Shown here piece by piece: positions 1 to 64,000 of a stretch of DNA of 64,000 nucleotides; the first letter of the stretch is position 1; every line of letters begins with the position of its first letter. The position numbers and the translations under genes were made by a program. Where the stretch lies: positions 10,641,239-10,705,238 of the forward strand of contig NC_057754.1 of NCBI RefSeq assembly GCF_004010195.1, in the 5' to 3' direction. The DNA is from Chiloscyllium plagiosum. Lineage: Eukaryota. The notes beneath the pieces were generated by a model. It did not search any database, had not been told where the DNA came from, and was given only the letters and a program-made list of their open reading frames with translations.

Positions 1-2613
1 GTCCCTCAGGATTCCCTCCAACAACGTGCCCACCACCGAGGTCAGGCTCACCGGTCTATAGTTCCCTGGCTTGTCTTTACCGCCCTTCTTAAACAGTGGC
101 ACCACGTTTGCCAACCTCCAGTCTTCCGGCACCTCACCTGTGACTATCGATGATACAAATATCTCGGCAAGAGGCTCAACAATCACTTCTCTAGCTTCCC
201 ACAGAGTTCTCGGATACACCTGATCAGGTCCTGGGGATTTATCCACCTTTAACCGTTTCAAAACATCCAGCACTTCCTCCTCTATAATCTGGACATTTTG
301 CAAGATGTCACCATCTATTTCCCTGCAGTCTATATCTTCCAATTCCTTTTCCACGTAAACACTGATGCAAAATATTCATTTAGTATCTTCCTCCATTTTC
401 TGTGGCTCCACACAAAGGCCTCCTTGCTGATCTTTGAGGGGCCCTATTTTCTCCCTAGTTACCCTTTTGTCCTTTATATATTCGTAAAAACCCTTTGGAT
501 TCTCCTTAATTCTATTTGCCAAAGCTATCTCATGTCCATGTTTTGCCCTCCTGATTTCCCTCTTAAGTATACTCCTACTTCCTTTATACTCTTCTAAGGA
601 TTCACTTGATCAATCCTATCTATATCTGACATATGCTTCCTTTTTTTTCTTACCAAACCCCCAATTTCTTTAGTCATCCAGCATTCCCTATACCTACCAG
701 CCTTCCCTTTCACCCTGACAGGATATACTCTCTCTGGATTCTTGTTATCTCATTTCTGAAGGCTTCTCATTTTCCAGCCGTCCCTTTACCTGAGAACATC
801 TGCCCCCAATCAGCTTTCGAAAGTTCTTGCCTAATACCATCAAAATTGGCCTTTCTCTAATTTAGAACTTCAACTTTTAGATCTGGTCTGTCCCTTTCCG
901 TCACAATTTTAAAACAAATAGAATTATGGTCGCTGGCCCCAAAGTGCTCCCCCACTGACCCCTCAGTCACCTGCCCAGCCTTATTTCCCAAGAGTAGGTC
1001 CAGTTTTGCACTTTCTCTAGTAGGTACATCCACATACTGAATCAAAAAATTGTCTTGTACGCACTAAAGAAATTCCTCTCCATCTAAACCTTTAACACTA
1101 TGGCAGTCCCAGTCGATGTTTGGAAAGTTAAAATCCCCTACCATAACTACCCTATTATTCTTACAGATAGCGGAGATCTCCTTACAAATTTGTTTCTCAA
1201 TTTCCCTCTGACTATTGGGGGGTCTATAATACAATCCCAAGAAGGTGATCATCCCTTTCTTATTTCTTTTCCACCCAAATAACTTCCCTGGATGTATTTC
1301 CAGGAATATCCTCCGTCAGCACAGCTGTAATGCTATCCCTTATCAAAAATGCCACTCCCCCTCCTCTCTTGCCTCCCTTTCTATCCTTCCTGTAGCATTT
1401 GTACCCTGGAACATTAAGCTGCCAGTCCTGCCCATCCCTGAGCCATGTTTCCGTAATTGCTATGATATCCCAGTCCCATGTTCCTAACCATGCCCTGAGT
1501 TCATCTGCCTTCCCTGTTAGGCCTCTTGCATTGAAATAAATGCAGTTTAATTTATCAGTCCTACCTTGTTCTCTAATTTGTCCCTGCCTGCCCTGACTGT
1601 TTGACCCNNNNNNNNNNNNNNNNNNNNNNNNNNNNNNNNNNNNNNNNNNNNNNNNNNNNNNNNNNNNNNNNNNNNNNNNNNNNNNNNNNNNNNNNNNNNN
1701 NNNNNNNNNNNNNNNNNNNNNNNNNNNNNNNNNNNNNNNNNNNNNNNNNNNNNNNNNNNNNNNNNNNNNNNNNNNNNNNNNNNNNNNNNNNNNNNNNNNN
1801 NNNNNNNNNNNNNNNNNNNNNNNNNNNNNNNNNNNNNNNNNNNNNNNNNNNNNNNNNNNNNNNNNNNNNNNNNNNNNNNNNNNNNNNNNNNNNNNNNNNN
1901 NNNNNNNNNNNNNNNNNNNNNNNNNNNNNNNNNNACTCCCTACATTTTCCAAAACAGCATACCTGTTTGAAATGGGTATATCCACAAATGACTCCTGCTC
2001 TAGCTGCCTCCCTCTCTTACCCTTCCTGGAGTTAACCCGTCTATGTGACTGTATCTGAGACTTTTCCCCCCTTCCTATAACTGCCATCCATCACATACTG
2101 TTGCTGTTGCAAATTCCTCATCGCTTCTGTCTGTCTCTCCAACCGATCCACTCGATCTGATAAGATTCGCATCCAACAGCATTTACGGCAGATATAATCC
2201 GCAGTAACCCTTAAACCCTCTTTAAACTCCCACATTTGACAAGAAATACATATCACTGCAAAGGCCATTTTTGCTCCTTCACAATCTACAGACCCAGAAA
2301 ATAACACCGTCTTATTCCTCTACAAACACTGCCCCAGGTTAAATTAATAGCTATGGCTTATATTTTAAGTTTAATCAAGAGACTTATCTCCCAAAAACAA
2401 AAAAATCAAGAAAGACCCCACTGTACTCACTAATACAGCTTTTCTCTTGGACAGACCTAAAGCAACAATTAACTTATCTGATGCTGTGCTGTGAACTTCG
2501 CCCAACAGTTCCTCCAAGATCAGTTGTGAATTTCACTGTTTGTTAATTTTCCCAGATGGACTCCGATGTCCAGCAATACACGAATTCAAACAGCAAAGGC
2601 GGTAACTGTGCAG

Positions 2614-2647
<34 letters not shown>

Positions 2648-2880
2648 GCATTGTCATCTTCATGTGTTTCCTTTGTCTGCTCTTCTCCCTTTTAAAACTG
2701 CTGTTGTTTTGACTTTTCTTTTTCCCCAAAGTTCCAAAACAATGCAACAGCATATAAAACAGTAATTGCTGCTCCTGGAATTCGAGGAAATCACCTCCAA
2801 CACCTAAAATACCTCAAAAATAGGAGCAGCTCTTTCAGCCAGAAATTTTTCCCGCCCTCCATCTTGGATTACCCAGAATC
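1..2880 (-). mobile_element. CR1 LINE, 5' half (5'UTR, ORF1, APE endonuclease, start of RT linker), decayed; spans assembly gap
   Basis: ORF1 CxxC..CxxC/coiled coil MAFAVICISCQMWE...YICRKC (2041-2307). APE motifs YFNARGL, IAITETWL, GDFNFP, LDLLL, SDHN (857-1550). Runs off the window's left edge. Confidence 0.9.
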
Positions 2881-3411
2881 CATCCTCAAATTATCCACTT
2901 TAAGCCTTTAAGATTTTTTTTAAAAATTGTTTAAAAATAAAAGAGGCCTGGCCAGTTCTGCCAGTTCAGGTTTTTCTAGTTTTTTCAGCTGTCGCAGTCA
3001 CAATTTGTGTGAGTACCAGAAGGGTTGCAAGCTTCAGTAAATAATTTCTAATTGAATTTCTCCGAAATCTCTCTGGATGGTGCTCCCTCCCAAATATAAG
3101 AATCTATGTTTGAGTTTCCCTTTTTGCCAACTCGTGTGTTTGTAGGATGTTACTATATTGGAACAGTTAACCAGTTATTGAGTATTCAGTTAAGTTTTCC
3201 AACATTCAAGTTATTCTAAATCCTGCTTGCTTTTGGTCATATTTTAACTGTAGTGGTTAAATAAATTTGCATTTTGCATAAAGCTGAGTGGTTTGACCAG
3301 ATGCATCACATCTGGAACACTCACTTCACATCTACCTTTAAAATACGAAAAAGTTAGGGTCTAGGTTACCTTGTTAAAATATTTTGAGGCGGTCTGGCCT
3401 GTTCCATAACA
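2881..3411 (+). mobile_element. Truncated LTR of the Gypsy/Gmr1-like family seen at 55-61 kb
   Basis: Ends ...ggtctggcctgttccataaca, the reverse complement of the LTR terminus at 4612, 55042 and 60407. The left part is cut by the CR1. Confidence 0.75.
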
Positions 3412-3429
3412 GAACTCCGTAACAATTTG

Positions 3430-4130
3430 TCCACAATGGGAAATGGGTGATGTTTCCTCATTCCTGCTTCATTCCCCTCTTGCAGAGCAACACAGAATCT
3501 GATGGCACTGTTTGGTTTTGACACTACAACTGCAGGGCTCACAGCAGAAAAGGATGATGTGGATATAGCAATCCAAGAAGAGTAGTGTGAAGTAGAAGAC
3601 AAAATAATCATCATGAAAGAGGAGGTGTTCAAAGTGTTGGAATCATTGGAAGTGTATAAGTCACAAGGATGTTGCCAGGGTTGGAGGGTTTGAGTTAAAG
3701 TGAGAGGCTGAATAAGCTGGAGCTATTTTCCCTGGAGTGTCAGAGGTTGAAGGGTAATCTTATAGAAGTTTATAAAATCATGAAGGACATAAATCAGGTG
3801 AATAGCCACTGTCTTTTCCCCAGGGTGACAGAATCCAAACCTTGAGGGTGCAGGATTAAAGTGAGTGGGGAAAGATTTAAAAGGGACCTGAGGGGCAACT
3901 TTTTCACACAGTGGTTGTTGCGTATATGGAATGAACTGCCAGAGGAAGTGGTGGAATCTGGTAGAGTAACAACATTTAAAAGACATCTGGATGATGATAT
4001 GAATGGGAAGGGCTTAGAGGTATATGGGTCAAGTGCTGGCAAACGGGACTAGATTAATTTAGGATATCTGATTGGCCAGAAGTTGAACAAAAGCATCTGT
4101 TTCCACACATTACCACTCTACAACTCTAGA
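3430..4130 (+). mobile_element. CR1 RT C-terminal/3' end fragments
   Basis: GERFKRDLRGNFFTQ..WNELPEEVVE translation (3861-4052) and CR1 3' tail. Confidence 0.85.
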
Positions 4131-4611
4131 CACATGTGAGCTGTGGGAGGGCTGGAGAAACCCAAATGTGGTTTCATTATTTAAAAAGTGGACCAAGGAA
4201 ATGCCAAACAGCTATAGGCCAGTCAACCTTGCCTTGGTGATGGGCAATTATAAGAACTAACCCTGAGAAATCAGATAACCTGTCACTTAAAAATGCATTA
4301 GACCATAAGAAATAAGAGTGGAAGTAAGGCCATTTGGCCCATTGGGTCCACTCCACCATTCAATCATGGCTGATGGGCATTTCAACGCCACTTACCCGCA
4401 CTCTCCCCGTATCCCTAGTCAGGGATAGTCAGCATTGCTTTGTTAAGTCAAGCTTAACAAATTTAATTGAATTCTTTTAGGAATTGGCAAGGAGGATTGA
4501 TGTGAGGATATTGTTTAAATGGATTTTGTTAACTCTAACCCTAACCCTATCGCAATCACATTTGACAAGGTCCCACATAGCAGACTGGTCAGCATATGCA
4601 TAAATACATAT

Positions 4612-5273
4612 TGTTATGAACCAGGCCAGACCCCCTCAAAACATTTCAAGAAAGTAACCCAGACACTAACTTCGCTCGTTTTTTTAAGCAGCTGTAACGC
4701 ACATATTCCAGGAGAGATGTAGCTGGCCAACCGACTTAGTTTTCAACTAAACAGAATTTATTTCTAAGATTACCAAATGAAACACAAACGAGAGAATAGA
4801 ATACTGAATAACAACCTACCCGAATACCCAAAAGATTATATCAGTTTAATGATGCTGTTCATAAAGCTCAAACTTTCCAACTCTGGCAACACCCTTGTAA
4901 TAATTCCCATAAACACCGCTTGGGACTAAAGGTAAAATCAAATACAGGGTCGGACAACAGAGAGGCAAGAGAGAGAGTACCAGCCTGGAACTGTCTCTTT
5001 GGGTCCAGCAGCTTTTTTTCACACAGCTCTTAAAAACCAAACCAAACCAAACCAGAGAAAAGCTGAGCTGGGAGAACTGGCTGCTCCCCTTCCATTGTAC
5101 ACGTGTTGTTTAAACTTGAAAGCCTTTGGCCTGAGGCAGTATCCGTTATCTACCCTCAAACCAGCCCTAAAACCCTTCAACCCCAGACTTTTTGGAGTCT
5201 GTGTCTTCTACGACCTCTCTGGAAATAAAAGCCAACCACAACATAACCTTGTTAAAGGCGCATCATCACCACA
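4612..5273 (-). mobile_element. Solo LTR (TG...CA) with 4-bp TSD ATAT, inserted in a decayed CR1
   Basis: TSD atat at 4608-4611 and 5274-5277. Clear homology to the LTRs at 55042 and 60407. Confidence 0.85.
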
Positions 5274-5313
5274 ATATACAAACAAAATATACCATGGGCT
5301 ACAGGGTAATGTG

Positions 5314-5443
5314 GTAAAAACAATGACTGCAGATGCTGGAAACCAGATTCTGGATTAGTAGTGCTGGAAGAGCACAGCAATTCAGGCAGCATCCGAGGAC
5401 AGGCAAAATCGACGTTTCGGGCAAAAGCCCTTCATCAGGAATT
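5314..5443 (-). mobile_element. Short non-autonomous Penelope-derived element carrying a hammerhead motif
   Basis: 8-bp direct repeat gtaatgtg at 5306-5313 and 5444-5451. Same family as 17087, 28271 and 31138. Confidence 0.75.
5407..5442 (-). ncRNA. Minimal type I hammerhead ribozyme motif
   Basis: Minus strand reads attc-CTGATGA-a-gggc-tttt-gccc-GAAA-cg-TC-gatt: intact core, 4-bp stem II, GUC triplet, palindromic minimal stem III. Confidence 0.75.
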
Positions 5444-5999
5444 GTAATGTGTTGAATTGTAGTTTCTGTCTTCAGTGCTTCTGATATAATTCCAGTTGCA
5501 TGTTCCAGCAGTATTGAAAGCAGTGAATTTGTTACAGAGCTCAGCATTTTTGATTATTCAGGACAACGTTCAAGCTTTTAGTGCTGTGTTCTGTTATGGG
5601 TGAGAGTTTGCATGGCCTGGGGCTAGTGTGGCTCCTTTACACTGGATCTGAATCCATATCCATCCATTGCTCTCTTTTATGTTTGCCCTCCCGGATCTCC
5701 CCTCTGCCTTTGTCTAACTTTCTTTGGCCCTCACAATGGGTGTATTTTAACTCCGTTCTATTTTTTAATGTTACCTCTGCTGTTGTGCCTAAATTAGGTT
5801 TGCACCACTGCCTATCCCCTGACTGTGTGTTGCTGATATACCAATTTTACCTTCCTATAGAATCTTTAATCGTCAGAAATTGTTTTCACTGCATTTCTGT
5901 GAACTGCTATTCTGCAAATTATGAGCTTCGGCCAGTTCACATAACCTCCATTTTTAATTTTGTGGTTTCTGTCTCACTCTCTTTGTACTGTCTAAATCA

Positions 6000-7495
6000 G
6001 TTCCATGGGATTATCCTAAGATTCTCTGTGAAGCCAAGAGGAGATTGCAGAACCCTTGGCTTTGATCTTTATGCTGACATTGTCTACAGGAATAGTGCCA
6101 GAAGACTGGAGGACAGCAAATGTCCCCTTGTTCCAGAAGGGGAGTAGAGGCAACCCTGGTAACTATAGACCAGTGAGCCTTACTTTGATTGTGGGTAAAG
6201 TGTAGGAAAAGGTTAGAAGAGATAGAATATATAATAATCTAGAGAGGAATAAGTTGGTTAGGGATAGTCAACATAGTTTTGTGAAGGGTAGGTTATGTCT
6301 TATGAATCTTATTCAGTTCTTTGAGATGGTGACCTAAGTGGTGGATGAGGGTAAAGTGGTCGTTGTGTGTGCAGATTTCAGTAAGGCATTTGATAAGGTT
6401 CTCCACGGTGGGGTATTGCAGAGGGATTGAGGGTGATTTATCGATTTGGATCAGAATTTGGCTAGCTGAAAGAAGACAGAGGGTGGTTGTTGATAGGAAA
6501 TGTTCATCCTGGAATTTAGTTACTAGTTGTGTACCGCAAGGATCTGTTTTGGGGTCATTGCTGTTGGTCATTTTTATAAATGACCTAGATGGGGACGTAA
6601 AAGGATGGGTTCGAAATTTGCAGATGTCGCTAAGGTTAGTGGAGTTGTAGATCATGCTGAAGGATGTTGCAGGTTCCAGAGGGACATATATAAGCTGCAA
6701 AGCTCGGCTGAGAGGTGGCAAATGGAGTTTAATGTGGAAAAGTGTGATGTGATTAATTTTGGAAGGAGTAACAGGAATAAAGAGTACTGGAATAATGGCA
6801 AGATTGTTGGTAGTGCAAATGAGCAGACAGATCTTGATGTCCATATACATAGATCCCTGAAAGTTGCCACAAAGGTTGATAGGGTTGTTAAGAATGCATA
6901 GTGTGTTAGCTGTTATTGTTGGAAGGATCGAGTTTCAGAGATCACACTGCAACTGTACAAAACTCTGGTGCAGCCGCACTTGGAATATTGCGTACAGTTC
7001 TGATCACCACATTATACGAAGGATTTGGGAGCTTTGGAAAGGGGTCAGAGGAAGTTTACTAGGATGTTGCCTGGTATGGAGGGAAGGTCTTATGAAGAAA
7101 GGCTGAGCGACGTGAGATTGTTTTCGTTAGAGAGAAGATTGAGAGGTGATGTAATTGAGACATATAAGATAATCAGAGGGTTAGATAGGATGGACAGTGA
7201 GACCCTTTTTTCTCAGATGGTGATGGCTAGCATGTGGGGACATAGCTTTAAATTGAGGGGTGATAGATACAGAACAGATGTCAGAGGTAGTTTCTTTACT
7301 CAGCAGTAGAGGCATGGAACGCACTGCCTGAAGCAATAGTAAACTCGCTGACTTTAAGGGCATTTAAATGGTTATTGGATAAGCATATGGATGAAAATGG
7401 AATAGTGTAGGATAGATGGGCTTCAGATTGCTTCACAGGTTGATGCAACATTGAGGGCTGAAGGGCCTGTACTGTGCTATAATGTTCTATGTCTG
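6000..7495 (+). mobile_element. CR1 RT and 3' end, decayed
   Basis: [30 protein letters not shown] motifs in ORF fragments 6345-7309. Confidence 0.9.
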
Positions 7496-7527
7496 TCTGC
7501 ACAGAGTGTGCGAAGAGATTTATTAAT

Positions 7528-7946
7528 GTTGTGGTTCTGTTCGCCGAGCTGGAAGTTTTTGTTGCAATCGTTTCGTCCCCTGGATAGGCGACATCATCAG
7601 TGCTTGGGAGCCTCCTGCGAAGCACTTCTTTGATGTTTCCTTAAGGATAGCTGGTCGTGTCGTTTCGTGGCTAGTTGATGTTCATGTATGCGGATTGTTA
7701 GCTGTCTTCCTGTTTGTCCTATATAGTGTTTTGTGCAGTCCTTGCATGGTATTTTGTACACTGGTATTTTGGGACAGACCACTATAAACACTGGAGGAAA
7801 CATCAAAGAAGCGCTTCGCAGGAGGCTCCTAAGCACTGATGATGTCGCCTAGCCAGGGGACGAACGTTTGCAACAAAAACTTCCAGCTCGGCGAACAGAA
7901 CCACAACAACGAGCACCCGAACTACAAATCTTCGCACAAACTTTGA
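7528..7946 (+). mobile_element. Penelope-like element, 5'-truncated with inverted segment; GIY-YIG fragment and two hammerhead motifs
   Basis: Minus ORF VYKIPCKDCTKHYIGQTGRQLTIRIHEH (GIY-YIG). Inverted repeat of about 113 bp (7528-7640 vs about 7796-7907). 12-bp TSD agatttattaat at 7516-7527 and 7947-7958. Confidence 0.85.
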
Positions 7947-8019
7947 AGATTTATTAATTCATTAATTAATTAAACCAGGTGACACATCAGCAAGTTCACA
8001 CTGACGAGAGATTGTTTCA

Positions 8020-8955
8020 GTTTAAAGGATCGGTACTGGGTCCACTGCTTTTTGTCATTTATGTAAATTATGTACAGTTTGTAAATTTGCAAATGACACC
8101 AAACTAGATGGTGTAGTGAACAGCGAAGAAGGTTACCTCAGAGTATAGCAGGGTCTTGATCAGATGGGCCATTGTCCTGAGGAGGGGCAGATGAAGTTTA
8201 ATTCAGATAAATGTCAGATTCTGCACTTTGGAAAGACTTAATGGTAAGGTCCTGCAACATGTTGTTGAACAGAAATACCTTGGAGTGCAGCTTCATAGTT
8301 CCTTGAAAGTGGAGTGGCAGGTAGATAGGATAGTGAAGAAGGTGTTCCGTATGCTTGCTGTTATTGGTCAGTCCATTGAGCATAGGAATTGGATAGTCTG
8401 TGCAGGACAGTGGTTTGGCCACTTTTGGAATATTGCATGCAATTCTGTCTCCCTGCTACAAGAAAGATATTGAAACTTGAATGAGTTTAGAAAAGATTTA
8501 CAAGGATGTTGCCAGAGTTGGAAAGTTTGAGCTTTATGGACAGGTTAAATTGGCTGGGGCTACTTTCCCTGGAACCTGGGATGCTGAGGTTTATAAAATT
8601 ATGAGGGGCTTGGATAGAGTAAATAAACAAGGTCATTTCCCCGCTGTAGGATAATCCAAAACTAAAGGGCATAGGTTTAAGGTGAGAGCGGAAAGATTTA
8701 AAAGGGACATAAAGGGCAACTTTTTCATGCAGAGGGTGGTGCGTGTATGGAATGAGCTGCCAGAAGAAATAATGAAGTCCAGTACAATGACAACATTTAA
8801 AACACATCTGAATGGGTATATGAATAGGAGGGTTTTGAGGGATATGGGCCAAATGCTCACAAATGGGACGAGATTAGTTTAGGATTTCTGGTCGACATGG
8901 ACGAGTTTGGCTGAAGGGTCTGTTTTCCTTGCTGTACATCTCTCTGACTCTATAA
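8020..8955 (+). mobile_element. CR1 RT/3' end, decayed
   Basis: ERFKRDIKGNFFMQRVVRVWNELP and a ctctgactcta tail. Confidence 0.85.
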
Positions 8956-9241
8956 CTACGGATGCTGGAAATCTGTAACAAAGAAAATACTGGAGAAACT
9001 TTGCAGGTCTGACAAAATCTGTGATATAAAAACAGAGATAAGGTCCCTAGTCTGGTGATCATTCATCGGAACTAAAATCAGCTCGGAAATGGTGGTATAG
9101 ATGCTGATTAATGGGTGAGTTGAGGGAAAAGAAAGGCTGATGAATGGAGACAGACCCTCGGGAAAGAGACACTTATTGGGAAGGCTGTGAGCAAATGGCT
9201 GGGAATTTGGGATGGATTTGCAGCGTTTCTCCAATGAGAGA

Positions 9242-9552
9242 ATACTGCCTTATTCGCTGCAAATGATTAATCCCGGGGCAGAGAAAGGGAGGATCCCGCC
9301 ACTCATCTCACAATAGGACCTGGCTGATTGACGGCAGCCCATTGGCCAATAGGAGGAGAGTGGGCGGGGCTGGCAGTGCAAGGGTCCTCCAACCAATGGG
9401 AATGAATGAGGGACGGGGCTAGTGGTACGACATATGCCCGTATGATCCAGCAGAGACTGGGAGTGTAGGGGTATCAGTGTGGACTGGGAGGTTTTATAAA
9501 CACCCGAATTAGAAAGTCCCGCGTTTGCAGCAAACGGGAAAACATACGGGCT
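9242..9552 (+). promoter_or_regulatory. Inverted paralogue of the ZNF promoter module at 14482-14878
   Basis: Collinear reverse-complement similarity: ggatcccgccactca, gctgattgacggca, ggtcctccaaccaat.ggaatgaa, and a 28-nt exact match. Contains CCAAT and GC boxes. Confidence 0.7.
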
Positions 9553-9592
9553 TTCCCTTACTCTCAATGTATCTTCTCCCAGAGACGTGCTG

Positions 9593-9725
9593 ATGAGAAA
9601 CTGTTGGAAAAGCTCAGCAGGTGTCTCAGACGAAGGGTCATTGGATCCAAAACGTTAACTCTGATTTCTCTCCCTAGATGTTGCTAGATTGCTGAGCTTT
9701 TCCAGCAATTTCTGTTTTCGTTTCT
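9593..9725 (+). mobile_element. Short Penelope-derived element with degenerate hammerhead
   Basis: cAGACGAa-gggtc...gatcc-AAAA-cg-TT with inverted gctggaaaagctcagca-like arms. Confidence 0.5.
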
Positions 9726-10558
9726 ATAGAGAGTAATCAGGGCCAGAAATCGCACACTACCATGTTATAGTCCAACAGGTTTATTTGAAATCACAAGCTT
9801 TTACAGCGCTGATCCTTGACTTGACCAAGGGGTAGCAGTGGACCCCGCTGAGTTTTTCCATCAATTGCTGTTTATCTTTCTGATTTCCAGCATCATCCTT
9901 TCTCTTGGTGCTTGTGTGAAAAAGAAATAACTTCTTCCCCTGTGCCCTGTATGGTGCACTGAATTTCCAGCATTTCGGGCTGTCCCTCACTCTGATTGTC
10001 CCGTTCCCTGCGACAAATAAACTCCAAGAGTTCCTTGCACTTGTTGGAAGTGAGGACAGAGGAGACATGGGAGCCGAAGAGCTCAAAATAAATTTGTGCT
10101 TTACAGATACGATAAAGGCACAATAGGTTTAACAAAAAGCTGATCTATATAATTTGTCACCCAACTAGGTAACCAGACATGTGGTGTTTAGAAACATCAT
10201 CAGAACCCAACCCAGAAAACATGGTTTGAATATAGGTAACAGTGGAATCAAGAAACGATTCAGAGAGAGATTCTTGGGAACTCATTGATGATTAACCAGG
10301 CCTAATGAACCAAGAAATCCCTTTTCACAAATCGTGTAGGTGGATAATCTTTACCCAGTGTGTATATGTTGATATACAGTAACGATAAGATACTTTCCAA
10401 AACCTACCCTCCAGTTACAGGGTAACTGTTACAAATGTAAAGAAAATTATCTCCATTTTACAAGCTTTTACTGAGCAGGAATGAACAACATCAGTACAAA
10501 TGATCCAAAGACCACAGTTCATTCCTTGATGTGAGTGAAAGCAAAATCCTTCAGTTGG

Positions 10559-11431
10559 TTATTTGTGACTTTGCTGGTGTCTCAGCAGGCTGGATGATCG
10601 AATGAATCCCTTCCCACACTCTGAACAGGTGGATGGTTTCTTCCCAGTGTGAACCTGCTGATGTGTCAGCAAGTGAATTGCTTGAGTGAATGCTTTCCCA
10701 CACTCAGAACAGGTGAATGGTCGCTCTCTAGTGTGAATTCGCTGGTGTGTTAGCAGGTTGGATGACTGTGGGAATGCCTTCCCACACACAAAACAGGTGA
10801 ATGGTTTCTCCCCAGTGTGAGTTCGCCGGTGTATCAATAGATGAGATGAGCAAGTGAATCCTTTCCCACACTCAGAACAGGCAAATGGCCTCTGCCCAGT
10901 GTGAATTCGCTGGTGGGTCAGTAGATGAGTTGCCTGCGTGAATGCTTTCCCACACTCAGAACAGGAGAATGGTCTCTCCCCAGTGTGAACTCGCTGATGT
11001 ATCAGCAGGTTGGATGACTGAGAGAATCCCTTCCCACACTCAAAACAGGTGAATGGTTTCTCCCCAGTGTGAATTCGCTGGTGTCTGAGCAGTTCGGATG
11101 ACTGAGTGAATCTTTTCCCACAATCAGAGCAGGTGAATGGTCTTTCCCCAGTGTGAACTCGCTGGTGTATCAGCAGTTTAGATGACCGAGAGAATCCCTT
11201 CCCACAATCAGAGCAAGTGTATGGCTTCTCCCCAGTGTGACTGCGTTGGTGAGTTTCCAGCTGGGATTGGTAAAGAAATCCCTTCCCACAATCCCCACAT
11301 TTCCAAAGTCTCTCCCCAGTGTGACTGCGCTGGCGTTGGGACATTTCAGATGAATCTTCACTGACCCTTCCACACACAGACGATTTGTGTTTCTCCCCAA
11401 TGTGAATGGTGCTTTTTCCTTCAATGTTCAA
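10559..11431 (-). CDS. C2H2 zinc-finger protein, 9 intact tandem fingers plus 1 degenerate; first ATG is at 11344 (261 aa)
   Basis: Uninterrupted ORF with CxxCx12HxxxH repeats and TGE(K/R)P linkers. The ORF-track start at 11431 is TTG. No KRAB or SCAN domain seen. Confidence 0.9.
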
Positions 11432-12359
11432 AATCTTGAAATTATCATAAACAGAGTGACTATTGGATTTGGATGTGGTTTTTTTTCTTCAGTCAACCTT
11501 TCAAACAGAATACAAAGTTAGAGACAGAGAAACAAGAAGAAGACACACAGGTTGTGAAACTGCACGAAATTAATCTTGTCATTTGTGGAGCTGACACAGA
11601 GGGAAACTGCTGGATTATCATTAACACTGAACTAGTTCATAAATGTCCTTGAGGGAAGGGGACTAGTCAATGTCTACACAAAATTATGGAAAGGTACAGA
11701 GGCATGAGAGTTGGCAGGGGTGGGATGCATTTTATAGATTTGCAACTCAGTCCTGTTCCTCTTTTCTTCCCATATCTTTCTAACCCTCTGAAGGACTAAG
11801 GAAAAGTGCAGAAGCAAAATGATGGAAATCGAAAATAAAAACAGAAGATGCTGGAGATACTCAGCAAGTCTTGCATCACCTGAAATGCTAACAGATGCAG
11901 GAACCATTGCAACGAGAAGAAACCTTTAGATGATCATACAAAACACCACCATATAGGTTACACGTTAAAAGTCAGAAAATGGGACTTGAGTGATAGGTGT
12001 TTGACGATCAGCATGGATACAATGGGTACATTGTGTTCTACAATTTTATATCAGAGTCTTGGACCCAATTTTGATCCCTGTTTCTCTGAGACTTTTTTTT
12101 AGTAAGCAGACAGGAGTGGCAAGCATTGGATCATTGAAATTAAACATTGGCCTTCACAGTGATAGGAGGAGAGTATGGTGTAGGGATATCCTTCTGTAAG
12201 GGCTACAGTGAGCACACACCTGGAATACCATGTGCACTTTTGTTCTCCTGTCCCTGGATGGATGCCCTGGCCATTGTGATAGTGCAAAGAGGGTTAACCA
12301 GATTGATTCCTGGGATGTCAGGATTGATGTATGAAGAGAGGCTCAATCCTCCTTTAATC

Positions 12360-13450
12360 CTTGACTCTGTCTTTCTGAGCTGCTGACTGCATCACTAACT
12401 AGCGTTCTACCTGCCAATTCCTGATCTGAATCTGACCAATTAAGGCCTGTACTTGGTTTCCAATCCCACTGCCACACTAGTTTTCAAACCTCACCAACTG
12501 AACTAGCAAATGCCCCCAAGAGGACACTTGTTGGAGCTTGTCCAGGCTTGCACAGGTCCCACCTTGCCCAGACACAGTCCCAATGCCTCAAAAATCTAAA
12601 TCTTTTATGGTACACCATTTCTCCAGCCACACATTTATCTGATCTATCCTCCTATTCCCGCTCTCACTAGCACGTGGCACTGGGAGTAATTCTGACATTA
12701 TTACATTTGAAGTCCTGCATTTTAATAAAGCTTCTCTCTTCTGATATTTATTTTCCAGGTCCTCATCCCTTTGTTTACCTGTGTAGTTGGTACCTGTGTG
12801 TTCCATGACCACTGCCTGTTCACCCTCCAGCTCCAGAATGTCCTACAGCAGCTTCAAGATATCCCTGATCCTGGCACCAGGGAGGTAACATACCATCCCG
12901 AATTCATGTCTGTGGTCACAGTAGTGCCTTTCTACACGCCTTGTCATTGAGATGCAGGGTTGTTTTGACGGGATACATTTTCCTCCCCTTTTGTGCAGCA
13001 GAACTACCTGTGATGCCATGAATTTCGCTGTTGCTGATTTTATTTGAGGCCACCCCCAATCAACACAACAGTACCCAAAGTGGTATATCTGTTTCAGAGG
13101 GAGATGACCGCTGGGGACTTCTGCACTTCATTTTACTTTGTCTGGTCACACATTCCTTTTCTGTGTAATTCTCACTTGCAGTGGGACTAACTCGTTATAG
13201 TTATTGTCCATGACATTCTCTGCAGAACAGATGCTGATATTGAGCCCACCCACAGCTCGAGCTCAGAAAAGCAGTTAGCCAGAAGCTGCAGGTGTACACA
13301 GTTCCTGCTCATATTCCCATCAGGGACATTGAAAACTTTCCTTAATTCTCACATTGAGGTGCGCATCAAGGGTCTGAGGTGTCCTATCATGACTTCTTTC
13401 TGAATTAAGCTAGTTATTCTCATTAAGAGAATTTAATTCAGCTATGGATC
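12360..13450 (-). mobile_element. Old CR1 ORF1 (esterase-like) remnant between the ZNF CDS and its promoter
   Basis: VIMSELLPVPRASESGNRRIDQINVWLEKWC (12588-12812) matches CR1 ORF1 SGNH-like segments elsewhere in the window. Confidence 0.7.
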
Positions 13451-14369
13451 TTCCTTTATTTCAAACAGTTCTGTTCTAATCAAAACCCCTACCTTTACAA
13501 AAGCTGATATGTTACACTTTAAAACAATAAGAAAACAGCCATTTACCAGTTGGCTGTGTCCATGAGGACCTTGTCATTTCTGAATTGAGACTGAGCACCA
13601 CACTCGATCTTTCAGCTTCAACTTCTCCCTGCCTCACCTGACACTCTGTTTCAAAGCACTCAACTCCAATGCACTCTCACCGAGTCAAGCAGCACTCACA
13701 GCGCAGCCCTGTCATTATAATCTGTCCTCAAACTTCTGGGCTGTTCGAATGCAGTTCAATGGGAGCTCAGAGAACAGCATCTCTTCTTTCAATTCAGCCC
13801 TTGTTAACACTGCAGACTCAACGTGACTTCCAGCAGGTTCGGCACCAACGTAGAGTTGTCAGGGTCTGGAGCACTACACCTGAAAGTATGCTGGAATTCG
13901 AGTCTATGTGGAATTTGAAAGGGATGTTTGCTGATAATTATAGGTTAAAATCGTGGTGGGTGACTGGGACGAAGCATGACAGTTCTTTCAAAAGTTGAGG
14001 TGGTATTTGTGCAAATCGGTGCCTCCGTGAGGCCAGAATCTCCTCCTTCAGCTGTAGGACCTAGAACTGAACACATAACCTGGGGTGATCTGACCACAAA
14101 TTTGAACATGTTGCTCCTTTTCAATTTCCAAACAGATCAGAATTACTTTTCCACAGATAGCAGAGACAAACCTTGTTATTTCCACAGTTAAGTGCCAGCG
14201 ATATTCATATCCTGCTGTCTGTCAGAACTTATTTTGAGAATCCCGGTCTGCAAACTATTCTCAATTGATATCCTGTAAAACGAATTCATAAAAGAAATAT
14301 CACTGTCAGTCCCGGATTAGAGATCTAAAGAGAAACATTTCTCTTGCTTTCAATTTGCTTTGTTGACGT

Positions 14370-14880
14370 TTCGCTTTGCCCCGCTCCGCCCCCCACCCTG
14401 GAGGAAGATTGCACATGCGCACTGCTGCACCTTGCCCCCAATAAAAATGGCCGCAGTAAGCCAGGGTCTATGACCGCCTGAGGCCCGCAGACGTTTTCCC
14501 GTTTGCTGCAAACGCGGGACCAACAGATTCTAATTCTGATCGAAGGGCCTAAACTGAGTGTTTCGAAAGGCTGCCAGTCCAGACTGAGTCCATTTTTCGC
14601 CCGCCGTCCGCTGCTTCCTCCGCTTTCTCGATTGAATCTCCCACACTCATTCGCCAGCGGCACATGGTCACGTGTAGTTGTGCTTGCACCGCCCTTCGTT
14701 CATTCCTATTGGTTGGAGGACCAGTCGTATCGCGTGTCTCGTTAGTCCCGCCTCCTCCCCTCCTAATGGTCGAGCAGTTGCCGTCAATCAGCCGGGCCCC
14801 ATTGCGAGGTGAGTGGCGGGATCCGCCCTCCCTCTGCTCTGGGGTGAGCTTCATTATTCACAGTGAATGGGGCAGCATCA
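14370..14880. promoter_or_regulatory. CpG-rich promoter, probably of the ZNF gene, possibly bidirectional
   Basis: Local CpG enrichment. GC boxes (ccccgctccgccc, cccgcctcc), NRF1-like tgcacatgcgca, YY1-like aaaatggccg, E-box gtcacgtg, CCAAT (attgg). Minus-strand acceptor ttttacag near 14273; plus-strand donor gag|gtgagt near 14809. Confidence 0.7.
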
Positions 14881-15439
14881 TAGAATACAGGGGACTGCTG
14901 GCCGTTCAGCCCACTGAGGCTGTGCTCGACAGTCGCTGCAAATCTATCCATCTCCTCTGAGCTTTGCCGTAAGGCTGCAAATCTTTCCTTGAATATCTTT
15001 TGAGTTTAACTGCTAAATCTGCATCCAGCTGACGTTCAGACTGTTCCAGATTCACGACATATTCACGTTTTCACTCTGCAATATTTGTTAGTTATTTGAA
15101 AGCTGTGTTCTGTGGATACCAAATATTGTGACAAGATTAATAATTTCTCTCTGCAAATGAAATACTCTGGAAGCAAATTTACACCTCCACTAAATTACAG
15201 CTTAACTTACTCCGCTCCAAGGAGAAAAGTCCGAGCTCTGCTACTTCTCCTAAAAACAGAAATCCATCTTTGCTGCTCAGACCAGTATTTCTTGTCCATT
15301 TTTATTTAACTTTATAGTTGTGGCAAAATGCCTTTTCGAAATGTGCATTGCATGTGTTGTAAGTACACCACAGTACTGTTTGGATGCTAATGTCCTCAGT
15401 GTCACATCCTCCCTATCACTGCAATTCACTCCAGTCTCA

Positions 15440-16625
15440 CAACAATTACAACATTTAAAAGACATCTGGTTGGGTACATGAATAGGAGGGATTTGGAGGG
15501 AAATGGGCCAACTACTGGCAAATGGGACTAGATTAATTTACGATATCTAGTTGGCATGGATGAGTTGCACTGAAAGGTCTATTTCTGTCCTGTACATCTC
15601 TTTGACTCTATAACCTTTCTATCTCTCAAATCTCGCCAGGCTCAGAACAAGATAAGTATAGTAAATTTGCAAATTACACCAAAATTGGTGGTGTAATGCA
15701 CAATGAAGAAGGTTATTTCCTACTACAACAGGACCTTGATCAAATGGGCCTGTGGGTCGGGTAATGGGAGACAGTGGCATACTGTGCTAGGGCAATAGTG
15801 TGCTGATCCTGCCTGGGGATGGGGTCTGACCAGTATATTCCCAGCATAGGATTTGGAAAGTCACATTGAGATTGTACAGAATGTTGGTGTGGCTTCTTCT
15901 GGAGTACTGTGTCCAGTTCTGGTCACCCTATTATAGGAAGGATAGGTTAGGTGAATTGGCCATACTAAATTGCCTGTAGTGATCAGGGATGTGTAGGTTA
16001 GGTGGACTGACCATGGGAAATGCAGAGTTGCAAGTATTGGGTAGGGCATTAAGTCTTGGTGTGAAGCTCTTTGGAAAGTCAGTGTGGACTTGTTGGGCCA
16101 AATGACCTATTTCCATACTGCAGTGAATAAATGGTTCAATGGTTATTAATCTGGAGAAGATTCAGAAGAGATTTAACAGGATGTTCCTCGTTATCAAAGT
16201 TTTGAGTTACATAAAGACAGGCCGGAACTCTTTTCATTGACATATGGGAGGTTGTGAAGTGACCTTATAGATGGTCCTAAATTCTGAAGAGAGATATATA
16301 CAGTTAATGGTTGGTGTCTTTTCCCTAGCATGGGGGATTTCAAGACTGGGGCATAATTTTAAGGTGAGAGGAGAGAGATTTACAAAAACTATATGAAGGG
16401 CACCTTTTAACACAGAGAATGATTCATGTGTGTAATGAACTTCGAACGGAAGTGATGGTTGTACCATTACAATGTTTAAAAAACGTTTGGATAAGTACAT
16501 GAATAGGAAAGCTTTGGAGGTATGTGGGCCAGGCACAGGGGGGTAGGGCTAGTTTAGTTTGGGATTATGGTCGGCATGGATTGGTTGGACCAAAGGATCT
16601 GTTTTCATGCTATATGACTCTACTC
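15440..16625 (+). mobile_element. CR1 3' fragments with an internal partial HE1 SINE (about 15940-16122)
   Basis: CR1 3' end motifs; SINE body ggtgaattggccatactaaattgcc. Confidence 0.75.
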
Positions 16626-17086
16626 TTCCTGGATCCCTTATGGTGGTACCTTTACTCACCATGCCCGTGGCGGTTTTAAATTGATCACCGGACCTTTCCA
16701 AACACTTGCACAACTACACTGGGGAAAACGTTAAAATGTGAGGATTTGGAGTTCCTCTGACTAAACCCAGTTGGAAATGAGAGTCTGTTCTGTGTCTAGA
16801 AGCTCAGAATCATTGGAGACAGTAACTGCAACACATCTCTTACACATTGCAAGATAAACTCACACAGGAGCTTTGTTATCAGTAAAGAGAGACAAGAAAG
16901 ACTGAAGTGTCATTTGGTCCCCTCAGTGTGACCCTGAAGGACGTGCCCAGGCTGATGTTCTGTGCTGCTGCATGACCCTCACCTCAGATTGTCCTTTTTG
17001 AGCTCCAGGTGGTATGAAATACACAGGGGAGAAATAGAACAATCTACAGTGACGTATTTGAAACAACGCTGATTTATTTGACATTT

Positions 17087-17292
17087 TGAGTGTGGTGCTG
17101 GAAAAACGCAGCAGGTCAGGCAGCATCCGAGGAGCAGGAGAATCGATGTTTCAGCCATAAGCCCTTCCAGATGGAGGGCTTATGCCCAAAACATCGATTC
17201 TCCTGCTCCTCAGATGCTGCCTGACCTGCTGTGCTTTTCCAGCATCATGCTCTCGACTCTGATCTCCAGCATCTGTAGTCCTCACTTTCTTC
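17087..17292. mobile_element. Palindromic Penelope-derived short element, 13-bp TSD
   Basis: TSD ttatttgacattt at 17074-17086 and 17293-17305. Inverted arms of about 80 bp meeting at degenerate hammerhead cores. Confidence 0.8.
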
Positions 17293-17649
17293 TTATTTGA
17301 CATTTCTCCAGGATATTAAATTCCAGTCCAACTTGCGAGATTATTAACATAATCAGAAACAAACTCAAATGGTCAGAAAAAAAACTGAAACTTATAACAT
17401 TGATTGAGGCCAGTTGGCCTATTGTGCTTTTGTTGGTTGCAATAGAGCAATCACGGCTGATCCTATTCTGCAGCTCTTAGTCTGGAGCCCTCTATGTTCT
17501 GGGTTTTCATGTCTACTGAGCCTTTTTCTTCAATGTGATGAAGGTTTCTGACTCTATCACCCTAGCAGGCAGAGCTCCAGTTCTTCACCATCTCTGGGTG
17601 AAATTATTTCACTCCTCCCTCTCTTCCTGTGAATTACAGAGTAATTGAT

Positions 17650-18180
17650 ATTGTCTGCAATTTTGGTCACCTTGTTATAGGAAGGATGTTATCAAACTGG
17701 AAAGAATGCAGAACAAATTTACAAGGATGTTGCTTGGATTCAATGTTCTGAGTTACGGGTAGAGATTGGACAAGCTAGGAGTTTTTTCTTTAGAGCGTAG
17801 GAGACTGAGAGGAGATCATATAGAAGAGCATAGGATCATGAGAGGCATGGATAAGATGAATGCACTCATTCTTTTTCCCAGGGTTGGGGAATTGAGGTGT
17901 AGAGGGCATCAGTTCAAGGTTACAGGGGAAAGAATAAAAGGGAACCTGAGGAGCAACTATTTTACACAGAGGGTGATATGCACTTGGAATGAGCTGTCAA
18001 CTGAAATGGTTGAGGTGGGTACATTAACAACATTTAAAAGGCATTTGGACAAATACATGGATAGGAAAGATTTAGAAGGATATGGGCCAAATGCAGGAAA
18101 ATGGGTTAGCATGGAAAGACATTTCGGTCAGCATGAACCAGTTTGACCCGAAGGACCTGTCTCTGTGCTGGAGAACTCTA
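17650..18180 (+). mobile_element. CR1 3' end
   Basis: LGVFSLERRRLRGD...WNELS ORF 17766-18146. Confidence 0.85.
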
Positions 18181-19089
18181 CTTTCAATTTAAAGCCTCCA
18201 GTTACTGATCTACCTGTTAATGAACGGATCTTTCCTATCCATTCTCTCTGGACTCTTCACAATTTTATCACTTTTAATTAAATCTCACCTTGGTCTCCTC
18301 TGTTTCACAGAAAACATCCCCAGCCTATCCAATCTTTTCTCACAGCTGCAATTCTCCATTCCTAGGAACACCCTAACCAATCTTCTCTGTATCCTCTCTG
18401 GTGTGATCACATCGATCCTGGAATGTGGGGACCAAAACCCATTAGTTTTGTTTAGTTGTGGTCAAACTAGTTTTCTGACAGTTCTAGAGTCACCTCCTTG
18501 TTCTTATAGTTGTCCCAGACACAACAAGTGTCCTGATTTTCCCACATGGAACTGGATATGTACTCCATGATATTGGGATAGACTACCATTTGAACTAAAC
18601 CAAAATAATATTCAGATTAAAATGAATAGAGATTCATCAGCTACTCACCAATCAACTTCCTCCATTATATAGAAGGTACCTTACTGTTTAGAGAGTTCAC
18701 AAAAGTATTTTTCTTAAGATCTTATTATCTAAATATGGCAGATTTTGGTTTGCTGAAAAATTTAGTTATCTTCATGATACAATCCCTTGTAGGTTAGCTT
18801 TATCTTCATCAGCTACGTTTTGTGAATTGAACACTGACTGTAATTCTGTTGGCCATGTTCCTGACTGTTTGAGTCATCCAAGACATCATGCAATCTGCAG
18901 CTTCCTTTCTCATGTCCACCACACGGCCAACTACTGTGATATCTGCAAATGTCTTCACCATGGCCACTAAATTGAAGTCTAAGTCCTTGATATCCACCAC
19001 AAAACTGCAGAACCCCATTGGAAATGGGCAGCCAGTAAGGTTTACTTCTGTTGGCAGTTAACAGCAGCAAAGAACACAGAACCGAAATG

Positions 19090-19240
19090 CTGCTCTCACA
19101 GGTGAATTTGCTGGTGTCTCAGTAGGTGGTGTGACTGAGAGAATCCTTTCCCGCACATGTACAGTCCATCCTCAGTGTGAATTTGTTGCTCTTTCAGCAG
19201 ATTCTGTTTGCTTTTAAACCCCTTGCAGTTAGAATCTTTT
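19090..19240 (-). pseudogene. Degenerate C2H2 ZNF remnant
   Basis: Minus strand encodes CKGFKSKQNLLKEQQIHTE and [22 protein letters not shown] fingers with deletions. Confidence 0.65.
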
Positions 19241-19304
19241 CTTACAGTTAGCATTTCTTCAGAGGCTGATGATGTTCAGGATTCTGATGAACTGAATGAC
19301 TCTG

Positions 19305-20055
19305 TCATAGAGATGTACAGCACAGAAACAGATCCTTCAGTCCAACTTGTCCATGCTGAGCAGATATCCCAATCTAATCTAGTCCCACCTGCCAGCACCT
19401 GGCCCATATCCTTCCAAACCCTTCCTATTCATATACCCATCAAGATGCCATTTAAATGTTGCAATTGTACCAGCCTCCACCACTTCACCTGGCAGCTCAT
19501 TCCAAACATGTACCACCCTCTGCATAACAAAACTTGCCCCTTAGGTCTCTTTAACATCTTTCCCCTCTCACCCTAAACTTATGCCCTCTAGTTCTGGACT
19601 CCCCCACCCCAGGGAAAAGACTTTGTCTATTTATCCTATCCATGCCCCTCATGATTTTATAAACCTCTATAAGGTCACCCCTCAGCCTCCGACGCTCCAG
19701 GGAAAACAGTCCGAGCCTATTCAACCTCTCCCTATAGCTCAAATCCTCCAACCCTGGCAACATCCCTGTAAAACCTTTCTGAACCCTTTCAAGATTCACA
19801 ACATCCTTCCGATAGGAGGGAGACCAGAGTTGCATGCAATTCCAAAAGTAGCCTAACCAATGCCCTGCAATATGACCTGCCAACTCCTGTACTCAATTCT
19901 CTGACCAATAAAGGAAATCATGCCAAATGCCTTCTTCACTATCCTACCTATCTGCGACTCTACTTTCAAGGAGCTACGAACCTGTACTTCAAGGTTTCTT
20001 TGTTCAGCAACACTCCCTAGGACCTTACCATGAAGTGTCTAAGTCCTGCTCTGAT
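19305..20055 (-). mobile_element. CR1 3' end
   Basis: ORF 19551-19883 WSPSYRKDVVNLERVQ...RRRLRGDLIEVYK. Confidence 0.9.
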
Positions 20056-20354
20056 TTACAGTCTTACAGCATGGAGACAGGCCCTTCAACCCAAAGTTGT
20101 CCAGAAATAAATATAGGGAAGATGGTGGGCCTAGGGGAAGGGTAGTTGGGATGGTGATAGGTGATGCAGACAGGAGGTTATTATGCTTGGTCAGTGGGAA
20201 GGGTAGAGCAGATTGGTGAATTGGAAGTTTGGCAGGTTAGAACAAGTCAAGAAGGTGAGGAGGTGGAGTGGGGCTACACATGGGATAAGGCTGGGGGAGG
20301 AGTGACTTTGAAGCTGGTGAAGTCAACTAAAATGTCCATCCATGCTAACCCCAT

Positions 20355-22380
20355 TCAACATAGAATGTACAACATAGAACAGTACAGCACAGTACTGGCC
20401 CTTCGGCCCTCAATGTTCTGCCGGTCTTCTATTTTACTCTAAGATCAGACTAACCTACAAACCCTTCGTTGTATTATCATCCATGTGCCTAACCAAGAGC
20501 TGCTCAAATGTCCCTAAGGTATCTGACTCTACCACCACTGCTGGCAATGTATTCGACACACCCACCACTCTCTGAGTTATGACCCTACCTCTGACATCTC
20601 CCCTAAAACTTCCTCTAACCTTAACATTATGCCACCTCGTGATAGACATTTGTGTCCTGGGAAAATGTCTCTGGCTATCCACTCTATCTATGCCTCTCAA
20701 CATCTTGTCTACTTCTATCAAGTCATCTCTCATCCATCTTCACTCCAATAAGAAAAGACCTAGCTCCCTCAACCTGTCTTCATACGTCATGCCCTCCAGT
20801 CCAGGCAGCATCCTGGTAAATCTCTGCATCCTCTCTAAAGCTTCCACGACTTTCCTGTAATGAGGTGACCAGAACTGAATACAATATTCCAAGTGTGGTC
20901 TAACTAGGACTCTATAGAGCTGCAGCATAACCTCGTGGCTCTTAAATTCAATCCCCCTGCTAATAAAAGCCAACACACCATACATCTTCTTAACAACCCT
21001 ATCAACCTGAGATGCAACTTTGAGGGATCTTTGGAGAGGGACCCTCAGATCCCTCTGTTCCTGCACACTGTCAAGAATCCTGCCTTTAACCCTGCATTCT
21101 GTATTCAAATTCAACCTTCTAAAGTGAATGACTTCACCCATTTTCAAGTTGAACTCCATCTGCACTTATCAGCCCAGTTCTGCATCCTGTCAATGTCTTG
21201 TTGCAACTTACAACAGCCCTCCACACAGTCCACAACTCCACCAACCTTTGTGTTATTGGCAAATGTACTAACCCAGCCTTCCACATCCTCATCCAAGTCA
21301 TCTATAAAAATCACAAAGGGCAGAGTTCCCAGAACAGATCCCTATGGAACACCACTGGTCACCAAGCTCCAGGCTGAATACTTTCCATCTACCACCACCC
21401 TGTCTTCTATTGGCCAGCCAATTCTGTGTCCAGACAGACAGGTTTCCTGATATCCCATGCCTCCTTACTTTCTGAATTAGCCTACCATGGACAACCTTAT
21501 CAAATGCCTTGCAAGACCAATATACACCACATCCACTGCTCTAGCTTCATCAACGTGTTTTGTCACAACCTCAAAGAATTCAATAAGGTTTGTGAGCTAT
21601 GATCTGTTCCTCACAAAGCCATGCTTACAATCTCCGATCAAATGATGGTTTTCCAAGTCATCATAATTCCTGTCTCTCAGAATCCTCTCTCATCTCTTGC
21701 ACTCCACAGGTGTAAGATTGACTGGTCTGTAATTCCCACGATTATCCCTATTCTCTTTCTTGAACAAGGGAATAACATTTACCACCCTCCAATCATCTGG
21801 TACTATTCCAGTGGACAGTGAAGAAGCAAAGATCATCGCCAAAGGCACAGCAATCTCTTCCCACGCTTCCTGCAGTAAACCTGGTTATATCCCTTCTGGC
21901 CCGGGGACTTACCTATCCTTAAGTTTTTCAAAATTTTCAGCAAATCTTCTTCCTAACATCAACCTGTTCCAGCATATCAGTCTGTTTCACGCGTCCTCAC
22001 AAATGTCAAGGTCCCTGTCAGTAGTGAATATTGAAGCAAAGTATTCATTAAGGACCTCCCCTATCACCTCTGACTCCAGGCACAAAGTTCCCTCCACTAT
22101 CCCTGATTGGCCCTCCCCTCACTCTGGCCATGTTCTTGTTCCTCACTAAGTGTAGAACCCCTTGAGATTTTCCTTAATCCTACCAGTCAAGGCTTTTTCA
22201 TGCCCCATTCTATTTCTCCTAAGTCCTTCCTGGCTACCTTGTAACCATCTAGAACTATGCCTGATCCTTGCCTCCTCAACCTTAAGTAAGCTTCCTTCTT
22301 CCTCTTCACTAGATATTCCACATTCCTTGTCACCCAAGGTTCTTACAACCTTTCTTGCCTCAGTGGGACAAATCTGTCCA
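20355..22380 (-). mobile_element. CR1 RT, 5'-truncated
   Basis: ORF fragments 20455-21165 and 22146-22337; aacatagaacagtacagc tail. Confidence 0.9.
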
Positions 22381-24735
22381 GTGAACTGAGAAATAAGAAA
22401 GGGATGATCACCTGATTGGGATTGTATTAGAGACCCCCTAATAGTCAGAGGGAAATTGAGAGAAAAATTTGTAAGGCGATCTCAATTATCTGTAGGAATA
22501 ATAGAGTGGTTATGGTTGGGGATATTAACTTTGCAAACATATACTGGGACTGCCATAGCATTAAGGGTTTAGATGGAGAGGAATTTGTTAAATGTGTACA
22601 AGAAAATTTTCTGATTGAATATGAGGATGAACCTACTAGAGAAGGTGCAAAACTTGACCTACTCTTGGGAAATAAGGCAGGGCAGGTGACTGAGGGGTCA
22701 GTGGGGGAGCATTTTGAGGCCAGCGACCATAATTCTATTCGTTTTAAAATAGTGATGGAAAATGATAGAGCAGCTCTAAAAGTTGAAGTTCTAAATTGAA
22801 GAAAGGCTAATTTTGATGGTAGTAGGCAAGAACATTCAAAAGCTGATCGGGGGCAGACGTTCGCAGGTAAAGGGACGGCTGGAAAATGGGAAGCCTTCAG
22901 AAATGAGATAACCAGATTTCAGAGACAATATATTCATGTGAGGGTGAATGGAAAGGCTGGTAGGTATAAGGAATGCTGGATGACTAAAGAAATTGAGGGT
23001 TTGCTTAAGAAAAAGAAGGAAGCATATGTAAGGTAGAGACAGGATAGATCAGGTGAATCCTTAGAAGAGTATAAAGGAAGTAGGAGTATACTTAAGAGGG
23101 AAATCAGGAGGGCAAAACGGGGACATGAGATAGCTTTGGCAAATAGAGTTAAGGAGAATCCACAGGGTTTTTACAATACATTAAGGACAAAAGGGTAACT
23201 AATGAGAGAATAGGACCCCTCAAATATCAGAAAGGTAGCCTTTGTGTGGAGACACAGGAGATGGGGGAGGTACTAAATGAGTATTTTGCATCAGTGTTTA
23301 CTGTGGAAAAGGACATGGACGATATTGAATGGAGGGAAATAGATGGTGACATCTTGCAAAATATCCACATTACAGAGGAGGAAGTGCTGGATGTCTTGAA
23401 ACACATAGAAGTGGATAAATCCTCAGGACCTGATCAGGTGTACCCTGGAACTCTGTGGGAAGCTAGGGAAGTGATTGCTGGGCCTCTTGCTGAGATGTTT
23501 GTATCATTGATAGTCACAGGTGAGGTGCCGGAAGACTGGAGGTTGGCTAATGTGGTGCCACTGATTAGGGAGGGTGGTAACGACCAGCCAGGGAACTATA
23601 GACCGGTGAGCCCGACGTTGGTGGTGGGCAAGTTGTTGTAGCGAATCCTGAGGGACAGAATGTACATGTATTTGGAAACGCAAAGACTGATTAGGGATAG
23701 TCAACATGGCTTTGTGCATGGGAAATCATTTCTCACAAACTTGATTGAGTTTTTGGAGAAGTAACGAAGGGAATAATGAGGGCAGAATGGTGGACGTGAT
23801 CTATATGGACTTCAGTAAGGCATTCAACAAGATTCCCCATGGGAAACTGTTTAGCAAGATTAGATTTCATGGAATACAAGGAGAACTAGCCATTTGAATA
23901 CAGAACTGGCTCAAAGGTAGAAAGCAGAGGGTGGTGATGGAGGGCTGTTTTTCAGACTGGAGGCCTGTGACCAGTGGTGTGCCACAAGGATCGGTGCTGG
24001 GTCCACTACTTTTCATCATTTACATAAATGATTTGGATGTGAGCATAAGAGGTACAGTTAGTAAGTTTGCAGATGACACCAAAATTGGTGAAGTAGGCGT
24101 TTGGTATGCTTCTCTTTATTGGTCAGAGAATTGAGTACAGGAGTTGGGAGGTCATGTTGCGGCTGTACAGGACATTGGTTAGGCCACTTTTGGAATATTG
24201 TGTGCAATTCTGGTCTCCTACATATCGGAAAGATGTTGTGAAACTTGAAAGGGTTCAGAAAAGATTTACAAGGATGTTGCCAGGATTGGAGGATTTGAGC
24301 TATAGGGAGTGGTTGAATAGGCTGGGGCTGTTTTCCCTGGAGCATCGGAGGCTGAGGGGTGACCTTATAGAGGTTTATAAAATCATGAGGGCATGGATAG
24401 GATAAATAGACAAAGTCTTTTCCCTGGGGTGGGGGAGTCCAGAGGGCATAAGTTTAGGGTGAGAGGGGAAAGATGTAAAAGAGACCTAAGGGGCAACCTT
24501 TTCACGCAGAGGGTGGTACGTGTATGGAATGAGCTGCCAGGTGAAGTGGTGGAGGCTGGTACAATTGTAACATTTAAATGGCAACTGGATGGGTATATGA
24601 ATAGGAAGGGTTTGGAAGGATATGGGCCAGGTGCTGGCAGGCAGGACTCGATTGGGTTTGAATATCTGGTCGGCATGGACAAGTTGGACCAAAGGGTCTG
24701 TTTCTGTGCTGTATATCTCTAGGACTCTATGACTA
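22381..24735 (+). mobile_element. CR1 ORF2 (EN C-terminus, RT, 3' end) with an internal deletion near 24094
   Basis: [41 protein letters not shown]. Confidence 0.9.
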
Positions 24736-24805
24736 TCAGCAGATGCTTCCTAAACAACCTCCACATTTCTGTTGTGCATTTCCCTGCAAAAACCTGTACC
24801 CATAG

Positions 24806-25089
24806 GGGCCGCACGGTAGCTCAGTGATTAGCACTGCTGTCTCACAGCACCAGGGAACCAGTTTGACCCCAATCTCAGGCGACTGTCTGTGTGGAGTTTG
24901 CACATTCTCCCCGTGTCTGCGTGGGGTTCCTCCAGGTGCTCCGGTTTCCTCCCACAGTTCAAAGCTGTGCATTAGTCGGGGGAAATGTAGGGGAGTGGGT
25001 CTGAGTGAGTTACTCTTCAGAGGGTCAGTGTGGACCTGTTGGGCCGAATGACCTGTTTTCACACTGTAGGGATTCTATGATTGTATGAT
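24806..25089 (+). mobile_element. HE1/V-SINE-type tRNA-derived SINE
   Basis: gggccgcacggtagctcagtg..ttagcactgc head with A/B-box-like motifs, ggagtttgcacattctcccc core and ctatgatt tail. Confidence 0.85.
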
Positions 25090-26430
25090 TCCAATCCAGG
25101 CCCCCTCAGTTCCTGCCTTATAGCATTGTAATTACCCCTCCCCCAATTAAATGCTTTCCCATACTGTCTGCTCCTACCCCTCTCCCGTATAGTAACGGTC
25201 ATGGAGTTGTGATCACTATCACCAAAATGCTCTCCCATCGAGAGTTTTGACACCTGGTATGATTTGTTGCAAGCACCAAATCCAATATGGCCTACCTACA
25301 TATTACATCAGGAATCCTTCCTGGACACACCTGACAAAACTGCTCCGTCCAAACTAAGTAGGTTCCAATCAATTATAGGAAAGTTAAAGCCATCCATGAC
25401 AACAACCCGATCACCTTAATGCATTTTGAAAATCTTCCTCCCAATCTTCTCCTCCCTGTCTCTATTGCTATTTGGGAGGCCTGTAGAGAAATAGAGTGAC
25501 TACTCCTTTCCTGTTTCTGAATTCCACCCATACTGACTCAGTAGACAAACCCTCCTCAACCACCCCCTTTCAGTGGCTGTGATACTATCCCTGATTAGCA
25601 ATGCCACTCTTTTACCTCATTCCCCTCCCCCCCCATTCCTTTTGAAACATCTGAATTCTGGAACATCCGACAACCATTCCTGCCCCTGTGATATCCAAGT
25701 CTCCATAATGGCCACAACATCATAGTTCCAAGTGCTGATCCATGCTCTGAATTCATCAGCCTTATTCCTGATACTTCTAAAATAGACACACTTCAACCCA
25801 TCACACTGACTCCACCTTTGCCTGACCAAGTGCCTATCCCTCCTCACAGACTCTCACACCCTCTATCTGGCTGTTCATTACTTACTCCAATCCTTTGATC
25901 CATAGCTCAGGTTCCCACCCTCCAACAATCTAGTTTAAACCCTCTTAAAGAGCTCAAACAAACGTCCCACCAGTATATTGGTGCCTCTCCAGTTCAAGTA
26001 CAACCCGTCTTTCTTGTACAGGACACACCTTCCCCAGAAGGTATCCCAATGATCCACATATCTGAAGCCCTCCCTCCGACACCAGCCCAGCAAACAGCTG
26101 CATTCACTCTCTATTCCTTGTCTCACCAGCACGTGGCACTGGTAGCAATCCTGAGATTGCTACGCTGTTCGTCCTGGCTTCTAGCTTCCAAACTAACTCC
26201 CTATATTCTCTTTCAAGTCTTCTTGCTTTTCCCTACCTATGTCATTGGTACTGATGTGTACTGGCTGCTCTCTCTCCCCCTTAAGAATCCTGTAGATGCG
26301 ATCAGAGACACCCCTGACCCAGGCACCTGTGAGGCAACACACAATCCAGGAGTCTCGCTTGTGACCACAGAATCTCCTGTCTGTTTACCTCATAATTGGA
26401 TCTCCTATCAGTGTTGCTCTCCTACTTGCC
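25090..26430 (-). mobile_element. CR1 ORF1 esterase/EN fragment
   Basis: GWCRREGFRYVDHWDTFWGR..YKKDGLYLN; LKCVYF..IRNKADEF; GDSDHN. Confidence 0.85.
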
Positions 26431-26439
26431 TGCACTAAG

Positions 26440-29360
26440 CCTTCTTCTAAACCTTTTTCTTTCTATATATGCATCCAAATGCCTTTTCAAATATTGTTAA
26501 TATACCCATCTCAACAACATCCCCAGCAGCTCATTTCATATGTGTACCACCCTCTGTGTAAAAAAAGTTGCCCCTCAGGTTCCTTTTTATACTTTCCCTT
26601 CTAACTTTAAACTGATGCCTTCTAGTCCTCGATTCCCTAACGCTGGGAAAAAAGACTCAGTCCATTCACTCTACCAATGCCTCTTGTGATCTTAAACACT
26701 TCCATAAGATCCCCCTCAGTCTCCTGTGCTCTAAAGAAAAACGTCCTAGCTTGGCTAACATTTCCCTGTAACTCAGATCATTGAGTCCTGGCAACATCCT
26801 TGTAAATTTCTTCTGCACTCTTTCCAGTTTAATAGCATTCTTCCTATAATAAGGTGACCAAAACTGAACACAATACTCCAAGTGCAGCCTCACCAACGTC
26901 CTGTATAACTGCCACATAAGTTCCCACTTCTATACGGAATGCCCTGACTGATGAAGGCCAGTGTACCAAAAACCTTCTTCACTGCCCTGTCTACCTGGGA
27001 CTCCACTTTCAGAGAATCGTGCACATGAACTGCGACGTCTCTCTATTTCATACTCTCCTTAAGGCTGTACCATTCACCATGAAACTCCTACCTTGAATTA
27101 ACTTTCCAAAATGCAAGACCACACACTTATCTATTTTAAACTCTATTAACCATTTCTTGGCCCACTTTCCCAGCTGATCAAGGTCCTGCTGCAATCTATG
27201 ATAACCTTCCTCACTTTCCATGATACCGCTATTTTAGCATCATCTGCAAACTCACTAATCATGTCTTGTACATTCTCATCCAAATCATTGATATAGATAA
27301 CAAACAGCAATGGACCCAGCACAGACCCCTGAGGTACTTCACTAGTCCCAGGCCTCCAGTCCAACAAACATCCTTCCACTATTACCCTCTGCTTTCTACC
27401 ATTAAGCCAATGGTGTATCCAATTTGCCAGCTCCCTCTGGATTCCATGTGGTCTAACCTTCCACGGTAGCCAACCATACAGAACCTTATCAAATGCCTTA
27501 CTGATTCCCTGTAGACTACGTCTACAGCCCAGCTCTCATCAACCTTCTTGGTCACTTCATCACAGAACAGTATGTAATGTTTGCGGTGTGATCCCCCACG
27601 CACAAAGCCATGCAGACTACTCCTAATCAAACCCTGTCTTTCGAAATACATGTATATTTCATCCTGTAGAACCTTCTCAAGTCACTTACTTACCACAGTG
27701 TGAGACTTCCTAGTTTGTAGTTCCCAGAATTTTCCTTGCAGCCCTTCTTGAACAAGGGCAGAACATTCGCTAACTTCCAGTCTTCCAGGAACTTACCTGT
27801 GGCTAACGATGGTGCAAACATATCAGCCAGGGCTCCCGCAATTTCTTGTCTAGCCTCTGGATATGTCTGGTCAGGACCAGGAGATTTATCCACCTTCATA
27901 CATTCTAACACATCCAACACCTCCTCTGCTGTGACACAGACTGTCCCCACGATATCACCACTAACTTCCCCAAGTTCCCAAATCTTCATTTCTTTTTCCA
28001 TGGTTAACATGAGGAGGAGATACTCATTGCGGATCTCGATCGTCTCCTGCCGTTCTATGTCCATTTTGGTCCTTGAGGGGTTCAAATCTCTCTCTGGTTA
28101 TTCTTTGTCCTTTCATATACTTAAAGACCTTCTTTGGATTCACCCCGATCTTCTCAGCTAAGGTTATATCGTGCCTCGTTTTCACCATCCTGATTTCCTT
28201 TTTCAGTTAGCGCATGTATCCTCGACATACCTCCAGGAATTCCCTTGATCCCAGCTGCCTGTCCCTGAGCTGAAAATGTGTTGCTGGAAAAGCGCAGCAG
28301 GTCAGGCAGCATCCAAGGAGCAGGAGAATCGATGTTTTGGGCATGAGCCCTTCTTCAGGACTTTCTCCTAGAAGATTTTAACCTACTGCAAATCCTCTTA
28401 CAAGGATGCCTTCCTTGAAGTAGCTCTCTTAAAACTTTCTCCTGTCTGTCCCTGAGCCATGCCGCCTTTTTTCTGGTGAAAGCCTCGATATCTGTTATCA
28501 TCCAGGCTTCCCTATTCTTGCCACCTTTGCCCTTCACCTTCACCGGAACATATAAACCTTGACCTCAAGCTATCACGCTTTTGAAGGTCTCCCACATAGC
28601 AGAGGTCCCTTTACCTGCAAACAACCTACTCCAATCAACCCCTGCAAGCTCCTGTCTAATTACAGCAAAATGTATGAATTTAGAACTTGAATCTGTGGAC
28701 CAGTTTTGTCCCGCTCCAAAACTACTGTAAAATTAATAGAACTATGGTCACTTGTCCCGAAGTGCTCCCCCACTGTCACCTCAGTCACCTGTCCTGCCCT
28801 ATTTCCCAAAAGCAGGTTGAGTTTTGCCCTTCCCGAGTAGGACCCTCTTATATACTGCTTGAGGAAACTTTCCTGAATGCACTTAGCAAATTCCACCTCA
28901 TCTAAGCCCTTAATGCTTTGGCAGTCTCAGTCTTTGTCAGGAAAATTAAAATCCCCTGCTATGACATTGTTAGTACTCCTGCGAGTCTCCCCAGTCTCCC
29001 TGCATATTTGTTCCTCTAATTCCCATTGACTATTTGGGGATCTATAGTACAACCCCAATAATGTCACCAGCCCTTTCTTATTTCTTAGCTCCACCCACAA
29101 AGCCTTACTGGATGAACGTTTAGTTATTTCATCTCTGACTACTGCTGTAATACTTGCCTTAATCAGAAATGCAACACCCCCTCCCCTCTTCGCATTACCT
29201 CTGTCCTGCCTAAAGCACCTGTACCCTGGCACTTTAAGCTGCCAGTCCTGTCCCTCTTTTAGCCATGCTTCTGTAATGGCTATAATATTCCAATCCCACA
29301 TATCTATCCACACCCTGAGTTCACTGGCATTAACCAGTCAGCCGTCTTGCATTGAAATAG
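26440..29360 (-). mobile_element. CR1 ORF2 (EN+RT), decayed
   Basis: ORF fragments 26666-29313 with [24 protein letters not shown]. Confidence 0.9.
28271..28445 (-). mobile_element. Short Penelope-derived element with degenerate hammerhead, inserted in CR1
   Basis: TSD ctgtccctgagc at 28259-28270 and 28446-28457. Minus strand reads CTGAAGA-a-gggc-tcat-gccc-AAAA-ca-TC-gatt. Confidence 0.75.
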
Positions 29361-30009
29361 ATCTATCACAGAACACAGGAGCTGGTGGGCATTCAGCACA
29401 GTGGCCGATGCTCTCTTCCTCTGGAGATGCTACTAATCTGTCCCAACTCTCTTGCCATTTGCCCAAAGACCTTCATATCTTTCCTTAAAATGTAACATTT
29501 TAATTTTTTTAAAGACATTCTGGTTTTGCAACCAATGTGATACTGAAGAATGGTGGTTTTGTATTCCTACACCTAAGCACATGTGACATCAAAATCTAAC
29601 AATCTTTTGAGAATGATAGCTTGAATCTGCAACCAGCTGCTGTCCAGACTGCTCTAGATGCTCAGAACGTGTTAAGTAATATAAACTTCACATTTTCACC
29701 CTGCATTATTTGCCAATTATCTGAAATTTGAATTCTGTGGTTAAAATTGTAACAACTGTTACCTCTCCACAAAATAGAAATCCACCTCAATTATGATTTA
29801 TTCATGGGGTATCGTCTTTGGTGCCCAAGCCAGTATCTAGTGTCCATCTTTATTTAACTTCTAGAACTATGGCACTTCATGTGCTGTAAGTACACCACAG
29901 TGCTATTTGGATGATGATCACTTGTAGTCTCACAATGCTCCCTAGCTCTGTAATTCCCTAGAGCCTTATCATCTTCCCTATGACTGTAACGTCCTGGATA
30001 TCTAGCAAA

Positions 30010-30262
30010 ACCATCTATCTCTGTAATCTCTGTCATTCTTAAATTCTTGTCACTGTAATCTCATCCAACTGCACAAAACTCCCATTCTCTGTAATCTCCT
30101 CCAGCCTCACAGCCCTCCCTATCTCTGTAACCTCCTCCAGCCTCACAGCCCAGCCCCATACCCCTCCCTATCTCTGTAACCTCCTACAGCCCCTACTGCC
30201 CTCCCTATCTCTGTAACCTCCTCCAGCCACTATTCCCCCTCCCGATGTCTGTAGCCTCCTCC
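30010..30262 (+). repeat. Degenerate minisatellite of about 36 bp, related to the 33-bp array
   Basis: ccctccctatctctgtaacctcctccagcc units. Confidence 0.8.
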
Positions 30263-31137
30263 TGGAGCTCTCTTGTCTCTGAATCAGGACAATGTAGGTT
30301 CACGCAAAGGTTCCCACTGGGGAACTGAGTGGATATTTCCAATTCTGCGGCTGCAGGGAAGTTCCTACCTCAGTGGGCATCCAGCTCAATGGCCCTCCAG
30401 TCTTCTGGCTCTATTCCTGTAGATAATGCTGACATAAAGATCAAGGCTCTGCAGGCTTCCCAAAGAATCCTCGGATACATCCCATCCATCAGGAAAACGT
30501 GATCCTCCCAAGGCAGTTTCTTAAGAAAGTCCTGGAAATAAAAAGCCAGGTTTAATAAGACTGGTCACCAAGCTGCTAGGTAGTCATTAAAAACCCAGTT
30601 GGTTCATTCCTAACCCTTTAAAGAAGGGAATCTTCTTTAACTGTTCTTGGCCCATATGTGAGTCCATTCCCTCATTATTATGGTTAATGTTAACTCATCC
30701 TTGGCCTTAAGAATGAAGAGGATCAGCCTGGCCAGTGATGTCCAGATGCTCAGAATGATGAAGGATCTCTTCGGGAGCATAATGAATCAAGCTGGTAAAT
30801 TTGGGGATGGGGTCATGTATAATCCAGTCTGGGTTGACAAGTCGCCAACTCCCTTCTCTTCACTATTTTATCATCTCAGTTCAGCAGCTTTTGGGGTCTT
30901 TGTTTCACTGACGTAAGCCCATGACCGCTTAGCTTCCCTTGCTGTTGTCTGAGCATCTTGCCTTTATGACCATCCACCATACAATGTTACAGCTCTGCCT
31001 GCATGCTATTCTGCTCTGGGTGTACAAGGTGTACCTATCCTGCATTTGTACGCTGCATAACTCATCATGTGTTTTATTGTTTAAAATAAACCAACCCACG
31101 GAGTTTATCAATGATGAGGAAGTGATTAGTGGGACCA

Positions 31138-31243
31138 GGCTCTATGCCTGTATTCCTGATGAAAGGCTTTTGCCTGAAACGACGATTTTACGACTCCTCA
31201 GATGCTGCCTGAACTGCTGTGCTCTTCCAGCACCACTAATCCA
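31138..31243 (+). mobile_element. Short Penelope-derived element with hammerhead motif, 14-bp TSD
   Basis: TSD gattagtgggacca at 31124-31137 and 31244-31257. Reads attc-CTGATGA-a-aggc-tttt-gcct-GAAA-cg-AC-gatt. Confidence 0.8.
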
Positions 31244-31591
31244 GATTAGTGGGACCATGCCATCCTGAATAGCAGTAGATGCTGCCTACCATGCTCTAAC
31301 ACTCAGCAAGCAAGTTCATCTCCAGCTGAAGCACACGGGCAACAGCCTTAAATCATGCTAAATGCATAAGACCACACTCAAAATCTATGTTTGTGACAGC
31401 ATCTGGGGGTTGAAAATATTGTTTGTTAATAAATCTACATTTAACACACTTGAGAAAAGTAAATGAATATTGTATGTGCCAGATCAACAAATGCAAAGGA
31501 AGGTCCACAGCATATTGTCAGAATGTCCATAAAATGTCTGAGTTTAACTGGGATGCAACAGAATTTAAAAGACTTAAATAGCACTCACGTT

Positions 31592-31900
31592 ATTAGATTA
31601 GATTACAGTGTGGAAACAGGCCCTTCGGCCCAACAAGTCCACACCGACCCGCCGAAGCGCAACCCACCCATACCCCTACATTTACCCCTTACCTAACACT
31701 ACGGGCAATTTAGCATGGCCAATTCACCTGACCTGCACATCTTTGGATTGTGGGAGGAAACCGGAGCACCCGGAGGAAACCCACGCAGACACGGGGAGAA
31801 TGTGCAAACTCCACACAGTCAGTCACCCGAGGCTGGAATCGAACCCAGGTCCCTGGCACTGTAAGGCAGCAGTGCTAACCACTGTGCCACCGTGCCGCCC
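31592..31900 (-). mobile_element. HE1/V-SINE, full length and young-looking
   Basis: Reverse complement begins gggcggcacggtggcacagtggttagcactgc; B box ggttcgattcc; (ctaat)n tail. Confidence 0.9.
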
Positions 31901-31904
31901 ACAC

Positions 31905-32262
31905 TGGAGTATAGGTAGTTGAGAGGTGACCTTATAAAGGTTTATAAAATCATGAGGGGTTTAGATAAACTGAATGACAGATGTCTTTTCCCTAGGGTTG
32001 GGGTGTTTCAATAATAGAAGGCATACTTTTCAGGTGAGAGGAGAGAGATTTTAAAAGGATATGAGGAGCAATTTCTTTTACACAGAGTATAGTTCGTGTG
32101 TGGAATGAACTTCCTGAGGAAGTGGTGGCTGCAGGTACAGTTACAATGTTTAAAAGACATTTAGATAAGTACATGAATAGGAAAGGTTTGGAGGGATATG
32201 GGCCAAGTGCAGGCAGGTGGGACTAGTTTAGTTTGGGATTATGGTTGGCATGGACTGGTTGG
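31905..32262 (+). mobile_element. CR1 3' end
   Basis: gtgaccttata..ggtttataaaatcatgagggg and tggaatgaacttcc motifs. Confidence 0.85.
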
Positions 32263-33401
32263 ACAGAAGCAATCCACCTTCGAGTGAACCTGAGATTTGC
32301 AAATTGTTCTCAAAGTTTGCTACAAAGTATGGTTCTTGGTCAGTACACATTGTGAAGGAGCACCAAGAGCCCACTATACTCCAGACCCCACCCAACGATG
32401 CAATTTTTCCACAACTCCCCTTCAGGCTGAGTAATAGCTGGGGTTTTGTTTGTGCTCACACTGAGCATATCCCATCCACTGGACCAGGAGGAATCTGCAT
32501 CATTGTTTTGACAGGTAAAAGAAACCAGGAATACCACCACGATCCACACACAATGGACGTTGTTCAAAAGTCGACAACATCCCTAGTCACCTATCAGCCC
32601 TTTCAGTTCTATCTACTCCAGTGTGGGCACACATCTTAGAATCATCCGTGAGGCTATTCAGCCCATTGAGTTTGCACCAATGTCATCACACAGAGAGTGG
32701 GGAGTCTGTGGGATTCTCTGCCACAGAAAGTGGGTGAGGATGTTTTTGAGGTGAGGTAGGCACTGTTCTTCAGGCTCAAGGTATCATAGGGCCTGGGGGA
32801 GAAAGCAGGAACGAGGGACTGAGTTGGACGGGAACGAGGGACATGATCAGCCATGATCATATTGAAAGAGGGAAATAGGCTTGAATGGCTGGATGGCATA
32901 CTCTCGCTCCTATTTTCTATGTTTCCATGTCTCTGACTAATAATGGAGGTAAAGAGGTTTGGTTTGGTGCATGATGGTGGTGGGAAGGAGTTGGGAGAGT
33001 GAGAATGTGGAGACTGGGTCACAAATTGTCATGACATAACAAAATGGCCAGTATAGGCTGGAAGGATGGAGTGGCCTACTCCTGCTCCTAGTGTCTGTCT
33101 GTTGGTAGAAAACTCAGTGACTGACAATTTTAAATGAGTGAGAATGGAATTTCTAATGAGTGGAGTGAACGTCACTGTTTAGCTTGTCTGAGCTGTACTT
33201 CGACTGTTTTAGTATCTTGTTCATTGTTAGCAATTGCTATGGTGATGATGACAGCTGTGTGTTGGTCCTTCAGCTACAGTTCCTTCTAGTGTCTCCATCT
33301 CTGCCACACCCCTTCTCTCCCCCTCCACCCACTGTCTCCACCTCCAGTCCCTCTCTTCCCCCCAGTCCCTCTCTCCTCCACCATTCCCTCTCTCACCCTA
33401 C

Positions 33402-34185
33402 CTCCAGCCTCACAGCCCTCCCTATCTCTGTAATCTCCAGCCTCACAGCCCTCCCTATCTCTGTAATCTCCAGCCTCACAGCCCTCCCTATCTCTGTAAT
33501 CTCCAGCCTCACAGCCCTCCCTATCTCTGTAATCTCCAGCCTCACAGCCCTCCCTATCTCTGTAATCTCCAGCCTCACAGCCCTCCCTATCTCTGTAATC
33601 TCCAGCCTCACAGCCCTCCCTATCTCTGTAATCTCCAGCCTCACAGCCCTCCCTATCTCTGTAATCTCCAGCCTCACAGCCCTCCCTATCTCTGTAATCT
33701 CCAGCCTCACAGCCCTCCCTATCTCTGTAATCTCCAGCCTCACAGCCCTCCCTATCTCTGTAATCTCCAGCCTCACAGCCCTCCCTATCTCTGTAATCTC
33801 CAGCCTCACAGCCCTCCCTATCTCTGTAATCTCCAGCCTCACAGCCCTCCCTATCTCTGTAATCTCCAGCCTCACAGCCCTCCCTATCTCTGTAATCTCC
33901 AGCCTCACAGCCCTCCCTATCTCTGTAATCTCCAGCCTCACAGCCCTCCCTATCTCTGTAATCTCCAGCCTCACAGCCCTCCCTATCTCTGTAATCTCCA
34001 GCCTCACAGCCCTCCCTATCTCTGTAATCTCCAGCCTCACAGCCCTCCCTATCTCTGTAATCTCCAGCCTCACAGCCCTCCCTATCTCTGTAGACTCCAG
34101 CCTCACAGCCCTCCCTATCTCTGTAATCTCTAGCCTCACTGCCCTCCCTATCTCTGTAATCTCCTCCAGCCTCACAGCCCTCCCT
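33402..34185 (+). repeat. 33-bp minisatellite, about 24 near-identical copies
   Basis: Unit ctccagcctcacagccctccctatctctgtaat. Confidence 0.97.
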
Positions 34186-34609
34186 GTCTCTCATTACTCC
34201 AACTTCATGAACATCTGAGGTATGTGCATTCCTCTAATTCAAGCCTGATAAGGACAACCCATTTTTATTTCTCCAGTTGAAGGCAGTTTCAGATTCCTCT
34301 CCCCGATCTTTAGAATTTCCATCTGAACCCCTCCACCTCTCTACCTCACTTCCCACCTGAAATGATTGACTCCGATGAGTCACCTCCTCTAATATCTCCT
34401 TCTCTGACCTGGTTTCAATTATTCGCTCAATATATCCCTATATTAATTGTATGCTGTACAGAAAAAGGCTCTGCAGCCATCAAGTCTGTGACAGTTAAAA
34501 ATACCCAATTAAATATTCCAATCCCATTTTCCAGCAGTTGGCCTGTAGCTTTATGAGCTTTCACAAGTGTGCATCCAAATATATCTCAAATGTCTCGGAT
34601 CATGTCTTT

Positions 34610-37600
34610 GGGATCCTTAGTCAGGAGGGGGAGGAGTCCAAGTCGTGGCCCACGTAGGCACCATTGACATAGATAGGAAAAGGGATGGGTATTTAAGGCA
34701 GAAATTCAGGGAGCTAGGGTGGAAGCTTAATACTAGGACAAACAGCGTTGTTATCTCTGGTTTGTTACCCGTGCCACGTGCTGGTGAGGTGAGGAATAGG
34801 GAGAGAGAGCAGTTGAACACATGGATACAGGGATGATGCAGGAGGGAGGGATTTGGATTCCTGGATAAGTGGCGCTCATTCTGGAGTAGGTGGGACATCT
34901 ACAAACAGGACAGTCATCACGTCAACCAGAGGGGTACCAATGTCCTGGAGGGGAGGAGGGGGTGGAGTTTGCTGGTGCTCTCCGGGAGTGTTTAAACTAA
35001 TTCAGCAGGGGGTCGGCAACCTGAATTGTAGCTGTAATGTCCAAGAAATTGAGAGTAGTGAGGTTAGGAATGTGGTTTCAAACTTGCAAGAATGCACTGG
35101 CAAGCAGGAAGGTGGTTTGAAGTGTGTCTACTTCAACGCCAAGAGCAACCGGAATAAGGTGGGTGAACCTGCAGCATGGGTTGGTACCTGGGACTTTGAT
35201 GTTGTGGCCATTTCAGAGACATGATTAGAGCAGGGACAGAAGTTGCTGTAGCAGGTTCTGGGATCTGGTAGTTTCAGTAAGAACAAGGAAGGTGGTAAAA
35301 GAAGGGGAAGTGTGGCACTGTTAATCAAGGACAGAATTATGGTGGCAGAAAGGATGTTTGATTAGGACTCATCTCCTGAGTAGTATGGGCTGAGATTAGA
35401 AACAGGAAAGGAGAGGTCACCCTGTTGAGAGTTTTCTATAGGCCTCTGAAAAGTTCCAGAGATGTAGAGGAAGGGGTTGCAAACATGTTTCCGGATAGGA
35501 GCAAAAGTTACAGGGTAGTTGTTATGGGGGCTTTAACTTTCCAAATATTGACTGAAAATGCTATAGTTCGAGTACTTTAGATGGGTCAGTTTTTGTCCAA
35601 TGTGTGCAGGAGGGTTTCCAGACACAGTATGTAGACAGGCCGACACGAGGGGAGGCCACATTGGATTTGGAACTGGGTAATGAACCAGGCCAGTTGTTAG
35701 ATTTTGAGGTAGGTGAGCACTTTGCTGATAGTGACCACAATTCGGTTGCGTTTACTTAAGCGATGAAAAGAGATAGGTATATACTGCAAGGCAAGTGTTA
35801 TGGCTGAGGGAAAGGCAATTATGATGTGATTTAGGATGCATAGGATGGGAAAGGAAACTGCAGGGAATGGGAACAATTGAAATGTGGATTTTATTCAAGG
35901 AACAGCTACTGCGTGTACTTGCTAAGTATGTACCTGCCAGACAGGGAGTAAGAGGTCGAGAGAGGGATGCGTTGTTTACTAAAGAAATTGAATCTCTTGT
36001 CAATAGGAAGATGGAGGTTGATATAAAGAAGGGACATGAGGGCTCAGTCAGGGTGCTTGAGAGTTACAAGTTAACCAGTAAGAACCAGAAGAGAGAGCTA
36101 AGAGGAGCCAGGAGAGGACATGAGAAGTCATTGGCAGGTCAGATCACAAAAAACCGTAAAGCTTTCTAAATGTTTAGATTAGATTACTTACAGCGTGGAA
36201 ACAGGCCCTTCGGCCCAACAAGTCCACACCGACCTGCCGAAGCGCAACCCACCCATACCCCTACATTTACCCTTTATTACCTAACACTAAGGGCAATTTA
36301 GCATGGCCAATTCACCTGACCTGCACATCTTTGGACTGTGGGAGGAAACCGGAGCACCCGGAGGAAACCCACGCAGACACGGGGAGAATGTGCAAACTCC
36401 ACACAGTCAGTCGCCTGAGTCGGGAATTGAACCCGGGTCTCTGGCGCTGTGAGGCAGCAGTATGTCAGGAATAAAAGAATGACTAGAGTAAAGTTAGGGC
36501 CACTCAAGGACAGTAGTGGGAGGTTGTGCATGGAGACTGAGGAGATAGGAGAAGCGCTAAATTAATATTTTTCTTCAGTATTCGCACTAGAAAATAACAA
36601 TGTTATTGAGGAGAATGCTGAGATACAGATTATTAAACTAGCTGGGATTGAGGTTCATAAGGAGGAGGTGTTAGCAATTCTGGAAAGTGTGAGAATAGTT
36701 AAGTTCCCTGGGCTGGATGGGATTTATCCTGGGACTCTCTGGGAAGCTAGGGAAGCGATTGCAGAGCCTTTGGCTTTGATCTTTATGTTGTCATTGTCTA
36801 CAGGAATAGTGCCAGAAGACTGGAGGAAAGCAAATGTTGTTCCCTCATTTAAGAAGGGGAGTAGAGACAACCCTGGTAATTATAGACCAGGGTGAGCCTT
36901 ACTTTGGTTGTGGGTGAAGTGTGGGAAAGGATTGGATTTATAATCATCTAGAAAGAAATAAGTTGACTAGGGATAGTCAACACGGTTTTGTGAAGGGTAA
37001 GTCATACGTCACAAATCTTATTGAGTTCTTTGAAAAGGTGTCCAAACAGGTGGGTGAGGGTTAAGCGGTTGATGTAGTGTTTTTGGATTTCAGTAATGCA
37101 TTTAATGAGGTGCCCATGGTAGGATATTGAACAAAGTACGGAGGCATGGTACTGAGGGTAATTTAGCAGTTTGGATCAGAAATTGGCTAGCTGAAAGAAG
37201 ACAGAAGGTGGTGGTTGATGGGAAATGTTCATCCTGGAGTTTAGTTACTAGTGTTGTACTGCAGTGATCTGTTTTGTGGCCACTGCTGTTTGTCATTTTT
37301 AAAAATGACCTGGATAAAGGTGTAGAAGGATGGGTTAGTAAATTTGCAGATGACGCCAAGGTTGGTGGAGTTTTGGACAGTGTGGAAGAATGTTACAGGT
37401 TACAGAGGGACATAGATGAGCTGCGGAATTGGGCTGAGAAGTGGCAAATGGAGTTTAATATGGAAAAGTGTGAGATGATACAGAGTAAGATTCCTGGCAG
37501 TGTGATGAGCAGAGAGATCTCAGTGCATAGATCCCTGAAAGTTGCCACTCAGGCTAATAGGGTTGTTAAGAAAGCATACAGTGTGTTAGCTTTTATTGCT

Positions 37601-38180
37601 GGAGGGAATGAGTTTCGGAGCCATGAGGTCATGCTGCAGCTGTACAAAACTCTGGTGCGGCCACACTTGGAGTATTGCCTACAGTTCTGGTTGCTGCATT
37701 ATAGGAAGGATGTGCAAGTATTGGAAAGGGTACAGAGGAGGTTTACCAGGTCGTTGCATGGTATGGAGCGAAGGTCTTATGATGAAAAGCTGAGGGACCT
37801 GAGGCTCTTTTCATTAGAGAGAAGAAGGTAGAGAGGTAACTTAACAGAGACATACAACATGATCAGAGGATTAGTTAGGGTGGACAGTGAGAGCCTTTTT
37901 CTTTGGATGGTGATGGCGAGCATGAGGGGACATAGCTTTAAGTTGAGGGGTGATAGATATAGGACAGATGTCAGATATAGGTTCAGAGCGTAGTAAACGC
38001 ATGAACGCACTGCTTGCAACAGTAGTAGACCCGCCAATTTTAAGGGTATTTAAATAGTCATTGGATAGGCATATGGATGGGAATTGAATAGTGTAGGTTA
38101 GATGGTCTTCAGATTGGTTTCACAGGTTGGTGCAACATTGAGGGCCAAGGGGCTGTACTACACTATTATGTTCTATGTTA
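34610..38180 (+). mobile_element. CR1 (ORF1 esterase C-terminus, EN, RT, 3' end), decayed
   Basis: HVGTIDI..SGLLPVP; LKCVYFNA; PEDWRKANVVP; SKFADDAK. Confidence 0.9.
36174..36460 (-). mobile_element. HE1/V-SINE, 5'-truncated, inside CR1
   Basis: Near identical to 31592-31900. Confidence 0.9.
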
Positions 38181-38945
38181 ACAGGACTTCTGCACCTGCC
38201 ACACTTAGAGACAGTGAGGTTCAGTGTAATTGTCACTGTGTGATGACATCACACACAAGACCATGGATCATCTGTGTCTGTGAAAACTAGAAATCACCAC
38301 ACATTGTGAAGGGTGGGAGAGAGCCCGAGACGGTGCACAGCTGCTATATTGACAACATTGGATCAATGAGAGGGTGTGATGTTGGGGGTTATAAAGTATG
38401 AGGGCATTTGGAAAATTAGTCAGAGCTAACTGCCCATCGAGCCGGTGAGCAATGGCCATGGGAAGAAATAAACATCTTGCTCTCGCAGAAATCTCAGAAG
38501 GCACTATCTATCAAAAGGTACATTTTCCTGTAAAAGCAATAAAAAAATAAGAAGACGACCCAGAGAGAAGACAGCAGAATTGAAAAGATGGAAGGAAGTA
38601 ACAGATTCGAAAGACCAGAAGGAAGACAGCATAAGAGACTGTGTGGTCTTGAGATTAAGTTAATATAAAGCTTGATAATTTTGTTACTGAAACAGCATTT
38701 TTATAGATTTGGGGTCAGACACTAATTACTTCAGAAAAAGAGGGCTTAGCTTATTAGTTTCTGTTTAGTGATGTCTGTTAGAGTTAGGAAAGTAAATTGT
38801 TTTTTTTTCTTTAAACAGTGGATATCAAGGGTTTTCATTCACTCACTCAGACTTTAACAGATTACAAAGCAAGATGAATTTTTCTGGGTGTTTTGGTTTT
38901 ACTTAGCAGAAGGGTTCAACATCTTGGGTGCTCAACCTCTGGGAT

Positions 38946-39285
38946 TTAGACAGCGTTGTATAGATCGGGTCTAGGATTTGGACAGGATTGGATAGATCGG
39001 GTCTGGAATTTGGACAGGATTGGATAGATTGGGTCTGGAATTTGGACAGGGTTGGATAGATCGGGTATGGGATTTGGACAGGCTTGGATAAATTGGGTCT
39101 GGGATTTGGACAGGGTTGGATAGATCAGGTCTGGGATTTGATTAGGGTTGGATAGATCGGGTCTGGGATATGGACAGTGTTGGATAGATTGGGTCTTGAA
39201 TTTGGAGAGGATTGGATAGATCGGGTCTGGGATATGGACAGGGTTGGATAGATTGGGTCTGGGATTTGGACAGGGTTGGATTGAC
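38946..39285 (+). repeat. 32-bp tandem repeat, about 10 copies, in the LTR element leader
   Basis: Unit gggtctgggatttggacagggttggatagatc. Confidence 0.95.
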
Positions 39286-41931
39286 CTGGACAGATCAAGA
39301 CCAGGATCTGTACAGATTTGGACAGATTTGAACAGACTTGCCAGCAGAATTTTAAACACACATGGGGATTAATGTGCTAGATCTTCCAATCAAACTTAGG
39401 TGAGAAAAAATATGTTTTAAGTTCAACAATTATAGTTGGTTAGATTAAAAGTGAGAGAACTGGCACTTTCAGTAAGTAAATGTTTTCTGGGCGTGGAAGA
39501 AGTGACATTGGGAGTTTTACAAAAAGTGAGCAAAGAAAAGCTATTGCAATTGGCAGACAAGCTGGAGCTGGGGTTGCCTGTGTCTCTGAAAAATGGTGAG
39601 GTTATTGCTGAAACAGCGCAACATTTAAATGTGCTGGAAAGGCCATTAGAATCTTTGGAAAAGCCTAAAATTCAATTGCAAATGAAGCAGCTTGAATTTG
39701 AGGAAAACGTAAGGGAGAGAAAATTCTTAGCGGAGCAGAGAGAAAGAGAGAGAGCGAGAGAATGAGAGAGAGAACAAAGAGAGAGAGAGAGTTTGAACTT
39801 CAGAAGTTGCAAATTAGTCAGGGAAGTCAAATGGAGATGGAAATGGAGATGAAAGGAGAATGTAAAGGTGTAAACACACATGTTAAAACATTGCCACATT
39901 TTTGATGAGAAAGATGTCAAAGCCTTTCTTATTTCATTTGAAAAAATGGTTAGGCGGATGGAATATCCAGAAAACTTGTGGGTAATGCTAGCTTGGACTA
40001 AGGGTGGTAGGCAGGGCTAGAGAACAGCGCTGTCATGGATGAGGGGTCAAGAGATTATAAAAATGTCAAACAGGCTATTTTGAGTGACTCTGAATTGGTA
40101 GCAGAAGCATATAGACAGTGGTTCAGAAACATAAAGAAGGAACCAGTTATCTCTATTATTGAGAGATGAAAGTATTTACACTCTTCCTGACATTTTACCT
40201 AAAAGAGTAATATTTTGTGCAATAAATGGATAGAAATTTAGCGTTCCCCTGTGTAAGATCAGGTTGGAGAGCCAAATCAAGACCGGGGAAGTGACAGTGG
40301 GAGTGATTAATAGAATGTCAGTTCCAGGAATACAGTTTGCCCTTGAAAATGACCTAGCAGGTGGGGTGATGCCTACTATCATAAATTATGGCAAGAAGGA
40401 AAAACTAAAGAGAAAGACAAAGGAGTTGAGGTTCAGTTAGCAGACACCCTGTTTGATAAAATAGTACAGGGAAAATCTGAACAAGTAAAGGGTCAGGCAG
40501 CGGTATTTAGTCCTGAAAGGCTAATGGACTTACCACAGAAAGATGAGGCGATAAAAGATCTCTATCATGATGCATACTCAGAAAAGGAATCAGAATGCAT
40601 TCCCGAGGGTTATTATCTTAGAGATAGAATTCTAAGATGAAAATGGAGACCATGGCAGGTTAGTGCAGAGGAAAAATGGGTGAAGTCCAACAGACTGTGT
40701 CACCTGTAGCATACAGACAGGAAGTATTGCAGGTAGCAGATGAATTACCAGTAGGAGATCATCTAGGTGTGGGCAAGATCTCAGGCTAAGGTACAAAAGC
40801 ACTTCTGTTGGCCTGGACTGCATAAGGATGTGGTTGAATTTGCTGTGCATGTCATACATGCCAAATGGTAGAGATGCCACAGGCAGTAATAAAACTAGCA
40901 CCTTTCTTACCAATTCCCGTATTTGAAGAAGTTTTCATACGGGTTATGATTGACAGTGTAGGTCCCCTCCCTGAAACTATAAGTGAGAACCAATATTTGC
41001 TAACAGTAGTAGTTGTGTCTACCAGATTTCCGGAGGCAATTCCATTCCGGATTGTTAAGGCAAAAGAGGTGGTGGAGGAGTTGGTAGCTTTCTTTATCCA
41101 GTACCGGTTACCTAGGGAGATTCAGTCAGATCAAGATTCTAATTTTACTGCTAAACTATTTAAGAAAGTCATGGATAATTTAGGAATACAATGCTTTAAA
41201 TCAAGTGTGTATCATCCTGAATCCCAGGGAATTTGGAAAGTTGGCATCCGACCCTAAAGGTATCTTATTCATATTTTTTGTCATTACAGATGCCATAAAT
41301 GAATCTTCTCAGTTTATTCATTTTGAGTTAACAGTTGGACACCAAGTGAGAAGGCCTTTGAAATTAATTAAAGAAAAATTGATAGGACCAAAGTCAGAGA
41401 CCTCACACTTGGATTATTTATCAGAGGTGAGGGAGAGTTTAAACCAGGCAGGGGAATTAGCTAAACAGCACCTGAAGAGGCCACAGCATAGAATGAAGCA
41501 TGTGGCAGATAAAAATTCGAAAATGTGGACATTTTCCCGCTGGGATAACGTATTTGTGTCATTTCCAGTAGTAGGAGCTCCCTTCAAAGCCAGGTTTAGT
41601 GGTCCCTATCAAATTGAGAAAAGTGGAGTCAGGTAAACCATCTGGTAAAGATACACAGAGGAAAAGACTGTTTCAGGTATGTCACGTGGATATGTTGAAC
41701 CCTTACTATGATAGACACAGGGAAGTGGAGAACCAGGTGTCAGTTACTGCCCAGCAGAGTGAGGAATCAAATCCAGATAACGTGGATGTGCCTCAAAATA
41801 AGTTAAATAATGAGGGAGTCTTTGAAGAATGGGATAGGATAGTCAGATATCTGTCTCAGGAGCAAAGAACCGGGTTGAAAAGTTTGTTGCAGCAATATGA
41901 GGACATATGTAGGAATAGAATGGGGAAGACT

Positions 41932-42871
41932 CAACACTGGAGCTCTCCAGGGGTACGTACTAAGCTCCCTACTGCACTCACTGACTACTCATGATTGCAT
42001 CGCCAAATACCAGACTAATGCCATTTACAAGTTCGATGATGCCACCACCATAGTCGGTCGATTCTCAGATGGCGACAAAACAGACTACAGATGGGAGGTG
42101 GAAGACCTGGAAAAATGATGCATTGAGAACAACCTAGCTCTCAATGCTGGCAAAACCAAGGAACTAATTGTTGACTTTCAGCGGGATGTTACTCATGCCC
42201 CCCTACACATTAACAGCACAGAGGTGGAACGAGTGGAGAGCGTTAAGCTTCTCGGAGTGGTCATCCACAACAAGCTTTCCTGGATTCTTCATGTGGATAC
42301 ACTGTTTACAAAGGCCTAACAACATCTCTTCTTCCTCAGGCAGCTGAGGAAATTGGGCATGATGGCGAATACCCTCGCCAATTTTTATAGGTGCACCATC
42401 GAGAGCATTCTGTATGGATGTATCACTGCCTGGTATGGCAACTGTACCATCCAAGATCAGAGATGGTTACAGAGAGTGGTGAACTCGGCCCGGACAATTA
42501 CAAAGGCCAAACTCCCATCTATAGAATCCATCTACCAGGCCCGCTGTCAAAGAAAGGCCGCCAGCATTCTCAAAGATCCATCCCACCCTGGCATTGTTTC
42601 TCTACAACCTCTACCATCAGGGAGAAGGTACAGAAGCCTGGACACACACACCAGCCAGTTTTGAAACAGTTTCTACCCGACTGTTGTTAGAATACTGAAT
42701 GGACTCATAAACTCTTAACATTCGCCTGTACCTGTGTTTTTGTTTTTTGCTGCTGTTTAACTATTAATTACTTATCTATGCTATTTAACCCTGTGATCTG
42801 CCTGTATTGCTCACAAGACAAAGCTTTTCACTGTGCCCTGGTACACGTGACAATAAATTCAATTCAATTCA
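41932..42871 (+). mobile_element. Rex1/Babar-like LINE 3' fragment
   Basis: YKFDDATTIVG; LANFYRCTIESILYGCITAWYGNC; LPSGRRYRS; (aattc)n tail; TSD aagact at 41926-41931 and 42872-42877. Confidence 0.85.
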
Positions 42872-43358
42872 AAGACTGATGCTATTGTGCATAATGTGGA
42901 AGTAGGGAACGCTGTTCCATTAAAACAACACCCCCACAGGCTTAATCCTCTCAAAGCCGCACAAGTTCAGAATGAAGTGGACGTGATGTTCAATGAAGAT
43001 ATCACCGAACCAAGTCAGACCGAGTGGAGTTCACCAATCATGTTAGTTCCTAAACTTGACAGAACTCAACAATTTGCTGTGAAACATCGGAGGGTCAACA
43101 CCGTTACTAAAGTCGACTTATATTCAATATCCAATATCCAGTTGCTGGAGGACTGTTTTGAGAAAGTTAACCCAGCCCTTACATCACAAGCTTGGACTTA
43201 CTGCGTGGTTATTCGTGGGTACCTTTATTGGAGAAAGCAAAAGAAGTTTCTGTGTTTGTAACCTCAAATGGGCTTACCAATTCACAGTGATGCCACATTC
43301 CAAAGGCTCGTGAACAGATTTGTGGCAGGATTCAGTACTTGTCAGTTTATATCGATGA

Positions 43359-44634
43359 ACATAGAACAGTATAGCACAGTTCAGGCTCTTTGGTCCATGA
43401 TGGCGTGCCAAGCATTTATCTTAATGTAAGATCAACCTGGTCTACACGCCCCTCAATATACTGCCATCCACATGCTTGTCCGGCAGTTGTTTAGATGTCC
43501 CTAAATCTCTGACTCTACTACCACCATTGGCAGTGCATTCCATTCACCCACCGCTTTCTGCATAAAGAACCTACCTCTGACATCTCCCCATACCTTCCTC
43601 CAATCACCTTAAAGTTATGACCCCTCGTGACAGCCATTTCTGCACTGGGGAAAAGCCTCTGGCTCTCTATGCTATCTATGCCTCTGATTACCTTGTACAC
43701 CTCTATCAAGTCACCTCTCTTACTTCTTCTTTCCAGTGTGAAAAGTCCAATCTCGACCTTTCTTCATAAGCCAAAACCTCCAATCCAGGCAGCATCCTGG
43801 TAAATCTCCTCTCTCAAGCACCCTCTGAAAGCATCTGCATCCTTACAATAATGAGGCGACCAGAACTGGCACAATATTTCAAGTGTGGTCTACCCAGGGT
43901 TTTATAGAGCTGCAGCAAAACCTCGTGGCTCTTAAACTCAATTGCCCTTTTAATGAAAGCCAAAATACCATATGCCTTCTTAACACCCCTATCAATTTGG
44001 GTGGCAACTTTGAGGGCTCAATATACATAGAACATAGAACATATAGAACAATACAGCACAGAACAGGCCCTTCGGCCCACGATGTTTTGCCGAACATTTG
44101 TCCTAGCTTAAGCACCTATCCATGTACCTATCCAATTGCCGCTTAAAGGTCACCAATGATTCTGACTCTGCCACTTCCACAGGCAGCGCATTCCATGCCC
44201 CCACCACTCTCTGGGTAAAGAACCTACCCCGACACCCCCCATACCTTCCACCCTTCACCTTAAATTTATGTCCCCTTGTAACACTCTGTTGTACCGAGGA
44301 AAAAAGTCTCTGACTGTCTACTCTATCTATTCCCCTGACCATCTTATAAACCTCTATCAAGTCACCCCTCATCCTTCGCCGTTCCAATGAGAAAAGGCCG
44401 AGCACTCTCAACCTATCCTCGTACAACCTATTCTCCATTCCAGGCAACATCCTGGTAAATCTCCTCTGCACCCTCTCCAAAGCTTCCACATCTTTCCGAA
44501 AATGAGGCGACCAGAACTGCACACAGTACTCCAAATGTGGCCCCAAGATCCCGCTGTTCCTCCACACTGCCGAGAATCCTGTATTCAGCATTCAAATTTG
44601 ACCTTCCAAGGTGAATCCCTTCACATTTATCCAG
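43359..44634 (-). mobile_element. CR1 3' fragment with a second CR1 (about 44023-44540) nested inside
   Basis: Two aacatagaac tails; ORF 44103-44591; flanking at(c/t)gatga duplication. Confidence 0.85.
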
Positions 44635-45473
44635 ATTGATGATCATTAGCCATTCATGGAAAATCACATGGTACAGTTGGCAGAGCTTTTTGAACGATTA
44701 CAAAAAGAAAAATAAATTTAAAGAAAACCGAACTCATGAAAGCAGTGGTAATGTTCTTGGGACATTACATCGGACATAGAAGGATGAGTGGAAGGAATAT
44801 AAAACTGAAGGCCATTGAGGAATTTCCATGATCATCCTCCAAGACAGAGATGCTTAACCTTTTGGGACTGAGCAGATTCTGCTGGGAGGTTGGTACTCCG
44901 TGGTGGCACTGCTGATGAATTTACTAACGAAGGACACAAAATTTCCATGGAAAGAACAATGCGCGAAGGCATTTGAGAATTTAAAATCTGCATTAACCAC
45001 TGCAGCAGCTTTTGCTACACCAAATTTGTTGAAACCCTTTAAAGTTGCAATCGATGCGAGTGATATGGAAGTTGGAGCTGTACTGCTACAGAAAGATGAT
45101 GATGGAATTGAAGGGCTACTTTTCAAAGTAACTCAATATACATCAGAGAAAATGCCCCACCGTTGAAAAAGTGTTACTGAGTTTGGTACTGGCCTTCGAA
45201 CATTTAAATGTTTATGTGACAAACAATGTTTTGGAGATGGTTGTGTGCACAGACTACAACCCTCTTACATTTTTGGAAAGGTTTAAAGACAACAATCTGA
45301 GACTATTTCATTGGAGTCTTATGTTATTGACTTTTAATTTATAAATTGTACATGTTGCGGGTGTGAAAATACTATTGCAGATCCGTTATCATGGAGTTAA
45401 AGGAAAAATTGTAGATAAGATTGGGCAGTATTGATTCCAATGTTATATATGAGTGCAGAATTCATATAGGAAG

Positions 45474-48400
45474 TATAACATAGAACGATACAGTACAGTA
45501 CAGTACTTCAGCCCTCGATGTTGTGCTGACCTTTTATCCTATTCTAAGATTAAATTAACCTACATATCTTTCATTTTACTATCATCCATGTGCCCATCCA
45601 AGAATGTCTTATATGTCCCTAATGTAACTGATTCTACCATCACCGCTGGCAATGCATTCCATGCACCCATCATTCTCTGTGTAAAGAGCGACCTCTGACC
45701 GTTCTCTCTAAACCATCCTCCAATCACCTTAAAATTATGCCCCCTCATTTCTGCCTTGGGAAAAAGGCTCTGGCTATCCACTCTATTTAAGCCTTCCCAT
45801 AATCTTGTACATCTCTATACAGTCACCTCTCATCCTTTCTCACTCCAATGAGAAAAGTCCTAGGTCCATCAACCTTTCTTCATAAGACATGCCTTCCAGT
45901 CCAGACAGCATCCTGATAATTCTCCTCTGCACCCTCTTCCACATTCTTCTAGTAATGAGGCGACCAGAAATGAACACAATATTCCAAGTGTGATCTAACC
46001 AGGGCTCTCTAGAGCTGCAACATATCCTCATGGCTCTTAAATTCAATCCCTCTGCGAACAAAACCCAACATATGGAATGCCTTTTTAACAGCTCTACCAA
46101 CTTGGGTGGCAACTTTTAGGGATCCCTCTGTTCCTCTAGACTGCCAAGAAACCTGCCTTTAATCCTATATTCTGCATTCAAATTTGATTTTCCAAAATTT
46201 TCCATAACTTTTCCAAGTTGAATTACATCTGCCACTTCTCAGCTCAGCTCTGCATCCGGTCAATGTCCTGCTGCAACCTATAACAGCCCTCCACAGCATC
46301 CACCACTTCACTATCCTTCGTGTCATATGTAAACTTATTAATCTATCCTTCCACTTCTTCATCCAAATCATTTATAAAAATCGCAAAAAGCATAGGTCCC
46401 AGAACAGATCCCTGCACAACACCACTGGACACCAAGCTTCAGGCTGAATACTTTGCATCTACCACCCCTTCTGACTTCTATGGGCTAGCCAATTCTGCCT
46501 CCAGACAGCCAAATGTCCCTGTATCCCATGCCTCCTTGCTTTCAGAATGAGCCTACCATGGGGAACCTTATCAAATGCCTTGCTAAACCCCATGTACACA
46601 ATATCCACCTTCATCAATGCATTTTGTCACATCCTCAAAAAATTCAATAAGGTTTGTGAGACATGACCTACCCCTCGCAAAGCCATGCTGACTATCTCTA
46701 ATCAAATTATTGCTTTCCAAGTAATCTTCAATCCTGTCTCTCAGAATCCTTTCCAATAATTTACCCACCACAGATATAAGACTGACTGGTCTGTAATTCC
46801 CAGGATTATCCCTATTGCATTTCTTGAACAACTGAATACCATTTGTCACTCTTCAATAATCTGGCACTGCTCCAGTGGACAGAGAGGATGCAAAGATCAC
46901 ACCAAAGGTGAAGCAATCTCTTCCCTCGCTTCCTGTAGTAACTTCAGATATATCCTAAATGGCCCAGGAGACTTATCTGTCCCCATGTTTTTCAAAATGT
47001 TCAGCACATCCTCTTCCTTAACATCAACCTGTTCTAGTATATCAGTCTGTTTCACACTGTCCTCAGAAACGTCAAGGACTCTCTCAGTAGTGAATACTGA
47101 AGCAAAATGATCCTTAAGGACTTCCCCTACCACTTCCAACTCCAGACACAAGTTCCCTCCACTATCTCTGGTGGATCCTACCCTCAATCTGGCCATCCTC
47201 TTGTTCCTTACATAGGTGTAGAATGCCTTAAGGTTTTCATTAATCATACCCACTAAAGCTTTCTCATGCCCGGTTCTAGCTGTCCTAAGCCCATTCTTCA
47301 GTTCCTTTCTGGCTACCTTGTCACCCTCTAGAGCTCTGTCTGATCGCTGCCTCTTCAAACTTAAGTCAGGTTCCACCTTCGTCTTGACTTGATGCTCCAC
47401 ATTCCTTGTCACCCAAGGTTCCTTCACCCTATCATTCCTTCCTTGTCTCAGTGGGACAAACCTATCCAGCAACATCCTCCAGATTCCTGTCATGCATTTC
47501 TCCAAAAATATCTGCCCCCAATTTATGCTCCACAGTTCCTGCCGAATAGCATTGTAATTCCCCTTCCCCTGTTTAAGCACTTTCCTATACATCTGCTCCT
47601 ATCCCTCTCCATGACAATAGCAAAAGTGAGGCAGTTGTGGTCACTATCATTGAAATGCTCTCCCACCGAGAGATCTGACATCTGGCTGGTTTGTTGCCAA
47701 ACACCAAATCCAATATGGGCTCCCCTCTTGTTGGCCTATCTACATATTGAGTCAGCAATCCTTCCCGGACACACCTGACAAAATCTGCTCCATTCAAACT
47801 ATGTGAACTAACAAGGTTCCAATCAATATTAGGGAACTTAAAGTCACCCTTCACAACAACCCTGTTACTTCTGTACCTTTCCAAAATCTATCTCCAAATC
47901 TGCTCCTCTGTGTCTGTGTTGCTATTTTGTGTGTGTGTGTTTGGTGGGGAGTGGGGGCGGCTGTACAAAACTCCCAATAAGGTGACTGTTCCTTTCCTGT
48001 TTCTGACTTCCACCCATAGTGACCCTGCAGACAAACACTCCTTGATGACTTCCCTTTCTGCAGCTGCTATATTATCCCTGGTTCCCAATGCCACACTCCC
48101 ACCTCTTTTAAATCCACTCCATTCCTTTTGAAACATCTAAGTCCTGGAACATCCAACAACTCATGACATTGACTGCAACTTTGCCCTATCAACTGTCTAG
48201 CCCTCCCCACAGACTCTCTGCACACTGTATCTCGCTGTTCACTAGCTATTCCATCCTTAGATCCATAACTCTGGTTTCAACCCCCACCCAAACTAGTTTA
48301 AATTCTCCAAAAGAGCTTTAGCAAACCTCCTGCCCAGGATATTGGTGCCCTTCCAGTACAGGTGCAACTCGTCCTTCTTGTACAGGTCCTACCTTCCCCA

Positions 48401-49485
48401 GAAGATATCCCAATGATGCATATATCTGAAGCCCTCCCTCCTCCACCAGCCCTATAGTCACCTGCACTTGCTCTCTATTCCTAGCCTCACTAGCAAGTGG
48501 CATCAGTAGCAATCCCGAGATTACTATTCTGCTCGTCCTGCCTTTTATCTCCTAACCTAACTCGATATAATCTCTTGCCGCTACAGTGGCTCAGTGGTTA
48601 GCACTGCTGCCTGACAGCGCCAGTGACCCGGGTTCGACTCCAGCCTCAGGTGACTGTCTGTGTGGAGTTTGCACATTCTCCCTGGGTCTGCATGGGTTTC
48701 CTCCAACAATCCAAACACGTGCAGGTTAGGTAAATCGGCTGTGCTAAGTTGTCCACAGTATTCAGGGATGTGTAGGTTGGGTGCATTAGTCAGGGATTAA
48801 ATTTAGGGGATTGTGTCTGTGTGGGTTACTCTTTGGAGGGTTGGTGTGGACTTTGTTGGGCCAAAGTGATTCTATGATTCTTTTCTAATCCTCATCCCTG
48901 TTTCTAGCAGTTTCATTGGTACCAATATATACCACAAATTCTGCTGTCCCTCCCCCTTAAGAATCCTGTAGGCTTAATCTCAGACATCCCTGACCCTGGC
49001 ACCTGGGAGGCAACATATCATCCAGCATTCTTGGTTGCAACCACAGAATCTTCTATCGCCATTGAATCTCCTATCACTATCGTTCTCCTATTCTTCCCTC
49101 TCCCTTTCTGAGCTACAGAGCCAGGTTCAGTGCCAGAAAACTTTCCCCTGGTAAGTCCACTCTCCCTCAACAATATCCAAAACGTATACTTATTGTTAAG
49201 GGGGATGGCCACGGGGGGTCCCTGCACTGTCTGACTATTCGCCCTCTCCTGACGGTCACCCAGCTGCCTTTATCCTGTAACTTAGGTGCGACTACCTCCC
49301 TATAACCCCTCTCTTTCACCCCCTCAGCCTCCAGAATGATCCAAAGTTCATCCAGCTCCAGTTCCCTAACGCGATCTATGAGGAGCTGGAGTTGGGTGCA
49401 TTTCTCGCAGGCGAAGTCAGCAGGGACACATCCTGCAGGAGGAGCATTAGCCTCCAGCCCCTCTGCTCTAAATTCCCAAGACATC
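45474..49485 (-). mobile_element. Near-complete decayed CR1 (ORF1 zinc finger/esterase, EN, RT)
   Basis: FACEKCTQLQLL; VIGDSM; GDFKFP; PGNYRPVSLISVVGKLLE; QHGF..GRSCLTNL. Confidence 0.9.
48577..48880 (+). mobile_element. HE1/V-SINE inside CR1
   Basis: gtggctcagtggttagcactgc...gggttcgactcc. Confidence 0.85.
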
Positions 49486-51169
49486 AGTTAATGACCTGCG
49501 TATTTCATAATAATGGTATCAAGATTTAGTGAAAAAAAATACTAAAAATGACCCTATTTTCTCATTATGATAGTTCATTTCTTTCTTAAGGGGGGAGGGT
49601 GTTACGAAGTTAAAAGAGTGTCTAGTCACTTTAAGATACAAAGTGATTTTCTGAATTTAAAGTAAAGCAGCAGCTGCCAGTATATAGAGCAGCTAAGAGA
49701 TGGCCTGCTCCAAGATAGATATATGTGACAATTGGCTGTTAAATGGATTCCTGAATTTTGGTTGCTGTTTCGACAATGATTCAAATTTAAACAATTAATT
49801 TAAATTATGCCCAGAAAACCAAAAGCCAATTTATTTGAAGTTTATTGTATTGACAACATTGGACTAATGAGAAGGTACAATGTTGGGGGGTATAAAAGAC
49901 GAGGGCATTTGAAAAATTGGTCAGAGCTAACTGCCTCATAAAACTGCCATGCGAAGAAATAAAAATCTTGCTTGTAAGGAAATCTCAGAAGGCACTAACT
50001 ATCAAAAGATACGTTTTCCTATTAAAGCAATAAAAAGTAAGCAGTTAAAAAAGTAAGGACTCTCCCCAGGGAGAAGACAACAGAATTGGAAGGACAGAAA
50101 GAAGTAACAGATTTGGAACACTGGATGGAAACAGCAGAAGAGACTGTGTGGATTTGAGATTAAGTTAATTCAATGTTTAATAATTGTGTTATTGGAACAT
50201 CATTTTTATAGAGTGAGGGTCGGACTGTAGTTAGTTAATGAAAAGAGAGCTCAGATTTGTTAACAGTTTCTGTTTAGTGTTCACTGCTGGAGTGAGGGAA
50301 GGAACTTGTTATTTTTTCTTTAAACAGTGGGTTTTCTTTCAATCACCCAGATTTTAACAGATTACGAAGTGAGGCAAGCTTTTCTGGGTGTTCTGGTTTT
50401 ACTGAGCAGAGGGATTCGACCTCCATGACCTAACAAAGCCTTGAGGTCATGTGACCTCTTCCTGTAGAACATAAGCTGAAATGGACAAAAAAAGTCCCTC
50501 CTGTTGCAACTTTTCCTTCTCAGACCTCTTTCTGTGTGACCTTTTGACAGGAAGCCCTGTAACAGATGTCACAAACATTTGACTGAAACATTCAGAAGGG
50601 CAACGATAATTAATTCAAAAGAAACAATTTTCCACAGAAATAAAGGCTGGAGATTGGCAATCAGGCAAATTGCTAAGAGAGTCAGTGCAGTCATTTGTGC
50701 CGACTGGCCTTCAGCTGCAAAGATGTTGGTGTAAAGGGTTTTGTTAAGGATGGGTGATGGTGAGGGATTGATATGTGAGAGGGACAGGCCCACAGAAAGA
50801 TAGAGAATCGTCAATAATACGAGCAACATGGGGGAGTTTTATGGTCAGTAATTTTGTGGGAACAGATTCAAGTGACGAGGAGGTGGATCTGATAGACATG
50901 GGCTCTGACAGGGCATGACAGGAGGGAAAGTGGGGAACCACGTCAGGTCTGGGATTGGAGAGCTTTAATAGATGCATGGCCTGGTGAGTACATGAACAGC
51001 CATTTAAGGTGAAGATGCAGGACAGGGAGAATCCTACAAAAGGATGTAACTTGCAACCAAAGTATTATAATGACCTGACGTCATTAAACACAACACTGAT
51101 TTATGTGACTTAATGCAAGCTTTGCTTTCAGTGCTGGATGCGATTAAGAGCAAAGTCCAATCACTGTTG

Positions 51170-52555
51170 AGCCATGTGATCTGTCTGCTGGCTCAGCAGG
51201 GTGGATGAGTGAACTAACTGCTTTTTAAACACAGAGCAGGTGAATGATTTCTCCCCAGTCTGAATTCGCCAAAGTTCTGAGAGTTGAGATGATCACCTGA
51301 ACCCAGTCCCACAGTGAAAGTACCTGAAAGGTCTCTCATCATGTGAACATGTTGATGGGACATCAGTTTCACAGAACTTCGATAGCGCTTCCTACACAGT
51401 AGGCATTTAAGAGGTCTCTACTCAATGTGAACACATTGATGATAAAACAGTCCCTAGGCGTTTGTGTTGTGATTCCCACAAGGAGCCATTTAAAGGGTGT
51501 CTCCTCAGTGTGAACACATTGATGACAAGTCAGTCCCAAGAGTGTGTGTAGTAATTCTCGCAGTCTGGGCATTTACACAGTGTGAACTTGCTAGTGTCTC
51601 AGCAGGTTGGATAACCGAATGAATCCCCTCCCACACTCAGAGCAGGTGAATGATCCCTTCCCAGTGTGAACCTGCTGGTGTTTGATGGGGTTAGAAGATT
51701 ACCAGTCCCACAGAGAGCGCACATGAACAATCTGTCCTTAGTGAACGTCTTGTCCTGGAGCTTTTGTAGCATTTGTCACAGACTGGGAATTTAAAAAGGT
51801 TGTCAGTGGGGAATCCAAGATGGCGGTGACCCAGGAAGACTGAGTCTATAGTGCTCCTCCCAAGACCTGGGCACAGTGGGTCACCTACCCCCTACCAAGC
51901 TCACCAAATCATTTATAAATCATTTATAATAGTTTAGTAACTGAATTAGTGGTTTAATATTACATTTAAGCTACATTTAAGCAACTTTATCCTAAGTTAA
52001 AATGACTAAAGGGAAGGGAGCCCGCAGCTCTCAGCAAGCAGGAACCCCTCCCCCACACTCTCCAGCTGCAGCAGAGGCGTCCACAGCCGCCCCGGGGGAC
52101 TTACCTACAGTAGCAAGNNNNNNNNNNNNNNNNNNNNNNNNNNNNNNNNNNNNNNNNNNNNNNNNNNNNNNNNNNNNAGTCTGGACTTTTAAAAATTCTG
52201 TGTGAATACATTGGTCGAACAGCCCCCTGAAATGTTTCCAACAGTTCCCACAGTCCAAGCATTGACATGGTCTCTCCTCAGTGTGAATGAGCTGGTGTTG
52301 CAGCAGGTTAGATGACTGAGTGAATCCCTTCCTACACATTGAGCTGGTGAATGGCCTGTTACTGGTGTGACTGTGTCCATGTATTTCCAGCTCAGAAGAG
52401 GAAATGAATTCCTCCCCACAATCCCCACATTTCCACAGCCTCTCCCCAAAGTGAGTGCGTTTGTGGTTTGTGAGTATGATGATGGCTGAAGCTTTGTTCA
52501 CACATGTAACACGTGTACAGTTTCTCTCCACTGTGAACAGGCTTTTCCCTTCCAT
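51170..52555 (-). pseudogene. C2H2 ZNF pseudogene, interrupted by an L1-like insertion and a gap
   Basis: MEGKSLFTVE...WKCGDCGEEF..QSSNLLQHQLIHTEERP. Frameshifted or degenerate fingers continue at 51170-51800. Confidence 0.8.
51808..52117 (+). mobile_element. L1/Tx1-like LINE 5' end (5'UTR and ORF1 start), rest hidden in the gap
   Basis: Starts ggggaatccaagatggcgg (YY1 motif) downstream of a TT/AAAA site. ORF MTKGKGARSSQ from 52002. No catalytic domain is visible. Confidence 0.55.
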
Positions 52556-53305
52556 GTTCAATTGTGATAAAGTTCTGTTTGTGATAAATTGGGCAACTCC
52601 ATCAAATCGAGGTGTGATGGCTAAATCTTCCCTTTCTGATATCCTGTGAAGTCAATGTCAACCAAAACAAAATAAATTGAGAGGGAATCAATCACATGAC
52701 TCTGGCTTCTCTGTGAGAATCGAGAGAGCGAAAGGCAGGGAATTAAAGGTAGCGATTTTAGACACTTACAACTTGATGAGAACTTTGCCAGAATCTTCCA
52801 AACACTTGGTCTCCACCGGCAAGAAGGAGCAGGTTAACAGGTAGATGTGAACACTATCACGTCCAAGTTTAGATAAGCAAGATAAAGAGCAGTGTTCCAT
52901 TGGCTGACAGTAAATTTATGCAGGACACTGATTTAAGATTTTGGGCCAGAGTTATTGGGAGATTTGAGAAAGGAATCTTATATTACTTTCATTTTACTCA
53001 ATACTTACATTCACAGGCCAATAGTATTCATTGCTGAATATATAATAACTCAAGTGACTCTGTAAGGTGTTGATGTGTTGTTTGATTTGAGTTTTCGAAC
53101 TGCAAATTCTTTTCAAATGTCTTGTCAAATAAGCTTACAAAAACTACTGCTGTCAGTCCAGGACAGAAATTAATTAAAAATAAGCAGTTCTCTTTTTTAA
53201 AACTGTATTTAGTTGCTTCCCTTCTCACCTCCTGCTCATAATCTCCATTCCTCTCAGTTCAAGAGAATGATTCACAACATTCTCTCTCCTGGCCTGAGAT
53301 TACTG

Positions 53306-53951
53306 ATTAGATTAGATTCCCTACAGTGTGGAAACAGGCCCTTTGGCCCAACTAGTCCACACCGAACCTCTGAAGAGTAACCCACCCAGACCCATCTCCC
53401 TCTGACTAATGAACCTAACACTATGGGCAATTTAGCATGGCCAATTCACCTGACCTGCACATCTTTGGACTGTGGGAGGAGACCAGAGCACCCGAAGGCC
53501 ACCCACGCAGACACAGGGAGAATGTGCAAACACCACACAGACAGTTGACCAACGCTGGCATCGAACATGGGACGGTGGTGCTGTGAGGCTGCAGTGCTAA
53601 CCACTGAGCCACTGTGCCACTGTGCTTAGATTCCCTACAGTATGAAAACAGGCCCTTCAGCCCAACAAGTCCATACCGACCCTCTGAAGGACAACCCACC
53701 CAGATCCATTCCCCTACCTGATATTTACCCCTAACTAATGCACCTAACGCTATGGGCAATTTAGCATGGCCAACCCACCTGACCTGCACATCTTTGGACT
53801 GTGGGACGATACCGGAGCACCCAAAGGAAACCCACGGAGGCACAGAGAGAATGTGCAAACTCCACACAGACAGTCACCTGAAGTGAGAATCAAACCCAGG
53901 TCCCTGGTGCTGTGAGGCAGCAGTGCTAACCACTGAGACACCATGCTGCCC
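53306..53951 (-). mobile_element. Two tandem HE1/V-SINEs
   Basis: Two complete SINE bodies, 53306-53625 and 53626-53951. Confidence 0.9.
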
Positions 53952-54287
53952 TCAAGTGCATCCTGTCTAGTATCCATTGCCCCTACAGAGGCAGCTGTGA
54001 ATTGCGGCTGGTCTTCAGGAGAAGCTTTGACTTGTCCCATTTTGTAAAAATTCGGGGTCTGCAGCATCCCACAAAATGTTTAAAAAGCCTCTACATTCAA
54101 CCGCTCAGTCCATCGCCTCACTGTGACTTTTTGTGGAGATGAAAGACAAAGCCTCAGGATTGCTCCCACTGTGCATGCTCCAGACTGTCGATATGGGCGA
54201 AGGTACTGAGCTTGCACAGTGAACATCACTGCAGGAGATAGGGGATATTCACAAGCGTTGGGAATGCTGGGTTTAGAGGCCACCATT

Positions 54288-55041
54288 TGAAACTTAGACA
54301 TAGAAACATAGAAGATTGCAGCATAGCCATCGGGTCCTTTGAGCTTCCACCACCATTCAGTATGATCATGCAATTTCAGTACCCCATTCCCGCTTTCTCT
54401 CCATACCCCTTGACCCCTTTCACCACAAGGGCCACACCCAGCTCCCTCTTGAATATAACGAACTGGCTCCAACAACTTCATTTGGGAAAGAATTGTCTGA
54501 GTGACAAAATACTTCCTCATCTCAGTCCTGAATGGCTTACCCCTTATTCTTACACTGTGATCCCAGTTCTGGAATTCCCCAACATCGGGAATGTTCTCCC
54601 TGCATCGAGTCTGTCTAGTCCAATCAGGATTTTATATGTTTTGATGAGAAACCCCCTCATTCTTCTAAATACCAGCAAGTACAAGCCCTTTCAATCAGGT
54701 TTTCCTTCACATGTCAGTCCTGCCATTCCAGAAATCAGTCTGGTGAACCTTTGCTGGACTTCTTCAATAGCAAGAATGTCCTTTCTCAGACTAGGGGTTC
54801 AAAACTGCATACAAATACTCACCACAACCCTGTATAACTGCAGCAAGGCATCCTGGCTGCTATACTCAAATCCTCTCACTTCAAAGGCCAGCATGCCATT
54901 AGGTTTTCTCACTGCCTGCTGCACCTGCGTGCAAACTTTCAGGTGTCATTGCAAATCACCCTTCCCTAAACTGCCACCATTCAGATAATAATCAGTCTTT
55001 CTGTTTTTGCAACCTAAGTGGATAGCCTCACACTTATCCAC
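54288..55041 (-). mobile_element. CR1 3' part, continuing at 61064-61770 across the LTR element
   Basis: acatagaa tail; junction ...cacttatccac|attacattc; SKFGDDTKL and PSQHGF in ORF 61084-61584. Confidence 0.8.
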
Positions 55042-58000
55042 TGTTGAGGAGCAGGCCAGACCCCCTCAAAATATTTCAAGAAGGTAGCTCCGACCCTATC
55101 TTTTTTAGTTGTTTCAAGCATATGTAAGATGGATATTCCAGGAGTGATACAGCTGGTCAAACCACTCAGTTTTAAGAATTCATTTACAGGCTACTAAATG
55201 AAACACATGCAAATGAAAATGGAATTAGCGTAACAATCATTTGAAAACATGACCCTCACGATATCCCCCGCAACTTAACAAAGAGCTGTTACATCTTCCT
55301 GCAATATCCCATAAACACACCCCTTAGCAAAAAGATAAATTCAAACACAGGTTCTTACAGGAGAGGGAGATGGCATAAAAGATCTGTCAGGGATCATTGG
55401 CTAAAACATGGAACCTCTTTTTGCCAAGCAGCTTCTCAGGGTCCCCAGCTGAAAAACTAAACCAAACTAGAAAAATCCCTGAACTGGGAGAACTGGCCAC
55501 TCCACTTTCATGATACAATTTTTTTTTAAAACCTAAAATCCCTTTTCCCTGATTGTTGCCTTAGGCAGGATCTGTTCGTCATAATCAAAGTCACCTAAAC
55601 CCAGACAAATTGGAACTCCTGCCTTTTGAAAAAAAACCCAAGGACAACATCACTTTATTAAAGGAGTAGCATCCCCCCTTAAAAAAATCAATATCCAAAG
55701 ATGGCTTTATTTTAAAATTCCCTTAATCTTACACTGTTAGTATCCAACAACACATATATATTGCATTGACTATAAACATGCAAACATGCACTGCTACATT
55801 CTATTTCAGTCCATTTACTCCTGCTACTGTACACCTCTGCTTCCTATCCAAGTCTCAACAATGCATCCACAATCACATTTTCTCATCTCTGCCACATGTA
55901 CAATTTTAAAATTGAATGGCTGAAATAACAAGCTCCATCTAAATTGTCTGGAATGTTTGCCCTTAAATTTTTCCAAAAACCCCAATGGATTATGATCAGT
56001 ATATATGACAGTCTCAGAAACACTACTGGCAACATTAAATGTTGAATAGTCGTAATGGCACTACCATGCTCAATATCTCCTCCTCAGTTGTCGAATGTTT
56101 CTTTTGATGCATCTTCAATTTCCTGGAGAACTACCCGATAGGTCCTTCTGTTTTGTCGTCGCCTTCCTATAAGTACTGCATGACACTCCCATTGATAGTT
56201 TGGCATAATTAGGTGTGTCTAATACTGAGGCGGTGGTCAACACATCTGTCAAATGCATTCCGACAGTCTACCGTCCATTGCAACAGCTTGGCTTTCTTTA
56301 GTAATTCAGTGAGTGGAGCAGGTATTCAGCTAAAATTCGGTATGAATTTCCAATAAGATCCACTCAATCCCAGGAATCGTAGTACTGTTGTTTTCGTTGT
56401 TGGTATGGGAAATTCCCTGCTAGCCTTTGTTTTTGTATTCTGTGGGGCCATTTGTCCATTTTCAAACACATTGCCCAGAATGGTGACTTGGGCTTTGGCA
56501 AATTGACCAGATTTATCATCAAACCTGTCTTCTGAAGTCACTTGAAAAATTGTTCTTTCTATGTGTGACTAAAAATCACGAGATCATCAATATAAATTAC
56601 ACCGTAGAGTAATTCGGAAATGACCTTATTGGTTATTCTTTGAAATGTACCTGGTGTATTTTTCGTACCAAATGGCACGAACATTTAATTGATACAGTCT
56701 ATTTGGTGTTACAAAGCCAAAACTGTCTTCACTCTTTCTGACAAAGGTACCTGCCAATATCCTCCGAACAAATCCCCAACTTAGAAATATAAGTTGCTTG
56801 TCCCACCTTTTCAATACAGTCTTCCAAACATGGAATCGGATATGAATCAGACTTTGTGACTGCATTGACATTGCAAGAGTCCACACACAACTGTTGGGTA
56901 CTAGCTGGATTTGGCACCATTTCGGTGGGTGCTCTCTAGTCACTGTAACTCACTTCGATTACGTCGTCTTGGACCATGTGTTCAATCTCCTTTTGAACCT
57001 GTGCCAACGTTTAGAGGGTTAAGCCTTTAAGAATGTTCATTAATCAAAACAGCATCTCCTATATCTACATCTTGCATAATTAGGTTAGTCCTTCTCACTT
57101 TATTATCACATGTCTCCCCATGTGATTGTAATGACTCTTTCAGGTCATTTCAATCTTCCTCTGGATGGTAACTGAATAATTTATCCCAATTTTTGACAAT
57201 TTCCTCATTGTCCAATTTAATTTGAGGAATGTCCAATTCAGAATTGTCTGACCTTGGTTCTTCACTCTGTGTTGTAACCAGTAATACAGTCTCCTTTTAT
57301 TATCCTTCCCTGTCAAAATACCTTTTGACCATATTCACATGACACACTCTTTCTGTCTGGAATCCTTATCCAATAGTTCAACTCAGTCAATCTCCTTCTG
57401 ACTTGTCAAGATCCACTAAACCTTGCTTTTTTAAGATTCACCTATCATTGGAAGTAACACTAACACTTTATCTTTAATAGTAAAATTGGGATTTTAATAG
57501 TAAAATTTAATTTCTTGACTGCTTCCTGTTTCATTGTACACTGTGATATTTTTCATAGCTGACTAGCCAACTCCCTCACTCTATTCAATTGTTCCCTAAA
57601 ATCTGGCACCTACTCCAAATATGTGGGCTCTGAATTTTGACTCCCTAATTTCTCCTTAATCAATTTTAGTGTTTGTCTCACTTAATGCCGCAAACACTAA
57701 TTCAAATGGGCAAATTTAGTTGATTAATTTGGTGCATCTCTGATGAGAAAAGGTACAAACACAACTTCTTTATCCCAATCATCTGAATGGTCTTAACCTA
57801 TGAGCCCTCAACATGGTCTTGAATGTCTGGTGCCACGTTTCTAATGTGTCCTGCAATTCTGGATGGTACGCAGTGGATTTGAATTGTTTTATTCATAAGC
57901 TGTCCATAACTTCTTTGAATAATTTTTGATGTAATATTTGACCCTTTATCTGATTGGATCTCTATGGGTAGTCTGTATCTAGTGAACAAAATTGGAGTAA

Positions 58001-61000
58001 CTCCTCTACAATCTGTTTAGCTGTGATATTGCATAATGGCTCCTTGAAATCTAGTATTGACACCATTTCCTATTGTGAAGTCATTTCCTGTTCTTTTTCT
58101 CAAGGGATGGTAACTGGGATCCATGTCAATGTATTTGTTGGAATACCATGCTTCTAGGAATTCTCATGCGTGTCTGTTTGGCTTGTACTAGGATGGATGT
58201 GACAATAGGAAATGACATTAAATGCAGGAAATGACATCACCAACCCAAGGAAATCCAAACACATACATAGAAAGAGGGCTACACCACCAGTGCTTCATTC
58301 GGAGGCTCGCTGAAGATGTTAGTATGGTGACGAAATGTCTGAAAGTGAATCTTCCAGCTCAGCAAGCAAACCTACATCCAGAACCTCAACCTGAGCTACA
58401 AATCTTCTCAAAACTTTCTAACTTTATTACTGCCTGTGGTTTTCTAAGTACCTGGCATACATGACATGTCTAGCAAACTTTGGCTACATCCTTGTGCAGT
58501 CCAGGCCATGAAAAAATGTTGTTGTATTTCAGCTTGGGTTTTTCTTACCCCTAAATAACCTCCTATTGGTAGTTCATACATCACACACACAACATCTCAT
58601 TCCTTTCACCCACGGGCAATATGACTTGATGAATCTCTGCCCATTTTAATTACTTGCATATGTGATGGTCTCCATTTTCTCATTAAGACATTATTTTTAA
58701 GATAATAACATTCAGGGATACATTCTGATTCTTTTTCTGTGTACGCCTTTTGAGAAAAGTGCTATAAATTTTCATCTTTCTGCTGTAACTCAGTAAATTT
58801 CTCTGAGCTATTTTGTCATCCATCTGCTCTTGTTTTGTCTCAACCATCTGATCAAACAGGGTCTCTGCTCATTCCACTTCAACTTTCCTATCTGTATTCT
58901 TTCATCTCTCCTGTTTCAACTGGTGACTTTGTGACCTCGTTACCACACAGTCAGGAAAAAAATCCAGGATTTGCTTCCTATAATAGCTCAGTTGCCTGAT
59001 TTTCCACTGACTTCTCAACCACAGGCACACTCCTACCTGGGAACCAGTTATATAATTAGCAAGGACAAATTGTATTCCAGGGGCTGAGCGTTTTTCTGGT
59101 ACTTATGCCACCACGTCTCCACTTTTCACTGGAGATTCTAACCTCTATCTATTAATTGAGCATGTCTTGTCTCACTGTGAATTCCACTTACTAACATTTT
59201 TTCTGGTGATAGACCTTCTGAGTTACATATACTCTCATCTTTCATCATCAAAGATTGAGAGGATTCTGTACCTCTTTATATTGTAACCTCTTTATCTGCT
59301 GTTACTGGCCTATGTGAGTAAACTTTACCTTTGAAGGTATCTGGTTTAAGAAGGTAGGGCTACTCCTCCTTAACTAACCTCCGACCAGATTATACACTCT
59401 GGTGCAGCTTTCTAGCCTCCACTGAGCTTTCCATTACCACTCCAGCAAAATTCACTGGCTTATCCAATGTTCCTACATATGCCTTCCCAGTGTTTTTTCT
59501 AACCCATCAACACTGATTTCGTTTGGCCTACCTTACTGCAGTGAAAACACTGGAGCTTTACAACAACTCTCTCCCTTTCAAGGGTTTCCTTTTTGTCCTG
59601 TGGTAGGTTATCCTTATGATCTTCACTGAGGTCTCCCTTCCCATACCACATAAAGATTTCTCTTTTGCTTAATTTCTTTCCCTCATGGATTGAAATTGGT
59701 GTTGGAAGCCAAACTTTGATTTATGGAGCAACTCAAAATCATCAGCCATTTCAGCTGTTAATCTTGATGTTTGAACTCTCTGATCTTCTATGTGAGTTCT
59801 CACAACCTCAGGAATTGAATTTTTGAATTCCTCTACCCTTTTAAGTTGACTTTTTTGTCTAAGTGCCAATTTCTGACTTTCAACCTCTCTCTTTTTCCAT
59901 TTCTTCTCTTTCTCATTCTCTTTTTGCTCTCTCTCTCTTTCCTCCTTTGCTTTTAATCGTAATTCAAACAGTTTCATTTCTTTTCCTGTTTCTTTTTCTT
60001 TTGTCTCTAATGCAAGCTGCTTCATTTCCAATTGAGGTTTACCCATCTCTGAAGATTCTGATGGCATTTCCTGCAAATTTAAACACTGAACTGTTGCTAT
60101 AATTGTCTTTCCTGTCCTCATGGAAGGAGGCAACTCCAACTCCAACTTGTCTGCCAATTTCAGCAGCTTTGCCTTGCACACCTTTTGTAAAACCCGCAAA
60201 GTCACCTCTTCCACCCCCAGAAAAGCCTTAGTGACTGAAAGAGCCATTACTACACCAAGCACTATTTCAACCAACCAAATTCAAGATCCAGAACAAAAGA
60301 TACTCACACCTACCACTCACTGCCCAAAGGCAGTCCAACTCAAAAGTCCAACTACCCTAATCCCAAATTGGAACTAATGAATAAATCCCACAAAGAACCC
60401 CCAATCTGTTATGGACCAGGCCAGACCCCCTCAAAACATTTCAAGAAGGTAGCCCAGACCCTACATTTTCTAATTGTTTTAGGCTGGTGTAAGGTGGATA
60501 TTCCTGGAGTGATGCAGCTGGTCAAACCACTCAGTTTTCAACAAAACAGAATTTATTTACAGGGACTGAATGAAACACAAGCAAATGAAAACAAAATTTA
60601 CAACAAAACTATTTGAAACCCCAACTGACATGATGTCCCCCACAACTTAACAAAGAGCTGTTTAGATTTCCTGCAACATTCCAAAACACACCCCTTTGCA
60701 AAAAGGTAAATTCAAACACAGGTTCTCACAGGAGCGTGAGAAATTGCAGATAGGATCAGCCAGGGATCATTGGTGGAAACATGGAACTTTTTTTTTCTAA
60801 GCAGCTTCTCGAGGTCCCCTGTTACAAATTAAAACAAGTGAGAAAAATTCTTAAATTGGGAGAATTGGCCACTCCACTTTCATTGTACAAGCGTTTTTAA
60901 AAAAACAAACCTAAAAGCCCTTTTCCCTGATTCTTGTCTTAGGCAGTATCTGTTAGTCATAATCAACATGGCCTAAGCCCAGACAAATCAGAACCTTTGC

Positions 61001-61059
61001 CTTTTACAGCCCCTTTGAAAACAAAAACAGAATAAAGCCTTGTTAGAGGAACAGTATCC
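55042..61059 (-). mobile_element. Gypsy-family Gmr1-like LTR retrotransposon, decayed, both LTRs present
   Basis: LTRs 55042-55671 and 60407 to about 61059; PBS-like 60385-60403; PPT 55672-55680; gag 59669-60274; CFHC knuckle about 59530; integrase IQSDKGSN 57798; RT SDSYPIPCLEDCI 56729; LRFLGLSG/RNase H 55850-56541; candidate TSD ccac. Confidence 0.9.
58064..58418 (+). mobile_element. Penelope-like pLTR fragment with inverted 5' part and hammerhead motif (58307-58342)
   Basis: CTGAAGA-t-gtt..gac-GAAA-tg-TC. 3' end ctgagctacaaatcttctcaaaact resembles 7918-7946. Confidence 0.75.
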
Positions 61060-61063
61060 CCAC

Positions 61064-61770
61064 ATTACATTCTATTGCATTTTTCAAATATTTTCCCACT
61101 CAGCCAGCATATCCATGTCACACTGCAGCCTCTTAATATCCTCCTCACTGCATACACTGCCAAGTAGCTTAGTGTCATCTCCAAATTTGGAGATATTGCA
61201 TTCAATTCCTTCATTGAAATCATTAATGCATATTGCGAACAGCTGGGGTCCCAGCACTAAACCCCGTGGCTCCCCACTCGTCACTATCTGCCATTCTGAA
61301 AAGGTCCCAATTAATCTGACTCTCTGCTTTCTGTCTGCCAACCAGTTCTCTATCCACGTCAATACGTTACCTCCAATAAAATGAGCTTTTATTCTCTTCG
61401 CTAATGTCTTACATGGAACTTTGGCCAAAGCTTCTTGAGAGTCCTGATACACAATATCTAGTGATACACCCTCGTCCACTCGACTGAACACATCCTCAAA
61501 CAAAAAATTCCGAAGATTTATCAAGCATGATTTTCCTTCAGTGAATCCATGCTGACTTGGACTGATTTTGTCACTGCTTTCCAAATGATGTCATTACATC
61601 TTTAATGATTGAGTCCAGCATTTTCCCCACCACTGATGTCAGGCTGACCAGCCTATAATTCCCTCTTTTCTCTTTAACTCCTTTTTATAAATAGTGGGAT
61701 TACATTAGTTACCCTCAAGCCCATTGGAACTCTTCTAGATACTACAGAATGCTTGAAACTGATCACCAAT
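61064..61770 (-). mobile_element. CR1 RT fragment, host of the LTR element
   Basis: ORF 61084-61584 RT motifs. Confidence 0.85.
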
Positions 61771-62206
61771 GCTTCTGAATTGATTTCTTGTCATCTGTAA
61801 AATTAATCTTTCATTTCATCTCCTTTCAAGAAAACTAATATCCAAGCGACATTGAATGTAGAATAAAAAGTCCCTTGCATTCCCCAGGCATGTTGTATAA
61901 CAACGTCTGACACTGAGCCACATGTTAGAGTTCAAGTCACCACAATCATACAGTTGCTGGCCCAGTGGCTGCTTTCTCATTATAGAGAGACTGTTTATGG
62001 AGTGACAGTTTAATTTGAGGGACATCAAATTTCAGATGAGCAGAGAGGTTGAGAAGGAGTGGTAACCTCAGAAGGTCAGGGACTTAAAATCACACTGTTG
62101 GCATAACCTGGAATAGTGGGAAATGGTACGGAGATGAGGTCAGTCCTTCAGAACTGTCCTACAAGGAGAACATGTGGATTTCATGCTCCAGCAAAGAGCA
62201 AAGAGG

Positions 62207-62533
62207 GGCTCAGTGGCTCAGTGCTTAGCACTGCTGCCTCACAGTACCAGCGATCTGGGTTCGATTCCAGCCTCAGGCGCCTGCCTGTGTGGAATTTGAA
62301 CATTCTCCCCATGTCTGTGTGTGTTTCCTCTGGGAGCTCTGGTTTCCTCCCACAATCCAAAGATGTACAGGTTAAGTGAATTGGCCAAGCTAAATTACCC
62401 ATAGTGTAGTTTATTAGTCAGGGGTAAGTATAGGGTAGGGGAAATGGGTCTGGGTGGGTTACTCTTTGAAGGGTTGGTGTGGACTTGTTGGGCTGAAGGG
62501 CCTGTGTCCACACTCTAGGGATTCTAATTCTAA
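62207..62533 (+). mobile_element. HE1/V-SINE
   Basis: gtggctcagtg.ttagcactgc...gggttcgattcc; ttctaattcta tail. Confidence 0.85.
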
Positions 62534-62824
62534 TATTCCCTGTCATTGGCTGAGGGAGCTGTTCGTGTTACACTGAAACCATCAAGACGTTGAGAGAAGC
62601 ACTTGAACCATCAGAGCACACAAGACTATGGGCCAAGTGCTGGAAACTAGGGTTAGAAGCAATGGTTGCTCATGACTGGCGTTGGATTGATGGGATGAAG
62701 GATCTGTCTCCATGCAGTTTAAAGTTCAGTGACTGTATCAATTTGTAAGAGAAATTTTTGTTTCTCTTGCAAATTGATACTGTCACTGTATCAATTAAGA
62801 AAAATTTTAAGCATCGTGAGGCAT

Positions 62825-62896
62825 TCCCTGGCGATCTAATGGTCAGGATTTGGTGCTGTCATTGCTGCTTCCTGAGTTTTATTCCTCGTCAGGAAA
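62825..62896 (+). pseudogene. tRNA-Glu pseudogene
   Basis: tccctggcgatctaatggtcaggatttggtgctgtcattgctgcttcctgagttttattcctcgtcaggaaa aligns end to end (72 nt) with the vertebrate tRNA-Glu(CTC) as recalled. Many CpG transitions; B box broken; anticodon position reads GTC. Confidence 0.75.
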
Positions 62897-63094
62897 TGAG
62901 GACTTATTGTTCCTGTACAAACTCATAAAATGAACATCGATTCCTGACTTTAAAAGTAACAAAGAAAGCAAGTCTGTCAGAATCAGTGAGAGATTCACAT
63001 CAGAGATGAAAGTAAATGGAAGAAAGTGCATCATGCTTGATTGCTCAGCTACTGTACAACAAACATAAAACCTGCTCCTTATTGAAGCATGAAG

Positions 63095-63435
63095 GCTTTT
63101 GGAGATTTGATAGGTTGGATCCGAAAAAGTTGGTTCCTGACCTGGGATGGTCCAGAATGACAGGATATAATCTCAGAATAAGGTTTGCATGTTTAAGGCA
63201 GAGATGAGGAGAAATTTATTCTCTCAGAGGGTTGTGAATCTGTGTAATTCTTCACAGTAGCGGGCTTTCGAGGCTGGGTCATTCAATATATTCAAGGCTG
63301 AGTTTGACAGATTTGTAATCAGTCAGGGTTTTGGGGAATGGCAAGACCATGCAGCTGAGTCTAAACAGATCAAACATGAACTCATTAAATGACAGGGCAG
63401 ACATGATGGGTTGAATGGTCTCTGTCTGCTCCTAA
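63095..63435 (+). mobile_element. Old CR1 3' end
   Basis: gagatgaggagaaattt.ttctctcagagggttgtgaatctgtg motif. Confidence 0.7.
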
Positions 63436-63856
63436 AATTTACAGTCCCAATACGAGGCTGCAAAACTGACCTTTGTAAAGTTTACATGTTAAAATGTGTG
63501 GATCCCCTGGGGGCAGGGAACCGTGGTGAGATATGGAAAGGATAACACACAAGAGAGAGTAATTATGGGTCAGTGATCTGGAGTGATCTGTTGAAATGGT
63601 GTCAGGGTAAACAGTGTAAACTGGTCTGCAGCATTCACACTGAGCTTAGCTCCACCAGGCCCACAGTCACCTCTCATAAACCACCATTGCCCTTCACTTT
63701 TCTAGACATCATCTCTATTCTTGTTTTAAGCTGATTGCCTGTCAGTTATTTGCAGCTGACATTCCTAATGTGGAACTGTAATGTGCACTAAAGTGATTCT
63801 AAATGGTCCACGACATAATTCTGATTCAAAAGATCAGTTAGTATTTTATATTTACA

Positions 63857-63928
63857 ATTCTAAATGTGAATCATTAACAGGCCATTGCAGTGAAAGCACT
63901 GAATCCTAATCACTGGTCCGACATGGAA
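63857..63928 (-). pseudogene. tRNA-Glu(TTC)-like pseudogene, more decayed
   Basis: Minus strand reads ttccatgtcggaccagtgattaggattcagtgctTTCactgcaatggcc. Confidence 0.55.
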
Positions 63929-64000
63929 GAGCTCTGTTTCTTATATCCTGGGCATCATCCCCTCAGCCATATTTCCATTTTGTTACATTGTCTTGGTTTA

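Follow-up and report, generated by a model that had tools for sequence, protein, structure and literature searches.

The window analysed here is a stretch of 64,000 nucleotides from the Chiloscyllium plagiosum genome (contig NC_057754.1, positions 10,641,239 to 10,705,238). Judged by sequence, it carries 3' ends of four lineages of Penelope-like elements (PLEs), three of them Neptune-type and one Penelope/Poseidon-type (Table 1). Profile HMMs made with sequence from elsewhere in the genome detect 14 element arms in the window and none in the reversed window. The original prediction had listed hammerhead motifs at seven positions and degenerate ones at three more, and hammerhead-derived sequence is present at every one of them. 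It had overlooked the coreless family D fragment at 11801-11882, which the profile HMMs recover together with second arms at 9595-9625 and 17087-17168. The five inserts that it described as bordered by target-site duplications (TSDs) were confirmed as such; the six other window inserts tested gave no TSD. Random boundary pairs score at least 8 in 13 of 300 cases and at least 12 in 4 of 300.

Table 1. PLE-derived inserts in the window, with the state of their hammerhead cores and their TSDs
Feature	Position	Strand or arms	Hammerhead core	TSD	Evidence
Neptune-type family A, tailed 3' end	5314..5443	(-)	C3 at 5438; cleavage predicted after 5411; sole fully intact minimal hammerhead in the window	5306-5313/5444-5451 (8 bp)	HMM arm, strict descriptor, TSD
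Penelope/Poseidon-type family B head-to-head insert	7528..7946	both strands; minus arm tailless, plus arm tailed	minus 7600 (U16.1>A); plus 7836 (GAAA>GAA, one A short)	7516-7527/7947-7958 (12 bp)	
GIY-YIG endonuclease fragment within the family B insert	7642..7761	(-)			97.5% identity with the L034 locus in its endonuclease region (40 aa)
Neptune-type family D end, old, tailed	8950..9076	(-)	9060, degenerate	search empty	
Family D head-to-head remnant	9595..9728	minus arm 9595-9625 (short), plus arm from 9627	9626, degenerate		
Neptune-type family C end	9730..9817	(-)	9800, degenerate; GGAGC/GCTCC stem; intact relatives show a GC palindrome		
Family D 3' fragment without core	9844..9902	(+)			profile HMM
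Family D 3' fragment without core	11801..11882	(-)			profile HMM
Neptune-type subfamily A1 head-to-head insert	17087..17292	minus arm tailless, plus arm tailed	both broken (17165 G12>A; 17170 CUGANGA)	17074-17086/17293-17305 (13 bp)	
Subfamily A1 composite	28271..28441	tailless minus arm, then plus-strand tail end reading into ORF start, then second short tail end	minus 28361 (G12>A)	28255-28270/28442-28457 (16 bp, 1 mismatch)	
Family A end without tail	31141..31243	(+)	31156 (U16.1>A)	31124-31140/31244-31260 (17 bp, 1 mismatch)	
Inverted GIY-YIG remnant, older Penelope/Poseidon subfamily B2	58050..58178	(-)			46% identity in tblastn (E 9e-6)
Tailed 3' end of older subfamily B2	58180..58420	(+)	58310; core letters retained, stem II shortened by 3 nt, TG in place of the CG palindrome	search empty	

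Upstream, every family runs into an ORF that combines a reverse transcriptase (RT) with a GIY-YIG endonuclease, entering it at the GIY-YIG end, in agreement with the original proposal of several PLE families inserted by such proteins. In families A and A1 the GIY-YIG domain upstream of the core ends in FRLGTLQPQGIN and carries a CX4CX2C linker. Family C is tied to a second endonuclease with a linker, whereas the ORFs tied to family B encode an RT and an endonuclease that has none. Family D is tied to older ORFs; no linker before the GIY-YIG domain was seen for it, and its assignment leans on these matches at 32-40% identity. Families A/A1 and C are probably Neptune rather than Nematis, and family B presumably belongs to Poseidon, by elimination and general likeness. 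The families may already carry names in Repbase, Dfam or the supplements of bioRxiv 10.64898/2026.07.22.740005. Counted over loci that were partly picked by the very searches counted, the best upstream matches pair B with Poseidon (71), A with NeptuneA (61), A1 with NeptuneA (23), C with NeptuneC (12) and D with NeptuneA (5), next to 18 cross matches between families, mostly from distant neighbours. We found 123 full-length relatives of at least 728 aa with RT, many of them also with GIY-YIG; at locus L115 Pfam places GIY-YIG above its cut-off and RVT_1 weakly. An intact full-length parent was not recovered, the long frames being broken by assembly gaps or frameshifts: the parent was pieced together from overlapping partial frames, the longest of which hold about 440 aa of element sequence, and was never seen whole.

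The core layout had been described as persisting. Most window copies are broken, and the CUGANGA...GAAA..UH core with stem II is kept by the family majorities and by the copy at 5438, the only fully intact one of about 11 window cores. A strict descriptor passes two window motifs, 5438(-) and 58310(+), against a background of two matches in total over 30 shuffles of the window. In the genome sample, all core letters are kept in 146 of 330 arms that cover the core. The nucleotide inserted between A9 and stem II is A in families A, A1, C and D and U in family B, and pair 10.1-11.1 is G-C in most cores, or G-U through CpG decay. The self-complementary 15.2/16.2 positions read CG in A, A1 and B, and GC in 41 of 43 family C cores.

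Stem II differs between families, as had been noted from the window alone, and the differences are compensatory. Covariation between families extends to both stems I and II and to the stem III palindrome at 15.2/16.2 (CG vs GC): pair I.1 is C-G, A-U or U-A, I.2 is U-A, A-U or C-G, II.2 is G-C or U-A, and II.3 is G-C, A-U or C-G, tabulated by family rather than scored with a phylogeny-corrected statistic such as R-scape. Inside families copies decay at CpG, with the palindrome CG turned into CA or TG in 29 of 58 A1 and 8 of 10 D cores. Family-wide alignments show 2-5% mismatches in the GAAA/U part of the core vs 7-12% at downstream non-CpG positions. We tentatively attribute this difference, which counts against the explanation favoured below, to ascertainment and subfamily mixing. 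At E<=1 an Rfam scan matched none of the hammerhead families; it gave only microRNA-hairpin matches below gathering scores, and neither supports nor refutes the hammerheads. One fold-back matched a plant microRNA family, far below threshold.

The 3' ends of the inserts occupy two fixed positions about 35 nt apart, with and without a tail. In 13 of 14 head-to-head pairs the tail is present on one arm only, the 14th being ambiguous; the window inserts at 7528, 17087 and 28271 each combine an inverted 5'-truncated arm with a tail on one end only. The inverted arms are unequal and variable in length, and TSDs in the genome sample, mostly 10-19 bp, enclose both arms. The 5' breakpoints of the window copies are individual; relative to the core, such breakpoints range between +57 and -800. 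The breakpoint test covered 50 loci within the initial 3.5 Mb of contig C1. Among 52 family A arms, nearly every 5' end is distinct (12 are censored by assembly gaps), and one of the 52 starts exactly at the cleavage site, the others starting upstream of or inside the core. The 5' ends are not uniformly spread: their density at -10..+9 of the family A core is 0.021/nt vs 0.006-0.008/nt elsewhere. Ends are piled at the hammerhead 5' edge in 64 of 158 A1, 44 of 90 C and 63 of 119 D arms, but in only 2 of 38 B arms, and Neptune breakpoints are enriched about threefold at this edge. An apparent cluster at the cut site (8 of 44 A arms, +25..34) was due to imprecise HMM starts where the sequence is polymorphic; with better references it disappeared. 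We also rejected the idea that the 5314 copy stems from a master with a deletion whose junction recurs in L007 and L010: what the copies have in common there is the TSD, and the junction occurs at just two loci.

The inserts had been proposed to form a window-wide system. Arm density is about 220/Mb in the window vs 399/Mb in 120 sampled 10-kb stretches (E cut-offs of 0.05 and 0.01, respectively), so the window is not special and adds nothing beyond the genome-wide background. This background is very large. At least 183,862 intact cores were counted genome-wide with patterns that gave no control matches, the strict descriptor finds 48 matches in 580 kb vs 0-1 per shuffle in five shuffles, and arms would number roughly 1.4 million. 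Short PLE ends make up about 4% of sampled bases.

Outside the window, the genome contains mini-tandems without an ORF, in which two or more hammerheads lie 200-380 nt apart. In the subfamily concerned, 559 read-through junctions were counted genome-wide vs 24,795 arms (about 2%), and about 20 of 28 sampled loci short-circuit from the ORF start back into the 3' UTR. Two or more tandem units that each have an intact hammerhead occur at a minority of loci, for example L170, L184 and L203; the window holds no tandem of intact cores. Array units have differing junctions, with the exception of L166, whose two 248-nt units differ at one base. Insertion as one unit is shown for only some ORF-less arrays, because TSDs surround 3 of the 14 tried (L199, L184 and L201; the match at L165 is internal). 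One ORF-less lineage has been re-copied: 18 loci have a common 281-nt unit junction, and 15 of them carry A9>G in the shared unit. Of 23 motifs with A9>G, 11 lie inside tandems, vs at most 3.6% of intact motifs.

We consider it very probable that four endonuclease-bearing (EN-bearing) PLE lineages left the window inserts as 3' ends (pseudo-LTRs), truncated at the 5' side and often head-to-head, that these carry the minimal type I hammerhead of the parent, and that they are likely dead-end products of its insertion reaction. The basis for this reading is ORF colinearity, individual 5' breakpoints, two fixed 3' ends, one tail per pair, TSDs that enclose the insert as a whole, and covariation from family to family, with CpG decay inside families. 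By analogy with work on the anole Poseidon element, the element protein would cut both target strands, and reverse transcription would be primed at two internal RNA sites, one giving a tail and the other none. Both cDNAs would usually stop early, in Neptune lineages often near the hammerhead 5' edge, and would then be joined head-to-head or to the target. Selection on the hammerhead would act only in active parents, where cleavage is predicted only as a dimer or with the help of protein; in solitary copies the hammerhead would be a passenger.

The original prediction favoured a retrozyme-like set, in which non-autonomous master RNAs would cleave themselves and form circles, PLE proteins would copy them in trans, and the short inserts would be the outcome. 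We regard this as improbable for the window inserts, even though ORF-less mini-tandems of the expected kind exist, short-circuits recur, one unit junction is common to 18 loci, and, according to the available text of bioRxiv 10.64898/2026.07.22.740005, such elements are known from one chondrichthyan. The pile-up of 5' ends at the hammerhead also points this way, being unlike uniform truncation, and could hide short master RNAs. Against it stand the individual breakpoints, the colinearity with ORFs, the endonuclease piece in the family B insert, the broken cores and the lack of tandems in the window. Copies start upstream of or within the core and not at the cut site, and the heterogeneous array junctions are unlike rolling circle copying of a single circle. 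The most re-copied lineage carries A9>G at most of its loci. About 2% of one polyA single-cell run yielded 1,017 and 267 family reads without start or end pile-ups or back-joints, a weak test, since fragmented polyA ends cannot show cleavage. What stands of the retrozyme proposal is a small minority elsewhere: a discrete ORF-less unit amplified as a family is represented by the 18-locus lineage and not by the window inserts.

Plain SINEs of tRNA origin, CR1 tails or DNA transposons of the MITE type, resembling hammerheads by chance, would match the sizes (100-210 bp), the TSDs and the long terminal inverted repeats, and CR1 fragments are plentiful in the window. This identity is ruled out, with hardly any residual probability, by the ORF links of all families and by covariation: the 3' ends are tied to PLE ORFs, and the variable 5' ends are colinear with the PLE 3' UTR. 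The original prediction was right that these are not plain SINEs. The inverted arms are unequal with a one-sided tail, and the descriptor counts exceed those of shuffles and controls. ARAGORN found no tRNA-like head, itself a weak test. It is also very unlikely that the host has kept some solitary copies as working ribozymes or as hairpin RNA sources near zinc-finger genes. The intact young core at 5438, long fold-backs that might supply double-stranded RNA, and family reads in the polyA run are in keeping with such a use. Most window cores, however, are broken and decaying at CpG, and 98% and 84% of the reads continue into sequence of other kinds, which is what passengers within host transcripts should give. 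The family A motif has a stem I of just 2 bp and a predicted intermolecular stem III of 4 bp that is weak (-3.1 kcal/mol), and single minimal hammerheads did not cleave in vitro according to the available text of PMC4209133.

Beyond the dead-end reading of the window inserts, a broader interpretation of the genome is possible but doubtful. It holds that the genome has the largest reported hammerhead load and records the birth of pseudo-LTRs and retrozymes, in that the RT would leave the 3' UTR for the start of the ORF and thereby build re-copyable ORF-less mini-tandems. A9>G in the internal hammerhead of the most-copied lineage would then mean that intact tandem hammerheads cut RNA in vivo and thereby block copying. 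If true, this would be genomic evidence of PLE ribozyme activity in vivo.

As found, the inserts are of value for annotation, as short PLE ends would wrongly be labelled SINEs, MITEs or microRNA hairpins. Because of their huge copy number, the genome is a natural record of how PLEs insert, a cycle still poorly understood, in which two priming sites, cDNA stop points, the regeneration of partial tandems and hammerhead action in vivo become countable questions. The accessible part of PMC2377424 terms this regeneration unexplained, and that of PMC11167929 reports that the hammerhead is not required for insertion in vitro.

Minimal hammerheads (min-HHRs) were described in the pseudo-LTRs of metazoan PLEs, including fish Xena, Poseidon and Neptune, by Cervera & De la Peña (2014; PMC4209133, here from its available text). 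The present motifs resemble them in their type I layout, the extra nucleotide after A9, G10.1-C11.1, the palindromic 15.2/16.2 and the short stem I, and also in the many families per genome, the mostly solitary copies taken as truncated PLEs and the close opposite-strand pairs. That text mentions no shark, and its counts of about 4,000 in coelacanth and about 9,000 in Xenopus, obtained with different descriptors, are far below ours. In comparison with animal non-LTR retrozymes (PMC7229834 and bioRxiv 10.64898/2026.07.22.740005, as far as accessible), we see the same PLE pseudo-LTR origin and type I hammerhead, and the unit length of the mini-tandems elsewhere agrees, some having two intact units. 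The window copies differ in being solitary or inverted with minimal, mostly broken cores, and in the family B insert also in holding coding sequence, which retrozymes lack; the arrays elsewhere differ in their heterogeneous junctions. The insertion products of EN+ PLEs, as presented in the accessible parts of PMC8557442, PMC3846280, PMC2377424 and PMC11167929, share with ours 5' truncation, an inverted truncated copy, a palindromic junction, a tail of 30-40 bp on one end, partial tandems, TSDs and a GIY-YIG at the C terminus. The CX2-5CxxC linker of the Neptune clade is present in families A/A1 and C, and the linker-less C-terminal GIY-YIG of the Penelope/Poseidon clade in family B. Most inserts here differ in being fold-backs of 100-250 bp that consist of the pseudo-LTR only, and for the breakpoint enrichment at the hammerhead 5' edge in Neptune and not in Poseidon we found no description in the accessible PLE insertion literature. 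The available texts of PMC8557442, PMC3846280, PMC11167929 and PMC4209133 describe the same structures. This kind of arrangement is already known; this genome only holds it in extreme abundance.

Hammerhead-derived sequence is present at every position where the original prediction placed a core. Family profiles built from other parts of the genome detect 14 arms (single PLE 3'-end copies) in the window and 0 in the reversed window. The core layout said to persist across copies does not: two motifs only pass a strict descriptor, one of them complete, and in the remaining cores U16.1, G12, one of the As in GAAA or further positions are gone. Five target site duplications (TSDs) had been claimed and five were found, at lengths of 8, 12, 13, 16 and 17 bp rather than 8-14 bp, the two longest with one mismatch each; in control trials with random boundaries, 13 of 300 scored 8 or higher. 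A TSD search at six further window inserts found none.

Features of the window by position
Feature	Position (strand)	Description
Lineage A with subfamily A1	5314 (A); 17087, 28271 (A1)	CX2-5CxxC linker
Family C	9730	CX2-5CxxC linker
Family D	8950, 9595, 9844, 11801	older ORFs, 32-40% identity, four loci
Family B	7528, 58180	linker-less endonuclease plus RT
Family B endonuclease	7642-7761	40 codons
Older endonuclease remnant	58050-58178	
Motif passing strict descriptor	5438 (-)	complete core
Motif passing strict descriptor	58310 (+)	
Insert	28271-28441	tiny version of the jump from the ORF start back to the 3' UTR
C2H2 zinc-finger exons	10562-11488 (-); about 51172-52651 (-)	Pfam zf-C2H2 arrays
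Broken LTR-retroelement-like remnant	40838-43258 (+)	weak integrase core match; nearby RT-like frame without Pfam match
Tandem array	33237-34295	33-bp units, many identical; open frames on both strands
Tandem array	38874-39353	32-bp units
Second dispersed repeat	31603-31903, 36188-36491, 53321-53954, 62204-62407	after CR1-type 3' ends; without hammerhead core
GC-rich stretch	9250-9440	two CCAAT-like and GC-box-like motifs; amid old family D/C cluster

In the rest of the window, 84-bp repeats common to both zinc-finger places suggest a gene cluster. The second dispersed repeat presumably resembles the shark HE1 SINE. Upstream likeness of the element at 8950 extends roughly to the GC-rich stretch, an extension that may come from alignments linked up by chance.

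The proposed link of the hammerhead families to PLEs is upheld by upstream colinearity with GIY-YIG/RT ORFs. The insert at 5314 has thirty close relatives with a common tail end and upstream reaches of differing length, the longer ones continuing into a GIY-YIG endonuclease. At locus L115, elsewhere in the genome, a 415-aa frame of lineage A matches Pfam GIY-YIG above the cut-off and RT weakly; it is matched by 123 proteins of at least 728 aa with RT (E<=1e-40). An intact full-length parent element, sought among the genome loci, was not recovered. The CX2-5CxxC linker is a feature of Neptune and Nematis (PMC8557442). The linker and general clade features point to a Neptune/Nematis type for families A/A1 and C, while the missing linker, with such features, would place family B with Penelope/Poseidon. 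The assignment of family D is less sure.

Across families the core is constant, and stems I and II, like the palindrome of stem III (CG in A, A1 and B versus GC in C), vary with compensating changes; tabulated by family, these include the stem II differences noted originally. Within families, the palindrome CpG has decayed in 29 of 58 A1 cores and 8 of 10 D cores. Among core-covering arms in the census sample described below, 146 of 330 keep the full set of core letters. Compensation between families together with CpG decay within them argues, on sequence grounds, that the hammerhead is selected in active parents and decays once inserted. Counter to decay, mismatches are at 2-5% in the GAAA/U part versus 7-12% at downstream positions, which may reflect selection on copies; because members of this alignment were picked by core matches and subfamilies are mixed, we do not take the low values as selection. 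Single minimal hammerheads (min-HHRs) showed no in vitro cleavage (PMC4209133), and the anole motif required protein for cleavage (PMC11167929).

A census of 120 stretches of 10 kb (round positions, contigs C1-C44, 1,163,580 called bases) yielded 464 arms, or 399 per Mb, which make up 4.3% of bases; the control gave no hits, and profile training used this sample too. Extrapolation to the 3.56-Gb genome, probably of shark type judging by its repeats, gives ~1.4 million arms; the window is less dense (~220 per Mb). Whole-genome pattern counts, covering the GGGY..RCCY type and family C and leaving out Poseidon cores, returned 159,880 and 23,982 intact cores, respectively, with 0 control hits. Counts in earlier work, made with other descriptors, are ~4,000 min-HHRs in coelacanth and ~9,000 in Xenopus (PMC4209133), and 126,247 canonical hammerhead motifs in axolotl (PMC7229834). 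For whale shark, 10.1101/443036 already describes an expansion of PLEs within introns. Among the papers returned by our literature search, none gives a description of these shark-type families or their numbers.

We determined 5' breakpoints for 52 family A arms at 50 loci in the first 3.5 Mb of C1, picked via a motif 3' of the core; 12 of the arms were gap-censored. The ends span +57 to -804 relative to the core, nearly every one different, and 1 of 52 lies exactly at the cut site. They are about threefold denser at -10..+9 than elsewhere; A1, C and D also show this pile-up and B does not (boundaries +/- ~10 nt, few long references for old families). In a probable DNA run, depth drops several-fold just upstream of the family A core, a drop inflated by cross-mapping subfamilies, and is level for family B. 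The pile-up is likely caused by annealing of two cDNAs at the motif's self-complementary start, RT stalling, or RNA-start run-off in the pseudo-LTR (pLTR). RNA reads (n=1,017 and 267, ~2% of one polyA single-cell run, in whose library 5'-OH ends are invisible) have no end pile-up and mostly run on into unrelated sequence.

Family A has 559 tail-to-ORF-start read-through sites versus 24,795 arms. In ~20 of 28 distinct sampled loci, counted by eye, the sequence then returns to the final 15-170 nt of the 3' UTR, so that tandems lacking an ORF arise from units of ~200-380 nt. One 281-nt junction is common to 18 loci on 16 contigs (L160-L177), a re-copied tandem lineage with upstream units in common, where the last junction is mostly locus-specific and SNP markers are reshuffled among loci. 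This combination suggests that the mini-tandems would be made by template jumps in reverse transcription rather than by rolling on one circle. They may instead derive from post-insertion microhomology deletions, proposed in PMC3846280, or from unequal crossing-over, as in the preprint 10.64898/2026.07.22.740005. Two pairs of loci (L167/L170 and L175/L176) also have a 5' flank in common. The shared unit carries A9>G, a change that would impair hammerhead cleavage, at 15 of the 18 loci. Exact genome-wide copies number 148 for this variant versus 15,704 for the intact motif, and on contigs C1-C3 11 of 23 A9>G motifs lie inside read-through versus at most 3.6% of intact ones. A single founder fully accounts for this enrichment, which is therefore not evidence for cleavage. 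What merits further study is the number of copies, the clustering of breakpoints and the lineage of mini-tandems.

Head-to-head inserts, two arms in inverted orientation, hold 141 of 245 core-covering Neptune arms. Arm 3' ends fall at ~+90 or ~+128 from C3, and 13 of 14 head-to-head pairs have a tail on one arm only. At L195, L196, L197, L198, L201 and L204 the 3' end of the insert lies within the ORF start, past the tail seen elsewhere, a sign that priming may at times begin farther downstream. PLE ends often lie within or adjoin ends of other PLE families (L158, L170, L217 and others), which may mean that existing copies are preferred as targets. EN+ PLE inserts are described as having an inverted copy, a tail at one end and a TSD (PMC8557442, PMC3846280), and the inserts here match on all three points. 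The arm anatomy also agrees with the anole element, for which two priming sites within the RNA and cutting of both target strands are shown (PMC11167929). The original reading of the window inserts as a retrozyme-like set is not supported. Non-LTR retrozymes, which the 2026 preprint reports in one chondrichthyan, have tandem units and a discrete unit; the window inserts have neither. They work like the PLE pLTR/min-HHR kind, and the families in the window are members of it.

Follow-up and report, generated by a model that had tools for sequence, protein, structure and literature searches.

How a complete hammerhead ribozyme motif came to lie in a 130-bp non-coding stretch of shark DNA (Chiloscyllium plagiosum) flanked by a short direct repeat is the question raised by this locus. 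The stretch could be a unit of a free-standing mobile family, a fragment of a Penelope-like element (PLE), a retrozyme monomer or a ribozyme retained for the host. We analysed the locus within the whole surrounding stretch of 64,000 nucleotides (hereafter the window), to which all coordinates refer.

A Penelope-type minimal hammerhead on the minus strand

The motif was located on the minus strand (5443-5406 in window coordinates) with type I topology, and a core check on this strand recovered the complete CUGAUGA/GAAA/GUC core, the 4-bp stem II and the palindromic ACGU of the original prediction. Helix I, in which 5443-5439 face 5410-5406, forms four of its five pairs and has a single U-U mismatch. 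A strict hammerhead descriptor returned two motifs in the window, the focal one and a second at 58310, compared with 0.03 motifs per window in 300 first-order Markov shuffles. The focal motif shares its type I topology, full core, extra nucleotide separating position 9 from 10.1, G10.1-C11.1 pair, palindromic helix III (15.2-16.2) and short helix I (4-5 bp) with the PLE minimal hammerheads characterised in passages of Cervera and De la Pena (2014, PMC4209133). Its 4-bp helix II, however, is shorter than the 6-8 bp given there for Schistosoma and Drosophila, a length that is typical but not universal among published PLE examples. These results confirm that the motif at 5406-5443 is real and represents a Penelope-type minimal hammerhead. 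The hammerhead check against Rfam that had been proposed for it came back empty, with no match at gathering score over the whole window and seven matches at E <= 10 within 5200-5600, none of them to a hammerhead. Weak, sub-threshold miRNA-like Rfam matches in the flank were set aside.

Table 1 Coordinates of the hammerhead, the insert and related features in the window.
Feature	Position	Strand	Remarks
Core C3-U4-G5-A6-U7-G8-A9 (CUGAUGA)	5438-5432	minus	strict descriptor and core check
Unpaired extra A between positions 9 and 10.1	5431	minus	
Helix II, 4 bp GGGC/GCCC	5430-5419	minus	UUUU loop; G10.1-C11.1 kept (G5430-C5419)
GAAA box G12-A13-A14-A15.1	5418-5415	minus	
Palindromic ACGU, rudimentary helix III	5415-5412	minus	closing only in a dimer
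C17	5411	minus	predicted cut 5411/5410
Helix I, 5' strand	5439-5443	minus	coincides with the 5' edge shared by the insert and many family copies
Helix I, 3' strand	5406-5410	minus	
130-bp insert	5314-5443	minus	hammerhead, ~55-nt body and 37-nt optional tail; probable PLE terminal module; lies between two 8-mers
Optional 37-nt 3' tail	5314-5350	minus	absent from sibling 31138-31243; several contig pieces end at 5348-5351
Target-site duplication, left copy	5306-5313	plus	GTAATGTG
Target-site duplication, right copy	5444-5451	plus	GTAATGTG
Sibling of the same subfamily	31138-31243	plus	89% over 94 nt; 14-bp duplication; tail-less; starts 13 nt further 5'; U16.1 lost
Fold-back sibling	17087-17292		13-bp duplication; inverted tail-less copy head-to-head at the hammerhead with a tailed copy; neither core intact
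Sibling	28271-28441		16-bp duplication (15/16 alike); tail-less minus copy and 82-nt plus-strand piece; G12 lost
Second hammerhead family, in-genome reference	7528-7946		internally deleted Penelope/Poseidon-type PLE; direct and inverted pLTR; 38-nt tail on inverted end only; 12-bp duplication
GIY-YIG fragment of second family, 41 residues	7645-7767	minus	Pfam GIY-YIG E 0.0076, below cut-off

The insert and its target-site duplication

The two copies of the octamer are spaced exactly 130 bp apart. Of 200,000 random 130-bp segments, 1.1% are flanked by an 8-bp direct repeat when 3 nt of slack are allowed at each end, and the duplication alone is modest evidence for insertion. Its position nevertheless matches the edges of the repeat family in three out of three sequencing runs, which lends it support, and the 130-bp insert with an 8-bp duplication has therefore been borne out. 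The insert contains both sides of the predicted cut site (5411|5410) and was thus copied from uncleaved RNA, and both of its ends lie away from that site. On the sense strand its 3' end is a short U-rich stretch located 125 nt after C3, compared with 88 nt in the closest sibling, a difference of 37 nt.

A tandem-repeat scan and inspection of the letters gave no poly(A), simple-repeat 3' end or tandem repeat at the insert. Window scans returned no tRNA gene and no Rfam structural-RNA match at the insert, and none of the 18 matches to a B-box pattern fell within 5314-5443. A Pol III SINE was ruled out by the missing tRNA/7SL/5S head, B box and A-tail. A 43-codon open frame across the insert had no protein relative (0 of 4 candidates) and is not regarded as coding, and the frame opened by an ATG inside the hammerhead core closes after 18 codons. 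A sigma-70 promoter scan, a bacterial pattern irrelevant to a vertebrate host, found nothing.

Copy number and edges of the family

Public DNA contigs from one run of organism A and two runs of a related organism B were matched to 5000-5750. Summed contig depth in five bins inside the insert amounted to 1.6-4.2 million in organism A and 1.9-6.9 million in the two runs of organism B, as against contig depths of 17.3, 7.25 and 12.5 in single-copy flank (7-25 in the flank bins near 5468-5623). The resulting insert/flank ratio of 0.9-6 x 1e5 serves as an order of magnitude, summed contig depth not being equal to copy number, and the focal insert is by this rough measure one of about 1e5 related copies. 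A marker at 5400 reached roughly 39,000 single-copy depths in organism A compared with 3,000-4,000 in organism B, which suggests that the focal subfamily is, in rough terms, ten times more abundant in organism A. The left flank at 5052-5285 is itself a repeat, of lower abundance than the insert (depth 2,000-40,000).

The family has sharp edges at 5313 and 5442 in all three DNA runs. Among the loose ends listed (18 of 1,022), 586, 975 and 906 contigs in the three runs continued behind 5442 with a letter agreement of 0.32-0.33, and 472 contigs of one run carried unlike letters before 5313. The consensus of the loose ends behind 5442 begins with shared letters in every run. Since longer copies are clipped at 5442 as well and their consensus opens with shared letters, the contigs attest numerous independent junctions at 5442 or slightly beyond it and do not give the share of the family that stops there. 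Among the 12 of 46 matches listed, a few contigs connect 5442 with 5313 or with 5405/5408 at a depth of 18-36, which corresponds to roughly one or two loci per joint; these joints are probably rare head-to-tail tandems, either of the complete unit or of just the hammerhead, and candidates for natural dimers or retrozyme seeds.

Sibling insertions in the window

Four further family segments, 81-89% identical to the focal copy, are distributed over three insertions in the window (Table 1), and target duplications accompany all four family insertions (8, 13, 14 and 16 bp). The five segments are all short, and their starts, like that of a distant relative at 9627, fall between -18 and about +6 nt relative to C3. 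Under simple random truncation, such clustering of 5' starts would have a probability of about 4e-5 for four insertions with an assumed mean of 300 nt, and of 2e-3 with a mean of 100 nt. The 82-nt piece at 28360-28441 begins and ends with the 9-mer of the family 3' tip, with 65 nt in between; it includes an ATG that opens a frame of a few codons before stops occur, and has no second copy in the window. At this one locus, the 65 nt may represent template beyond the tail, which would fit a template running on past the tail and hence a longer PLE RNA. Decayed older relatives of the focal 3' module were observed at 8950-9060, 9590-9720, 9750-9895 and 11835-11885, one of them a fold-back with a 5-bp helix II (C3 at 9627).

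Age of the insertion and decay of the cores

In organism A, a contig spans 5416-5750 with no differences. In both runs of organism B, the orthologous contig matches from exactly 5444 onwards with 9 differences in 306 nt (~3%), while the 66-67 letters before 5444 have no match to the insert. This strongly suggests an empty site with a single GTAATGTG in organism B, the joint itself being absent among the 15 of 56 matches listed. The focal insertion is most likely young and looks lineage-specific.

The full core is kept in one of the five family segments of the window, namely the focal copy, and is broken in the other four: segment 31156 has lost U16.1, segment 17168 has lost U4, A9 and G12, segment 28358 has lost G12, and the inverted arm of the 17 kb sibling lacks the start of the core. 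The recurring losses at G12, 16.2 and C11.1 fall on CpG sites, and a change of C17 to U, likewise at a CpG, accounts for 9-20% of the depth of contigs on the insert. Private changes elsewhere in the focal copy are few (5360, 5380). The core is thus intact because the insertion is recent, its older siblings having decayed largely at CpG, and intactness is no sign of selection. The focal copy is mobile-element debris and probably inert where it was inserted.

Penelope-like elements in the window

A second hammerhead family at 7528-7946 carries a minimal hammerhead of its own in the direct pLTR (C3 at 7600, minus strand). Its GIY-YIG fragment returned 14 proteins with 77-100% identity, the best at 95-97% from reverse transcriptase proteins labelled Hemiscyllium ocellatum and Chiloscyllium punctatum, and PF00078 occurs together with PF26215 in 4 of these 14. 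The labels point to a shark of the bamboo or epaulette type as the most likely host. In the PLE proteins tied to this family, the ORF runs into the hammerhead codons. Comparison of the focal family with this protein-confirmed PLE revealed close agreement in anatomy, with tails of 37 and 38 nt, duplications of 8-16 and 12 bp, and a head-to-head inverted copy in both. Passages of PMC8557442 and PMC3846280 name an optional tail of 30-40 bp and an inverted copy next to the element among the traits of PLEs, and the EN+ PLE units of these sources share with the focal family the optional tail, a head-to-head inverted 5'-truncated copy (here at 17087-17292, not in the focal copy) and solo pLTRs. Duplication length is variable in the focal family, 8-16 bp as opposed to 8-10 bp in the rotifer paper, and the 5' ends, which spread along the element in the EN+ PLEs described there (PMC8557442, PMC3846280), are concentrated at the hammerhead edge in the focal family.

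A PLE profile search of the window matched only the two other families, and neither a reverse transcriptase (RT) nor a GIY-YIG domain could be tied to the focal one. Outside the window, a hammerhead-pattern scan of metagenomes gave no loci. The 36 loci found with a pattern for the body (19 metagenome, 0 viral, 17 prokaryote-genome) all matched over just 18-35 nt, with no other part of the element present, and were rejected as chance.

Two side observations concern other PLE sequences. Residues 419-458 of a protein annotated as a MAP3K7 isoform (P0002) correspond to the PLE GIY-YIG fragment, which is probably there through exonisation of a repeat or an annotation error. A third PLE family at 58050-58430 has an intact-looking minimal hammerhead at 58310 (plus strand) beside a minus-strand fragment that is 43-53% identical to the C-terminus of shark PLE proteins.

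Fold and activity of the ribozyme

Ribozyme activity of the lone focal copy is doubtful. Helix III cannot close in a monomer, and the focal family has no intact partner copy in the window. One raw RNA run matched to the stretch yielded 0 reads, a result that does not bear on expression. For the 39-nt motif, a nearest-neighbour model, which leaves tertiary contacts aside, gave -11.3 kcal/mol for the active dimer, -11.4 kcal/mol for each misfolded monomer (-22.8 for two) and -24.6 kcal/mol for the most stable inactive dimer. In the MFE fold of the monomer, which has a z of about -1.5 to -2, the core is base-paired to the ACGU arm, and this structure is not evidence for a hammerhead fold. According to passages of PMC4209133, published minimal motifs showed no cleavage as monomers and weak cleavage as dimers, and one of nine Xenopus retrozyme dimers is reported to cut (bioRxiv 2026.07.22.740005).

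Origin of the insert

We consider it probable that the insert arose not long ago as a short reverse-transcribed copy of an EN+ PLE's terminal module, the part made up of pLTR end and tail that bears the hammerhead, and that this lone copy is a passenger, intact because it is recent. A PLE protein would nick the target site, and reverse transcription would begin at the outer of two internal starts, the outer one lying about 125 nt and the inner one about 88 nt downstream of the core. The enzyme would then copy uncleaved RNA through the ribozyme and stop at the 5' edge of helix I, the simplest options being that the template RNA begins there or that the enzyme stops there, and repair would leave the 8-bp duplication. 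We favour the first option, with reverse transcription initiated close to the 5' end of a PLE transcript and running off where that transcript begins. The edge at 5442 and the upstream letters of the longer sibling resemble an initiator (consensus YYANWYY). A transcription start inside the pLTR is described for PLEs of Drosophila and Chlamydomonas in passages of PMC2377424 and PMC8557442. A splice acceptor as the cause of the 5' edge was rejected, no AG preceding the edge in the sibling that extends upstream. As a dimer-type ribozyme, the hammerhead would work, if at all, in a tandem transcript of the parent element and with the help of protein. Counting against a PLE by-product are the lack of any RT or GIY-YIG sequence linked to the family in the searches above and the clustered short 5' ends, which are equally expected from a dedicated short master.

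Such a master is the basis of a possible, if rather unlikely, alternative, namely a dedicated non-autonomous mini-element with its own start, protein-binding and RT start sites that is propagated from short masters and mobilised in trans by a PLE, SINE-like but without a Pol III head. The sharp recurrent ends at 5442 and 5313, the uniformly short segments of the window and the roughly tenfold excess of the focal subfamily in organism A favour it, and non-autonomous PLE derivatives are described in passages of PMC8557442 and bioRxiv 2026.07.22.740005. It is opposed by the existence of longer copies, to which the shared letters behind 5442 and a sibling with its start 13 nt further upstream attest, by the sibling that seems to include sequence past the 3' tip and by the missing Pol III elements. 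The proposal of a SINE-sized, ribozyme-bearing non-autonomous element consequently holds in part: the Penelope-type hammerhead, the retro-insertion with duplication, the short unit, the recurrent ends and a very high copy number all stand, but independence as a non-autonomous family is less well supported, the lack of a tRNA head, B box and A-tail and the same two siblings fitting a copy made from a longer PLE RNA. A stronger version, which we regard as unlikely, would make the 130/93-bp unit a self-sufficient shark mini-retroposon whose RNA starts at the initiator-like A at the helix I edge and carries a PLE binding site and two RT starts, with about 1e5 copies derived from short masters and a recent subfamily burst in one lineage. 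If this were true, the copies would map the template start and both RT starts at base resolution and would test the hammerhead fold as a protein-binding or 5'-end signal instead of a nuclease.

It is very unlikely that the insert is a monomer of a non-LTR retrozyme, that is, a unit-length RNA cut from tandem arrays by the hammerhead, circularised and reinserted. The few, probably head-to-tail joints between 5442 and 5313 or 5405/5408 would suit such an origin, as would the retrozymes reported in the one chondrichthyan genome examined in bioRxiv 2026.07.22.740005. However, the ends of the insert are not at the cut site, the copy is solo with no tandem array at the locus, the motif is of the minimal PLE type and not of the canonical retrozyme type outlined in passages of PMC7229834, and the tail and fold-back forms point to PLE integration. 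That selection has kept the ribozyme for a host function at this locus is extremely improbable, as the intact core alone speaks for it, whereas the insert is absent at the junction in organism B, the few private changes imply that there was no time for decay, and nearest-neighbour energies speak against the active fold.

Comparison with known systems

The focal copy is an ordinary young PLE minimal-hammerhead insertion of a kind known since 2014. In passages of the paper by Cervera and De la Pena (PMC4209133), PLE minimal hammerheads are mostly dispersed single copies, present in thousands and ascribed to truncated PLEs; the hosts named there are fishes, coelacanth, frog and reptiles, sharks not being among them, and the copy numbers of 4,000-9,000 in coelacanth and Xenopus compare with the rough 1e5 of the focal family. 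A close parallel is the Poseidon PLE of Anolis carolinensis (PAc), for which passages of Frangieh et al. (2024, PMC11167929) report two internal RT starts downstream of the hammerhead that define a tail, cleavage by the hammerhead only in the presence of protein, and a main substrate that consists of uncleaved RNA. PAc shares with the focal family an uncleaved template, 3' ends located slightly more than 100 nt downstream of the hammerhead and a spacing of one tail-length between two such ends. In PAc, however, the ORF starts inside the hammerhead (PMC11167929), whereas the ATG in the focal core opens the 18-codon frame mentioned above and no ORF could be tied to the family. Non-LTR retrozymes resemble the focal copy as short non-coding hammerhead repeats related to PLE pLTRs that also occur as dispersed monomers, but they are described in passages of PMC7229834 and bioRxiv 10.64898/2026.07.22.740005 as tandem arrays with cleavage-bounded circular monomers, in contrast to a solo copy with a target duplication and ends off the cut site. 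A published description of the focal shark family was not found in the literature, Repbase and Dfam lying outside the scope of this search, and the chondrichthyan retrozyme lists of the preprint may include the family.

The focal copy itself matters little. A very large set of insertions that start at the helix I edge, span an uncut site and have one of two fixed 3' ends nevertheless documents which RNA the enzyme copies in nature and is of some use, and the role of the PLE hammerhead is still described as unsettled in passages of PMC11167929 and PMC8557442. Short units with masters of their own would constitute a SINE-like class that depends on PLEs in sharks; otherwise, the units would show that PLE transcripts start at the ribozyme.

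Other features of the window

The remainder of the window comprises C2H2 zinc-finger ORFs and retroelement debris. Zinc-finger ORFs were found on the minus strand at 10559-11488 (9 zf-C2H2 matches) and 52031-52651, and a GC-richer stretch with CCAAT and GC-box-like words at 9300-9520 looks like a host promoter. Minisatellites occupy 33402-34191 (33 bp, 23.8 copies, 98% matches) and 38938-39281 (32 bp, 10.8 copies), and broken ORFs at 40838-43261 resemble, as judged by eye, the integrase and RT of an LTR retrotransposon.

Follow-up and report, generated by a model that had tools for sequence, protein, structure and literature searches.

The window analysed here, a 64,000-nt stretch of Chiloscyllium plagiosum DNA, contains a transcribed C2H2 zinc finger (ZNF) gene on the minus strand, a CpG-rich promoter at its 5′ end (copy B) and, past its 3′ end, an eroded inverted paralogue of this promoter (copy A). 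The locus is composed of the following features:

7957–8011, plus strand: C2H2 finger remnant on the strand of A (BLASTN 76% over 55 nt, E 2e-6; nhmmer E 0.2 only)
9242–9552, plus strand: copy A, a deletion-eroded inverted paralogue of the ZNF promoter and 5′ leader, carrying two CCAAT words (9346, 9393) and a GC box (9362)
9251–9265: outer palindromic box of A, with 7-1-7 arms
9516–9543: block of 28 nt shared without mismatch by both copies, including the inner palindromic box of A (9522–9536) and 3 CpG
9553–9900: high-copy repeat stubs from A to the gene (DNA-run depth 496,374 at 9598–9813)
9765–9785, minus strand: probable site of polyadenylation within a repeat stub, with its signal at 9785 and a cleavage zone at 9765–9768
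9774–11497, minus strand: exon 2 and 3′UTR, 3′ end approximate (RNA-like contigs 9774–10533, 9845–10533 and 10507–10818)
10559–11341, minus strand: ZNF coding sequence with 9 C2H2 fingers in 260 aa, counted from the first in-frame ATG
11498–14171, minus strand: predicted GT-AG intron, 2674 nt
14172–14593, minus strand: non-coding exon 1, which starts at 14593 or further upstream (X9 contig 14169–14593)
14482–14878, minus strand: copy B, spanning the CpG-rich promoter and the beginning of exon 1, with an E-box (14669–14674), CCAAT (14712) and GC boxes
14500–14514: inner palindromic box of B
14855–14869: outer palindromic box of B, with matches in DNA-run contigs of high depth

Tandem C2H2 ZNF genes are defined by an open frame in which TGEKP-type linkers join the fingers of an array, and the 260-aa frame found here carries 9 of them (zf-C2H2, E 8e-60). 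No KRAB domain was present among the 25 Pfam matches of the 309-aa frame, and exon 1 is non-coding, a result that applies to these exons only. Exon 1 contains a GC box (14391), NRF1-like (14411) and YY1-like (14444) words and five short upstream ORFs, its ORFs measuring only 6–36 codons. Homologue searches with the ZNF protein retrieved generic multi-finger proteins, while the exact protein was absent from the protein collection (0/2). There were no tRNA or Rfam matches within the window, and exact-motif scans of metagenomes (0 and 0) and viral contigs (0), collections unlikely to contain shark DNA, returned nothing. Run X14 (organism B) displayed 0 differences from the window over 760 nt, so it provides no cross-species test. 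A search of sequencing runs listed none containing the sequence that is catalogued as RNA, a blank given no weight here.

Copy B is the promoter of a transcribed two-exon ZNF gene on the minus strand, with transcription and strand established by RNA. The contigs of run X9 span 9845 to 14593, with a depth of 0.78 at 9166–9381 and 0 at 15214–15400, and the exon 1 contig reached a depth of 38.9 versus 6.8–11 for intronic contigs. The splice model predicts a contig branch at 14169 and an overlap end at 14198, exactly where the X9 contigs break, and a DNA-run contig, unlike those of X9, is continuous across both positions. These breaks suggest a splice between 14172 and 11497, with the acceptor at 11497. 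B is located at the transcript's 5′ end, as the X9 exon contig extends to 14593 and the exact start would fall there or beyond; we infer a start site near 14600–14650 and the factors that would bind B. Rightward firing of B, which has a plus-strand donor-like word at 14807, was not supported, since X9 depth at 14566–14781 was only 8.4, 5.0 of which came from exon 1. Raw reads over this interval numbered 0, and weak divergent transcription from B may occur. At the other end of the gene, reads over the poly(A) zone are multi-copy, so its use by this ZNF is presumed. Copy A lies to the left of this zone; about 210 nt, occupied by repeat stubs, separate it from the probable poly(A) site.

A sequence-only reading of this DNA had described A as an inverted paralogue of B, and our comparisons confirm it. 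BLASTN aligned 9272–9422 with 14843–14683 (119/161 identical, E 4e-24) and 9516–9543 with 14520–14493 (28/28 identical), and the local score of the pair was 260, versus 47±8 in 200 shuffles. The homology runs from 9242–9551 against 14878–14483, with 228/289 to 242/307 identical positions under three scorings (77–79%). The exact blocks of 14–28 nt that had been claimed correspond to runs of 28, 15, 15 and 15 nt, and the perfect 28-nt block (p 0.014–0.028) hints at ongoing constraint or gene conversion. The orientation was also described correctly: RNA places B in sense to the gene, and A points the opposite way, toward the 3′ end of the gene. Near-identical DNA-run contigs cover 8950–9662 and 12869–15165, so A and B are placed in their flanks as assembled. 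A likeness between the outer flanks of A and B, reached in 3/300 shuffles and hanging on one 16-nt match, is suggestive only of a common outer flank.

The CCAAT and GC boxes proposed earlier are present in both copies; both CCAAT-type words and two of the four GC words of B are exactly retained in A, which also displays a TATA-like word at 9494–9501. Missing from A are the E-box, the start-site region, the YY1-like core and a CHR-like word, and each of the 9 gaps in the alignment is a loss from A. Thus, the description of A as a promoter copy holds for its homology to B and fails for its integrity.

The CpG observed/expected ratio was 0.60 in A, 0.91 in B and 0.26 across the window. With 57% GC and a ratio of 0.91 over 397 nt, B is a CpG island (GC >50%, ratio >0.6, at least 200 nt). 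Copy A keeps 7–9 of the 16–21 aligned CpG sites of B, against 102/560 in 70 control repeat pairs of 70–85% identity, an excess (p about 0.001) that becomes p 0.02 or 0.27, depending on the alignment, once the 28-nt block is removed. The ratio of CpG to non-CpG transitions between A and B was about 1.1–2.2, its upper end reaching the control value (2.3). The persistence of CpGs in both copies is therefore supported at a level above that of local repeats, and more weakly outside the 28-nt block. A pedigree mutation rate of 7e-10 per generation (PMC10587355) would place the split between A and B about 10^8 generations ago. This figure is too old to be trusted, so the split is taken as old and nothing finer.

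The window includes a second ZNF locus:

51164–52651, minus strand: broken paralogous ZNF (pseudogene)
53005–53291, minus strand: homologue of 14176–14427, upstream of the pseudogene (score 84, 0/300 shuffles; nhmmer E 6e-4)
53953–54217, minus strand: copy C, a possible third decayed module, sense to the pseudogene and right after two repeat insertions (150/239 identical)

Unanchored, copy C was not significant (79/500 shuffles, 81/682 windows, no nhmmer match); anchored, it ranked 7 of 6242 windows for the best of three overlapping queries. A pseudogene accompanied by the first-exon region, and perhaps by a faint copy C, suggests that the unit copied in ZNF duplication includes the module. 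A large mirrored duplication between 1–9 kb and 15–24 kb was rejected, as the inverted matches are LINE-like (66, 77 and 89%) and the finger remnants are non-collinear.

Leftover promoters of lost sister genes are common in gene families of fast turnover. We propose, with a probability of about 0.58, that A is such a relic, the paralogous promoter and 5′ end of a lost, oppositely oriented ZNF. Among the three explanations put forward from the sequence, the best fit is the relic promoter of a plus-strand ZNF since lost, given the one-sided deletions from A, the lost core elements, the plus-strand finger remnant at 7957–8011 and the second locus with its common 5′ region. The remnant lies 1.2 kb to the left of A, hence upstream of it, and cannot be A's own gene. 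Where the gene body of A would be expected, 9900–10280 resembles the DNA downstream of B at chance level (76/300 shuffles), and 9553–9600 does so marginally (13/300). The intervening stubs are presumably Penelope-like fold-back ends. Capture of A between two such arms was considered and not supported, since the stubs are inverted but loosely alike and very abundant.

The history of a relic would proceed as follows. Copy B is the working CCAAT/GC-box/E-box CpG promoter, transcribing leftwards, and the module would have been copied along as part of the duplicating unit of this shark ZNF family, which the second locus shows in part. Copy A probably came from an oppositely oriented paralogue, through an ancient inverted duplication or an inversion in the array, and a long phase as an unmethylated promoter after the split would explain why its boxes and CpGs survive. 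The body of its gene would then have been lost, with repeat stubs filling the junction, and small deletions would later have removed the E-box and start-site region, leaving A silent or nearly so in the sampled material.

The alternative that survives best, though we consider it unlikely, is that the module is an old non-autonomous, MITE-like DNA transposon with palindromic terminal repeats, of which B was exapted while A arrived independently or by a local hop, its orientation being due to chance. Both copies have a palindromic 15-nt box at each end, and the homology ends almost exactly at a pair of inverted boxes with multi-copy DNA, as in a transposon. The best inverted self-match of A joins 9242–9265 to its own far end (0/200 shuffles), and that of B joins 14490–14512 to its own (9/200). 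The 15-nt pattern, derived from these sites, occurs 4 times in the 64 kb, at these ends only, against 0.13 expected. DNA-run depth was about 128, 593 and 2311x unique at 14838, 14844 and 14855, where the majority letter was that of A at all three places, and the four end-containing bins ranged from 12 to 410x, versus 2.5x for the B interior; summed contig depth does not equal copy number. However, one end matches the other at only about 55–60%, whereas the same inner end is 28/28 identical between copies, and target-site duplications at A or B do not exceed 4 nt (a short old one could decay). Three of the four high-depth bins additionally cover some other repeat or the 5′ region of the ZNF, and the core is low-copy, like the neighbouring ZNF exon (B core 2.5x, adjoining exon-1 bin 1.9x, measured at 80% likeness, which misses older copies). 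The concern that the module might be a dispersed repeat unrelated to ZNFs does not apply to its core (about 2.5x) and applies in part to its ends. The palindromic boxes and the multi-copy outer end leave room for an old transposon origin.

Convergent, tail-to-tail cis-antisense promoters consist of promoter-like DNA facing the 3′ end of a gene. We regard it as doubtful, and rank it below the transposon, that A was selected as such a promoter or as a local enhancer, tuning the ZNF through transcriptional interference or sense-antisense pairing in the germline or early embryo. Despite 21–23% divergence, the 28-nt block and numerous CpGs survive in A beside the CCAAT and GC boxes, A has its TATA-like word, and small signals were detected at 9382–9597 (X9 5.63, X14 4.31, X21 0.34 on the antisense-expected strand). 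Yet these signals are those expected from cross-matching of the 28-nt block (X9 5.04) in a bin that also touches a repeat, and X21 gave about 73 bases at A and 69 at B in opposite orientation, as this cross-match would. Over the unique 3′UTR at 10030–10461 (432 bases), raw-read depth was 1.87 and 2.72 on the gene strand against 0 in both cases on the opposite one, and 16 reads versus 0 covered 10471, in one shallow 3′-biased library read to about 2% of the run, from which tissue-restricted activity could escape. The E-box and start region are also deleted from A. An antisense promoter, as once suggested, is not supported by these shallow data; A is placed like known convergent promoters, but no antisense transcript was detected in the runs examined.

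The last suggestion, that A and B delimit a 5.6-kb cassette mobilised, inverted or duplicated whole, is very improbable: the inverted pair does bracket the entire gene, and a 7-nt direct repeat occurs at 9239–9245 and 14882–14888 (such length in 4/300 random pairs), but this 7-mer is not flush with the arms, overlaps A, belongs to a repeat tail and is found 7 times across the window, the arms are far from identical (77–79%, 9 gaps, longest exact run 28 nt), the best-kept block sits at their inner end, and no strand-changing joint was found among the joints listed (15 of 700, all in the finger array, a weak test). Arms of such divergence are poor substrates for homologous recombination.

As a relic, A would be a further trace of birth-and-death turnover among ZNFs, a known kind of event. 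PMC5363842 and PMC10547256 describe C2H2 ZNF clusters that evolve by birth and death, in which segmental duplication spreads related units on either strand, and a common promoter architecture in zebrafish ZNF subsets. Mammalian KRAB-ZFP clusters and cyprinid FiNZ-ZNFs likewise contain multi-finger genes with nearby pseudogenes and fragments; unlike them, the ZNF described here has no KRAB match and a non-coding exon 1, and it belongs to a shark. Neither "shark" nor "chondrichth" appears in the main text of PMC10547256 (0 occurrences), and our literature search on shark ZNF promoters found no paper. According to PMC10100218 and PMC3583005, ageing paralogous promoters lose sequence likeness while CpG-island types retain common factors, and non-methylated islands mark vertebrate promoters generally. 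In contrast to duplicated CpG-island promoters, A has no gene behind it and is aimed at the 3′ end of its sister. MITE-derived regulatory elements, such as those reported in Xenopus (PMC12676858), are similar short non-coding units with inverted end likeness and multi-copy ends, whereas our module has no target-site duplication, a low-copy core and no family consensus built.

At its most ambitious, the locus could point to a KRAB-independent, family-wide circuit, in which an exapted transposon end-module serves as the ZNF-family promoter, its paired palindromic boxes binding one dimeric factor over tens to hundreds of ZNFs, and A-like inverted copies retained behind ZNF genes act as convergent germline or embryonic antisense dampers. 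We consider this combination a long shot. As a natural footprinting pair, A and B mark the CCAAT boxes, the GC boxes and the palindromic block of 28 nt as probable functional elements of a shark ZNF promoter. If the palindromic boxes are family-wide, or if A is active convergently, they would offer a first handle on the control of KRAB-less ZNFs in cartilaginous fishes.

The segments at 9242-9552 (plus strand; copy A) and 14482-14878 (minus strand; copy B) form a real inverted module pair, correctly described by the sequence-only reading as reverse-complement paralogues. The evidence comes from the window sequence, which is vertebrate DNA rich in repeats, from published papers, and from four of 24 listed public runs, mapped over 8950-15400 at 80% likeness. 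The copies match at 119 of 161 positions (E 4e-24) plus a 28/28 block, with a local score of 260 versus 47±8 in shuffles (n=200), and three scorings gave identities of 228/289, 237/310, and 242/307. The exact blocks attributed to them were found as runs of 28, 15, 15, and 15 nt, and CpGs persist in both copies, as had been claimed, with observed/expected ratios of 0.60 (A) and 0.91 (B) versus 0.26 in the window. This layout is not an assembly artefact, because contigs of the DNA run X1 span 8950-9662 (depth 8.9, 1 other letter) and 12869-15165 (depth 8.5, 10 other letters).

Between the copies lies a minus-strand C2H2 ZNF gene. The features that accompany it and the module are the following.

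ZNF gene features and relatives in the window
11488-10559, minus strand: ZNF reading frame, 260 aa from the first ATG, nine C2H2 fingers
9765-9768, signal at 9785, minus strand: probable poly(A) site in a multi-copy repeat stub, ~210 nt short of copy A
51.2-52.65 kb: ZNF pseudogene, sharing 53005-53291 with 14176-14427 (score reached by 0 of 300 shuffles)
7957-8011, plus strand (that of copy A): finger remnant, the other clear remnants all being on the minus strand

The reading frame gave no match to a KRAB domain. Copy B is the promoter of this gene. In X9, a run labelled 'DNA?' that behaves like RNA, perfect or near-perfect contigs among those listed tile 9845 to 14593, with depths of 29.7 and 38.9 (exonic), 6.8-11 (intronic), and 10.3 (distal 3'UTR); outside the gene, depth drops to 0.78 over 9166-9381 and to 0 over 15214-15400. 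Given a GT-AG splice from 14172 to 11497 (minus strand), the assembly should branch at 14169 and overlap as far as 14198; X9 breaks exactly at these two positions, where the X1 DNA contig is unbroken. We infer the splice, since the joint itself is absent among the 15 of 700 joints listed. Raw reads of the single-cell RNA run X21 over unique 3'UTR show a single orientation, matching that expected for the coding strand. Together, X9 and X21 place the putative start of exon 1 inside B, downstream of a CCAAT box (14712) and an E-box (14669), with RNA running leftwards, which bears out the proposal that B faces the gene in sense. Factors of the NF-Y, SP, and USF types may bind there; motif names such as CCAAT and E-box are based on matches to consensus words.

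Several other observations concern this gene. Words for a GC box, NRF1-like, and YY1-like sites occur inside exon 1 (14380-14455), where a second or older start site is possible, and have been lost from the homologue at 53.2-53.3 kb. A strong acceptor-like site at 14274 (minus strand), common to the 53.1-kb paralogue, is read through unspliced by an X9 contig. The X9 contig over 13665-14198 is 7 letters shorter than the window span (7 gaps), likely an intronic indel allele, and position 10471 is polymorphic. The poly(A) signal of the repeat stub (9765-9785) is used at many loci; poly-T loose ends in X21 number 586 and 431. Decayed minus-strand C2H2 fingers lie in the 3'UTR (10275-10404) and, isolated, 4 kb upstream of B (19054-19233).

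Copy A has decayed one-sidedly, all nine alignment gaps being losses from A (86 nt in total). The CCAAT and GC boxes reported for both copies are largely there: A preserves the two CCAAT-type words letter for letter, as it does 2 of the 4 GC words; it has lost the E-box through deletion, and its YY1-like and CHR-like words close to the start have changed. CpG sharing is above neutral, with 7-9 of 16-21 aligned B sites kept versus 102/560 in a control set of 70 repeat pairs that are 70-85% identical (for 9/16, Fisher p is about 0.001). Three observations weaken this. Excluding the 28-nt block raises p to 0.02 or 0.27. The transition ratio varies by alignment, from 5/38 versus 17/137 up to 8/35 versus 14/133 (control 0.276 versus 0.120). 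Decay is lopsided, with 5-7 B sites turned to TpG/CpA in A and 2 in the reverse direction. A looks like a promoter long unmethylated and now eroding.

Three readings had been offered for A, and the one that fits best is a relic promoter of a lost plus-strand ZNF; we give a relic paralogous promoter a probability of about 0.58. A plus-strand paralogue would once have lain behind A and later been lost, and A would now be silent. A is not visibly active in the samples examined: it is covered by 0 of 8 X9 pieces and 0 of 7 pieces of the contig run X14, among those listed (23 of 48,709), in contig runs that carry neither strand nor level. Weak signals at 9382-9597 (5.63, 4.31, 0.34) equal cross-mapping of the 28-nt block.

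The foremost competitor, itself unlikely, is that A is an independent old MITE-like insertion. A 7-1-7 palindromic box sits at either end of both copies (9251-9265, 9522-9536, 14500-14514, 14855-14869), these being the only four matches in the window to a pattern derived from the same sites, and the best inverted self-match runs end to end (reached by 0/200 and 9/200 shuffles). The outer box is multi-copy in genomic DNA, and X1 depth at 14838, 14844, and 14855 is ~128, 593, and 2311 times unique, as summed contig depth rather than copy number, and the majority letters are those of A at all three (among 40 of 1291 difference rows listed). The box is not known to match any factor, and the end boxes are one lead without explanation. 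MITE-derived regulatory elements have reportedly been studied in Xenopus, which we took as a comparison. No target-site duplication was found around the module copies. A link of the module to ZNF genes is favoured by the depth of the B core bin, 2.5x unique DNA depth (adjoining exon-1 bin, 1.9x), and by the pseudogene homology and the plus-strand finger remnant listed above. A possible third copy (53953-54217, minus strand), which would fit the same link, near the pseudogene and directly after two repeat insertions, is collinear with 14412-14689 (150/239 identical) and keeps 2 of 16 aligned CpGs. Unanchored, it is not significant (79/500 shuffles, 81/682 windows) and nhmmer gave no match to it; it ranks 7, 37, and 11 of ~6240 windows for three overlapping queries, with an anchored p of about 0.006 for the best query, post hoc.

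Slightly less probable again is a maintained antisense promoter or enhancer, with its CCAAT-type words still in place. RNA from the convergent antisense promoter proposed earlier was not seen in X21, a poly(A), 3'-biased run of which ~2% was read: over 10030-10461, depth is 1.87 and 2.72 on the gene strand versus 0 and 0 on the opposite strand, with 16 reads versus 0 at 10471. The ends of a ~5.6-kb cassette are a very improbable account of A and B, the arms being too diverged, the best block lying at the inner end, and the only flanking repeat, of 7 nt (a length reached in 4 of 300 random pairs), not being flush.

Elsewhere, the window holds a 33-nt tandem repeat with long runs of identical copies and several open frames (33237-34295), a tandem repeat of 32-nt unit (38874-39353), and, judging by translations and sequence, broken integrase-/reverse-transcriptase-like frames of LTR retrotransposon type (40838-43261, 55990-57500). 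A CpG-rich repeat with inverted arms (7530-7930) is presumably a Penelope-like fold-back.

A search covering few subscription papers found no literature on shark ZNF promoters or this module, and the 13-nt core is listed for one unrelated Drosophila preprint. Comparisons drew on PMC10547256 and PMC5363842 (ZNF clusters), PMC10100218 and PMC3583005 (paralogous CpG-island promoters, non-methylated islands), and PMC10587355 (mutation rates). The element may already be named in shark repeat libraries. The likeliest view of copy A is that ZNF gene turnover left it behind, as a relic of the ordinary kind. ZNF-linked and transposon origins are compatible, since the family may have acquired its promoter from an old element.
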